A stretch of DNA of 64,000 bases from Okamejei kenojei (taxonomy: Eukaryota), in assembly GCA_035221665.1 (NCBI GenBank), contig CM069162.1, forward strand, positions 6,634,001-6,698,000, written 5' to 3'. The notes under the pieces are model-generated. The model had not been told where the DNA came from. It ran no database searches and was given only the letters and a program-made list of their open reading frames with translations. Position 1 is the stretch's first letter, and every line of letters starts with the position of its first letter. Shown here one piece after another: positions 1 to 64,000 of the stretch. A program made the position numbers and the translations under genes.

Positions 1-546
1 GATTAAATCCCACTGGATCTAATGAGTTGATTTTCTGCTGTTAATATTGCATCATGCAGATGATGAATTCGTTAGGATAATGGAACGGAGCTAAAATATA
101 AATGAGTTACTGTCAAGAAGCAGATTTTTGTCATTTAAGCAGCGACATTTTTGAAGGTCTGTGGCAGCAATTTGCAGATTTCTATTAGAACATTTAAAAT
201 CTGGTATTTTGTATAATGAAAACATTTTATATAAATCCAATGCCTGACTTAGCATTTTAACTTCATTTTAATTAGTTCAGATTACGGTTATTTATTAATG
301 GGACAATATTGTGCCTAAATATGCGCCACCGTGGCGCTGTGAATGAGTTAATGACTCCCCCCGTCCACTTGAGGCACTTTAAAAGAGGATGCGCTTTAAT
401 GTCTTTACCTTGCAAAGCCCCCAAATATCACTGTACTCTCCATTCTCTCATATCATGTTCCCGGCATCAGTTTAATCTATACCGTTCCCAAATGCAAGCA
501 ACTTTTCAGTCATATATTGCATCGTTTTATTTTTAAACATTATGTC

Positions 547-844
547 CCTCCAGATTCAGGGACAGTTTCTTCCCAGCTGTTATCAGGCGACTGAACCATC
601 CCACCACAACCCGGGAGCGGTGCTGAACTACTATCTCCCTCATTGGTGACCCTCGGACTGTCCTTGATCGGACTTTGCCGGCTTGACCTTGCACCAAACG
701 CTATTCCCTCGCCATGTATCGCTACATGTATCTATAATGCTCGGCTGTAATCGCGTGTTGTCATTCTGCTGACTGGGGAGCGCGCAACGACCGCTTTTCA
801 CCGTACCTCGGTACACGTGACAATAAACTACACTGAACTGAAAC
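547..844 (+). mobile_element. Rex1/Babar-type LINE 3' end (5'-truncated)
   Basis: Encodes RT C-terminal motif SRFRDSFFPAVIR, then a 3'UTR shared with other copies in the window, ending gtgacaataaac plus (ctgaa)n. Confidence 0.75.
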
Positions 845-1229
845 GGAACCCGTACACAATACCTCTCATTCTGTGCTCTAATCCACCCATTAGTTTGCGA
901 GGCTTCGAGTGCACAACTCGTACTCGGGCAACTCGCGTGGGTTCAAGAAGCGTTTTGTTGGTTCGGCCCGTGTGTTATCCTGGATCATTCCACTGGGTAC
1001 TCTGTGTGGCTTCGTGCAACTTTTAATAAGCCAGTCCATGCAATTAAATCAAACTTTGCTTTGCTGAGTCCACGTAATGTTCCGTGGCTCAGTCCTTGCA
1101 GTTTCTTGTAAGTTTGCTCTGGTGAGCGTGTGTGGGTTGATCTGGACTCTCCCCGGGATCAAATCCACGCAGTTTGATATAATGCTTCACCCGCCACCCC
1201 TGCCTCAGACTAGCCCGGGGAAGGGCCTG

Positions 1230-1370
1230 CACCTCTCGTTTCCCCCTCCCTCCGACTAGTCTGAACAAAGGTCTCGACCCGAAACGTCACCCATTCCTCC
1301 TCCCCAGAGATGCTGCCCGTCCCGCTGATGCTGACTCGCACCGTGGGACAGGGGTTGTGTCTATCTTCTA
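1230..1370 (+). mobile_element. Penelope-like element 3' terminal fragment
   Basis: ctgaacaaaggtctcgacccgaaacgtcacccattcc...ccagagatgctgcc matches the PLE terminus seen downstream of the GIY-YIG ORF end at 41420-41790. Confidence 0.65.
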
Positions 1371-2027
1371 CGATCTTATGAAGTGGAACTAATGAAGGCA
1401 GTGATCATGGTGGCCATGGGCAAGATGGAGCCCGTTTCTGTGCTTCTGTGTGTCGATGTAACATTACACTGGTCAGGCTTTGAGTATTGGCCCAATGTAA
1501 CGCTACCCTGGCCAGCTCAGATGGTTTGAAGCGGTCTTTCACCGGGGCAGGTCGCGCTGTTGCCCGGGACGCTGCACTGGTCAGCTGCTGGCGTCCCCTG
1601 CAATGCTCCCCGTGTCAGTGCATGCGATGCAGGTGCATGCGGCATTCCAGCGGCCAGCCTGGCCAGTCAGTGTCATGTATCCCCAAGGCTGCCCACACCC
1701 GCCAGTCTCACGTTACATTGCTCCTGCACTTTCGCGTCATTTCCCACTGCTCCTTCCCTGTGGTTGAGCTCCACGCTGGCAGTCTCCCGCTGCCTGGGTC
1801 CTTCTGGCGCTCCATTTAAACTTCCAGGTTCACTGGAAAACCTTATAGTACTGTATAGTAGCACTTGTTTTAAAAAGTGAATTAAATGCGTGTGAGGATA
1901 TTAATAGGGAATACCATCCAATAGCCCGGAAGATCAGCTAGTCCAACACCACCACCACTGGCCCAGGGTCTCATTTACTCCCCCCTCCCCCCCATTTGAA
2001 CTTACTGGCCCCCATGTTCCCACGCTG

Positions 2028-2200
2028 CTTTTAAAGCAGAGATAGATGGATTGATTCTTGATTAGTGCGGGTGTCAGACTGTGGGGAGAAGGCAGGAACA
2101 TGGGATTAGGAGGGAGAGATAGATCAGATATGATTGAATGGCAGAGTAGACTTGATGGGCCGAATGGCCTAATTCTGCTCCTATCGCTTATGAACATAAG
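2028..2200 (+). mobile_element. CR1 LINE 3' end
   Basis: gagatagat...ggggagaaggcagga...gggccgaatggcctaattctgctcctat CR1 3'UTR. Confidence 0.7.
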
Positions 2201-2334
2201 CAAAGGTCAGTCTACTCAGTTTGTGTAAGGTTCCCAGTCAACACATCCAGATTAGTGTAACACCGCTGTGGGTCACTGTACACGTGAGTGTAACATTAAA
2301 CCAATTCACTCCAAAGTCATCACTCTAAGATTTC

Positions 2335-2502
2335 ACTCCAAAGACATACAGCTTTGTAGGTTAATTGGCTGGTATAAGTGTAAAGAATAAACTGTCCCTA
2401 GTGTGTGTAGGGTTGGGGTTAGTGTGCAGGGATCGCTGGTCAGTGCAGACTAGGTGGGCCAAAGGGCCTGTTTCCTCGCTGTATCTCTGAACTAAACTAA
2501 AC
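2335..2502 (+). mobile_element. HE1-like V-SINE, 3' half
   Basis: cactccaaagac...gggccaaagggcctgtttcc...(ctaaa)n tail. Confidence 0.75.
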
Positions 2503-2632
2503 AGTTGGTTTGTAGAGCTGCGTTGAACTTTTCACTGATTAGTCTGCCGTAAAACAAGGACCGTCCACCGTTTGGCTTCCTTCCATTTCACCGGGGCCTG
2601 GTTCCTAAGCTCCGTTTCCATTCACCAACAAC

Positions 2633-2870
2633 GGGTGCTGACTGTACGGAGTTTGCACGTTCTCCCCTTGACCTGCGTGGGTTTTCGCTGAGATCTTCGG
2701 TTTCCTCCCGCAGTCCAAAAACGCGCAGGTTTGTAGGCTAATTAGCTTGGTATGATTGTAAATTGTCCCTAGTGTGTGTAGGATGGTGTCAGTGTGCGGG
2801 GATCGCTGGTTGGTGCGGGCTCGGTGGGCCAAAGGGCCTGTTTCCGTGCTGTATCTCTGAACTAAATGAA
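2633..2870 (+). mobile_element. HE1-like V-SINE, 5'-truncated
   Basis: V-domain ggagtttgcacgttctcccc...gcgtgggttttc...ggtttcctccc and CR1-like tail. Confidence 0.8.
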
Positions 2871-3292
2871 ACACTGGGGCCCTTGGTTCCTGCACCCCCT
2901 TCAATTCACTGCCCCCCCCCCCCCCCCACTCTGTTTCAAATCCCCGAGATCCCAGTTCCCGCGCTCCCTTCCAACTCTCTCTGTGTTCCCCTCAAACTGA
3001 CCCAGGACCCCATTTCCTTCCCTCCCTCTCTCTCTTTAAACTCACCGGGCCGCTGCTTCCCACGCTCTTTTTAAACTGGCCATTGCCCTGTATCCCACGT
3101 TCCATTCATACTCACTAGGTTCACTGGAATTACATTAAATTATAATACTGTGTGATAGTAGAAACAAAGTGAATAAAACATGTGTTGGGATATTGGTAGG
3201 AAGAACATCCAATAGTCTGGGAAAATCTGCCAGTCCAAAGATCTGGTATTGCCGAATGCACAGAGTAGTGTTGGAGCCACACACATTGGAAA

Positions 3293-3477
3293 CCCTCAGA
3301 CTATCTTTGATCGGACTTTACTGGCTTTATCTTGGACTAAATGTTATTCACGTTGTCATGTATCTGTACACGGTGGACGGCTCGATTGTAATCATGTGTT
3401 GTCTTTCCGTTGACTGGGTAGCACGCAACTAAAGTTTGTCACTGTACCTCAGTACACGTGACAATAAACTAAACTCA
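3293..3477 (+). mobile_element. Rex1/Babar LINE 3'UTR fragment
   Basis: Same 3'UTR as 547-844, ending cactgtacctcagtacacgtgacaataaactaaac. Confidence 0.7.
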
Positions 3478-3479
3478 CG

Positions 3480-3710
3480 GGACTGCAGGTGCTGGTTTTG
3501 CAAACAAGAGACAAAGTTCTGGAGTAATTCTGCGGGGGGGAGAGGGGGGGGGGGGAGGGGGTGGCAGGCAGCGTCTCTGGAGAACATGGATGGGCGACGT
3601 TTTGGGCCGGGTCTGAAGAAGGGAACCCAATCCAGAATGTGGCCTATCCATGTTCTCCAGTGATGATGCCTGAGCCGCTGAGATACTCCAGCACCCTCGT
3701 GTCTTGTGTT
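3480..3710. mobile_element. Degenerate PLE-derived fold-back element (family A)
   Basis: Inverted arms gactgcaggtgctgg...ctggagaacatgga / tccatgttctccag...ctccagca around tctgaagaaggg. Confidence 0.6.
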
Positions 3711-4329
3711 GGATCGAGTCTTACTTAGCAATCTTGAACTGTTGAACAGTGGTCAAAGTATGGAAATAGTTTGTTCAGATCATGGAACTCAGATCAGACT
3801 TGGTGAAGGGTCTTGACACAAAATGTCAACCATCCCTCCCCCTTCACACACACTGCCTGAACCTCCGAGTTCTCCCGTCATTCTGTTTGGTCATTGCTTT
3901 GTGTCATGCACTGTGCTCACAGTTTTGTTATAATAACAACAACTTGTGTGAATATAGTATCTTTACTGTGTGGACTGGGAGCAAATACAATCTGACAATG
4001 TGGTGGAGGGGAAGATGCGAAGGCTGAGAGCCAAAGGAGATGTCCTGATGAGGGGAAGAGAGGCGGAGGGATTTGGGAAGAGATCTTCACACAGCTGAAG
4101 ACAGGCAGCCTCTGGTAAACGAGGGATGATGAAAAGACCTGGGTGTGTGAGGATGTGTGTAATGAACAAAATTCCCCACCCCCCTAGAAAAAGTCAGAAA
4201 CAAAAGCCTATAGTTACAACTTTGTTCATTTGTCCAACAATTGCGGTCAACGCTGCATTATCTGCACTTCCATTCATATTCCTTTCAGAATTAACACTCT
4301 GCAGTCAAACTGGGCACAGGTTTACTTTA

Positions 4330-4566
4330 GGAAGGGACTGCAGATGCTGGTTTAAACCAAAGATAGACACAAAAAGCTGGAGTAACTCAGCAGGGCAGGC
4401 AGCATCTCTGGAGAAAAGGAATAGGTGACATTTTGGGTCGAGACCCTTCTTCAGACTGAAAGTCAGGGGAAAGGAAAATGAGAGATATTGCTATTCCTAT
4501 TCACTATTCCTTTTATCCAGAGATGCTGTCTGACCCACAGAGCTATTCCAGCTTTTTGTGTCTATC
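4330..4566. mobile_element. PLE-derived fold-back element (family A)
   Basis: Inverted arms gatagacacaaaaagctggagtaactc / gagctattccagctttttgtgtctatc; imperfect TSD cacaggtttacttt / cacagatttagttt. Confidence 0.75.
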
Positions 4567-4574
4567 ACAGATTT

Positions 4575-4877
4575 AGTTTTGTGTAGTTTAGTGTAGTTTA
4601 GTTTAGTTTAGAGATACAGTGTGTAAACAGGCCCTTCGGCCCCCATCGATCACCCGTTCACTCGTTCTAACCTACACACCAGGGACAATTTGCAGAATCC
4701 AATTAACCTACAATCCCGCACGTCTTTGGAGTGTGGATGAAACCGGAGATCCCGGAGAAAAGCCACACGGTTTCGGGGAGAACGTGCAAACTCCGTACAG
4801 ACAGCACCCGCGGTCAGGATGGAACCCGGGTCTCTGGCGCTGTGAGGCAGCAACTCTACCACTGCACCACCGTGCCA
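4575..4877 (-). mobile_element. HE1-like V-SINE, near full length
   Basis: Minus strand has tRNA-like head (ggcacggtggtgcagtggtagagttgctgcc, B-box ggttccatcc), V-domain and (ctaaa)n tail. Confidence 0.85.
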
Positions 4878-5644
4878 CCCACAGAGGGCTGACCAATTCC
4901 AGCGCTCTCTGAGCTGTGGCACGGGTGACTACAGAGACCCGGTGGTCAGAAACGAATGTTCATGGAGAAAACGCTGGAGTAACTCAGCGGGTCAGGCAGC
5001 ACCTCTGGGGGACATGGAGAGGCAGCGTTTTCGGGTCGGGACCCTGCTTGAGACTGATGAGCGCTTTAATTTCAATGGATCACTATGACTTTGAATATGC
5101 AAATGTTGTTATTGCTAATAATTCCGATTAAGCTGTGCCTAAACAGTGACTGAAAGGTGATTTATCTAAACTAAAACCAACAAAAAATCCTGTAAGAAAA
5201 TTCCCCCTGCAACGGGACCAGAAATAAAAGCTCCCTCTCAGAGCGCGAGACGAGATTCGTAAAATTCCTATAGGTGATGGCAAAATTACAATCGCCAAAG
5301 GTCCTTTAATTCTGCTTATTTGGGCTTATCCGCACCAGCTTTACAATTCTCAACCTCTCTGGATCTGCCCCTATAATACAAGAAGTTTGATCATTGTCCT
5401 GTGAGCTGGTTCTACAGAAAGTCCTTCAGATGTTCTTCCTTACCCTTGAAAAGGTCTGATCAATAAAAAATAAATTGTACTAACTTAGCACCTTAACCGT
5501 AGACAATAAAACAGTGAACCAAAGAGGGAGCTGGGAACTGGGGTTAGGATTTCACAGGTTTCTGTGAAGAATTTCCTTGGGATCTTCAGGTTGAGGAGGC
5601 AGGAGGGGGGATTGGTGGTAGAGGGTATGTAGAGGTGCAGTACG

Positions 5645-5920
5645 TAAACAGGCCCTTTGGCCCACCGGGTCCATCGATACCCCATTCGCACTAGTTCCAT
5701 GCTATCTCACTTACGTATCCGCTCCTTTTACACGATTTTACAGCAGGGCCAAATAACCTACAAACCCCGCACGTCTTTGGGATGTGGTAGAAAACCAGGA
5801 ACACCCGGAGGAAGCCCACGCGGTCACGGGGAGAACGTGCAAACTCCACGCAGTCAACACCCGAGGTCAGGATCGAACCCAGGTCTCTGGCTGTGAGAGG
5901 AGCAGCTCTACCCGCTGCGC
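5645..5920 (-). mobile_element. HE1-like V-SINE
   Basis: tRNA head, V-domain and tail on minus strand. Confidence 0.8.
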
Positions 5921-6033
5921 GACCAGTAAGGGAGTCAGAGGTTATGGGACGACGGCAGGAGAATGGGGTCGGAGGGGAAAATAGGTCAAAATAGATTGGA
6001 TGGTGGAGCTGCCTCGAATGACCTAATTCTGCT

Positions 6034-6346
6034 GTTAAAGAAGGAAGTGCAGATGCTGGAAAATCGAGGGTAGACAAAATGCTGGAGAAACTCAGCGGGT
6101 GCAGCAGCATCTATGGAGCAATGGAGATAGGCAACATTTCAGGCCAAAACCCTTAGGGGTTACAGGGTTTTGGATTACAGAAATAGGCAACATTTCAGGC
6201 CAAAACCCTTAGGGGTTACAGGGTTTTGGATTACAGAAATAGGCAACGTTTCGGGCCGAAACCCTACGGGTTTCGGCCCGAAACGTTGCCTATTTCCTTC
6301 GCTCCATAGATGCCGCTGAGTTTCTCCAGCATTTTGCGTACCCTGC
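6034..6346. mobile_element. PLE-derived fold-back element (family B) with two 56-bp internal units, inserted in a CR1 tail
   Basis: Inverted arms; 13-bp TSD acctaattctgct at 6021-6033 and 6347-6359; internal units offset by 56 bp (6151, 6207). Confidence 0.8.
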
Positions 6347-6716
6347 ACCTAATTCTGCTCCTATGTCTTATGAAGCGTGGTGCAGCGGGCCGAGCTGCTG
6401 TCAGCTGCAGCGATGCGGGTTCGATCCCCGACCTCGGCTGCTGCCCGCGTGGAGTTTGCACGTCCGACATCGGCCTGGCGATTGCGGCATTGAGTCACCC
6501 AGCAGAGGTACGGGCCCTTCAGCTCCACGCTGGCCATCAAGAGTCCCGTGTCACGAATCCGCCAGGGCCTGCCTCCGCGCTGCGTCTCTAAACTCGGACC
6601 TAAGCTAAAACTTCAGACTCGTGTGAGCGGGTGATGGCTGGTCGCCGTGGACGCGGTGGGGCCTGTAGCTCTAAAACCATAACGAAACAAAAACGAACCA
6701 GACCGGCGAATGGTAC

Positions 6717-6748
6717 TATATATATATATATATATATACATATATATA
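6717..6748. repeat. (TA)n microsatellite
   Basis: Direct reading. Confidence 0.9.
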
Positions 6749-8062
6749 TCCCGGCTGTAAAATAAGATAAAAGCTATGATGATTTGCAAAACCAAGGAGA
6801 TGCTTTCACAATAGGTATTCCCATGCTTTAACTTACATTGTGCTGACCGGCATATGAAAGGAAGAATGTGCCACTCTCTGTGGAATATAATCAACTCTGG
6901 AGTTTACATAACCACTGCCTTCCTCCCCATCTCTCCCCACTTTATCATCATCTGCACGGCCATTGTTGTCAAGTTTCATGGCTGGTCTGACCTTTTTGCC
7001 GAGCAGCGCAACATTGTGTTGCTCTCCCCGTCCATCCCAACCCCTTTGGCATTTCCACGGAAACTGTCTGGTTAAGCCTTGCCCCGGCTTTTCTTTCCCG
7101 GTGTCACTTTCGTGTCTTTTAACATGGTTTTGCTTAAAAGTCCTTTAATCAATCACGGACGAGCCAGAAAATGGGCTTTGTCATGGTCGGATGGTGGGTC
7201 GTGCGACAATCACACGGCAGCGTGACAGCCCCTCAAAGGGAAAAAAGGAATATTTTTGGGGGAAATGGTCGGTTTCCATGGAGCTGCCACTTGTTCACAT
7301 CAGCAGCCACTCTCGAGCAGCGGCATGGGCCCAGCTTTCAAAAGACAGCGAAAAAAAACTCGGGGGCAGGAGGCAGAGACGGCCTCCAAAGGCAGCTGCC
7401 CTGGTATCTCTGCTGTCAGCTCTCGGTGAGAGCAAGAATGGGCGGCCATTTAAACAGCAAAGAGGTCCTGCTAGGTGGCTGTCAAAATATGCATAATCGG
7501 CAGTATTTAATAAATGTTCAATTTTTCATCCTGGCTTCACTATTTCAAAAGTTTCCACGAGAGGAACACACATCACTTGACAGAGCAGAACAGAGGAAAA
7601 CCATTCACTTATTGCTTCTGGTAGTATGTCCATTGTTTTCTAATGGTTAATTATAAGTGCTTGATGGTTCGGCTTGGCTCCCGGGCCAATAAGTTGCTAC
7701 ATGCAAAGCATTTTTAATAGGAGGAAAAAGATTTGGGATGGGGAGGGAGGGAGGGGGTTGGTTTGTATTTTATTGGGAAAATATTTTGATTCTCTCTGGA
7801 CAATTCCAAGATTGTGTGTTCCTTACCCCTCTGCAAAGGATTCTGAGGATGGGTTTTGCTGAGATGGAGATGTGATGTTGATGAGAATTGTCGCTTGCTT
7901 CTATTATAGAAACACGTAGACGATTCCGCCTGTAAATTTGTTTGCAGTATGCGAAATGAATTATGATTTTTATAAATAGGCTTGCAGGAAAGATTCAGCG
8001 ATTTGCGCGCCTCCTGTAGTCCGTGCCTCATTGGGCTGCTTTTCTTTGGAGTTTAAGAATGA

Positions 8063-8330
8063 GGTAGAGTTGCTGCCTCACAGCGCTAGAGTGACCACGG
8101 GTGCTGTCTGTACGGAGTTTGTACATTCCTTCTGTGACTGAGTGGGTTTTCTCTGGGTGCTCCGGTTTCCTCCCACACTAAGGGTTTGTAGGCTAATTGG
8201 CTTCGGAAAAATTGTAGATTATTCCTAGTGTGTGTGGGATAGCATTAGTGTACTGGCTGATTGCTGGTGAGCACGGACTCAGTGGGCCGAAGAGCCTGCT
8301 TCCCTGCTGTATCCCTGAAGTCTGAAGTCA
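8063..8330 (+). mobile_element. HE1-like V-SINE
   Basis: ggtagagttgctgcctcacagcgc head, V-domain, tail. Confidence 0.8.
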
Positions 8331-8749
8331 AGTGTAATTATTGATCCTATACTAGTTGCATTCTCCACAGAGGTATTGCAACTGATCAATAGGCTGGTGT
8401 AGGGGACCACAGTCACACGTGGGCTCCTGGTGTTAGCTCAGCACAGATCCAACATAGACAGAGTATGGCCACAGCATTAAAGTATCACGCCATCTCCTCT
8501 TCAGTCTGTAGCCCATCGAACCTGTGCATTGCCATGGGGACGAAGGTGGGTGGTCTGGAGAGGGGGGGAAGGGGAGGGAGGGGGAGGTGGAGGGAGGGAG
8601 GGGGAGCTTTGGCTTAAAACGAGTGAACAAATATGTTCGGCTAAAAGCTGCCATTGCATGGAGAGTGTGTTTTCAGTGTGGCTATGCCGTGCCAGATGAA
8701 GAGCTGTTGAGACTTATCCCACGGCCTTGGTGCTCACGGCTCAGCGGGG

Positions 8750-9063
8750 GGGCACGGTGGCGCAGCGATAGAGTCGCTGCCTTACAGCGCCAGAGACCCC
8801 GGTTCGATCCTGACTTCGCGTGTTGCCTGTACGGTGTTTGCACGTTCTCCCCGTGCCTGCGTGGGTTTCCTCCGGGCGCTCCGGTTTCCTCCCACACTCC
8901 AAAGACGTCCGGGTTTATAAGCTAATTGGCTTCAGTAAAACTTGAACATTATCCCTAGTGTGTGTAGGATAGTGTTAGTGTATGGGGGTGATGGCTGGTC
9001 GTCGCAGACTCGGTGGGCCGAAGGGACTCTTTCCGCGCTGTATCTCTCAAATCTAAAGTCTAA
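8750..9063 (+). mobile_element. HE1-like V-SINE, full length
   Basis: ggcacggtggcgcagcgatagag (A-box), ggttcgatcc (B-box), V-domain, CR1-like tail. Confidence 0.85.
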
Positions 9064-9191
9064 AGACTCCTCAAATACTCATCCAGATTCTTCTTAACAT
9101 CATTGAGGGCTTTCATCTCTGTCTCCCTCTCTCAGGTTGTGACCTCTAATCACTTGAACAGGAACAACTGTAAATTCTCCAACTGAGAAAT

Positions 9192-9396
9192 TTTGTTTAA
9201 GAGGGAACTGCAGATGCTGGAAAATCGAAGGTAGACAAAAATGCTGGTGAAACTCAGCGGGTGAGGCAGCATCTATGGAGCGAAGGAAATAGGCGACGTT
9301 TCGGGTCGAGACCCTTCTTCAGACCAAAACGTTGCCTATTTCCTTCGCTCCATAGATGCTGCCTCACCCGCTGAGTTTCTCCAGCATTTTTGTCCA
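9192..9396. mobile_element. PLE-derived fold-back element (family B) without internal units
   Basis: Inverted arms; 13-bp TSD ccaactgagaaat at 9179-9191 and 9397-9409. Confidence 0.8.
9292..9325 (-). ncRNA. Minimal type I hammerhead ribozyme motif (PLE-associated)
   Basis: Minus strand reads ggt-CUGAAGA-a-GGGUC-uc-GACCC-GAAAC-GUC-gcc: core boxes, stem II hairpin, GUC site, very short stems I and III. Confidence 0.55.
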
Positions 9397-10819
9397 CCAA
9401 CTGAGAAATGTTCCTCACTCTTGTTTAATTAACCAGATTTGCAGATGGGATCAGTTTATCTTGGCTCCATATCCTCCAGAGATTCTGTCTGACCTGCTGA
9501 GTTTCTCCAGCACTGTTTTTTTTTTAATAGATTTCTCAATACTGGAAGAATTAAGAAACATGAGGATAGTGCGAGAAAATGTGATTAAAGTGGAAAACCA
9601 AACATGATCTTGTTGTGTGGCAGAGCGAGCTAGAGACAGACCAGCACAAGCGTTGTGGGCTGAAGGGCCTGTTCCTGTGCTGTACTGTTCTATGTTCGAC
9701 ATGGTTCAATGTTCTAGCAACCCAAACAGCCCGCAAAACCAAGCCTGACGTTTTAATTTATTTCCAAACTGCACACAGAGTCAATGCACACTTGGGGTTT
9801 TTACCGATTTGGTACTTTTAGCGATAGTTGGCATTAAACTTCTGATGATTTTCCCTGCAGGAAGTTATTTGACATTCCTTGATATGATTAGGTCTCGCAG
9901 TTCTTACTAGACTTCATGTCAGTTTTGACTTAATGAAGTGGAACTGAGAAGGGAATTCAGTTCATTGCATTAGTCGCAAGTGGAGTCCCAGGCTGTTGGA
10001 AAACAGCAACGGTTTGGGACTGGGAAGTTACAATGAATGTCGTTATCATTCTGGTCAGCCTGTTTTTACACAAAATTAAACAAAGAACTAATTAGTGCTT
10101 CATGAATTAATAAATGCTCTGTTGCTCTGTAGGCTTTGGATTGCTAGATGGAAATAGCAAATAAATATGAAAACTGTAATAGGCAGGAAAATGAATTTTC
10201 AGCTCTTTGCTACTTATCCTTCACAGTGTCACCACTTTCAGTGCATTTAGCTTCTTTTAATCTTCACAGGATAACATCTCTCCATCAAGTCTACGTATCG
10301 GACTTAACCCTTTCAGGACAATGCCTGCTTTTGTACGCCGCTGTTTCCTTAAAATATGTGCAGTCAGATCTCATCAACAGAAACCCCTGTAATATGCAGA
10401 ATAACAAGCAATCATTTGTTTCCCTTTCTCACTGAGTGCGGACTCAAGAATAGGCTTGGGTGGCACGGCATTTGTTTTAATGAGTAATATGGAGTTCCGT
10501 TGAACCTGACTGTATATTAATGAGAACTGACTGAAATAAAGTTGGTAATATTTACATTTTTTAATTTGAATGGATTATCTCTAGTGTAAAAATGTTCTCA
10601 TGTTTTTGCCGCCTTATATAGACCAGAGATACATTCGAGTCGTGCCAGCACTGGGGGGGGTTTGAGGGTAAACATTTAATAATGAAATATTGTTTGTATA
10701 TCTTGTGTCTACTGTGCAGAAATAATATTGTTTTGGAACATTAGGATATTAATTGGAGTGATGCTTCTGTGCATCACCTGCTTTTTAATAACCGAGTCCC
10801 TTTACTATTGGCCTTTACC

Positions 10820-11010
10820 GCAACGAGGTTGGTGTGCAAGGACTGGGAAGTGTTGTGGCAGCTGCTCAAGGCTTTGGTGAGACCACCTTTGGCATGCAGT
10901 GTGCCATTTTGTTGTCCATACCTCAGGAAATCACATTCGAGCTGGTAAAACCGAAGGTTTACCGGATTGACTGCTCGGATGCAGCTGTTGTCACGTGCGG
11001 AGGGTTTGAG
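10820..11010 (+). mobile_element. Old degraded CR1 ORF2 fragment
   Basis: gctgctcaaggctttggtgagaccacc...caggaaa resembles the LYKALVRPHLEY region. Confidence 0.5.
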
Positions 11011-11016
11011 TGAGTT

Positions 11017-11260
11017 CAGTTTAGTTTAATTTAGTTTAATTTAAGCTAGTTTAGTTTAGTTTAGAGAGACAGCGTGGAAACAGGCCCTTCGGCCCACCGA
11101 TTCCACGCCGATCAGCGATCAACCGTTCACACTAGTTCTATCCTAAACACACACTGGGGCCAATTTACAGAAGCCAATTAAACCAACAAACCCACAAGTC
11201 TTCAGACAGCGCCTGTAGTCAGGATCGAACCCAGATCTCTGGCGCTGTACGGCAGCAACT
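11017..11260 (-). mobile_element. HE1-like V-SINE (internally deleted)
   Basis: (tttag)n tail, ggaaacaggcccttcggccc, head ggatcgaacccagatctctggcgctg. Confidence 0.75.
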
Positions 11261-11934
11261 GTAGAGGTCTGAAGATTGGGAGGTGACCTTGACTGAGAGG
11301 GTTTAGTGCAGCACTGCTGAGGCTGTTTCCCCTGTCTGGTCTCATAGTCGTACAGCAAGGAAACAGCCCATTCAGCCCATCGAGTCCACTGGTGACCATC
11401 AAGCACCCGCTTATGCTAGCCCTATGCTAATCCCATTTTATTCCCCCCCATATTCCTGACATCTCCCCCAGATCCTACCAGTCACCTACAATCTACAGTG
11501 GCCAATTAACTCGCCAACCCGCGCATCTTTAGAAGGTGGGAGGAAAACAGAGCAACAGGAGGAAACTAATGCAGTCAGTTGGCGGTGCTGGCTCGAAGGG
11601 CCGAATGGCCTCCTCCTGCATCTATTTTCTATTTTCTATGTTTCTATGAGATTGCCGGACTGCACACAAACAGTACCAAAGGCCAGGGTTGAACCTGGGT
11701 CACTGGAGATCTATAAGCTGTGCGAGCAGGTTGCCCTTAAAGTGACAGAGACAGTGTTGAGTTCTGGGTTCCGCACTTCAGTACAGAGAGCGCAGCGGCG
11801 ATGTGCCAACATGGGACCAGGAACGTATCTGGACAGGCAGGAAAAGTTGCCACCTTCCCTTTGGAGCAGAGTCATACAGCACCCAAACCGGCCCTTCGGC
11901 CCAACCTGCCCATGCTAACCCAGATAGTGTGGCA

Positions 11935-12207
11935 CAGTGGCACAGCGGTGGAGTTGCTGCCTTACAGGACCAGAGTCCCGGGTTCGATCCTGACTACGGG
12001 TGCTGTCTGTGGAGAGTTTGTACATTCTCCTCGGGTGCTCCGGTTTGCTCCCACATTCCATAAGGTTAGGAGGTGGAATGGCGTCTGTAAATTGTCCCTA
12101 GGGTGTGTAGGACAGAACTAGAGAACGGGCGATCGCTGGTCAGTGCGGACTAGGCGGGCTAAAGGTCCAGTTTCCACACTGCATCCCTGAACCAAACTAA
12201 ACTAAAC
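11935..12207 (+). mobile_element. HE1-like V-SINE
   Basis: tRNA head with ggttcgatcc, V-domain, (ctaaa)n tail. Confidence 0.8.
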
Positions 12208-12779
12208 CAATCCAACTTGAAGGCTAGCTCAACGAGCCACAGAGTCACCATCTGCAGTGAAACCATCCTTTAATCCTCTGTAACTCGTATACAGATCAAG
12301 ACACTGGCAGCCTGGTCCAAACAGCCAACGGAGATGTGTCACTCTGCCGTTATGGCCGGGCAATGGAAGTAAAACTGTAGCCAACCCATTTCTATCCTCA
12401 CTTGACACACATATTTGAAGGCCTGCATTTTTGTGGTGCCCAGCACATCCCTTTCAGGATATCCTTAAGCTCTTCACAACCAATAAAGCAGTCGATATTA
12501 AAATGCAGCAAATGTGACAACCAAGTCGCCCATAACAACTTCCCACACAGGACAAGGTGACCTTGGTCGAAGGTCAAATATATTGACCTGATCATGTACC
12601 AAAATAACATGGGATCTGTTACACCTGCCTGGGATGGCAGTGCCCCATTGGGATGGGAGCTCCTGCAATAGATCGTTAATGTAAGCCTCTGAGGCAGGTA
12701 CGTTAATAATGTTTATTAAAGCGGACAGCATCGTGGCACAGTGGTAGAGTTGCTGCCTGACAGCGCTTGTAGTCCTGCT

Positions 12780-12911
12780 TCAGTCTGGAGGTCATGACCC
12801 AAAACGTTACGCATCCTTTTTCTCCAGAGATGATGCCTGACCCGCTGAGTTATTCCAGCACTTTGTGTCTATCTTTGCTGTAATCCAGCATCTGCAGTTC
12901 CTTCCTACACA
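12780..12911 (+). mobile_element. PLE 3' terminal fragment
   Basis: ccagagatgatgcctgacccgctgagtt...cagcatctgcagttccttcctacaca terminus. Confidence 0.7.
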
Positions 12912-13469
12912 GTATGACTTGTCCAGCAACATCACCACTGTGAGAGCCATTGCCCTTGCGAAGGGCTTCTTGAGCTGTGCACGTGCTCACTGCAACAGGC
13001 CTGTGATTTGGAAGCTGGCACACAGGCACAATGCTCATCAAATCTTTTGAATAACATGCAGTTGTCAATGTAATTCCGGAGGATTAGCGCAGAATGAGAC
13101 AAGGACACGTCTCCCACTCAGTGCCGTCAGCTGCAGCAGTGCAGACCGACGTGTCTCCTGGCGCAGCCGTTCCGTGGGGCACTGCCCGCCCCTCTCGCCA
13201 CCCCTCTCTGCAGCGCTCATACCTCGTGCATGGGCAGGGCGTGCTGCCACCCTGGGAAGGCAGGCACTTCCTCAGGAAGACAGCTTCGACACTGCCCAGC
13301 TGTAACGGCGCCTGTCCCGGTGTGTTCCCCCCCCCACCGGGACACAGCGCCTGGCAAACGGGCGTTACAGACAAAGCTGTGGGTGGTCAGGCGTGATCTC
13401 CACTGCCATCGATCTGTGCGATTGTTCAGTTCCAGAATTCACTTTGTGCCATCGACAACGTTTACTTTT

Positions 13470-13853
13470 TGGAGATACAGCGTGGAATCGGGCGGCCAGC
13501 AATCGCCCCGTACACCAGCACTATCCAACACACCAGGGGCAAATGGCCATTTTACCAAAGCCGGTTAGCCTACAAACCTTCACATCCCTCTCGAGTGTGG
13601 GAGGAAACCGGAGCACCCGGAGAAAACCCACACGGTCACAGGGAGACCGTACAAACTCAGTGCAGGCAGCACCTGGAGCCAGGATGGAACTCGGGTCTCT
13701 GGCGCTGTGAGGCAGCAACTCTACCGCTGCGCCGCTGTTATTGTGGTGCTATTGTAAATTGTCCCTCGTGTGGGTGGGATAGTGTAAGCGTGCGGGGATC
13801 GCTGGTCAGCGCACCAATGTGCCTGTTTCTGCGCTGCCTCTCTAAACTAAACT
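13470..13853. mobile_element. HE1-like V-SINE (minus, 13470-13735) abutting a plus-strand SINE 3' half (13750-13853)
   Basis: SINE motifs in opposite orientations. Confidence 0.7.
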
Positions 13854-13857
13854 ACAT

Positions 13858-13985
13858 TGTCTGAAGGGTCTTGACCCGAAACGTCACCCATTCCTTCTCT
13901 CCAGAGATGCTGCCTGTCCCGCTGAGTTACTCCAGCATTTTGCGTCTACCTACAGTTTAAACCAGCATCTGCAGGTCCTTCCTAA
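13858..13985 (+). mobile_element. PLE 3' terminal fragment
   Basis: ctgaagggtcttgacccgaaacgtcacccattcc...cagcatctgcag. Confidence 0.7.
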
Positions 13986-14469
13986 ACTGAATTAAATCAG
14001 TTTATCCCTTGAATCTGCATTTTCCCCCTGGACTTTGAACACGACCCAGGTCCCGTGGCTCATTGGAGCCCATCTCCTGCCCGCCACTGTGTTCAAGGTA
14101 TCACGTATCAGGGCAAAACGTCACCAAAGCAGGAGGCGCCTGGGAGACTGTGAGTGTGTCGGGACTATGGTAACTTTTCATTGTTCTGGGCTTTCAATGG
14201 AGTGGAACCAGATTCATTACAATACGTTTCACTGGACTTTGTCACAGCAAGGTTGCCTCCATTTTATTAAGGCATTCACTAAAAATCTGAATTGGAGCCA
14301 ACAGCACAAGACAGGCTGGCAGGAGGAAACAAAAACAAGATATTTAATCGAACGTTTATTGCTGGGCAACTGAGGATTTTTCACTTTAACCCTTTATTGG
14401 ATTGAATTTAGAGTTCTTAGTCATCAGTGCAAGCTCTGATTTGTTCTGAATCTTTTCTTACCTCTGGTT

Positions 14470-14615
14470 TAACTCTCCCCTGACTCAGTCTGAAGAAGGG
14501 TCTTGACCTGAGAAGTCACCTATTCCATTTCTCCAGAGGTGTTGCATGACCCGCTGAGTTACTCCAGCATCTTGTGTCTATGGGAGGCGTAAACCAGCAC
14601 CTGCAGTTCCTTCCT
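14470..14615 (+). mobile_element. PLE 3' terminal fragment
   Basis: cagtctgaagaagggtcttgacc...ctgcagttccttcc. Confidence 0.7.
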
Positions 14616-14994
14616 GCAGAGGTAGAATTCACTTGTACATGGAGAATAAACACAAGTGCCTGAAGTGAAATTAAGGCCCGTTGACTGATTTCAAGTAATG
14701 TTCCCCCCAGCATCTGAGGGGGTTATGGGAGCTGGTCTGCCTGCAGCTTTGGAGGTTGCCGGAGAGGGCAGTGAGTTGAATTCCGTTTTTTGTAACAAAC
14801 AGTGATGAGAAGGAGCGGGGCGTGAAGCAGGGAGCGTGAGCATCCCGTGAATTTAGGAATGACGCGCTAACTCTTCCCGTGGCAGTGTGGCACACCCTCA
14901 TCACCGCAGTGGCGTGTCAGCCTGGGACGGTGCAAGACTCGCAGCCACAACCTTCAGATCCAGAAGGCAGAGCTGCTGCACGCATGAATGGGAG

Positions 14995-15298
14995 CGGCAC
15001 GGTGGCGCAGCGCTCGAGTTGCTGCTGTTCAGACCCGGGTTCGATCCTGACTGCGGGTGCCGTCTGTACGGAGTTTGTACCTCCTCCCTGGGACCTGCGT
15101 GGGTTTGCTCCGGGTGCTCCGGTTTCCACCCACACTCCAAAGACATACAGACGTAGGTTAATTGGCTTGGTATATAAAAAAAAAGATTGTCCTCATTGTG
15201 TTTAGGGTAGAGTTAATGTGCATGGATCGCTGGCCGGCGCGGACTCAGTGGGCCGAGGGCCTGTTTCCACGATGTATCTCCAAATTAAACTGAACTAA
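14995..15298 (+). mobile_element. HE1-like V-SINE, full length
   Basis: tRNA head, V-domain, tail. Confidence 0.85.
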
Positions 15299-15339
15299 CC
15301 TTGTAGCCAGAGTGCAGCACACATAAACACAAAAGGACA

Positions 15340-15660
15340 TACCTTCAGAATGGAGAGGAGGTGGAATTTCTTCAGCCAGAGGGTAGTGAATCTGTGGAAT
15401 TTGTTGCCACAGACGCTGGTGGAGGGGGGCCAAGTCGCCGGGTATTTTTCAAGGGGAGATTGATAAGTGACAAAGTGCTGCATCTCTGGAGATGGGTAGG
15501 TTCTCCATTAATATGGCTGTCAAAGGTTGCGGGGAAGGTTACGAATGCAGGAGAGTGGGGTTGCGAAGGAATAATAGATCGGCCATGATCAAATGCCGGA
15601 ATGGACTTAAACGGCTGAATGGCCTAATTCTACGCCTATTTTTTAATGATCTTGTGGTAT
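15340..15660 (+). mobile_element. CR1 LINE 3' end
   Basis: Encodes FFSQRVVNLWNLLPQ; CR1 3'UTR. Confidence 0.75.
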
Positions 15661-16314
15661 TATGAACTGTTGGCTGGGAACTAAGTGAGATAAATGATGA
15701 CACACAACTAATTTATCAACGATACAAGATTATAGATTCCCCATTCCATCCAAGTGGACTTTGTGTTAATGCTCTAAACACCTTCTCGCATCACCTTTTT
15801 ATCCTACCCACCAGTACCTCCTGTTTTTTTTTCCTTCCTCCCCGTTCTTATCCAGAGTCCCGTTGGTCATAATAAGCCCAGTAAAGTTTGGCTTCGGATT
15901 TGAGCAGCTACGTTCTTGACGATAGTCAGTGCAGCCCAGCTTTGGAAACTTCAATGGAAACAAGATTTTTCTGAAATGAGTCACTGAAAAATGTACAAAG
16001 TGTGGCCAAAACCTCAGAGTTAATGGATACAATTAGCTAAAGTACTTCTAATCCTCTTGTTCCATTATATTTATTGCTTTGGGTAGTAGCTGCCACTTGC
16101 AATGAGATACAATGGGCATCAAACAAAACAAGTCGCAGGCCTTCGCTCTTGTCTCGTCACTGAGTGTGCTGGTGGTACTTGGGGCGATGGTGTTGTTCCA
16201 CCAACTCCCTATGCTGTCCCTCAGAGGGGAAGTACTAGCCAGTCTTCCCATCCCCCATCACTGAAGCTTCCCCCCTCCCCCGATCCCGATGGTTCACCTC
16301 ATATAGACGCAAAA

Positions 16315-16785
16315 TGCCTGAGTCAGACTGTGCCCTCTGGTCCTACACTCTCCCACTAGTGAAAACATCCTCTCCACGTCCATTCGATCCTTTCATTGTT
16401 CAGAATTAGGCCATTCGGCCCATCAAGTCCACTCTGCCATTCAATCATGGCTGATCTATCTTTCCATCTCAACCCCATTCTCCTGCCGTCTCCCCAGAAC
16501 TCTAAACACCCATATTAATGGAGAAAATGTCTATCTCTGCCTTCAAAATATCCAATGATTTGGCCTCCACAACCGTCTATGGCAATGAATTCCACATTCA
16601 CCACCTTCTGACTAAAGAAATTCCTCCTCACCTCCTTTCTAAAGATGCGTCCTTTTATTCTGAGGCTGTGGCTGCCCGATCCTAGACTCTCCCACTAGTG
16701 GAAACATCCTCTCCACATCCACTCTATCCAGGCCTTGCCCACTATTCAGTAAATTTGAATGACGTTCCCCCCTCATCCTAAGAAA
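16315..16785 (-). mobile_element. CR1 LINE 3' end
   Basis: Minus-strand ORF2 C-terminus and 3'UTR (gaattaggccattcggccc). Confidence 0.75.
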
Positions 16786-17054
16786 CTCCTGTGTCATCGT
16801 AAACTCGCTGTGTCATTGCCTATTACACAATTGCCATTGTTAATACATTTACGTGACAAGTCCACAGTTTTGTAAAACTACCGTACGAGATTCAAGACTC
16901 CCTGATTTGTCTTGGGGAGAGTATTCAATTCTGGTCACCATTCTCGTTTGAGTTTTGAATGCAATTGTTATTCCCATGCCAACATTTTTCACATGAATTT
17001 GGCACCAAAGTGATAACTACAAGGCTAATGTGTTTCTTCATCGATGGCCGATAC

Positions 17055-17445
17055 TGCTGAAGATAGACATAAAGTGCTGGAGTAACTCAGCAGGTCGGGC
17101 AGCATCTCTGGAGAAAAGGAATAGGTGCCGTTTGGGGTTGAGACCCATCTTTTGATTGAGAGTGAGGGGAGAGGGACACCAGAGGTGTGAGAAGGCACAG
17201 AAAACAATTAGAGCTGCCACCAGTGGCCAAGGACGCCACAATGGCCCATTGGTGCCTGTGGAAGAGGTGATACTGAAGGGGTAATAACAGTGAAACTAGC
17301 AGGATGACTAGGGTGGGGGAGGGAGGGATGGAGAGAGAGGGGATCCAAGGGTTACTTGGTTAGAGAAATCAATAATCTTACCGCTGGGTTGTAAGCTGCC
17401 CGTGAAATATGAGGTGGCATCCTCCAATTTGCATTGGCCTTCACT
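17055..17445 (-). mobile_element. Penelope-like element 3' portion incl. degraded GIY-YIG C-terminus
   Basis: Minus strand encodes frameshifted KLEE..LIF..GSLQPSG..IDFS, followed by 3'UTR and PLE terminus. Confidence 0.75.
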
Positions 17446-18049
17446 ATTGCTTGTTGACACTTAAGGGGTGGCAGGTCCCGAGGGAACCTCCCATCCTCTG
17501 GTGGAAGGAGGAAAGACTAGTTGGCATCTGTCCATAGCAACCGTGACCCCTTGCCCTTTGACCCCACACTGGACATGACACTGGCTCTAAGTTGGGCCGG
17601 TGTGGGACTGGCTACAGTCCATGGTCCACAGCCAAAGCTACGTGCTAAAGCTGGCACAGTCGACTCTCTTCTCCTGAACGCTGTTTATAATGTCTGGAGG
17701 CTCCCAAAGTCTATTTCCCAGCAGCTAAAGAATTGAGGTTCGCAGGACCACTGGGTCTAACTCCTCTGGAGTTCAGACTCTGTAAACAGTTTCAGGAAGT
17801 GTCTCGACTCGAAACATCTCCAGAGATGCTGCCTGTCCCGGTGAGTTACTCCAGCGTTTTGTGTCTATTTGGGTGTAAACCAGCTTCTGCAGTTCCTACC
17901 TGCACATACTCCTGTGTAAAGTGCCGCTCTCAGTGGTAAACAATAGCAGCAAGAGGGCCATGCTGTAGAAGTACTGGGTGAGTGATTCACCTTTCATCTG
18001 CGTCATCTCTCAGTGAAAACGCCAGAGCACACTGAGGATCAGTCCTAAC

Positions 18050-18362
18050 TAACTTCAGTCTTTTAGTTCAGAGATACAGCAGGAAACAGGCCCTTCAGCC
18101 CACTGGTTCCACGCCAACCAGCGATCACCCCGTATGCTGACCCTGTTCTCCACACTAGGGACATTTTACAATTATACCAAAGCCAATTAACCTACCAATC
18201 TGCACATCTTTGGAGTGTGGGAGGAAACGAGAGCATCTAAAGAAAACCCACGCAGTGACAGGAAGAACGTGCAAACTCCATGCAGACAGTACCACTGGTC
18301 AGTATCGAACCCGGACCTCGGGGGCTGTGAGGCAGCAGTTATGCCATTGGGCCACTGCGACA
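18050..18362 (-). mobile_element. HE1-like V-SINE, full length
   Basis: Head, V-domain and tail on minus strand. Confidence 0.8.
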
Positions 18363-18419
18363 CGCAGAGACCCTGAAACTTGAAACTTCCTGAGCTCACT
18401 CACTTTGTCCAAAGAGCCT

Positions 18420-18710
18420 TACCTGTTGCTGTTATAACACTGGAGAACCGGCAGCAGGTTTACACATAGCAAGTTGCCACATAGAGTCATGTCACAAGGG
18501 CCAGGTAACTATTCAGTGATATTGAATGAGAGGCAAGTGGCAGTCAAGGATCTTCAGGATCATTCCTTCGTTCTTCCTTGAAAGAGTGCCATGGATTCAG
18601 TGCTCACCTCAGAGAGTAGCCAGGGCCCTGATTCACAATATATCCTAGAAACAGCACAATCGATGACAGCGTGGCAGGCCCCCTGTACTGCAGCACAGTA
18701 TTAGACCTCC
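18420..18710 (-). mobile_element. Ancient Deu-domain SINE (SacSINE1/AmnSINE-like), degraded
   Basis: Ordered blocks ggcagc..tttacacatagcaag, cagtgatattga, cttccttgaaagagtgccatgga, gacagcgtggca..ctgtactgca resemble the recalled Deu-SINE consensus. Confidence 0.45.
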
Positions 18711-18959
18711 CTCTCCCTCTCCCCCTCCCCCCTACCCCCCCCTTCCCCTCCCCCTTGTATATGTACACATCACCAGCTTGCTATTAAACAGTGAAGTAGG
18801 GTGGGGAGATAACGACAAACTGGAGTTTTACAGCAAGTGTTGCAAGGTGAACCGAAATTATTTAAAAACATTTCAAACTCTATTAGTTTGAACCATATCC
18901 TTAGATTGAGGATGAGATGTGAGAGGAACACCCATTCTCTTTTTACTCTCGGCGTTTGG

Positions 18960-19122
18960 TTCAGGCTGAGATAGATAGATTCTTCATTAGTACGGGTGAC
19001 AGGGGTTATGGGGAGAAGGCAGGAGAATGGGGTTGAGAGGGATAGATAGATCAGCCACGATTAAATGGCGGAGTAGACTCGATGGGCCGAATGACCTTAA
19101 GTCTGCTCCTATGGCTTATGAC
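18960..19122 (+). mobile_element. CR1 LINE 3' end
   Basis: gctgagatagatagattc...ggggagaaggcaggagaatgggg...ctcctatggcttatg. Confidence 0.7.
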
Positions 19123-20374
19123 CATACGACTGTATGTCGCCACAGAATGCAGCCAGTTGAAAATCTCCACGTTGGGCTTTACAGTAAGTGGGTCGGGTGC
19201 AGGGCCAAATCCTGCAAAATAGGATAGAGAGGATGGATCATTGTGGTATGGTGGGCTGTTGGGGGAGATTTGCTATCAATCTAACACATTAACATTCCAA
19301 TAATCCCAATTCAGTCTTATATGGAATATGATTTCTCTTTTAAATCATCAGGTTTAAAAATTCCTCCTCAGCCATTGTACTATTCCGGTCTCACTTGCCA
19401 CTTTTTCTCCCCTGTCTCAGAATTGTCACAGCAGAGAGATTTAGTTTACTGTTTCTCTACATTAATTTGATGAAGATCTTAACTAATGTATTCATAACTA
19501 CCAGAAAGATGAATTTACTCCAACTGTAATTTATCATCTTTTGTATTATCCAGATTACACAGAAATTTGTGATTTATTTGAATCCCACAAGTGAACAAAT
19601 ATTATTAACCCTTTATTTCCTTCAGCTCCTCTGCTCAGCGCCATTTATATATACGATGTTGCCTAAAGTGGTTTGTTTTTGCAGGTTGTACAAGGTCCTC
19701 ATTTGTGAAGGGCTGTTGTTGATTACATCTTCCACCGTGGATGTAGCGGGACAGATCTGATGCAAAATCGTGCCAAACTTTTTATTAAATATTTACCTGT
19801 TTTTGCTCTTCAAGACAATGAATGATCTCAACAGAAATTTGCATTCGAAACGGACAGTAGGTTATGCGACTGGGAAAGTAGAAAACCAAGAGTGTGAACT
19901 CTGAGAGCATTCAATTGCTGATAACACGTGGATATAAAGGGGTGCACACACATCGGGAAGTCCGGTGATATAGTGGGGTTCTCTGTGGTGTCATACAGCG
20001 TGGAAACAGGCCCTTCTGCCCAGCATGCCCTCACCGACCAACATGTCCCATCCACACTGGTCCCACCTGCCTGCGTTTGGCCCCTATCCCTCCAAACCTG
20101 TCCGATCCAATACAGGCACTGCATGGGTTTTACATGCCGCTGAAATGGGACTAGTGTAGATGGGACATGTAGGTTGGCACAGGCAAGTTGGGCCGAAGGG
20201 CCTGTTTCCACGTTGTGTGGCTCCGTGACTCAACATTGCAGGTGTACCCACACTAAATTGGGGTGATCAGAGCACCAATGTATCTGTACTGTGGTGGGAA
20301 CCCATAATGGGGTGGGGGTTTATATTGCAACGTTGGAAGAGATGTAGATAGGATCTGCCATGCTATGGCTCAAG

Positions 20375-20512
20375 GCCAATGGAATCAAGGGATATGGGGA
20401 GGAAGCTGGAACAGGGTACTGATTTTGGATGATCTGCCATGATCATATTGAATGCTGGTATTGGCTTGAATGGCCTTCTCCTGCACCTATTTTCTATGTT
20501 TCTATTTTTCTA
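20375..20512 (+). mobile_element. CR1 LINE 3' end
   Basis: ggaatcaagggatatgggga...cctgcacctattttctatgtttcta. Confidence 0.7.
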
Positions 20513-20556
20513 CTAGAGTGCATGGCTTTAAGGTGAGAGGGTCTCTGGCGCTGTAA

Positions 20557-21941
20557 TGGGCCTGTCCCACTCAGGCGATTGTTTCGGCGACTGTCATAGT
20601 CGCAGCAGGTCGCCGAAAAAACCGGCAACTGGACTAATGGGCCTGTCCCTCAGGCGATTTCTAGGCGACTGTTGGCGAATATGACATTGAAATTCACCGA
20701 AGTCAGCATGGCTGGCGACAGCCTACGTCAGCTGGCGACAACCTACTACATCCTGGCGACTGCCTGCATTAACCTGGCGACTGCCTACATTAACCTGGCG
20801 ACAGCCTACTACATCCTGGCGACTGCCTGCATTAACCTGGCGACTGCCTACATTAACCTGGCGACAGCCTACTACATCCTGCGACTGCCTACATTAACCT
20901 GGCGACTGCCCGAATTAACCTGGCGACTGCCCACATTAACCTGGCGACTGCCCGCATTAACCTGGCGACTGCCTACATTAACCTGGCGACTGCCCACATT
21001 AACCTGGCGACTGCCTACATTAACCTGGCGACTGCCCACATTAACCTGGCGACTGCCTACATTAACCTGGCGACTGCCTACATTAACCTGGCGACTGCCT
21101 ACATTAACCTGGCGACTGCCCATTAAATTAACCTGGCGACTGCCTACATTAACCTGGCGACTGCACATTAACCTGGCGACTGCCTACATTAACCTGGCGA
21201 CTGCCTGCATTAACCTGGCGACTGCCTGCATTAACCTGGCGACTGCCCACATTAACCTGGCGACTGCCTGCATTAACCTGGCGACTGCCTACATTAACCT
21301 GGCGACTGCCTGCATTAACCTGGCGACTGCCCGCATTAACCTGGCGACTGCCCACATTAACCTGGCGACTGCCTACATTAACCTGGCGACTGCACATTAA
21401 CCTGGCGACTGCCTACATTAACCTGGCGACTGCCCATTAACCTGGCGACTGCCTACATTAACCTGGCGACTGCCGCATTAACCTGGCGACTGCCCACATT
21501 AACCTGGCGACTGCCCACATTAACCTGGCGACTGCCCACATTAACCTGGCGACTGCCCACATTAACCTGGCGACTGCCCACATTAACCTGGCGACTGCCT
21601 GCATTAACCTGGCGACTGCCCACATTAACCTGGCGACTGCCCACATTAACCTGGCGACTGCCCACATTAACCTGGCGACTGCCCACATTAACCTGGCGAC
21701 TGCCTACATTAACCTGGCGACTGCCTACATTAACCTGGTGACAACATATGACAGCACCTACGTCAAGTTACGCTCATTAGACGTCAAACCCAAGGTCGCC
21801 ACGGTCACCAGAAAGACACTACGACTCTTTGGGCGACTGAGGAGACTATTTACGACCCTACAGGCGACACCCCGGCGACCATGTGGCAACCGCATAGTCT
21901 CCTGCAGTCGCCTAAAAAGTGGCCTAAGCAGCACAGACCTA
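20557..21941. mobile_element. PIF/Harbinger-type non-autonomous element inflated by a minisatellite, inserted in a V-SINE fragment
   Basis: Left TIR tgggcctgtcccact after TAA (20554-20556); degenerate right TIR (about 27/37 identity) followed by TCA; flanks rejoin to SINE ggcgctg-taa-ggcagcaact. Confidence 0.7.
20711..21745. repeat. 21-bp minisatellite, about 49 units, CCTGGCGACTGCC(T/C)(A/G)CATTAA
   Basis: Direct reading; explains the repetitive ORFs (INLATAY / TLTWRLP). Confidence 0.95.
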
Positions 21942-22569
21942 TCAGGCAGCAACTCCAGCACCGCGTCACTGAGCTGCCCGACGTGCCAACAATATCTGTC
22001 ACAGTCGAGAGTGTGTAAGCCTCATGGAAAGCCGCATCAATACTTTGTGAGGAATGTTTCTGGGCAGAGCTGGGTGTTTATGTTGCAAAGCTACTCAACA
22101 TGATTGAGGTTCTATAACTTGAGAGTAACTCTGCCGTTTATGTGAGAGGGGTTTCTGGAATTCAGGCTGTTCGCGGAGATGACAGAAAATGGTATATTTT
22201 TCTGTTCAATAGAATTTTCCTTTAGCAGCAGAATTTTCCCTAAACTCACTGATTTCTCCCGTGACCAATGACTGAAGGAGGCCAGACTGCAGAGAGCCGC
22301 ACTGCTTGGAATCTGCTGTGGACTTTAAAGGTCATTTATTGCAGACTAGAATATTGTAATTCACTCCTAGTTCTGGGCACTGGGAAATGTTGCTTCTTCC
22401 ACTGAAAATCCCTTCATGCAGTTCTCTCCCCAACTCCCCCAGTCCCATCAACATGTGCATCGTTCCCCAGTCCCCGCAGAACCTGCCTCAGATTCACTGC
22501 CGAGACCATTCTGGGCACGGCCACTGTTTTTTTTTAAATATGAAAAATAAATGTAATCAATTATTTGCA

Positions 22570-22918
22570 GGATGCGGGAAGACTGTTCCCGATGTTGGGG
22601 AAGTCCAGAACAAGGGGGTCACAGTTTAAGGATAAGGGGGAAGTCTTTTAGGACCGAGATGATAAAAACATTTTTCACACAGAGAGTGGTGAATCTGTGG
22701 AATTCTCTGCCACAGAAGGTAGTTGAGGCCAGTTCGTTGGCCATATTTAAGAGGGAGTTGGATGTGGCCCTTGTGGCTAAAGGGATCAGGGGGTATGGAG
22801 AGAAGGCAGGTACAGGATACTGTTGGATGATCAGCCATGATCATATTGAATGGCGGTGCAGGCTCGAAGGGCCGAATGGCCTACTCCTGCACCTATTTTC
22901 TATGTTTCTATGTTTCTA
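22570..22918 (+). mobile_element. CR1 LINE 3' end (young)
   Basis: Encodes GHSLRIRGKSFRTEMIKTFFTQRVVNLWNSLPQ; (tttctatg)n tail. Confidence 0.85.
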
Positions 22919-22984
22919 TTTACAATAATATGAAACGATACGAAACAAAAGCAATAAACACACCTCCATAACGCTAAAATAAAA

Positions 22985-23278
22985 GGCGGCACGTTAGTAG
23001 AGCTGCTGCCTTGCAGCGCCTGAGACCCGGGTTGAATCCTGACCACTGGCGCTGTCTGTCTGCGCGGAGTTGCACGTTCTCCCCGTGACAAGCGGGGCTT
23101 TTCTCCGAGATCCTCGATTTCCGCACACACTCCAAAGACCTACAAATGTTGCAGGTTAATTGGCTTGGTGTAAATGTATGTAGGCTATTGTTAATGTGCA
23201 GAGATCGCTGGGTCAGTGCGGGCTCGATGGGCCAAAGGGCCTGTTTCCAGCCTGTATCTCGAAACGAACTAAACTAAA
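22985..23278 (+). mobile_element. HE1-like V-SINE
   Basis: Head, V-domain, tail. Confidence 0.8.
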
Positions 23279-23477
23279 TATTCTTAAATACTGAGTGTGA
23301 AACAACTGTCACAATCCGTGTTAAGGATACATTCCCGGATCCCCCCAGGGTGCCCGTGGACACGGGTACACCCTCTCTAATGCCAGCCGGCTGTGGACCT
23401 AACCCCGGTGGACCCCAGCGCTCCGTTGGTCACTGCAATCAGGTCTCAGGAGAGGAGCTCGTTCGTGGTTAATCGGT

Positions 23478-24065
23478 GGCTACAGTGGTGTAGCGGGTAG
23501 AGCCAGACACCCAGGTTCCATCTTGACCTCGGGTGCTGTCCATGTGGAGTTTGCACGATCTCCCTGTGATCGCGTGGGCTTCCTCCAGGCGCTCCGGTTT
23601 CCTCACACATCCCAAAGATGTGATAGTTTGCTAATTAATTGCCCCCCCCCCCTCCACCCCCCTTCCCCCCTTGTCAAATTGCCCCTAAATTCGAAGGAGG
23701 ATGAGAAAATGGGATAACGTAGAACTAGTGTTATGGGTAGACAAAAGTGCTGGAGAAACTCAGCGGGTGAGGCAGCATCTATGGAGCGAAGGAAATGGGC
23801 AACGTTTCGGGCCCGAAACCCCAAGGGATTACAGAGTTTGGGATTACAGAAATAGGCAACGTTTCGGGCCGAAACGTTGCCTATTTCCTTCGCTCCATAG
23901 ATGCTGCTGCACCCGTTGAGTTTCTCCAGCATTTTTGTCTACCTTCGATTCTCCAGCATCTGCAGTTCCTTCTTAAACAACTAGTGTGTTTGGTGATGGG
24001 TGGTCGGCGTGGACAGGCGGGGAGAATGACCTGTTGCCACGCTGTATTTTTTCAACTGAACTCGA
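23478..24065 (+). mobile_element. HE1-like V-SINE interrupted by a PLE fold-back
   Basis: V-domain at 23535-23615; tail resumes after 23987. Confidence 0.7.
23732..23978. mobile_element. PLE-derived fold-back element (family B) with one internal unit
   Basis: Inverted arms plus ~37-nt one-sided tail ending ttcttaaaca; 9-bp TSD aactagtgt at 23723-23731 and 23979-23987. Confidence 0.8.
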
Positions 24066-25836
24066 CTCTCAAAGCTCGTCTCTCCAAACCCCCTCCAGAC
24101 CAAGCCTCTGAAGCCATTGTCTTCCAGCAAAGAAACAGGCCCTTCGGCCCTTCACATCCACGCTAACACCTTTGCCCAATGACGCTAATGCCATGAGATC
24201 CACGCCCGCTGTAAATGGCCCATTTGTGACCACGCTGAGTGGATGATAGCCCGAAACAGACGCTTTCCACTGTACCCCAGTACAGTGACAATAAACTAAA
24301 CTGAACTAAATGAAACTATTATCCTTCTCTACCGTGTCTTTTTAAGTGTCTGTCTAAATATATTTTAAGTGTAACGGTGTCTCTGCCTTCTCCAAAGTGT
24401 TCCCTTTTTAAGTCCATCTACTGATCATCCCCAAATGTTTTCCTGCCTCCCCTTTCTCTCTCTCTCCCTCCCCCCCCCCCCCCCCTTTAAAAAGTTCCTT
24501 AATATCTACCTTTGATCAAGCTAATGGCCGCCTGCACGGATGTGTGTCCTGGTGTCACATGTTATTTGATTAAATTCCAATTAAGGGGTACAATGACTAA
24601 TACTATATAAGGGATGAACACTGATGTAACTTACGGCACCTCCAATAAATAAAGATATTGAAAAAATATATATTTTTAACAAATAAAAATAAAATAAATA
24701 AATTCCAACTGAGTGCCTCAGAACGGATGCCTTTGTTGCATTCGTTGATGTATACATGGGAGTTGGGAACTCTCTGACTTTATTCCAAATCTATTCCCAG
24801 TGTTTTTTCCCCTTTTTTTTCTTGCTGGACACAGTATTCCTCTGAATTTTGACACGAAAGACAAAGTGTTTGGATTTGCATCGCCAAGTTGGAAGCCCGC
24901 CGCTCCCACACAATCCACGTCCCCACCTTCCAAAGTTGACACGCGGTTGCCACTGCAGAGACCAGTGTGTTTTGTGTTCTCACTCCAGAGAGACTTTGAA
25001 TCCAGTTTCCCGCCCTGTGTGCACGCTTCGCCGTTTTAAAGCGCCATACTTTCTTAACGACTGTCTTTGCACAAGTTTCCCAAACATGTTTACCTAAACT
25101 TGGGAGTTCCAACAATCTCTGCCGAACGTAACCGGCTTACAAACCCATTCCAGAGGGAAGCAGGCATATAATCCCCCCCACCCAAAACATCCAAATTGAG
25201 TATCCCCCTCGGGTTTTAAAACACCGTCTTATTCCGCGTCGCTAAAAAAACCCGAGAGAGAGAGACATGTGTTTTTTTTTTCCCAAACTTGGTACAAAAA
25301 GTATTTCGTCCCCTCGAATACCTTTGCCGAATGTGAGCTTTCCCTCATCCAATATTGTTCCACTTGCGAGAACAAAAGTCCGCCTTTAAATTAGCCGTGA
25401 CAGTGTTGTGTAAATATTTATGATGTAACATCACAGACTCAATGCAGGTCTGTATCAATCTATCAGTGCCGTCCAAATAAGGACCCCCTTCCAGTGTCTG
25501 AGCCCGCGGGACGTTGAGACGCAAGCCATGTCCTCCCTCTTCAGTGTTTGTTTTTGCATTGACTCGGCGCAGTCCAACTGCGAAGCCTTTCTCCTCTCGC
25601 CTCGGCTTCCCCCCGCACTTCAAAGCCCGGCCGAGATATTGTTTCGGGGCCGTAGCCAATGGCCCTGAAAATCTTGAAACAGTGAAACGCGGTGTAGGTC
25701 AAATTAAAGGAGTCACGCTCGCACTTCCTGAGTGGCGAATGTGGGATGTTTCCTTTCTGCCTCCTCCACCTTGGTTACCGGGAATGTTTCTTTTTTTTTT
25801 TTTGAAAGACGTTGTTCCCTGGGTTTATTCATGAAG

Positions 25837-25868
25837 GCTTGGCGTGGCTTGGCTTGGCTTGGCTTGGT
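25837..25868. repeat. (GGCTT)n pentanucleotide repeat
   Basis: Direct reading. Confidence 0.85.
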
Positions 25869-26055
25869 TGGACGCAGCAGCGGCCCGTTGTAGGCAGCGC
25901 TGACCCGGGTTGAAGCGGCAGAAATTCTCCTGCCCCACGGTCCGTGTGAACTGCCAGCAAACGCCTGTCCACAGTGGGGAAAGAACTGGCAATGTTCGCG
26001 CTGCGAGGGCTAAAAGTGTCGAGTCTTATCTTACCCCGGTCACTCTCTCTTCTCA

Positions 26056-26385
26056 GGTAGACAAAAGTGCTGGAGAAATTCAGCGGGTGCGGCAGCATCT
26101 ATGGAGCGAAGGAAATAGGCAACGTTTCGGGCCGAAACCCGTAGGGTTTCGGGCCGAAACGTTGCCTATTTCTGTAATCCCAAACTCTGTAATCCCTTCG
26201 GGTTTCGGCCCGAAACGTTGCCTATTTCTGTAATCCCAAACTCTGTAATCCCTTCGGGTTTCGGCCCGAAACGTTGCCTATTTCTGTAATCCCAAACTCT
26301 GTCATCCCTTAGGGTTTCGCACTGAGATTCTCCAGCATTTTTCGTCTACCTTCGAATTTCCAGCATCTGCAGTTCCTTCTTAAAC
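26056..26385. mobile_element. PLE-derived fold-back element (family B) with three 56-bp internal units
   Basis: Units start at 26144, 26200, 26256 (next partial 26312); arms gtagacaaaagtgctggaga / tctccagcattttt; tail ends ttcttaaaca. Confidence 0.8.
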
Positions 26386-26452
26386 ACTCCCATTTCTCCC
26401 CTCTCCCATTAGGCAGGAGATAGAAAATGCTTCTGAAGAAGGGTCTCGACCC

Positions 26453-26788
26453 TTCCCAATGTTCCCAATGTTGGGCGAGTCCAGAACCAGGGGGCACAGT
26501 CTTAGAATAAAGGGGAGGTCATTTAAGACTGAGGTAAGAAAAAACGTTTTCACCCAGAGAGTTGTGAATTTGTGGAATTCCCTGCCACAGAGGGCAGTGG
26601 AGGCCAAGTCACTGAATGGATTTAAGAGAGAGTTGGATAGAGCTCTAGGGGCTAGTGGAATCAAGGGATATGGGGAGAAGGCAGGCACGGTTTATTGATA
26701 GGGGACGATCAGCCATGATCACAATGAATGGCGGTGCTGGCTCGAAGGGCCAGATGGCCTCCTGCTCCACCTATTTTCTATGTTTCTA
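26453..26788 (+). mobile_element. CR1 LINE 3' end inserted in a PLE hammerhead motif
   Basis: MFPMLGESRTRGHSLRIKGRSFKTEVRKNVFTQRVVNLWNSLPQ; flanks ctgaagaagggtctcgaccc / gacccgaaacgtcacc. Confidence 0.85.
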
Positions 26789-26902
26789 TGACCCGAAACG
26801 TCACCTATTCCCTTTCTCCAGAGATGTTGCCTGACCCGCTGAGTTACTCCAGCATTTTGTGTCGATCTTTGGTGTCAACCAGCATCTGCAGTTCCTTCCT
26901 AC

Positions 26903-27132
26903 ACCTCAGATCCAGAGACAGTTTCTTCCCAGCTGTTATCAGGTAACTGAACCATCCTACCACCAACTAGAGAGCGGTCCTGAACTACTATCTACCTCAT
27001 TGGAGACTATCTTTGATCGGACTTTACCGGACTTTATCTTGCACCAAACATTATTCCCTTTATCACGTATCTTCCATTTCAACGTGAAAGTGTTTCACTG
27101 CACCTCGGCACACCGACAATAAACTAAACTCA
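26903..27132 (+). mobile_element. Rex1/Babar LINE 3' end
   Basis: RDSFFPAVIR motif and shared 3'UTR. Confidence 0.75.
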
Positions 27133-27215
27133 ACTCCGATATCTGTAAGAGAGAACTGCAGATGCTGGTTTACACCAAAGATAGACACGACATGCTGGAG
27201 TAGCTCCGTTGGTGA

Positions 27216-27602
27216 ACTGTACACTGCAAGGGCCAGGAAGCGAGCGGGCAAGGTCATCTCTGACCCCTCTCACCCTGGCCACAAACTCTTTGAATCACTT
27301 CCCTCTGGAAGGCGACTCCGGGCTGTCAAAGCTGCCACAGCCGGACATAAAAACAGGTTTTATCCACGAGTAGTTGCTCTACTCAACTGCCAGAAATCTG
27401 TAGCCTCCCTTTGATCTGGTATTTTGTTGGTTCACATGCTTGATCAATGGTGTTTTATCATTAATGTTTTATTATTATCAATGTTTAATGTTTTCTGAGT
27501 CATTCGTAACTGTTACTGTATGTCATGTTGTTACTTGTGGGCGGAGCACCAAGGCAAATTCCTTGTATGTGAATACTTGGCCAATAAACGTACTTACTTA
27601 CT
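27216..27602 (+). mobile_element. Rex1/Babar LINE 3' end, second family
   Basis: Encodes RKRAGKVISDPSHPGHKLFESLPSGRRLRAVKAATARHKNRFYP; AATAAA then (tact)n tail. Confidence 0.75.
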
Positions 27603-27780
27603 TCCTTAGTACAGGTTATAGGTTAGTACAGGTGTCAGAGGACACGGGGAGAAGCAGGAGAATGGGGTTAAGATAGATCAACCATGTTGAATGGCGGAGT
27701 AGCCTTGATTCTGCTCCTATCACTTATGGTCTTATGAGTATCTCAGTGGGTCAGGCAGCATCTCTGGAGAAAAGGGAATA

Positions 27781-27815
27781 GGTGACGTTTCGGGGTCGAG
27801 ACCCTTCATCAGACC
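27781..27815 (-). ncRNA. Minimal hammerhead ribozyme motif (PLE-associated)
   Basis: Minus strand reads ggt-CUGAUGA-a-GGGUC-uc-GACCC-c-GAAAC-GUC-acc. Confidence 0.5.
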
Positions 27816-28084
27816 CTGTAGCTGTACACTGTAAATGGCCGGTTTGTAATCATGTATTGTCTTTCCGCTGACTGGATAGCCCGCAACAAAAGCTTTTCAC
27901 TGTACCCCGGTACACGTGGCAATAAACTGAAACGATACAAAACTCAATTAAACGAAGGCTCGGGTTTTGCAGTGCCGACTGGATCATCCACTTGATGCTC
28001 CACCTATAAAACCCCAATGTTGCCTCAGAAACAACGACTTCTCGTGAAATGTGGTCAAACTGAAGACTTAAGCCATTAATAATG

Positions 28085-28420
28085 TGCAGGAAGGAACTGC
28101 AGATGTCGGTTTAAACCGGAGATGGGCACAAGAAGCTGGGGTAACTCAACGGGCCAGGCGGCAACTCTGGAGAGAAGGAATAGGTGACATTTTGGGTCGA
28201 GACCCTTCTTCAGACTGAGAGTCAGGGGAGAGGGAAAGGAGAGATCCAGGCGGTGATGTAGAGAGATGTAGAACACACGATTGAAAGATTTGCCGAGAGG
28301 TAACGATGATAAAGGACAGCGGCCGTTGTTAGCAGTGGGCTAGATGAAAACGAGTTGCAGACAACGAAACCCAACAAGGCGACTTTGAAATCAGTACAAC
28401 AACATGGTGGTGGGAGCTCC
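28085..28420 (-). mobile_element. PLE 3' portion
   Basis: Terminus gtgcaggaaggaactgcagatg, mutated HHR motif, 3'UTR shared with 17055-17445 and 41420-41790. Confidence 0.7.
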
Positions 28421-29572
28421 AAGCTTACTCCTGGTAGGCAGACGCTAACATCTGGAGCAACTCAGCGGGACAGGCAGCATCTCTGAAGAGAAGGAATGGG
28501 TGACGCTTCGGGCCGAGACCCTTCCTCAGACTGCTATGCTGCCAGCCACCTGACTGCTGGGTGAATAAAGGATCTTCAGGCCTGGCCAAGCAGACTATAG
28601 GGCTACTGGCATTGGGCGCAATGGACCAGTGGAGGGGGCAGACGGGATCACAGAAAGAACAAAATGCCAATCATTTGTAAAGCCAAACAGACCAACGGGT
28701 CGTGTAAGAACCCACGTTTGCACAGACCTTGCAGGAAATGTTTAAGACTGAACGACAGATGCTGGAAAATCGAAGGTACACACAAATGCTGGAGAAACTC
28801 AGCGGGTGAGGCAGCATCTACAGATCTACAGATCTACAGGTGCTGAGTTCCTGCAGCATTTTCTGCGTACCTTGCAGGGAATGTTTGGAGGTCTCCAGTG
28901 CCGAATCGCCCGCAGAACAGTGCCCTTTGACGACATCTGTTCCACTTGATTCAACAATTGTTCGGCAGTTGCACCTGTAACACTGCGCGGGATCGCACCC
29001 CTCCCCGTGTCCCTCTGCCCCACCATGTCACACCCAGAGTCTTGAGCCTGGGCACAAAGTGCTGGTGTAACCCGGCGAGTCAGGCAGCATCTCTGGAGAG
29101 AAAAAAAGGATGGGTGACGTTTCGGGTCTGAGTTTCTCCAGCCCTTTTTTTTACATTTGTGGGGTCATCCAGCGTGGAAACTGGCCCTTCGGTCCAATTT
29201 GCCCACAGCGACCAACATGTCCCATCTACACTAGCCCCACCTGCCTACGTTTGGCCCAGTGTGTATCTTCGGTATAAACCAGCATCTGCAGTTCCCCCCT
29301 ACACATTTTGTCTGCAGTTCCGTGTTTTTACCATAGACTGAACACTCTATCCTGGTGAACGACCCACACTTGCATTAACAATCAGTGCGTGAGGGATTCC
29401 ACGGAGGCAGTAGTTGCTTTCTCAAACTTCCATCATTGGGTGGCAAAGACTGGAGTTTAGCACCGGAGACCCCATCTCCCCCAGCCCAGCCCTTCCTGCC
29501 CTCCTTCCTCAGAGTTTTTACCGATCTATTGAGTTCCACATGTTGCCTGGAAAATAATTGAACGTGGAGAAG

Positions 29573-29835
29573 AGGCGCAGCGGTAGAGTTGCCGCCTTGC
29601 AGCGCCAGAGACCCGGGTTCGATCCCGACTACGGCTGCTGTCTGTACGGAGTTTGTACGTTCTCCCCGTGACCTGCGTGGGTTTTCTCCGAGATCTTCGG
29701 TTTCCCCCCGCACTCCGAAGACGTGCAGGTTTGTAGGTTAATCGGCTTGGTATAAATGCAAATTGGGGGTCGCTGGTCGGCGCGGATGCGGTGGGCCGAA
29801 GGGCATTTTTTTTGGCGCTGTATCCCTAATCTAAA
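29573..29835 (+). mobile_element. HE1-like V-SINE
   Basis: Well-preserved head ggcgcagcggtagagttgccgcc...ggttcgatcc and V-domain. Confidence 0.85.
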
Positions 29836-30064
29836 CGGTTTTTAGAGAATGGAATCGCATTCAAATGTAATATAATCCGGTGCCGGTCACCAGATGCAGC
29901 CTGCTGTGGTAATGGGATCCCTGCTTTACCTACCCTGCCCCGGTCAAAACTGGCAAGCCGATTATTTTCATTGAACCGGTTTGTTTTCTGTTCCCCCTGT
30001 CTCTCTCAACCCACCTCAACTATCCAAGGCCGAGTGTATTTTTCAATTCATATCACTGAGGTTT

Positions 30065-30360
30065 TCATTTGGTTTAGAGATACAGCAAGGCAACGGGTTC
30101 TTCGGCCCACGGAGTCCAATCATCGATCCCATTTTCCCACCACTTCCTACACATTAAAGCAAGTTACAGAGGCCGGCAACCCCGTACTATCCCACACACA
30201 CACACACACACGGCCATTTTCTGTACAGAAGCCAAATAAACTACACACCCGCATCTCTTTGGGATGTGGGAGGAAACCTGGAGCAGCCGGAGAAACCCCA
30301 CGCGGTCACAGGGAGAACTCCGCACAGACAGCACCCGAGATCAGGATCGAACCCGGCTCT
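30065..30360 (-). mobile_element. HE1-like V-SINE
   Basis: V-domain, B-box and tail on minus strand. Confidence 0.75.
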
Positions 30361-30449
30361 CTGACGCCGAGCCCCAACGCCGCCAATCTGGACCAATTTG
30401 GAAACAACTCTACGAGTTGAGTGAGACCCAGTGAACTTAAGAAATAGGA

Positions 30450-30630
30450 ACAAAGAACGGCAGGTGCTGCTGGTTTATATTAAAGTGCTGGAGTAGCTCG
30501 GGCAGCATCTCGGGGAAAAAAAAGGATGGGTGACGTTTCAGGAGAAGGTGACCCGAAAAGTCACCTATCATTTGGTTCCAGAGATGCTGCCCGACCCGCT
30601 GAGTTACTCCGGCACTCTGTGTCTATATTT
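30450..30630. mobile_element. Degenerate PLE fold-back (family A)
   Basis: Inverted arms gctggagtagctc / gagttactccggc. Confidence 0.6.
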
Positions 30631-30792
30631 GAACTAAAGACATATTTTGTTTAGTCCGGTTTAGTTTATTGTCCCGTGTGCCGAGGTGCAGGGGAAAGCC
30701 TTTGTTGCCTGCTATCTTAATTAATATTATTTATATTTATTTAAAATCTGCTTGATATGAAGCTAAAATACAGTTTAATTCCAAGTGCAGGA

Positions 30793-30834
<42 letters not shown>

Positions 30835-31521
30835 CACAGAGATGCGGGGAGACTGTTGAGGTCTCCGGAATGGACTTTTTACTCCGGCTAATTACACCTG
30901 CTGAAAACGACAGCGTCCTCCAAAAGACTTAAGTGCAGTGGAACAAATTCCCCCCGCAATGTTTGCAGTTTCATCAGTTTCCAAATCAAAGTGGCATCGG
31001 CGTGGATGGAGTTCTCCCACTCCCAAACTGGGTTTGTTTGAAAGCGCCGTCTTTGTAACCACGGATTCATTTCACAAAACACTAAGAAGTCAAAAAAAAA
31101 AAGAAACATACTTCTCTGTGGCCTAAATAGAAGAGTAAACATCGGCACAAAAGCATTAATTTAATTGATTGTTGTATAACAGGCCCAAAGCTCTGTTATC
31201 GTGTTACCCCAGCAACAGAAACGTATTGTCATGCCGCTTAGATGAATTGAAGGAAGCATTCTTTATTTTGCCGTGCCTCTATTATATTTTTTCTTCAGCT
31301 GTGAAAACAGTGGAGGAGGGAGGGAGGGGGGGGGGGGGGGGGGGGTGGTGATGGGGAAGGGTGTGAGGACCGCGTGGAAATCAATTCTGAGCTTGAGTTA
31401 CTATCAATAATGATCATTCCCAACTCTCTGCAACAGGGGCTTGTTGGCGTTGGCCAGGGACGGCTGTTGCCCTGACTGTTTGCCCCCAGTAAGCGTTAAG
31501 TAAAGAACTTGCCTCTCCTCT

Positions 31522-31552
<31 letters not shown>

Positions 31553-32236
31553 GAGAGGGGGCACTAGCATGAAACCGCTCACCTTAAGGAAAGGTTTTGT
31601 GGATTTTTGCTCTGTGTCCTTTAAGTTTGTCTTCTTCCCGCTTGTTCAAAGACAGATAGAGAGGGAGGAGGGAGAGAGGGAGAGAGAGAAGTGCGGGGGG
31701 TTCGTATTGATCTAATCTAGTTACAGGCGGCCTGCTATTTGGAACAGTTCTATCAGAAGCTGCCTGACCTACATGGATGTCACACGGCAGCGATTCTCCT
31801 GACCAGCCGCTTTATGATGGAGATAAGGCTCACAGTTTTAGGTTTATCTTCCCGGCCGTCCTCTGCGAGAGGTGACGCAAAATGAGATGTTATTGTCAAA
31901 TGTTGTATAAACGAGGCTCCTGACAAGCAGGGCTTTATTGGATTTGCACTGCTTCAGTGGCATGTATATCATTTACAAATTTACATTTATTCTGCAGATA
32001 GGGCTGCCAGACACATCACGGTGTGAGGATCAGCCAGCGAGGTGACTTTGTCCCCTTTACACTATTAACAGCTGCCTGTAAATTTTATGCTGTCCTTGCT
32101 TTCCAGCCAATTATACCAAAGAGGTTTAGAAAGCTTATTTTTTTTATCTCTCCATGGGCCTCAATACTTTGTATTTTCTTTTGATTCTGGATTACATTTA
32201 ACCCTGTCTTGGCTGCAGGCTGCCAGCTTTCTCTCG

Positions 32237-32316
32237 GTGTGTGTGTGTGTCGGTGTGTGTGTGTGTGTGTGTCGGTGTGTGTCGGTGTGTGTCGGTGTGT
32301 GTCGGTGTGTGTGTGT
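32237..32316. repeat. Compound (GT)n/(GTGTGTCG)n microsatellite
   Basis: Direct reading. Confidence 0.9.
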
Positions 32317-33024
32317 CTGTGACTGCCTTTTTTAAAAAGAAAATTGTGCAGACGAGCAGCGATCAGGGATCACACGAAATGTGCAGGAAAGGACTGCAGA
32401 TGCTGGTTTAAACCAAAGTCCTTTCCTAGCGGGGCTGCGAATTCCACCGCTGAAGGGTGTTTTTGAGCGCCGTCGCAATGGGACTTTCTGTTTGTGAGTT
32501 CGAGCCATTGTCTCGACCACAATGCGGCTGTCTTTTCTCAACAACTGTTCTGGGTCCTGGGACACTTTGTAGTCATTGTACTCTTGGGCTGCTGAGACCT
32601 AACCCTTTCTCAGAATATCACTTTATGGGAAATAAGTGACAGAGAAGACCTTTGTGTGGGAGAGATTAACCACTTGATAGCTGGTCCCCCTGTAGCGCAG
32701 TGTCACTGGTTAAAAGGATGAATGTGTATCCATCAGCGCATGTGTTCACCTGCTTGCAGACCACTGCCCCGTTCTCTTTCTGTATTCCACGTAGGAAATA
32801 CAACGCCTTTGTCCAAAGTTTAGCATTCACTCATTTTTTCTTCCACTCAGTTAACACTCCCTAAAGGCTCCGGCAATGTCTGACCTTCTCTGCTAGTCCA
32901 TGAATCGCCATCGCGCTTCAAACTCCACCAGGTGGACAGGAGTTCAAAAATAAAACAACTTTTAGGACACTTCCAAAGAATTCGGTTCAGCCAAATGTTC
33001 AGTTTGTTCCAACTCCTGCCAAGA

Positions 33025-33222
33025 CAAGACACGAAAAGCTGGAGTAACTCAGCGGGACAGGCAGCATCTCTGGAGAAAAGGGATGGGGTGACGTTTGGGG
33101 TCAGTTTCGACCTGAAACGTCGTCACCCCTTTTTTTTTTTCTCCACAGATGCTGCCTGTCCCGCTGAGTTATCCAGCATTTCGTGTCGATCTTCGATGTA
33201 AACCAGCATCTGCAGTTCCTTC
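33025..33222. mobile_element. PLE fold-back (family A)
   Basis: Inverted arms plus tail cagcatctgcagttccttc. Confidence 0.7.
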
Positions 33223-33275
33223 ACAAATCAAACTGAAGTTGGCCGGATCATCCATCACACCTCCATCACACATTG

Positions 33276-33870
33276 AATATAGCATTTGGGGTGTAATGTT
33301 AAAATTGTACAAGGCATTGGTGAGGCCAATTCTGGAGTATGGTGTACAATTCTGGTCGCATATATATTATAGGAAAGATGTCAACAAAATAGAGAGAGTA
33401 CAGAGGAGATTTACTAGAATGTTGCCTGGGTTTCAGCACCTAAGCTACAGAGAAAAGTTGAACAAGTTAGGTCTTTATTCTTTGGAGCGCAGAAGGATAA
33501 GGGGGGACTTGATAAATGTCTTTAAAATTATGAGAGGGATAGACAGAGTTGGTGCTTTTTCCATTGAGAGTAGGGAAGATTCAAACAAGAGGACATGATT
33601 TGAGAATTAAGGGACAGATGTTTAGGGGTAACATGAGGGGGAACTTCTTTACTCAGAGAGTGGTGGCTGTGTGGAATGAGCTTCCAGTGGAAGTGGTGGA
33701 GGCAGGTTCGATTTTATCACTTAAAGATAAATTGGGTAGGTTTATGGATGGGAAAGGAATGGAGGGGTATGGTCTGAGTGCAGGTAGATGGGATTGGGTG
33801 AGAGTAAGTGTTCGGCACGGACTGGAAGGGCCGAGTGGCCTGTTTCCGTGCTGTAATTGTTATATGGTTA
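33276..33870 (+). mobile_element. CR1 LINE 3' end (subfamily with SINE-like tail)
   Basis: MLKLYKALVRPILEYGVQFWS...ERVQRRFTRMLPG...FFTQRVVAVWNELP; tail gggccgagtggcctgtttccgtgctgta. Confidence 0.85.
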
Positions 33871-34232
33871 TATTGCTGCCTGTCACGCTGAATTACTCCA
33901 GCATTTGGTAACGATCTTCGGTGTAAACCAGCATCTGCAGTTCCTTCACTAACCAAACTGAGTTTGGCCGGATCATCCATCCATCACACCTTTGCTTGTT
34001 CACCTGCACCGACTTCCAGGTAGGCTTTGCCGCGGATGGGAGACGACACTTGGCCGGGCATGCGGCCGGGGAGGGGAGGGGAGGGGAGGGGGGTGGGGGG
34101 AACGCGGCGAAAGCCTCGCAGGGTGTTTTTGGAGGGTCTGATGAGTGGGTGTGTTGGTGGAGACGGGCGGGGATGAAGCATGAAAGGGGTCAGGAGACTG
34201 AGATGTCCAGGGGAAGAGATTCCAGAGTTTGT

Positions 34233-34707
34233 AAGAGATTAAGAAGGAACTGCAGATGCTGGAAAATCGAAGGTAGACATAAAAATGCTGGAGAAACTCA
34301 GCGGGTGCGGCAGCATCTACGGGTTTCGGCCCGAAACGTTGCCTATTTCTGTAATCCCACAGAGTTTCGCCCTGAAACGTTGCCTATTTCCCTCGCTCCA
34401 TAGATGCTGCCGCACCCGCTGAGTTTCTCCAGCATTTTTATGTCTAGCTTCCAGAGTCTGTAGGAAGGAACAGCAGATGCTGATTTAAACCGAAGGCAGA
34501 CACAAAAAAAAAAGCTGGAGTAACTCAACAGGACGGGCAGCATCTCCGTAGAGAAGGAATGGGTGACGTGTGGAGTCGAGACCCTTCTTCAGACTGGCTT
34601 GGGTCTAATCAGAATGAAGACAGGGCGTCTCGGCCCGAAACGTCACCCATCCCTTCTCTCCAGACTCCCTGTCCCGCTGAGTTACTCCAGCTTTTTGTGC
34701 CTATCCC
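34233..34707. mobile_element. Two adjacent PLE fold-backs (family B 34240-34447, family A 34460-34707)
   Basis: Target agattccagagtttgt at 34217-34232 and 34708-34723, near copy ttccagagtctgta at 34449-34462. Confidence 0.75.
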
Positions 34708-35019
34708 AGATTCCAGAGTTTGTTCACCGCCCACCGGTGGAGTGCCCCAGCTTGGAGGCAGGATGACGGGGCGGGATAGTGTGGTGACCACAGATATACG
34801 AGGGGGGCTTCAGGGGCAGAAGGGGGTTACGGCGAGCGTGTGGGTGAACAATCGGAGTAGGTGTGATTTAGACCCGGTATCCGAGTGGAAGCAGGAGAAA
34901 TGCTGGTTTATACCAAAGACAGACTCAACGCGCTGGAGTTACTCGGCGGGTCCATGGGGAACATGGATGAGTTTTCGGGTGAGGAAGAAGGTTTCCCAAA
35001 CGACTCAAAACGTCACCTA

Positions 35020-35255
35020 TTAACTTACAAACCCGTACACTAGCACCATCCTACAGGGACATCGTGGTGGTTTTTTTTTTAACGGAAGGCAAATAACCGA
35101 CTATTTGGGATGTTGGCGATGGTGGGAGGGGGGGGCCGGAGCACCCGGAGGAAGCCCTCGCGGTCAAGGGAAGAGAGTGCAAACTCCACACCGACAGCAG
35201 CCGAGGTCGGGATCGAACCCGGACCACAGGCGCTGTGAGGCAGCGGTTCTACCCC
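35020..35255 (-). mobile_element. HE1-like V-SINE
   Basis: V-domain and head on minus strand. Confidence 0.7.
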
Positions 35256-36004
35256 TGTGGACCAATCTGGTAACAACCTCCGCTCCGATCACCAGAGAGG
35301 CTGCCCGACCCGCTGGGGTATTCCGGCACTTTGTGAAGCCAATTTAAACCAGGACGCCAGCAGTTAAGGTCTCTGGGACTGGGAGGCTGGGGGGGGGGGG
35401 GGGGTAGTGAGGCTGTTAGGGGTCCTCTTACACACCCTGGGATCGCGCACAGTATCATTTCCTCAGCGGCACATTGAGAGCTGAGAAGAATGAGCCGCCT
35501 GTGGGAGGTGGCGGAGGGCACATTGGGTTCAGCCTTTATTGCTTTAATCTGCAGGCTGATGGCTCCCAGTGCACCGGCCTGAGCTCACAGCCATCACAGG
35601 TTAGTGGATTTATGAAACTGACCTGAAATTAGCGGGTCAGGCGTTCCAACACACCGTCGGCAGTGGGACTGAGAGGGGCTGGCGTTTAAACAGGCCCGTC
35701 TAATCCCATTCGCCATTTCAGTGGAGGGACCGTTCAGGAGAAGAGGATACAGAGGGAATCCGAGTCCATAACTCCCTGAAAGTGGCAACACATATAGTGT
35801 GGGATGTCAAAGATAGACACAAGATGCTGGAGTACATCAAGTGGGTCAGGCAGCATCTGTGGAGGAAAAGGACCCGTGACTTGTCGTGTTAGGACCCGAA
35901 ACATCACCAGGGTCCCGACCCCGAAACGTCACCCATTCTTTTTCTCCAAAGATGCTGCCTGACCTGCTGAGTTACTCCAGCCTTCCGTGTCTATATATAC
36001 TGCA

Positions 36005-36382
36005 GGCATCATCCTCCGCCTGTTCCACCGTTGAGGTCTTGGTTGGATTGCTCTTTGTCAGAGACCTCCCCCCTCGACCTTACCGCCATGGGCGGCCCTT
36101 CCAGGAGCACAGCTCCAGACGGCATCGCTCTCAGGATCTCAGGTCCACACAAGGTGACAATCCCCGGGGAAGACTTTAGTGGAGCATCACAACGGCTGGG
36201 AAGGCGGATGAAGGCTGCAGCAGGCAAGGGTCCCCGGTCGTCGTGGACTCCACGCCACTGGATCTTGACCCAGATCTGTCAAGAACCGTGTGGTGGCTGC
36301 CTGTGCACCAGTCTCCCCACGTTAAACACAGGCGTCCTCCATGAGAGGACAGTCATACTCGTTTAAAAGGACCGCCGATTAT
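36005..36382. mobile_element. RTE-clade (Expander/Rex3-like) derived non-autonomous element, 5' part apparently inverted
   Basis: Reverse complement of 36009-36165 reads gatcctgagagcgatgccgtctggagc..cctggaagggccgcccatggcggtaaggtcgagggggagg..gacaaag, like RTE 5' regions; plus-strand remainder ends ccgccgattatg. Confidence 0.5.
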
Positions 36383-36394
36383 GTATATTATAGG

Positions 36395-36590
36395 AAGCTT
36401 GCCTTCACCGGTTAGGGCATTGAGTTTAAGAGTCAGGAAGACATGATGCAGCTTTATAGGACATTGGTCAGGACATATTTGGAGTATGGCGAGCAGTTTT
36501 GGTCACCCCATTACAGGAAGGATGTGGAGGCTCTGGAAAGGGTGCAGAGGAGGTTTACCAGAATGATGCCTGGATTAGCGGGTTTTAAGA
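36395..36590 (+). mobile_element. CR1 ORF2 fragment
   Basis: MMQLYRTLVRTYLEYGEQFWSPHYRKDVEALERVQRRFTRMMPG. Confidence 0.8.
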
Positions 36591-36711
36591 GAATCAAGGT
36601 ATTTTCATTAGCGCACTCATTATTGGGCCACCCAAACATGTTTCTGTCATATTTGCTTTAGTTTTTCTCAAGTTCCCTATTAATTAGTGCAAGTGAAAGG
36701 CATCGTAGAAT

Positions 36712-37222
36712 CATAGAATCTTAGAATCATAGAAAATAGGTGCAGTAGGCCATTCGGCCCTTCGAGCCTGCACCGCCATTCAATATGATCATGGCTGATC
36801 ATCCAACTCAGTATCCTGTACCTGCCTTCTCTCCATACCCCCTGATCCCTTTAGCCACAAGGGCCACATCTAACTCCCTCTTAAATATAGCCAATGAACT
36901 GGCCTCAACTACCTTCTGTGGCAGAGAATTCCACAGACTCACCACTCTGTGTGAAAAATGATCTTCTCATCTCGGTCCTAAAAGACTTCCCCCTTATCCT
37001 TAAACTGTGACCCCTTGCTCTGGAGTTCCCCAACATCGGGAACAATCTTCCTGCATCTAGCCTGTCCAACCCCTTAAGAATTTTGTAAGTCTCTATAAGG
37101 TCCCCCCTCAATCTCCTAAATTCCAGCGAGTACAAGCCAAGTCTATGCAGTCTTTCTTCATATGGGAGTCATGCCATCCCAGGAATCAGTCTGGTGAACC
37201 TTCTCTGTACTCCCTCTATGGC
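36712..37222 (-). mobile_element. CR1 LINE 3' end (young)
   Basis: YSLEFRRLRGDLIETYKILKGLDRLDAGRLFPMLG; 3'UTR and tail. Confidence 0.85.
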
Positions 37223-37399
37223 AATCTCTATGGTATCGTAGAACTAGCAAGTTCCCGCTGAGTGGCCTGTTGGTCTCATTGGTGACGGCACCGGACTGTT
37301 TGAGGCAGTCCCACCAGAAGCTTCAAGAGTCAAGAGCGTTTTATTGTCATTGCTGTAACGGAACAATTAAATTCCAACTTGCAGCAGCGCAACAGACAT

Positions 37400-37580
37400 G
37401 CAAACACAACATGCTGGAGTAACGCAGCGGGTCAGTCAGCATCTCTAGAGGAAAGGAACAGGTGGTGTTTCGGGTTGGAACCCTTCTTCAGACTGGGAAG
37501 ATTTTCAGTCTGAAGAAGGGTTCCAACACGAAATATCGCCTATTCCATTTCTCCAGAGATTCTACCTGACCCGCTGAGAT
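37400..37580. mobile_element. PLE fold-back (family A)
   Basis: cccttcttcagactg...cagtctgaagaaggg inverted centre. Confidence 0.7.
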
Positions 37581-37854
37581 GTCCAGTAGGCAGAAGGACT
37601 ATACTTGGTTATCAAGTCGATTATTGTGTGCAGATACAAGATGAAGGGAATAACAGGCAGTGCAAGATAAAGTCCGATTAAAGATAGTCTGATGGTCTCC
37701 AATGAGGCAGATGGGAGGTCAGGACCACTCTAGATGTTCTCTGTGAGAAGGACATTGATAGTGGAGCGATGAAGGGAAGAGGAAACAAGACGTAGAGCCA
37801 ACCCTCGCAGGATCTCAAACTCCACGGTGAAATCCAAACAGGTGGCAAATGACG

Positions 37855-38052
37855 TGTAGAAAGGAACTGCAGATGCTGGTTTATACCGAAGATAGACACA
37901 AAGTACTGGAGTAGCTCAGCGGGTCTGGGATCATCTCTGGAGAAAAAAGATGAGTGACGTTTTGGCTTGTCTGGAGAAGGGTCCTGACGCGAAACTTCAC
38001 CCATCCTTCATCTCCAGAGAGGCTGCCTGACTCACTGAGTTACTCCAGCACT
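37855..38052. mobile_element. PLE fold-back (family A)
   Basis: Tail gtgtagaaaggaactgcagatgctgg plus inverted arms. Confidence 0.7.
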
Positions 38053-38352
38053 CTTGAATCTTTTAGTTATTGCTTTGTGATAAGCGATGGGGGCAGTGAC
38101 GGAAAGAGCTGAATGAAGACACAACAGCTGTGAGTCGGAAGGTTTTTATTTAGATTGGAATAATCAAATTCCACCTGCCACCTGGACTCGGGTGGTTACA
38201 GAAACAGCCCGACCACCAGGTACTAACACACTGAAGTCACCTCGGGGACAACTTTGTTTAAAGAGAGTCACTAGCTTCAACCAACTAGTGACTGTCACCT
38301 GTCTCCTCTTCTCCATCACATCTTCACCTGATCTTCAGCTGGTGATTTACAA

Positions 38353-38652
38353 CTTAGTTTAGTTTAGAGATACAGTGCGAGAACAGGCCCTTCGGCCCAT
38401 CTAGTCCACGCCGACCAGCGATCCCTGCATCTTAACACTACCCTACACACACTAGGGACAATTTACATTTATACCGGCCAATTAACCTGCAAACCTGTAT
38501 GACTTTGGAGTGTGGGAGGAAACTCCATGCGGGTCACGGGGAGAACGTACAAACTCCGTACAGACAGCACCCATAGTGAGGATCGAACCCTGGGTCTCTG
38601 GCCCTGAAAGCACTGTAACGCAGCAACTCTACCGCTGCGCCACCGTGCCGCC
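38353..38652 (-). mobile_element. HE1-like V-SINE, full length
   Basis: Head, V-domain, (tttag)n tail. Confidence 0.85.
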
Positions 38653-38806
38653 CTGATCTGACAGCTGATTGGCAGAATTCTCCTTCGCCACCTCCAGCTG
38701 GTTAGAGCTGCATAGTCTTCATTTACACTGACATCCACTTGGACCTGGAGATGGTTCACGTTGAGCAGTTTCCCTCGTTCAGGAAGGGGTGGGGGGAGGG
38801 TGCGGA

Positions 38807-38809
<3 letters not shown>

Positions 38810-38868
<59 letters not shown>
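38810..38868. repeat. (CA)n microsatellite
   Basis: Direct reading, about 29 units. Confidence 0.95.
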
Positions 38869-38873
<5 letters not shown>

Positions 38874-39496
38874 CAGACAGGAGGGAAGTTTCTGCGCTGT
38901 ATCTCTAAACTAAACTAAAGTAAACTAAAAACAAATGAACAACATTTAAAAGACATTGGGACGGGTACATGGATGGGAAGGGTTTTGAGGGATGAGTCCC
39001 AAGCGTGGGCAAGTGAGACTAGCTTAGATGGGGCATCTTGGTCGGATATGGGCGAGTTGGGGTGAAGGGCCAGCATCCACACTGCATGACTCTAAGACCA
39101 TTTAGTATTTCCAATGCACCTGTTATGTCGATCGTTGCTCTTGGTAGGAGCTTGCTGTGCTCGGATTGTGCTGTGCTCCCAGAGCTGTGACAGTACTGTC
39201 ATTAGCTGTAGAGGGCCGCGGGACATTTTGAAAGGAGTGGTGGAAAATATAAGCCTTTATTTCTGGGATGGAGCGGGATTTTCTGAAGGGGATGGAAAGC
39301 TAGTGCCGAAGCTGACTGCTGTCATTTTGCTACAGAGCAGAGTCAGAATATGAAATATTAAACGTTGAATTTTATCAACAATAAGCCAACAGTAGACGTT
39401 TCAAACCTAGTGTTAGTGTTTGAACAAGCATTTTTCCAACTTCACAGATTCATCAGCTTGGCTGGTTAACAGGTCCCTGGTCAGAGGGGTTGATAC

Positions 39497-39748
39497 TGAA
39501 GGGGAAGGTCAGGGGGGAAAGATTAAATAGGAACCTGAGGGGTAACATTTTCACACAAAGGGTGGAGGTTGTACGGAACAAGTTGCCGGAGGAGGTAGAT
39601 GAGGCTGGGACTATCACAATGTTTAAGAAACATTTATACAGGTACATGGATAGGACAAATTTGAAGGGATATGGACCAAACGCAGGCAGGTGGGACTAGT
39701 GCAGATGGTCGGCAAGGGCCTGCTTCCACTCTCCCTGACTCTATGACC
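39497..39748 (+). mobile_element. CR1 LINE 3' end
   Basis: KVRGERLNRNLRGNIFTQRVEVVRNKLPEEVDEAGTITMFKKHL. Confidence 0.8.
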
Positions 39749-40456
39749 CTTGGAGATTGCATGTGGGCAGAGCGGGACTGAGAGTGGAACGTAGAGGAGG
39801 GGACGAGCATTTAGTTTACTTTTCATTCGGCCGGAGAGTGTGGAGAGAAGGGAAGAATGAGGAGAGCGCAATCAGGAGCAATCTTGATTCAGCCACTTGG
39901 AGGAAGTGATCTGTGAGGGTTGTGGTGCGGCCGGATGCTGGCCGTAGGTGCTGTCTGCAAGAGGCCTTTATGGCCATGTGGCCAGACAGGGACTGTGAAA
40001 TGGCACCAAAACCTGGCGACTCTTCCATAATAGACTTAATGGGCTGTTTATGCATCATGTGCTTAACCGGGGCTGGGACTTATGTATTGCATTAATCTCA
40101 CATCGGAATGCAAAAATAAAGAATCTCACTGTACCTTGGAACACCTGATAATAAAGGAACCATTCAACCATTATTGATTCGGAATAGGTTCAGAAGCAGT
40201 GGCAGGGAAATAGCAACTTTTACAAAGGGAATGTTTTATTTGTGGATGATTGCTTTGCTATTAGATTGATTTGAATAGGAAAAGCTTGGAGGGATACGTG
40301 CAAAACATGGGCAAAATGAACTAGTGTCGATGGGGCATCTTGGTCGGTATGGGCGGATGGGCTGAAGGGCCTGTTTCCATGCTGTGTGACTCTATATTCA
40401 TAGAGATGGCAAGGAAATAGTTTGAACTATATCGATCTTCTGCTGAGCTTTTCTTT

Positions 40457-40757
40457 AGGGCGGCAGGTAGCGTCCCCGCCTTACAGCGCCAGAGACCCAG
40501 GGTTCGATCCTGACCGGGTGCCGTCTGTACGGACTTTGTACGGACTTCTCCCCGTGACCGCGTGGGTTTTCTCCGGGTGCTCCGGTTCCCTCCCACACTC
40601 CAAAGACATGCAGGTTTGTAGGTTAATTGGCTTGGTATTGTTGTAAATTGTCCCCAGTGTGCGTAGGATAGTGTAAATGAGTGGGGATCGTTGGTCGGAG
40701 TGCACTCGATGGGACAAAGGGCCTATTTCGGCACTGCATCTCTAAACTAAACTAAAC
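40457..40757 (+). mobile_element. HE1-like V-SINE
   Basis: B-box ggttcgatcc, V-domain, (ctaaa)n tail. Confidence 0.85.
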
Positions 40758-41159
40758 TCTCTGATGTTGAGGACCAGACAGGGAATGAGTTAGAATGGGT
40801 CACGGCTGGGAGGAGGGAGAAATTGGATTGGGTGCGGAATCAACGGAGGCAGGATGGAAGGATGAAGCCACAGGCCCACAGTGGGACAGCGAGAGTCTTC
40901 CTGAACATGACTGTGTCCTGTTGAAGATGTCACTCCATCACACGTATGTTGGCAGGTGGCAGAGGATCAGATGTGATCTCGCCGACTGACAACGCAGACT
41001 GGACGAGCCTCACGGTACATCAGTGGTCTATCAGTGGCATACCGCTCCTCTCAGGGTTACTTCCAGCAAACGTGGCCCGTCCAGGTGAATGAGGCATTGC
41101 CTTAAAGGCAGCAAACATGTCACAGTCAGGTTCAACGCGAATTGGAGGAACAGCATTTG

Positions 41160-41257
41160 CAGTGACTCCAACTCTCCCGCTCTCCCGCTTGAGAATTTGC
41201 TAAAATGGCCTTACAGCGGGCGATCTCCCGCCGAAAGCGGGAGAGTTGGAGTCACTG
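41160..41257. mobile_element. 98-bp MITE with perfect 22-bp TIRs and 6-bp TSD
   Basis: TIR cagtgactccaactctcccgct / agcgggagagttggagtcactg; catttg at 41154-41159 and 41258-41263. Confidence 0.8.
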
Positions 41258-41419
41258 CATTTGTACGGGAATTTGATTAGTACGGGTGTCAGGGGTAATG
41301 GGGAGAAGGCAGGAGAATGGGGTTAGGAGGGAGAGATAGATCAGCCATGATTGAATGGTGGAGTAGACTTGATGGGCCGAATGGCCCAATTCTGCTCCTA
41401 TCACTTGTGATCTTATGAG

Positions 41420-41790
41420 CACCACATATATATCGCTTGGGCAACTTACAACCCAGTGGTATGAATATTGATTTCTCAAAGTTCAAGTGAGCTCTCTCTC
41501 CGTTCCTCTCCCACCCTGGCTCTCCGACAAGTTTGATTCATTTTGCTGTTTGTATGCCTCGCTGTCACCTTCCCCTCAGTCAGCAACGGACCGGACCGTT
41601 GTCCATTTCCTTGATCAGCATCTCCTTTTCACACCTTACATGTTCTTTGTGCCTTTCCGTGTCTCTAGCTTCCCTCTCCCCCCGACACTCAGTCTAAAAA
41701 AAGGGTCTCGACCCGAAACGTCACCCATTCCTTCTATCCAGAGATGCTGCCTATCCCGCTGAGTTACTCCAGCATTTTGAGTCTGTCTTC
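41420..41790 (+). mobile_element. Penelope-like element 3' portion (GIY-YIG C-terminus, 3'UTR, degenerate HHR, terminus)
   Basis: Encodes HHIYRLGNLQPSGMNIDFSKFK-stop, typical PLE (Neptune-like) endonuclease C-terminus. Confidence 0.8.
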
Positions 41791-42470
41791 CCTTCCATTG
41801 ACTCCATTTACATTCCTTGCTGCCTCGGCAAGGCCAGCAGCATAATCAAGGATGTGCCTCGCCTTCCCCCTCACCCTGAGCAAGAGGTACAGAAGTGTGC
41901 AAAGGCACACCTCCGCATTCAGGGACAGTCGCTTCTCAGCTGTTATCAGGCGACTGAACCATCCTGTCACCAACTGGAGAGCGGTCCCGACCTACCATCT
42001 ACCTCATTGCAGACCTTTAATCAGCCTTTACTGGACTTTATCGTGCACCAAACGTTATCCCCTTTCTCCTATATCTGTACACAGTGGGCGACTGGATCGT
42101 AATTATGTTTAAGAAGGAACTGCAGATGCTGGAAAATTGAAGGTAGACAAAAATGCTGGAGAAACTCAGCGGGTGCAGCAGCATCTATGGAGCGAAGGAA
42201 ATAGGCAACGTTTCGGGCCGAAACCCGTAGGGTTTCGGCCCGAAACGTTGCCTATTTCTGTAATCCCAAACCCTGCAATCCCTTCGGGTTTCGGCCCGAA
42301 ACGTCGCCTATTTCCTCCATCAGCTCCACAGATGCTGCTGCACCCGCTGAGTTTCTCCAGCATTTTTGTCTACCTTCGATTGTGACGATATGCAGTCTTT
42401 CCACTGACAGGATAGCACGCAACAAAAAACGCTCTTTCGCGGTACCTCGGTGCACGTGACAAGAAACAAA
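41790..42470 (+). mobile_element. Rex1/Babar LINE 3' end interrupted by a PLE fold-back
   Basis: KRYRSVQRHTSAFRDSRFSAVIRRLNHP; 3'UTR resumes at about 42380. Confidence 0.75.
42106..42378. mobile_element. PLE-derived fold-back element (family B) with one internal unit
   Basis: Tail tgtttaagaaggaactgcag, centre gaaacccgtagggtttc, unit tgtaatcccaaaccctgcaatcccttc. Confidence 0.8.
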
Positions 42471-42740
42471 AGTGATCTAAGGGCCTTCGCTGGGAGCAAA
42501 TGAAATAGAGATTTTCGTGGAAGACGATCGCCGTCGATCACTCGTGCTGAGCCTCCGACCACGTCGCAGTGTGTGCTTTGTCCTTTTTAATAAAAGGAAA
42601 CAGCTCTGTCTTAAAAAATTACCGGCATCCATATCTTGAGCCATATGACACAATAACTATTAGCTTTAATCACAGCAGCTTGTGGCCTGTTGAAGCTGAT
42701 TAAAACTCTGCCGGGCCACGTTCACAGATGCCGGCTAACC

Positions 42741-42774
<34 letters not shown>

Positions 42775-42974
42775 ATTTTATATCAGCAAGAGGAACATTT
42801 ATCCAGTAAAGCATGGCCGGCATTGAGTGTGCGAGGGAGGTTTTCCTTTCCCCTCCCCGTGAGGTAGTTTTAAACAAATAAAGGTGGCAAGTGTTTGTGG
42901 GGGAGAAGGCGGTGCTGCATTTCACTAACTTCACTGTGGTCGCTGGCTGTCGTTTCATCCGTCCATTCCAGGGC

Positions 42975-43390
42975 CGGAGACAGACACAAAAAGCTGGAGT
43001 AACTCAGCGGGACAGGCAGCATGTCTGGAGAGAAGGAATGGGTGGCGTTTCGGGCCGCGAGCCTCCTCCAGTCTGAGAACCAGGGGAGTGGGAGACCCAG
43101 AGATATGGAAGGGTGAGGTGTGAAAACGGGGCATCAAAGGGGACGAAGTTCATGAAAATGTAGACTAGCCTAGAACAGGAGAGGAGGAGCCATCACAGAG
43201 GGGGAGCAGCAAGAGAGGGCGTTGCCGCACCCTTCTTCAGACTGGCGTTTCGGAGTCGAGGCCCATCCTCGGTCTCGACCCGAAACGTCACCCATTCCTT
43301 CTCTCCAGAGATGCTGCCTGTCCCGCTGAGTTACTCCAGCTTTTTGTGTCTATCTTCAGTTTAAACCAGCATCTGCAGTTCCTACCTACA
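42975..43390. mobile_element. PLE fold-back (family A), longer form
   Basis: Inverted arms; TSD cattccagggc at 42964-42974 and 43391-43401. Confidence 0.8.
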
Positions 43391-44436
43391 CATTCCAGGG
43401 CTGGGGTGGGAACGCTCTCCTCTGTTTGACCTGCCGGAGATTGTCCTAGTAACAGTGTCCAGGTGCTGAACTAATTGACTAGCAATCCTTAGAATCCTTC
43501 TCCACTCTACGCCCCCATCCCTCCCTCCACTAGCCCGTCACCTCGCCTCATATGTTTCTCTTGCTATAGGGTAGAAGATTGAAAACCTCCCCGTAAATGA
43601 AACGAGTGAGATATCACCTGTACTCCGTTTTAAAGTAAAATTAAATAAGTTGACCTCCTCTCTGGCTGACCTTTGATATTTCCACTCAGTATTTTCCTTG
43701 CAAAACGGACATCTGATTTTCGTATTTTTAATTCAGCCGAAGTTTCCATTATTCTTTGCGGATTGCATTTAATTTCATTTTATTCCATTTAATGAGAGGA
43801 TAACTTTCTGCATTATTGCATTACAAAGACTGGTAATAATGTTATTTATAGAGAAATGATCCAAAATAGCCTGCCCAAGCTATGTGCAATTCAATTAGTC
43901 AGCTGCAGATTTTAGTGCAAATTTTCCATTACATATTTTGTTTGTACATAATGAACCCTGGAAATCTTTTTGGAGAAGCATTCTGTGTCAGATTTTGGCA
44001 GGCTTCTGCGAAAATAATGGCCCTCAAAGACTGCACCAACATACTTCTTTGAAGGACACCTGTTGGTGCTACATTTTTTTGCCGGAACAGTTGCAGCCAT
44101 TTGATGGTCTGTTTGGTGATTTGTTTTATAATGTCTAATACGCTTCACATTTCTCTCCCCCCCCCACTCCCCTCCCACCCCATGTGTTTCTCTCTTGCAG
44201 TCCCTGTCTCTCTTTGTTGTTCGGTTCTGTAGAGTTTTTTAAATGTTCAGCGGAAGAATTGCAAAAGGTTCTTGTTTCTCCCAGTTTTTGCTGAAACAAG
44301 TGGAAATGACACGATAAAAAGGAACTGCAGATGCTGGTTTATACCAAAGATAAAAGACAAAAAAGTGCTGTAGCAACTCAGCGGGTCAGACAGCATCTCT
44401 GGCGAATATGGATAGGTGATGTTTCAGGTTAGGGCC

Positions 44437-44740
44437 TTTAGTTTAGTTTAGTTTAGAGATACAGCGAGTAAACAGGCCCTTTGGCCCATCAGGTCCACGC
44501 CGACCCTAACACTATCCTACACACACCAGGGTAATTTTTTTAAAGCATTTATACCACGCCAATTAACCTACACTGACTTGTATGTCTTTGGAGTGTGGGA
44601 GGAAACCGAAGATCTCGGAAAAAAACCCACATAAGTCACGGGGAGAACGTACAAACTCCGTACAGACAGCACCCGTAATCAGGATCGAACCCGGGTCTCT
44701 GGCGCTGTAGGACAGCTAGCTACTCTACCGCTGCGCCACC
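44437..44740 (-). mobile_element. HE1-like V-SINE inserted in a PLE remnant (44318-44885)
   Basis: Full SINE motifs; PLE motif agggccctt / ctttttcagactg split around it. Confidence 0.8.
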
Positions 44741-45344
44741 CTTTTTCAGACTGTTTGAGTTGGTGGGAAGGGGAGAGCTGGAAGATGGGAGCATGGCAAA
44801 TAATGGAAAAATTGGAAGGGGCCCTACCCGAAACCATGTTCTCCAGAGATGTTGCCTGACTCGCTGGCTTACCCCAGCACCTTGAGCCTACCCAGTGGAA
44901 GCTTTGTTAGGCGGGCTGCCATCTCCCTACCACAGAGTCAATAGCTACCCCCTCTGTATGGGTGCAGCACTCCACGAGGTGACCTCTAGGAGGCAGTCTT
45001 GAGCGCTGTCAGGATGGACATGGCGTGTCCATTGTAGTGTAGAAGAGGCAGTGGGTCCCTGCTAATCTCGCAGTTGAATTGACAGTGGTCTGCCAATGTC
45101 TATAGTGTGTGGACCCACTCATCATGCTCACAAAGGCTTGACATGGGTGGTGGGAGAGGAGGGGTGGGTCTATCTACAGTGTGGACCTCAACAAGTTCCT
45201 CATCCATGCTTTGATCTTTTTGCCCCATTACAGCATGGCATCCACTGCCACCAACCCCCTCCAATACTACAGCTGCCTTCCTTTATAACCTTTCTATTTT
45301 GGCACAATGATCGAAACTGAAGGGGACCCAATTTTGAAGGCATA

Positions 45345-45570
45345 GGTGGCGCGGTGGCGCTGCTGAGAGAGATGCTGCCACACGCCGCCAGTGACCCAAT
45401 CCTGTCCCTAGTCTGTGGGGTTCGCATGTCCTTCCTGTCACCGCGTGGGTTTGGCAAGTTAATTGCCCCTTGAGTGTCGGGAGAGGGTGCAAAAGTGGGG
45501 TATCGTGAAACTAGGGTGAACGGTGATCGATGGTCAGCCTGGAGTCGGTGGGCCGTAGGGCCTGTTTCTG
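45345..45570 (+). mobile_element. HE1-like V-SINE, degraded
   Basis: ggcgcggtggcgc head and gggccgtagggcctgtttc tail. Confidence 0.65.
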
Positions 45571-46022
45571 TCAATAAAAAGGCGATTGGACGATTTCATT
45601 GGTGTTGAGGTTGAGTGTGTGACCCGCTCCTCCAGCTGCTCTAACCGCATGGTCCTGAACACTAGTGCGCCGATCCTCCAGCAGGTTGTCCCAGTAGAGA
45701 AGGGACTTACAGCAGGCAGCTCACCATCCTCCATAGCCAGGACTCAAATTAGGATTGTTGGCCACCTCTTAACTGCCGGAAGATACAGTGTAGAGAGGAA
45801 CTGCAGATGCTGGTTTACACCAGCAAGCCTGAGCTGCTATCTATCTCATTGGAGATGATCTTTGATCAGACATTACTGGACTTTATCTTGCACTAAATAT
45901 TATTCATGTTATACACTTTATCATGCATCATTCATGTGTCAATAAACTAACATGAAAAAGATATCACTTGTTGCATCATTCATGTGTCAATAAACTAACC
46001 TAATTAACTCAGCTCCTGTATC

Positions 46023-46225
46023 TGTAAGAAGGAACTGCAGACGCTGGTTTACTCCGAAGTTAGAGGCAAAATTCTGGAGTAACTCAGCGGGTCAGGCAGC
46101 ATCTCAGGAGAGAAGGAATGGGTTACGAAGTCTGAAGAAGGGTCTCAACCCAAAACATCACCGATTTCTTTTCTCCAGAGATGCTGCCTGACCCGCTGAG
46201 TTACTCCAACAATTTCTGTCTGTCT
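46023..46225. mobile_element. PLE fold-back (family A)
   Basis: Tail plus inverted arms; CpG-decayed HHR motif ctgaagaagggtctcaacccaaaacatc. Confidence 0.7.
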
Positions 46226-47592
46226 TCTTGCCTGAACATACAAACGTGCAGGCACGTTGAAGTCCCAGAAGAAAATTGGGCTCTCCTCTCCGCCCATTTT
46301 GCGACGTGATGGCCAATACTGCCCTGAAGATGTTCCTCTACCCAACCAAGTTAGAACGGGGACCCCAATACCAACACTTCTTCAGTTAAACTTTAGTTTA
46401 GTCATAGAGAAGACACAAACTGCTGGAGTAACTCAATGGGTCATGCAGCATCCCTGAAGAACATGGATTGGTAACGTTTCGGGTTGGGACACTTCTTCAG
46501 TAGTTGGGAGGGGGAGGATGAAGATTGGAGGAGCCAGACAAAACCTCAAGCAAAAGGGACATCTGCAGTTGTTAATGTGATGTTCATTCAAGTTTGGGAA
46601 ATGGAAGTTGGGGGAACGTCCAATCATCAATACTGGGAGATTCCCACACTCCCGCACTCCAAAGATGTTGGTTAATTTGCCTTTGGTAAAATGTAAATTG
46701 TCCCTAGTGTGTAGGATAGTGCATGGGGATTGCTGGTCAGTATGTATTTGGTGGGCCGAAGGGCCTGTTTGTAGCCTGTATCTCTAGATTAGCCTAAACC
46801 AAACTGTTTAAAGACAAGAGACAGCGTTGTGTGTGTTCAGATGCTCAATGTTTCAGGGAGATAAATGCCTACGTGTCTTATTTAAATCTCGTTTTGAAAC
46901 GAGTCCTGCCTCAAGTCCATTGGGACTTAGACCTGGAGAGCAAGAAAAAAAGTGGAGGACAAAAAATGTAAATATTTATTTTTTTTAATCATCTGACTGG
47001 AGAAGGAAAAGGTTCGTCAAAAACATGTTTGTTTCTAGGAAGCTAAAATATCCCACAGATCCCAAAGGATTAATTATGTTCACAGGTTATAGAAAAAAAA
47101 AACCGCATTGCTGAATGATGGGACCTGAACTTCATGTTTCCACCTCTCTACAGAGCAGTGGCACCTGTAGAATCCATACCATCCCTCAGGACATTTCAGG
47201 GAGTTGACATTCCCATCAGGAGTATATCGCAGGTTAACGCTAAGCCTTGCATTGACAGCGGTTAGGCAGCTCCTGCATCTCACAGTGACCAACATTTTCA
47301 ACCCTCATTCTGCTCAACCTGTGGGACAAACAGTTTGAGATCCAACAATTGATGGATTCAGATTGTTCTGCGGCACAAGGGCAGGCTCTTCGGCCCACAT
47401 TGTCTGTACCGAACTTGATGCCTAGGCCGTCACTGACCGACCATATCCCGCCATTCCATTGCCTGCCTGTCCGTTTATCAAACTAATCTCCTCCGCCTGC
47501 ACACGGTCCACATCCCAACATCCCCGCACATCCATATCATCCAAAGACAGACAGAGGGCAGAGGTGTGGTCCCAGGGCACAGATTGGCAGAA

Positions 47593-47800
47593 GAGGTGGC
47601 GCAGCGGTCGAGTTACTGCCTTACAGCGCCAGAGACCCGGGTTCGATCCTGACCACGGGTGCTGTCTGTACGGAGTTTGTACATTCTGGTGCTCTGGCTT
47701 CCTCCCACACTCCAAAGACCTACAGGTTTGCAGGTTAATTGGCCTGGGTAAAATTGTAAATAGCCCCAAGTGTGTGTAGGATAGTGTTAGTGTGCGGGCA
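47593..47800 (+). mobile_element. HE1-like V-SINE
   Basis: Head with ggttcgatcc and V-domain. Confidence 0.75.
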
Positions 47801-48427
47801 TCCCACATTTCAAAGACATGCAGGTTTCCAGGTTAATTGGCCTCCATAAAATTGGGCTTAATGTACAGGTGATCGCTGGTCTTCCACACTGTACAAGTAA
47901 AGATCAAAAAAATGCCACAAACATATCTGCTTCAATCACCTCCCGGGAGCCAGTTCCACGCATTCACCGCCCTCCGTGTAAAAGAACCACCTAAAGATCC
48001 ACCCCCACCTCCGGCATTCCAGAGAAAACAGTCCAAGTCTGTCCAACCCCCTCCCTGTAACTCCTACCCCCCCATTGCAGACATCAATCTGGTGAACCTC
48101 TTCTGCACCCTCTCCAAATCCTCCACATCATCAAGAGTCAAGAGTGTTTTATTGTCGTGTGGCCTGAAACGGAACAATGAAATCCTTCCTGTATTGGGCC
48201 GAGCAGAACTGCACCCAAATCTCCAAATACAGTCCGATACAGCTGCAAGCTCTATAGGACTAGAAAGCCCCGCAAAGAGTATCTAGGATGAACCAGGTTA
48301 CCCGTGTGACCACTATAGCTGGGTTCCAGCAATAAAGGAAATGCAGGGACAATCATTTAATGAGGTTATTCTCCATTATGTGAAACACTGTCAAGCGACA
48401 CGTTAGACACAATTAGACAAGGGGTTA

Positions 48428-48885
48428 AGTCATAGAATCGTAGAGTGATACAGTGTGGAAACAGGCCTTTCGAACCAACTTGCCCACAACGGCCAACATG
48501 TCCCAGCTACACTAGTCCCACCTGCCTGCGTTTGACCCATATCCCTCCAAACCTGTCCTATCCATGTACCTGTCTAATTGTTTCTTAAACATTGCAATAG
48601 TCCCGGACTCAACTGCCTCCTCTGGCAGCTTGTTCCATACACCCACCACCCTTTGTGTGAAAAAGTTACTCCTAAGATTCCTATTAAATCTTTTTCCCTT
48701 CACCTTAAGCCTTTGTCCTTTGGTCCTCCATTCCCTTACACTGGGCAAGAGACTGTGCATCTACCCAATCTACTCCTCTCATGATTTTATACACTCATCC
48801 TCCTGCGCTCCAGGGAATAGAGTCCCAGCCTGCTCGACCTCTCCCTAGAACTCAGACCCCCGAGTCCTGGCTACATCCTCGTAAG
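48428..48885 (-). mobile_element. CR1 LINE 3' end
   Basis: KVKGKRFNRNLRSNFFTQRVVGVWNKLPEEAVESGTIAMFKKQLDRYMD. Confidence 0.85.
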
Positions 48886-49576
48886 TGTTTAAACTCTTCG
48901 ACCTACTGAAGACCCTTTGGCAGTGACTTCCACAGAGACGTCTCCAGACACAGCCCAGTTGTGGCTGTTTAGAGCCTTTGCTTCCTCGAGACCCACTCGC
49001 TTTCCGAGTGTTTACAGCTAATCCTACATTTTCTCCGCAGAAAACCCAGCAGCCGTCGTTAAAATGATATATGGGTGCTCGTGATATTGAACAAAAAAAT
49101 GCCTGTGAACTATTCACTTTGACAATGTTCAAACAGTTCAAAAATGCTATTGTAATTGTGCTCCCTATATGGAAGTACAATGCTGGTTATATCGACTCGA
49201 GGCTGGGATCAAGTCAGGCAGAGTACAAGACATTACCCATGACTGAGACGTCTTACAGAAGGAATCTAATACTTATGCTGATGAGTTTTTGCTTTGCTGG
49301 TTGTACTGTCCCACATTTGTAGGTAGGATCAGCACGCTGGAAATAGCGGTGGGGTTATTTTTTGGGTAAATGGTCAACTTGCCGTTGTGTTGTGTTTAAG
49401 AGTTTCGGAAAGGTGGTGGGAACGCCTCAGTGGTTGAGTGGTCCTTCATTGTCACACATGCACAGCTCAGTGGGATCCCACAAACGCACAGTCGCCATCT
49501 TATAGCGCCGTTCCCAACCTGTGTAAATGAGGCACGTTTTTCTGGGGCTGCTTCCCGGGGCTGGTGCATCTTGTGG

Positions 49577-49968
49577 GGCGGTGGCACAGCGGTAGAGTTG
49601 CTACCTCACTGTGCCGCGAGACCCCGCTCGGTCTCTGCTACGTGTGCTGTCTGTACGGAGTTTGTACGTTCTCCCCAACCCCGCCTGGGTTTTCTCCGGG
49701 TTTAGTTTAGTTTAGTTTGGAGATACTGCGCAGAAGCAGGCCCTTCGGTCCACCGGGTCGGTGTCGACCGGTGATCCCCGCGCACCAACACTATCCTACA
49801 CACACCAGGAACTGTTTACACATACACAGGTTTGCAGCTTAATTGGCTTGGTCAAATTGTAAATTGTCCCTAACGTGTGTAGGATAGTGTTACTGTGGCA
49901 GGGATCGCCGGTCGGCATGGACTCGGTGGGCCGAAGGGCCTGTTTCCGCGCTGAATCACGAAACTAAG
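49577..49968 (+). mobile_element. HE1-like V-SINE with an inverted SINE 3' end inside (49701-49815)
   Basis: Plus head and V-domain, minus tail, plus tail. Confidence 0.75.
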
Positions 49969-50664
49969 CTAGAGAGGGCAGGTGGGACTGGTGTAGATGG
50001 GGAGTCTTCATCAGCACGGGCAAGTTGGGCCGAAGGGCCTGTTTCCATGCTGTTTGTCTCTATGAGTCCAATTCCCATTGCTCTTGGCCCTGGCACTGCC
50101 CATGTGCGTTCTAAATAAATTAAACCTCACCTCGGTAAACACAATTATTGGACCAGCTGAAGGAAAAGTAGCTCAATGCTGAAAAGCCTTTTGACTTATA
50201 AAGTATTCATTGTCTCCTAGTAACAGGCTATAGTTTATCATTTCACCTGAAATTACAATGGAAACTGATACCTTATCACTGGGCCACAGAGAAGGAGACA
50301 CCAACTGAAAGGCTGGAATGCGTATTTTTACCATAACAGCCTGAATCTCAAATTTCAAACGAAGTATGAATAGAAAGCTTGTTTTATTATCAAAGCAACA
50401 TTAGGTCTGAAATTGCTGCAGTTGATAAAAATCACAGATACTATACAATCAATGCAATAAACATAATTGGCTTCAGATATTTAAGGCTGCAATGACTCCA
50501 GCTATCTGCCCCACTTACAACTGCAATGCTTCCCGCATATATTGTCAACTAAATGGAGTGAACCAGGCCTGGTGAAATGGAAATTAGATAAATATTTGAA
50601 CACCGGCAGTAATAATCACCCATCAATTTGATCGTAGCTGATCTTCCCCCGAACCTTGTGCCCT

Positions 50665-50945
50665 ATTTAGTTCAGCGTGTAATCGTGCCCTTTGGCCCGC
50701 TCAGTGCACGCCGACCACCGATCACCCGCTCACACTAGTTCTATGTTATTCCACCTTCTCATCCAGTGCCTGCAAACTAGCGGCAATTTACAGAGGCCAG
50801 TTAACCTACAAACCCGCACGTCTTTGGGATGTGGGAGGAAACCGGAGCGCCTGGATGAAACCCACGCGGCCACAGGGAGAACCTGCGAACTCCACACAGA
50901 CAGGCACCCGAGGTCAGGATCGAACCTGGGTCCCTGGCGTTGAGA
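50665..50945 (-). mobile_element. HE1-like V-SINE
   Basis: V-domain and B-box on minus strand. Confidence 0.75.
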
Positions 50946-51029
50946 GCTGCCCCACTCAGCCACCCAGACTAGTTTGTGCTCTCCTATCACTGCTCGTTCA
51001 AAAACCCGACCTCTCTTTTAAACACCGTG

Positions 51030-51190
51030 GGGGCAGCACAGTGGCGCAGCAGTAGTTGCTGTCGTACAGCGCCAGAGTCCCGGGTTCGATGCTGACTACA
51101 GGTGCTGTCTGTACGGAGCTTGTACCTTCTCCCCATGACCGTGTGACTTTTCTCCGGGTGCGTCGGGTTCCTCCCACACTCCAAAGACGC
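51030..51190 (+). mobile_element. HE1-like V-SINE 5' half
   Basis: Head and V-domain. Confidence 0.75.
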
Positions 51191-51339
51191 TGACCGCTGA
51201 AGAATCCCGACCAAAGAAGTGTCCCGACCCATGTTCTCCAGAGATGCTGCCCGACTTCCTGAGTTACTGCAGCACTTTGCGTCTCTTGCATCTGCAGTTC
51301 CTTGTGTCTACTCGGGTGACAAGAAGGCAGCTAATGGTC

Positions 51340-51690
51340 ATCACCACCCTGGCCACGCTCTCATCTCACTGCCACCATCATCAAGAGGATGCAGGAGCCT
51401 GCGGACCATCTCCAGGTTGAAGACTAGCTTCTTCCTATCAACTGTCACGCTCCTGAACAACCCTAACTACAGCCCTACCTCAGCACCAAACTACTATGGA
51501 CTTTTTCTGTGGAGGTTACACTGGCCACTTTGGCTTGCAGTGTTATGGCTTGGTTACCTACTGTAGGTCAAGCTGATAATTACAGCATTATTGCTAATCG
51601 TATATTGATTGCTGTTTAATGTGACCATAAAGCTGCAATAGGTAAAGGTTTCATTGTTCTGGTCCCAGTGCATATGAGAATTAAACACTC
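51340..51690 (+). mobile_element. Rex1/Babar LINE 3' end (old)
   Basis: HHPGHALISLPPSSRGCRSLRTISRLKTSFFLSTVTLLN. Confidence 0.65.
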
Positions 51691-53877
51691 TCCACCCTTG
51701 AACTATAAAGCCATCCAGTTCAGGGAAGAGAATCGACCGTCCTCACCCTATCTGACCTCTACGTGACTCCTGATCCTCCAGAGTTGACATTGCCTGTTCT
51801 GCCTTGGGGCAATTAGGGAAGGACATTCATTACTACTGAAGATAGACACAAAAATGCTGGGGTAACTCAGCGGGACAGGCAGCATCTCTGGAGAGAGGGA
51901 ATGGTGGACCCTTCTTCAGACTAATTACTACCAGAAACATAGATAGAAACATAGAAACGTAGAAAATAGGTGCAGGAGGAGGCCATTCGGCCCTTCGAGC
52001 CAGCACCACCATTCATTGTGATCATGGCTGATCGTCCCCTATCAATAATCAATAACTACAACTACTGCATAGCTATAAGTATGGTCCATAAACAGGTGGG
52101 AGCAGTGACTAGTAGCTTGTGTTCATTCATGGAATCTGGTCATCGTTGCCCAGGGCGATTGGTGTTCCAGGGGCAAGGCCCATCTCTAAAGGTCATGAGC
52201 GGCCATCTTGATCCTCTGCAGTTCATGAGGTGAGGGTTAGATTGGGAAGTGTGTGATTTTGGCAAATAAACAACAAGGGGATGGACTTTGCCCGCCTGTG
52301 ACATCCACATCCATTGAATGAGGAAATTCTCTCTCATCTCTCCTGTGGGAATTCCAACCCACGGCCTACTGGTGCGGGTGGATGGTGGTGAGGCAGTCCA
52401 TGAGTGGAATTACCACCTTCCCCCTTTAACTGCACGTGTTTCTCGAGGGTGCTCTGGTTTCCTAGCACGTCCCTTGTACATGGAAGGTTAATTGACCATT
52501 ATAGATAGTCCAGGGTGTAGAGATGAGTGGTAGAATCAGATGAGGAGTTGAAGGAAAGGTGTGGTGACAAAATGGGATTAGTGCAAGATAGTGTAAGTGG
52601 AGGCACCTACTTAACGAGGGCACATACCACCAGACTCAGGAACACCTCTGTTACCACACTACTGAATTCTCCTCCATTAAGTAAGTGGATAGCTCCAATC
52701 TTCCAACCTACCTTCATTACAGCCACTGCACTTTTCCCTGCAACTGTTTTGCTGCAATACTGTAAAGCTATACTCTGCACTCTGGTATTTTCTCTCTGCA
52801 CCTGTGATAGTTGTCATTATATTCTTGGATAGTACAATCTGATTTAAGAAGCAAAAACGCAAACAAAAGCTTTTCACGGTGCCTGAGGAGAAGTGACACT
52901 AATAAACCAATATGGTATGAGCCTGTCAGCCACAGGTACCAGTGCAAGTGGGGATGTTGATTTACCAGTATGGGTAGTGGGTGTATGGAATGAGCTGCCG
53001 GAGGAGTAGTTGAGGCAGACACCATTGCAACGTTTCCACAGATTCACCATCCTCGGGTCTTCAACTCCCACTACTGGAAGCATCCTCCCCACATCCACCA
53101 TTCTTACCATTACAAGTCACAAGGCCTTCCCATTCTAACCACTCTATCTAGGTAATGCCATCGCATGTCGAGGGGAAGGGGCTGGGGATAACATTCGCTG
53201 GCACTTGCAAGGTATTAATGCCACTTTCCGCTTAAAAATTGGAGCCTGAATGTTGCCCAGGCCCCTACATGCACGATCGCTGAGAGAAAGACAGATTGGA
53301 GGCTGGTGGAAGGCTGGTGGAGGCTGGTGGAGGCTGGTGGACAGATCAGCTGCCAAGGTCTGATGGGACGTGAGACACCATGGGTAAGGATTTCAACGTC
53401 GATTTAGCCAAATCCATCCACGTGGCTAATGGAGTATTTGCCAAGATCCGAGAGATATCTTTTATTTGCGGTGGGGGCGGTGGAGGAGGGGGGGGGGGGA
53501 GAGGGGGGTTGCGGGAGAGAGCAGGGAATGTTTTATAACGAGAGCGGGGTGTCTGAACACAGTGGGTTGTGTGTGGGGCTTGAGCAGGGCTGTCGACAGT
53601 GTCTTGTACTCAGCTGCCGGCCTGCTATCTCCTGGTAATTTACTGCAAATATCGCTGCTGTTTCAAAATTTCATGGGGGTGGCAGTTTGAATGTGACATT
53701 CTGTATGGCTGGGTCAGGCACAGGATGGCTCGCAGTATAATTACAGCCCGTAAACTTGCAAATCCACCACACAGCTGCTTGCACATATCACCAGCAACAG
53801 ATTGCAAACTATTTTGCTCTTCGCTCCTTGACTCAATTTCCAAAAAATAAAGGCGTAGAGGACATCACCGGGTGTTG

Positions 53878-54115
53878 TCTCCACACTTCTCCCCACACTC
53901 CCCACACTCCCCACCCCCCCACTCCTCCCCCACACTCCCCACCCCTCCCCCCGCTCCCCATCCATCCCCACCCCTCACCCACCCCTCCTCCACTCCTCCC
54001 CACACTCCCCACCCCTCACCCACGCCTTCTCCACCCCTCTTGCATTCCTCCCCACCCCCCCCCTCACCCACGGCCTCACCCCCCCCCCCCCCCACCCTCA
54101 TCCCACCCCACTCCG
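53878..54115. repeat. C-rich low-complexity tract (G4-prone on minus strand)
   Basis: Imperfect ctccccaca repeats and many C3+ runs. Confidence 0.85.
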
Positions 54116-54837
54116 CTGAACTTTGACCCCCGTGCCACCTACCAATTTCCACAACATGGCTCCTGGGCCTAACCTTCAGGCCTCTGCCTGACAAATCTCC
54201 GACACGCTGATTTCTGCACGTTTGTTCCCAGGACCATCCCACAACGAAAGCCACCATTTTAGCTGCTAATTGCATTTTATTTACATCCTAATTATCGAGC
54301 CAGTAGATCACCTACCTTTTCATTTTAAAAGAGGGTCGGCAGAGTGGCACAGCAGTAGAGTTGCTGCCTTACAACGCCAGACACCTGGGTTTGATCCTGA
54401 CTGATGTGCCCTAGGCTTCACCTCACGCGTACACTAGCACTATGCTACGCACTGGGGATCATTTACAATCTTTACCAAAGCAAATTAACCTACAAACCTG
54501 TCCGTCTTTGAAATGTGGAAGGATACTGGAGCACCCCGAGAAAACCCACATAGGTCACAGGGAGAACATGCGAGCTCCGTGCAGACAGCATCCGTGCCAC
54601 TGAGCCGAATGCTTCTTTTCAGTAAATATCCGAAATGCTACTGAGGAGTCATCTGGGAGGGAATAAGGAGATGGCACTAATCTCCGAGGTGGTTCTCAGT
54701 GGTGTGAGGGTGCTTTGTCCCCCCCCCACCCCAGGCTTTCACCCGCTCTTTGGCCAGTCAATGGGACTCGGATGCATGGTCTGGAGCTAACGTGGTCGCC
54801 AGCTCTTACACCGCTGCACAAGGGAAAGGGACCTCAC

Positions 54838-55126
54838 ACACACACTTCCAGATTCAGGGACATTTTCTTCTCAGATGTTATCAGGCAACTGAACCATCCT
54901 ACCACAAGCAGAGAGCAGTGCTGAACTACTATCTACCTCACTGGTGACCCTCAGACAATCCTTGATCAGACTTTACCGGCTCTGGCTTGCACCAAACGCT
55001 ATTCCCTTTTCATGTATCTGTGTTAATGGCTCGATTGTAATCGTGTATTGTGTATCTGCTGAGTGGGTAGCACACGACACTGTACCTCAGTACACATGAC
55101 AATAGACCGATCTTAACTGAACTGAA
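54838..55126 (+). mobile_element. Rex1/Babar LINE 3' end
   Basis: THTSRFRDIFFSDVIRQLNHP and shared 3'UTR. Confidence 0.75.
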
Positions 55127-55136
55127 GTGTTTAGTG

Positions 55137-55570
55137 ATTGAAAAGGCTAGGCTTGTATTCTGTAGACTGGAGTTTAGAAGGATGGGGGAACCTTATAGAA
55201 ACATATACAATTATAAAAGGACTGGACAAGCTAGATGCAGGAAAAATGTTCCCAATGTTGGGCGAGTCCAGAACCAGGGGCCACAGTCTTAGAATAAAGG
55301 GGAGGCCATTTAAGACTGAGATGAGAAAAAACTTTTTCACCCAGAGAGTTGTGAATTTGTGGAATTCCCTGCCACAGAGGGCAGTGGAGGCCAAATCACT
55401 GGATGGATTTAAGAGAGTTAGATAGAGCCTAAGGGCTAGTGGAATCAAGGGATATGGGGTGAAGGCAGGCACGGGTTATTGATTGGGGACGATCAGCCCA
55501 TGATCATATTGAATGGCGGTGCTGGCTCGAAGGGCCGAATGGCCTCCTCCTGCACCTATTTTCTATGTTC
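55137..55570 (+). mobile_element. CR1 LINE 3' end (young)
   Basis: LIETYTIIKGLDKLDAGKMFPMLGESRTRGHSLRIKGRPFKTEMRKNFFTQRVVNLWNSLPQ. Confidence 0.85.
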
Positions 55571-56189
55571 TGTGTGATCGGCAGCTCACCAGCCCCTGAT
55601 CCCACACCAGGTGATTAATTCTGCTGCCGTGGAAATGTTCCGGCCCAGAGTTAGACGGCGAGCGGTGGACTGCGGGCAGGGACACGGAGCAAACAGCTCG
55701 TTTCTCACAGTTTCTCCATTTATAGCAACCGAGAAAAGGACTGTCTCCTTATAAGGTCCCAGAACATGTTTTACATTTGTTTCCGGGGATGGGCTGGATC
55801 AACCAGCTCTCACATCTCCGGCAGTTTACCTTACACTGGAAGGCTGCCCCGTTTCCCTTCCGTGGCCTGGGCCAGTGTGCAGTGTGTAGGCCGCTGTCGC
55901 ATCCTCACCGTCAAACCTATCGTCGCGAGGAGTCCGGCATTTTGACTTGGACGCTGTTACTCTGCACTAGTAATTTTAATTGTAATTTTTTTTTAAATTT
56001 TAACCATGAGCAAACAATTCATCCTGTCATTCCCCACACATTGTCTCATTCCAGGACCTTCATGGTGCTTTTTTGAAAACGACATTTCGATCAGCTCGTT
56101 CGCTGCTGAGTTCCAGGTCACTGCAGTTTGCAGCATTATTCCGTTTTTCCTCATGGCTTCTTTTGGTTTAGTGTTGGGCTAGAGCGTGG

Positions 56190-56495
56190 TTTCGTTTAGA
56201 GATACAGGCCCTTCAGCCCATCGATCACCCGTTCTATTCACACTAGTTCTATGCTAACCCACCTTCACATCCGCTCCCGACACACGAGGGGGCAATTTAC
56301 GGAATCCAAATTAACCTACAAACCTGCACGTCTTTGGGATGTGGGAGGAAAACCAAAGCTCCCGGAGGAAACCCATATGGTCACGGGGAGAACGTGCAAA
56401 CTCCACACACACACACACACACACACACACTGACAGACAGCACCCGAGGTCAGGATTGAACCTGGGTCTCTGGCGCTGTGAGGCAGCAGCTCTAC
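56190..56495 (-). mobile_element. HE1-like V-SINE with internal (CA)n expansion at 56404-56430
   Basis: Head, V-domain, tail. Confidence 0.8.
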
Positions 56496-57227
56496 CATCT
56501 AAAGTCCATCTTGTGATTGCTTTTAAAAGCCCATTCTCCACCACCATCCTTAACTCAGTCCCACCACAGCGTAACTACAGGCTACACCTACAGCCTCCCC
56601 CAGTTTGCGTTTCGGGTGCCTCTTTCCCGAGAGGCTCCCCTCTCACAAGCCACGAACCCTCAGCTGACAAACGTGCTCCAGAGAAGGCTCACAGTGTAGG
56701 CATCGCTGCTCGGACGACGTTCCTGCCCCTCGCTCCTGTAACCCAGTTCATCCTTAAATTACAGCGTTGCTTTACTGATTTATTTTCCTGCTTGTCTTTG
56801 GCCAGGAGAAAATGGCGTTAATTTTTTTATTACCTGTTTGATAGCGCTGGCTTATTATTCTACCCCCTTAATGTTCCCTGTAGCCTTGGTAACCAAATGA
56901 ATCAACGGCCGCAAGAAAATGAGATGATTAAACAGGTCACCCCTGGAAAACAAATTTGCTTTGGTGAGCACAATTTGTGTATTTAGCTTTGGCTGCTACA
57001 GTTTACTAACAGGTCTACTGTTTCCAAAGGGCAGGGGGCAATTAACCCCACCCTTTGGGGGTCCGTATCCTCCCTCCGACTTCTGATTTACTTTGAAGTG
57101 AAAGTCAAACGAGAATGTGGTTTACTCTGCAAATGACGCAAGGGGTTTTGTTTTGCTGTGAGACTGCCTCCTGACAGGTCTGCCGTGATCACACAAGGCG
57201 TGCGTGCGACCTTGAATAAGCACCGAT

Positions 57228-57548
57228 AAGGTCATAAGTCATAGGAGCACAAATAGGCCGTTCGGCCCATCAAGTCTACTCCGCCATTCAATCATGGCTG
57301 GTCTATCAACCCCATTCTCCGGCCGTCTCCCCACAATCCCTGGCATCTGTACTAATCAAGAATCTATCTATCTCTGCCTTAAAAATATCAACTGACTTGG
57401 CCTCCACAGCCTTCTGTGGCAATGAATCCCACAGATTCACCACCCTCTGACAAAATAAATGTGTCCTCATCTCCTTCCTAAAGGAACGTCCTTTAATTCT
57501 GAGGTTATGATCTCTGGTTCTAGACTCTCCTACTAGTGGATGCATCCT
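57228..57548 (-). mobile_element. CR1 LINE 3' end
   Basis: HPLVGESRTRDHNLRIKGRSFRKEMRTHLFCQRVVNLWDSLPQ. Confidence 0.8.
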
Positions 57549-58040
57549 AACATAGAAACATAGAAAATTGTTGCAAGAGGAGGCCATTTGGCCCTTCGAG
57601 CCAGCACCACCATTCATTGTGATCATGGCTGATCATTCCCTATCAATAACCCGTGCCTGCCTTCTCCCCATATCCCTTGATTCCACTATCCCCTAGAGCT
57701 CTATCTATTTCTCTCTTAAATCCATCCAGTGATTTGGCCTCCACTGCCCTCTGTGGCAGGGAATTCCATAAATTCACAACTCTCTGGGTGAAAACGTTTT
57801 TTCTCACCTCAGTCTTAAATGACCTCCCCTTTATTCTAAGACTGTGGCCCCTGGTTCTGCACTCGCCCAACATTGGGAAAATTTTTCCTGCATCTAGCTT
57901 GTCCAGTTCTTTTTATAATTGTATATGTTTCTATAAGATCCCCCTTCATCCTTCTAAACTCCAGTGAATACAAGCATAGTCTTTTCAATCTTTCCTCATA
58001 TGACAGTCCCGCCATCCCAGGGATCAATCTCGTGAACCTA
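57549..58040 (-). mobile_element. CR1 LINE 3' end (young)
   Basis: IPGMAGLSYEERLKRLCLYSLEFRRMKGDLIETY...; (catagaaa)n tail. Confidence 0.85.
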
Positions 58041-58317
58041 CGTGAATCTCGTGAATCCTCTCCACAACAGGCTTATTTATCCCAGTGGGGTCTTTGCAAA
58101 ATTCTGAGTCGGTTCCCTCAGTTAGTCCACTGTAACATTAGTAATTGTTGGCGACTTTTGACCATCGACTTTGGTGCCTTTCGTAGAAAGTGATAAATTA
58201 TTTTCAAGTCTACAAGGTTCCTGCAGAATCAACGTTAACCTTGAACCCTGGATAGACACAAAACGGGTGGAGTAACTCAGCAGGTCAGGCATCATCTCTG
58301 GAGCAAAGGAATAGGCG

Positions 58318-58503
58318 GGGGAGGCTGGTTCTCTGGATACTTTCAAGAGAGAGCTAGATAGGGCTCTTAAAAATAGCGGAGTCAGGGGCTATGGGGAGAA
58401 GGCAGGAACGGGGTACTGATTGGGGATGATCAGATATGATCATATTGAATGGCGGTGCTGGCTTGAAGGGCCGAATGGCCTACTGCTACACCTATCGTCT
58501 ATT
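58318..58503 (+). mobile_element. CR1 LINE 3' end
   Basis: FKRELDRAL..GVRGYGEKAG and 3'UTR. Confidence 0.75.
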
Positions 58504-59177
58504 GAATATTGACAGGACTCCATCAGGTTGCGTTACACTTTGGTCCTTCCCACCAGGATGGCGTGCTGTCCAAACGATTCCCCACTCTGTCGGACGATTG
58601 AATTTTGTGTCCCTGCCCTGTGGCGCTGTGTTGCGCACCGGCCCCAGTCCCCACACATCCATCCCTCCACGCTGCCGACATGGAGGACACTTTCTCCTCC
58701 CCTCGTATTAAAGCGATTTCCCCGCAATCGCGCTGAAGCCTCGCTGAGTAAATACTCGAGCCGGAGAGTTCTGCCCTGACCTTCAGGAAAGCCAGCTCTT
58801 TAGCAGAGAGAGATGATAACAAAAATACACAAGCCTGTAAACGGATTATATTAAAAAAAAGTGTGTGAAAGCTGGAAGCGGGTTGGTTATGGCGAGGAGA
58901 AGCACATTTAAAGCCTGTAGCCGTTTGGCTTGGCACTTGGGGATGGGGGTCACAAGGTCACAGCTCTCGTTTGTCCAAGGTCACCGACAATGACGCAGTT
59001 TATTATCACATTGATTAAAGACCTTTGTCCACAGTCTGGAGTTATTCAAATATTTGGGCACTCACTCCGAAATACTTGAGAAACAAGATTCAAATACAGC
59101 TAGATCTGGGATTGAAGTGGTATCAGTAAATATTCCCCAGGTGCCCACCTCCAACATAAGCCACTACTCCATTTATA

Positions 59178-59705
59178 CAGTCATAGAGTGATACAACGTG
59201 TAAACAGGCCCTTCGGCCCAACTTGCCCACACTGGCCAACATGTCCCATCTACACTACAGCCACCTGCCTGCGTTTGGCCCATATTTTTCTAAACTTCCC
59301 ATGTTCTATCCATGTACCCGTCTAATTGCTTCTTATTCATTGCGCTATAGTCCCCCTGCCTCAACTACCTCCTCCGGCAACTCGTTCCATCCACCCTCCA
59401 CTTTTTGTGTGAAAAAGCTAACCCTCAGATTCTAATAAAATCATCCCCCGCTCACCTTAAACCTCTGCCCTCTGGTTCTCGGTTCTCTTACTCTGGGCAA
59501 GAGACTCTGTGGGTTTCTTGATTTTGTATTCCTCTATAAGGTAACCCCTCAGTCTCCTGCGCTCTAGGGAATGCTCCCAGTCTGCTCAACCTCTCCCTAT
59601 AGTTCAGACCGTCGAGTCCTGGTGACATCCTTGTAGATTTTCTCTACACCCTTTCAACTTAATAACATCTAACATGGTGCACAGAAGTGAACGCAATACT
59701 CTAAT
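59178..59705 (-). mobile_element. CR1 LINE 3' end
   Basis: Minus-strand ORF2 C-terminus; tail aaacaggcccttcggccc. Confidence 0.8.
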
Positions 59706-59709
59706 TGCA

Positions 59710-59980
59710 ATGGTAGAGTTCCTGCCTTACAGTGCCAGAGACCTAGGTTCGATCCTGACCACGGGTGCTGTCTGTACGGAGTTTGTACGTTCTCCCATGA
59801 CCGTGTGGGTTTTCTCCGGGTGCTCCGGTTTCCTCCCACGCTCCAAAGGCGGTTAATTGGCTTCGGCGAAAATTGTAAATTGTCCCTCTCGTGTAAGATA
59901 GTGCAAGTGTATGGGGATCGCTGGTTGACAGGGAATCAGTGTTTCTGTGCTGCATCTCTAAACTAAACGGAACTAAACTA
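59710..59980 (+). mobile_element. HE1-like V-SINE
   Basis: Head, V-domain, tail. Confidence 0.8.
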
Positions 59981-60002
59981 AAAAGTCAGTGTGATCAATT
60001 TC

Positions 60003-60300
60003 ACTGGAGGTTGAAATGATTACCATAACTAGAGGTCAATGTTATTGTACTAACATTGTCAAGATTATGTTACTAGCCAGAGAGTAAGGTTGTTTAACTA
60101 ACCCTAGATCAAGGCTATCGGGCTACTAGAGGTCAAGGTTATAGCATTAACCAGACATTGAGGTTATAGCACGAACCACAGTTCAAGATTCCAGTACTAA
60201 ATAGGGATCAAAGTTATGGTGTTAAATGACTGCCAACGTTTCTGTATCGAAACTAGGTATCGAGATTATGGTGCTACCCAGCAGCTCAGATTTTAGTGCT
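60003..60300. repeat. Highly diverged ~25-bp tandem repeat (about 11-12 units)
   Basis: Units such as actagaggtcaaggttatagcatta / accagacattgaggttatagcacga / accacagttcaagattccagtacta. Confidence 0.7.
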
Positions 60301-60329
60301 CATTCAGGTCTGGTGGTTGAGGCAGATAC

Positions 60330-60607
60330 GTTAGTCTTTAGACTTTAGAGAGGCAGCATGGAAGCAGGCCCTTCAGCCCACAAAGTCCATGCCAGCCAGT
60401 GATCACCAGGTGCACTGACCTACACACGCGAGGGACAAGTTTCCAACTTACCAAAGCCTTACGTAGTGGTGTGTGGGAGGAACCCAGAGAAAGCCCACGT
60501 GGTCACAGGGTGAACGCACAAACTCCGTACTGACAGCACCCGCGATCAGGATCGAACCCGGGTCTCTGGCCCCGTAAGGCACTGACCTCTACACCATCGT
60601 GCCGCCC
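60330..60607 (-). mobile_element. HE1-like V-SINE
   Basis: Head, V-domain, tail on minus strand. Confidence 0.75.
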
Positions 60608-61492
60608 ATAACGATAGTGGCATTTAAGAAACTTTTGGGTAGACATATAGATAAATGTACAGGGGAATGGAGGGAATGGATTATATGCAGGTAGATAAGA
60701 GATGGGCTTAGACATTGCGGCCTGTTCTTGTGCTGTACTGGTCTATGTTCTAGAGGCTAATGTTAGAGCCCTGGCCGTCTTTTAGAAGCTGGCGCTAGTT
60801 TATTTTGACGGGTTAAATCGTAGAGTTAATGGAGCCGTTTGCTCACGGGCACAGGTTAGAATCAGTCCACAATGGTAAATGACTGCTGTTCGAAGAAGCC
60901 ACCCTTGTAAGATTCCTTTCAGTTCCAAGTGCAAGTGTTTTGAGTCATTGAGAATCAGTGAGCACATATGAGGAAATAACATATAAGAGACATGTGGACA
61001 GGTACATGGATAGAGTAGAGGGTTATAGCCAGGTGGGACTAGTGTAGATGGGGCTTGTTGGCCGGCATGGGCAAGTTGGGCCGAGGGGCCTGTCTCCACA
61101 CTGTATTACCCGATGACTCTGACCAGATACTCTTCTACCTGTTACTCCTGTATTAAGGACTGGTGACTCACCAAGTAACGTGTTAGCTGCTGAACAGTAA
61201 CTGCTGCATCAGCTGGGGATGCAACACCACAGTGAGAGAGAACCACTATACAGCGGCAATCACAACAGCATTAGGGTCTCACACAGGCCGGCCCACCCCG
61301 AGGATGGCTGGATGCTGAGGAGAGCAGTACAGTCAGGTATATGTCGAAAATCTGAAGATGGTACTTTTCTCCAGAGATGCTGCCTGACCTGCGGAGTTAC
61401 TCCAGCTAGTTGTGTCTATCTTGTGTAGAAAGGCAGTGTAGATGCAGGTTTATAACGAAGATAGAATCAAAGTTCTGGAGTAACTTTTTCTT

Positions 61493-62124
61493 AGCAAAAG
61501 GATTTGAGTATAGGAGCAGGGAGGTTCTACTTCAGTTGTACAGGGTCTTGGTGAGACCACACCTGGAGTATTGCGTACAGTTCTGGTCTCCAAATCTGAG
61601 GAAGGACATTATTGCCATAGAGGGAGTGCAGAGAAGGTTCACCAGACTGATTCCTGGGATATCAGGACTGTCTTATGAAGAAAGACTGGATAGACTCGGT
61701 TTATACTCCCTAGAATTTAGGAGATTGAGAGGGGATCTTATAGAAACTTACAAAATTCTTAAGGGGTTGGACAGGCTAGATGCAGGAAGATTGTTCCCGA
61801 TGTTGGGGAAGTCCAGGACAAGGGGTCACAGCTTAAGGATAAGGAGGAAATCCTTTAAGACCGAGATGAGAAAGACTTTTTTCACAGAGAGTGGTGAGTC
61901 TCTGGAACTCTCTGCCACAGAGGGTAGTTGAGGCCAGTTCATTGGCTATATTTAAGAGGGAGTTAGATGTGGCCCTTGTGGCTAAGGGGATCAGGGGGTA
62001 TGGAGAGAAGGCAGGTACGGGATACTGAGTTGGATGATCAGCCATGATCATATTGAATGGCGGTGCAGGTTCGAAGGGCCGCATGGCCTACTCCTGCACC
62101 TAATTTCTATGTTTCTATGTTTCT
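61493..62124 (+). mobile_element. CR1 LINE 3' end, longest and best preserved ORF2 C-terminus
   Basis: KGFEYRSREVLLQLYRVLVRPHLEYCVQFWSPNLRKDIIAIEGVQRRFTRLIPG...; frameshift near 61890; (tttctatg)n tail. Confidence 0.9.
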
Positions 62125-62399
62125 AACTCAGTGGGTCAGGCAATATCTACAGAGAAAAAGGATGGGTGGCGTTTCTTCAGACTGAGGAAGAGTCCCAGCT
62201 CGAAATGTCACCATTCCTTTTCTCCAGAGACGCTGCCTGATCTGCTGAGTTGCTCCAGCACTTTGTGTCTATCTGCAGTCAGGTATATGGTAGTTAAGAT
62301 GCTAACACAAGACCAAGTTAACGATGTGAACTAATGATGCTGACACGATTGTAGAGGTTACATGTTTGAGGTTGCAGTACTGATACAAGTCAATTGGCA

Positions 62400-63205
62400 T
62401 GTGGATTGTAATGGCTGTGCTCATATTACAGTTGTACAAGAGGATGGTGAGGCCACACTTGGAGTACTGTGTTCAGTTTTGCTCACCCTCCTACAGGAAG
62501 AATGTCATTAAGCTGGAAAAAGGACAGAGAAAATCTACGAAGATGTTGCCAAGACTTGAGAGCCCCATCAATAGGGAGAGGTTGGGCAGGCTAGGACTTA
62601 AGGGCCTGTCCCACTTTCACAACCTAATTCACAACCATTTTTACTTGTGGACATTTTTCATCATGTTGAAAAAACACCCCAACCTACGATGCCACGAGTA
62701 CCTACGACTGGCATCACGGCCTGCTACGACCTACCTACGACCTCCTACGACCTCGTGACAACCATGCTGCGAGTATGAGTCAAGGGCAAACTCGGCAGAG
62801 GTCGTGAATTAGGTCGTTAAAGTGGGACAGGCCCATTAGTCTTGGAGTGCAGGAAGCTGAGAGGTGATTTTATAGAGGTGTGTACAATCATGAGGCAAGT
62901 AGACAGGCTGAACGCACAGTTTTTTACCCAGAGTAGGAGAAACAAGGACCAGAGGACATAGGTTCAAGGTGAGAGGAGAGAGATTTGATAGGAACCTGAG
63001 CGGCAGTGTTTTAACTCAGAGGGTGATGTGTCTATGGGATGAGCTGCCAGAGGAGGTAGTTGAGGCAGGTACTATAACAGCATTTGAAAGATATTTTGGA
63101 CTGGCACATAGATAGGAAAGGTTTAGAGGGATATGGGGAAAAATGTGGGAAAATGGGACCAGCTTAGATGGGCCGAAGGGCCTGATTCCGTGCTGTACGA
63201 CTCCA
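62400..63205 (+). mobile_element. CR1 LINE 3' end interrupted by a Harbinger MITE
   Basis: LQLYKRMVRPHLEYCVQFCSPSYRKNVIKLEK; resumes at 62839. Confidence 0.8.
62601..62835. mobile_element. PIF/Harbinger-type MITE (235 bp)
   Basis: ~36-bp TIRs gggcctgtcccacttt..acctaattcac; TTA TSD at 62598-62600 and 62836-62838; internal cctacgac repeats. Confidence 0.85.
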
Positions 63206-63313
63206 AGGCTCTCCTCCCTCCCTCGGTAACAAATGAAATTACCGCGCATGTATGAAAATCCTGCCAGATAACTCACAGATGGCTCTTCACTGCCATATGA
63301 AGACTGCACAACA

Positions 63314-63545
63314 CTAGCGGATGAGGTGCTGTTCCTCCAATTTGCGCGTGGCCTCACTCTGGCAGTGGAGGGGGGGGGGGGGGGGCCAGGACAGAAGGTT
63401 TCCCTGACTCTCGATCTGAGGAAGGGTCTCGACCCGAAACCTGACCCATTCCTTCCCTCCAGAGGCGCTGCCCGACCCGCTGAGTGACCCAGGCATTTTG
63501 TGTCCAATCCTCGGTGTGAACCAGCATCTGCGGTTCCTTCCGACA
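63314..63545. mobile_element. PLE remnant: inverted GIY-YIG fragment joined to plus-strand 3' terminus
   Basis: Minus strand encodes LHCQSEATRKLEEQHLI; plus strand ctgaggaagggtctcgacccgaaac...cagcatctgcggttccttcc. Confidence 0.7.
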
Positions 63546-64000
63546 CTAGCCGGCATGTTAACCGAGTGTCATCATGCAAACAATTCCTGTCATCATCCGA
63601 TAATTTCTGCTTGTTATTCAGCGCTGGGCACAAACTCATTTAGAGGGAATCTGACAAAGAGGCGGGTTTTTGTTTTGTTGCCTGTGTTTTGCCTTTTGAG
63701 AAAGAAACAGCACATTTCTTTAATCTCCTCTGTTGCCGTCTGACATTCGAGATAATTTCCCAACATGGTTTCAAAAAATATATATCAAGTGGTGGAGTAA
63801 TTTCATCCACCATTTGTGGGTAGGGCATTGATGAGTTAATATACCAATCAAATGATTAAAAATAGCCAAGGTCAAATTTCAAGGCAGCAGAAATATCCAG
63901 AAGTAGTGTATAAAATGTGTCAATCTGAAGCTTCCAGTTACACTTTGGAAAAACTGATTTATTTCTTCTGGAAAAGAAACAACCTTTTTTTTTTTTGCCT

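Follow-up and report, generated by a model that had tools for sequence, protein, structure and literature searches.

Insertions of endonuclease-positive Penelope-like elements (PLEs) can carry an inverted pLTR and a one-sided tail of 30-40 bp (PMC3846280, PMC8557442). The hairpins described here from a skate resemble these elements in their head-to-head end repeats, one-sided tail and TSDs of about 9 bp or more, as well as in the palindromes at the inversion and in mobilisation in trans via the end repeats (PMC3846280, PMC8557442), which for the skate is a proposal. They differ in that the hairpin itself is heritable and ORF-less, with an inherited loop and spacer, and in that its lineages stay within chromosomal neighbourhoods; a heritable hairpin and such confinement are not among the features reported in the portions of PMC3846280 and PMC8557442 that deal with these insertions.

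For the Anolis PLE Poseidon, in vitro work found two internal priming sites bracketing the tail, cutting of both strands and a predicted dimer, with hammerhead cleavage being dispensable for insertion (PMC11167929). Tail-bracketing internal priming, two-strand cuts and a dimer are also what we propose for the skate, a likeness at the level of PLEs that implies no shared clade, whereas Poseidon is autonomous and the assays described in PMC11167929 used linear RNA, with neither a hairpin template nor a test of insertion distance among them. Twin or dual priming of L1 is alike in that both ends of one cut are primed apart to give an inverted insertion within one TSD, but the L1 products described are one-off (PMC2837659), whereas the skate product founds lineages and its priming would be independent of poly(A).

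Two other systems are relevant to short, clustered elements of this kind. Non-LTR retrozymes, with a reported range of 51-972 bp, require that at least two units in a row each contain a complete hammerhead (bioRxiv 10.64898/2026.07.22.740005). Like the skate elements, these retrozymes and the minimal PLE hammerheads are non-autonomous, derive from PLEs and have short tandem units that come from the hammerhead region (bioRxiv 10.64898/2026.07.22.740005, PMC4209133), but the skate units have no core and are placed inside inverted arms. Local hopping is treated, in the account of PMC12477314, as a property of cut-and-paste transposons; these too insert within tens of kb to a few Mb of the donor and only rarely jump further, yet the skate hairpins have the ends of PLE retrotransposition and accumulate as added copies.

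Module elements in the window

The window, a 64-kb stretch of CM069162.1 from Okamejei kenojei, contains the following features.

6034..6346, minus strand: E12, module element with tail and arm, two 56-bp units, GTA-type fold loop at 6265-6267 and tail-less arm
6021..6033 (left) and 6347-6359 (right): TSD of E12, 13 bp
9192..9396: PLE fold-back of the parent type that lacks the module and has its hammerhead core on the minus strand; outside the module lineage
9179-9191 and 9397-9409: TSD of the 9192 fold-back, 13 bp
23736..23978, minus strand: E13, module element with a single unit on the tail-less arm, spacer at 23825-23848
23723-23731 and 23979-23987: TSD of E13, 9 bp
23943..23979, plus strand: one-sided PLE tail of E13, 37 nt
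26057..26386, plus strand: E14, module element with GTA fold loop, three units at 26144-26319 and tail at right; right arm deleted, clean TSD absent
26144..26199, plus strand: one 56-bp unit of E14
34240..34448, plus strand: E15, module element with shortened variant unit; 14-bp TSD with one mismatch
42107..42381, plus strand: E16, module element with GTA fold loop, one unit, spacer at 42259-42282 and tail at left

The preliminary description of the window had counted at least six fold-back insertions of one family. Fold-backs are indeed present at all six sites named, but the module is found in only five; the element at 9192, read as a member with zero copies, is an ordinary parent-type fold-back, since its junction is unique and the parent hammerhead core lies on its inverted side. 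The TSDs of 13, 13 and 9 bp at 6021/6347, 9179/9397 and 23723/23979 and the one-sided tails of about 37 nt were recovered as described, as was the tandem 56-bp unit (2.6 copies at 6127-6272 and 3.1 copies at 26144-26319). The same unit was said to occur in all module copies; it does recur, but at 34240 (E15) in a shortened variant, which is also present in E00, 400 kb distant. A search for TSDs of at least 9 bp at 26057 (E14) and 42107 (E16) found none.

Structure, inheritance and PLE parentage of the module

The 56-bp unit is made up of a 29-nt hammerhead half (stem II, GAAACGUU and 3' stem I), a TGTAATCCC dimer and a 3-nt relic of the fold loop. The hammerhead half, recognised from the outset, holds up against shuffled sequence, with 15 matches to the 29-mer compared to 0 in 100 shuffles. 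A single unit is present at 22 of the 28 module loci, and duplicated units within E12 and within E17 have private mutations in common, both of which speak against the rolling copying that had been suggested. Because these private mutations are shared, the gain of units in E12 and E17 suggests, as far as the unit sequences can tell, that repeated 29-nt hammerhead halves slipped against one another.

The tail is present in all 28 module elements (left in 20, right in 8), and two arms or arm remnants are kept in 26, with E08 and E10 running into a MITE. Which arm bears the module varies: in some copies it is the one with the tail, in others the one that lacks it. Two features of this arrangement count against the mechanism that we prefer below: simple hairpin annealing predicts some elements with the module on both arms, of which there are 0/28, and the fold loop flips relative to the unit among copies, which needs an extra switch.

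The module elements are separate insertions. Eighteen of the 28 loci have their own TSD of 9-19 bp, compared to 3 of 756 mismatched flank pairs used as a control. Segmental duplication was considered and rejected, the flanks being unique save for a single pair of loci with a common flank (E24/E25) and, among ten close pairs, one whose left flanks match at 76%. Loops and spacers are nonetheless inherited: a sister family, with an extra base in one loop, occupies 94 loci on 24 contigs, and shared variants are nested (the GTA loop in three copies, the variant unit in two and a C39-only variant in two). A MITE fragment is fused to the module in three copies within 59 kb. In parent-arm controls, unlike module elements, the junctions are mostly unique.

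Arm and tail are of PLE ancestry. Most of the 30 parent-arm controls continue into the hammerhead core and the PLE 3' end, and in parent copies the hammerhead half, arm and tail sit after the end of an ORF with a GIY-YIG motif (6 of the 30 control loci were translated). The parent GIY-YIG scores below the Pfam cut-off (E=4.5e-4, 20.9 bits against 22.6), a point against our preferred reading. That the unit might simply be part of the parent's end, the first objection anticipated, is ruled out, as the module is absent in 30/30 parent-arm controls. Judged by sequence, the module elements are hairpins with neither ORF nor ribozyme that descend from the end repeat of an endonuclease-bearing PLE: they have their ends in common with an RT/GIY-YIG PLE, inverted end repeats, a one-sided tail of 30-40 bp and TSDs of variable length, and the inherited junctions indicate that the ORF-less form is self-propagating. 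The original idea that a PLE gave rise to a MITE-looking hairpin which is non-autonomous and propagates itself is thus supported by a module found at 28 loci with inherited junctions, and the PLE-type ends would imply an RNA intermediate.

Regional confinement and added copies

Searching 2.76 Gb with the 56-bp module gave 28 loci, at unrelated flanks as had been claimed, 24 of which lie in C32 6.27-9.33 Mb, in a cluster that surrounds CASZ1, and 4 in C39 12.4-13.4 Mb. Matches to the module pattern are distributed in the same way (27/31 in C32 6.27-9.33 Mb, 4/31 on C39), and 34/36 matches to a second pattern are likewise confined. The parent arm has 2281 exact matches genome-wide and the parent tail, used as a control, 12,109; among the matches listed, both are spread along C1 and C2. 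Two sister markers place 2/94 and 2/92 elements in the module regions. Three other private markers are regional (55/56 on C26, 34/43 on C27, and 43/46 in two patches on C38 and C32), which with the module makes four confined markers, their families each keeping to a few Mb on one or two chromosomes; one further private marker was found in a single element only and is hence uninformative.

Related copies also lie close together on a finer scale. In the TTCC-loop family, 9 gaps are of at most 10 kb compared to 1.4 expected (3 compared to 4.3 for the parent tail control), and neighbours have rare 11-mers in common (84 vs 17, p=1e-4). The CTTCA-unit family has few extra close pairs, 3 compared to 2.0 expected at 10 kb, and this small excess counts against the preferred reading.

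Of 32 fold-backs, 20 fall in 300 of 1054 kb (p=6e-5), an excess of about four-fold in a peak that was picked after the data were seen, which also weighs against the preferred reading. Background classes in the peak follow length: module-free fold-backs 4/14, linear copies 7/23 and old copies 26/95. The module copies are therefore added to an unchanged background, and a general insertion hot spot is ruled out because linear and old copies stay at background level.

Explanations for the local copies

The clustering is probably the result of self-propagating, non-autonomous hairpins, whose nuclear RNA is copied nearby by PLE protein acting in trans and inserted close to its source. Read-through or intronic transcription would supply an arm-plus-tail RNA, and a dimer of the PLE reverse transcriptase/GIY-YIG protein would cut both strands of nearby DNA. 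Both priming sites, one at the tail end and one at the arm end, would be internal to the RNA, so that neither a free 3' end nor RNA export would be required. The two cDNAs could then anneal to each other through the repeated 29-nt hammerhead half and so be joined; a joint of this kind would transmit loop and spacer, place the tail on either side and allow units to be gained or lost by register slip; one cDNA may often come from another PLE RNA, giving mosaic arms, and rare long jumps would found new colonies. A more specific version is quite possible, if somewhat short of probable: ribozyme-less hairpins would spread by cis-retrotransposition, the PLE protein copying RNA tethered at its own locus and inserting it adjacent, and each neighbourhood would breed an endemic lineage that records how far a transcription site or chromatin domain reaches in the germ line.

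Local hopping by a retroelement, if true, would mean that PLEs are able to use nuclear RNA near its source, and it bears on how PLEs keep introns and form inverted repeats with a one-sided tail. Hairpins of ~250 bp would serve the existing in vitro PLE system as a minimal cis substrate, and with the private markers a single genome would suffice to measure insertion distance, template switching and two-template priming. With regional lineages, moreover, neither selection nor target preference need be invoked for repeats to become denser around a developmental gene such as CASZ1.

It is unlikely that completion was instead templated by DNA, with any PLE RNA starting the insertion and the cDNA ends invading nearby hairpin DNA to copy loop and spacer; its corollary, that the marker spreads locally and the RNA does not, is doubtful to the same degree. 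The arms in the module lineage include all three parent haplotypes in a mix like that of the parent pool (9, 8, 7 of 30), a mosaic that suits DNA-templated completion and, being unexpected in a clonal lineage, counts against the preferred reading. Microhomology marks the junctions of two chimeras, E08 and E26, which also fits, and flips of loop against unit would be easily accounted for; E26, with a parent-type arm and a module arm inside one 14-bp TSD, speaks for the preferred reading as well. However, no excess of insertions is predicted unless neighbours rescue them, whereas fold-backs in the peak are in four-fold excess, and distal arm variants are common to neighbours (arm states 13 vs 8.8, p=0.03), with four states shared by one C26 pair.

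Master loci, that is, one or a few transcribed sources per region with a cis insertion bias and no serial hopping, are improbable. Relatedness declines only weakly with distance within the cluster (rho -0.16 to 0.005, p 0.03-0.50), which favours such loci and speaks against the preferred reading, and 17/24 tails in C32 point along the CASZ1 strand (p=0.06). The nested shared variants and secondary colonies nevertheless imply several sources, and local insertion would be needed all the same.

Ectopic gene conversion, moving the module among pre-existing fold-backs, we hold to be very improbable. Gene conversion depends on distance, and mosaic arms and a tail on either side would be expected from it. 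It is disfavoured because the module copies come on top of an unchanged background, module-free fold-backs being undepleted in the peak and total density four-fold higher. The interior is moreover not younger than the tails, divergence of interior and ends being about equal (2.1, 2.5, 2.4%), and the tail side is uneven (20 vs 8, p=0.036).

A MITE moved by a cut-and-paste transposase, a class with known local hopping, would explain the hairpin shape, small size, TSDs and local clustering, but is scarcely credible, and is already largely refuted because TSD length varies (9-19 bp, where a MITE has a fixed length) and the tail switches side, even within one sublineage; in place of fixed symmetric terminal inverted repeats, the ends are asymmetric and consist of PLE tail and arm ends. 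The retrozyme-like nature first proposed, with self-cleaving tandem units amplified via circular RNA, is the least credible of all: tandem units do come from the PLE hammerhead region and 56 bp is within the reported range, but the hammerhead core CUGANGA, looked for in all module units, is absent, no complete type I hammerhead is found in at least two consecutive units, most loci have a single unit, and the units always lie inside arms and tail.

An Rfam search returned no hammerhead or other family at gathering score, with weak microRNA-like hairpin matches below threshold, and a partial Pfam screen of 70 candidate exons (4144 frames scored) in the 500 kb upstream of CASZ1 named no gene. Among contigs of four DNA runs over 23001-24600 of the window, none bridges the E13 site and none gives an empty site; one relative's contig starts 22 bases inside the E13 tail, too short to count. 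The TTAGGG in the unit looks telomere-like, but this reading was abandoned, as the motif is produced where the two strands of the parent meet at the fold.

Anatomy and ancestry of the fold-back elements

The stretches fetched around all module matches yielded 28 module loci. Their elements run from an inverted arm through an inverted hammerhead half (H, 29 nt) to the fold, and from there through (H, spacer)n and a further H to the other arm; 20 have their tail on the left, the other eight on the right. The 56-bp module, which contains H and spacer, is present as one unit in 22 elements, two in five and three in one; none of the 28 carries modules on both arms. All six fold-backs claimed for the window in the preliminary description (6034, 9192, 23732, 26056, 34240 and 42106) were found in the sequence, together with their tails, the 56-bp unit and three TSDs. 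The insertion at 9192, counted there as a family member, is without module and of parent type, and the fold-back at 34240 has a shortened unit. One element folds into a near-perfect hairpin (z = -21), as expected from its inverted arms. One further element was seen in the window:

28738-28870: mini fold-back bounded by apparent TSDs, made up of tail, arm and part of an inverted arm, with a short palindromic micro-repeat where it folds; a similar micro-repeat was seen in one pattern search

The parent of these arms and tails is an endonuclease-bearing Penelope-like element (PLE), in whose copies H, the arm and the tail come after a CUGAAGA core, a pyrimidine tract and the end of an ORF containing a GIY-YIG motif. 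The ORF end was read by translating 6 of 30 control loci, and its GIY-YIG match falls under the Pfam cut-off (E=4.5e-4). PLEs with inverted end repeats and a one-sided tail are known (PMC8557442, PMC3846280), and the module elements share both features with them. Had the unit simply belonged to the PLE end, as the preliminary description allowed, it should accompany parent arms; the module is in 0 of 30 parent-arm controls, the junctions of which are mostly unique. The module elements are non-autonomous PLE derivatives. The retrozyme-like identity proposed for them was rejected, since CUGANGA is absent from every unit at the 28 loci, and a MITE identity was rejected as well.

The bases linking spacer to H reproduce the junction at which both parental strands meet in a fold and differ from the parent's upstream sequence, which makes it most likely that the module arose on a template already hairpin-shaped. 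Private mutations are common to both units of E12, and likewise of E17, which indicates that unit number changes via slippage between H copies, while copying or later in the DNA. Hairpins with about 6-10 tandem copies of 25-34-bp hammerhead-half units were also seen at C19 47.50-47.52 Mb (L212, L214) and C38 16.18 Mb (L238), a possible path from PLE ends to minisatellites.

Regional confinement of separate insertions

Genome-wide, the module pattern gave 31 matches, 27 on C32, the contig of the window, at 6.27-9.33 Mb and four on C39 at 12.38-13.40 Mb. A second module pattern placed 34 of 36 matches in the same regions; as pattern controls, the parent arm gave 2281 exact matches and the tail 12,109. 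As many as 19 of the 28 module loci lie within 612 kb. TSDs of 9-19 bp surround 18 of the 28, compared to 3 of 756 mismatched pairs, and the flanks are unique with the exception of one pair; the module copies are therefore separate insertions. The excepted pair, E24 and E25 (L029, L035; C39 12.38-12.40 Mb), 17 kb apart, has one flank in common inside an older PLE tail, which could be due either to flank transduction or to repeated targeting of PLE tails.

To tell new insertion from gene conversion, copies were also counted over 1.054 Mb of contiguous sequence. Fold-backs with and without module number 16 and 4 in a 300-kb peak picked after the fact, and 2 and 10 in the remaining 754 kb; linear copies number 7 and 16, old copies 26 and 69. 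Only module copies are over-represented in this after-the-fact peak (20 of 32 fold-backs, p=6e-5; other copy classes, p 0.8-1.0). Outside CpG sites, H has diverged by 2.1%, the arms by 2.5%, the tails by 2.4% and the spacer by 4.9%, so the interior is no younger than the ends and the family does not stem from a very recent burst.

Probable copying from nearby RNA, possibly from neighbouring DNA

We consider cis-retrotransposition from nearby RNA the likeliest cause of the regional confinement, a reading of moderate confidence. A nuclear transcript of any kind through a hairpin would supply arm and tail; at a nearby cut, two cDNAs primed on opposite strands would anneal at H, and the annealed product would retain loop and spacer, could bear the tail on either side and could slip in unit number. 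For an anole PLE, PMC11167929 reports that reverse transcription begins within the RNA at two sites bracketing the tail, that both DNA strands are cut, that a dimer is predicted and that hammerhead cleavage is dispensable. PLEs furthermore keep introns, and sequence is mobilised in trans via their end repeats (PMC8557442, PMC3846280).

In E26 a single TSD encloses an arm of parent type fused to a module arm. In E08 and E10 the module is linked, at an identical base, to a fragment of an abundant MITE that often follows TA, and E06, 14 and 59 kb away, contains part of that junction within its own TSD as a third, internal instance (L013, L014, L024; C32 6.548-6.607 Mb). The structures of E26 and E06 fit two templates and local sources.

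The main rival is that the interior was copied from neighbouring DNA. All three parent haplotypes are present in the arms of module elements, and isolation by distance within the cluster is weak. Loops also flip relative to units, and neither this nor the lack of two-arm modules is explained by the simple model of copying from RNA. These results count against that model and keep the DNA-copied interior as its main rival. Open full-text literature searches turned up no paper on hairpin PLE derivatives that are locally confined or propagate themselves; two papers, PMC12477314 among them, treat local hopping as a cut-and-paste trait.

Sister families and genomic setting

A sister family, with units of 34 bp, gave 342 matches, the exact ones patchy and on smaller chromosomes, and its fold loop, which has an extra base, is repeated exactly at 94 loci spread over 24 contigs. 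Gaps of <=10 kb in this extra-base family number 9 against 1.4 expected within its patches; the counts are 3 against 2.0 for the 34-bp-unit set and, among the parent controls, 3 against 4.3 for the tail and 3 against 0.9 for the arm (p=0.05). Of the 20 copies in ten close pairs, 12 are flanked by a TSD and 10 have their neighbour as best match; rare 11-mers common to neighbours number 84 vs 17 (p=1e-4).

Markers derived from close pairs were then searched genome-wide, the counts being matches, some tandem in one element, with the few seed copies included throughout. The first placed 55 of 56 on C26 at 1.8-7.5 Mb and another 34 of 43 on C27 at 2.7-9.9 Mb, while the third placed 26 of 46 on C38 and 17 on C32 at 30.4-31.4 Mb, a second colony that was unpredicted. 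Four private markers are regionally confined. The hairpin families avoid the largest contigs, C1-C7 (1 of 92 elements there in one family, 2 of 94 in another), and are patchy and often near chromosome ends, which parent arms are not.

The window (G000:C32:6,634,001-6,698,000, in an assembly of 2.76 Gb) is situated 76-140 kb upstream of the first CASZ1 coding exon mapped. The best protein match of CASZ1 is from a skate, at 90%, so the host is itself a skate or closely related to one:

C32 6,773,713-6,881,090, plus strand: CASZ1 coding exons (L133-L144)

Upstream of these exons, at 46-506 kb, are 18 module copies; one more is in the last mapped intron, and tail direction agrees with the CASZ1 strand in 17 of 24 C32 tails (p=0.06). 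Two unrelated features were seen:

Window 20752-21742: minisatellite, 21-bp period, 47 copies, 92% matches
L098:7482-9563, a fetched stretch: open frame of 694 codons from a non-LTR retrotransposon; its reverse transcriptase domain matches Pfam RVT_1 (E=8e-22)
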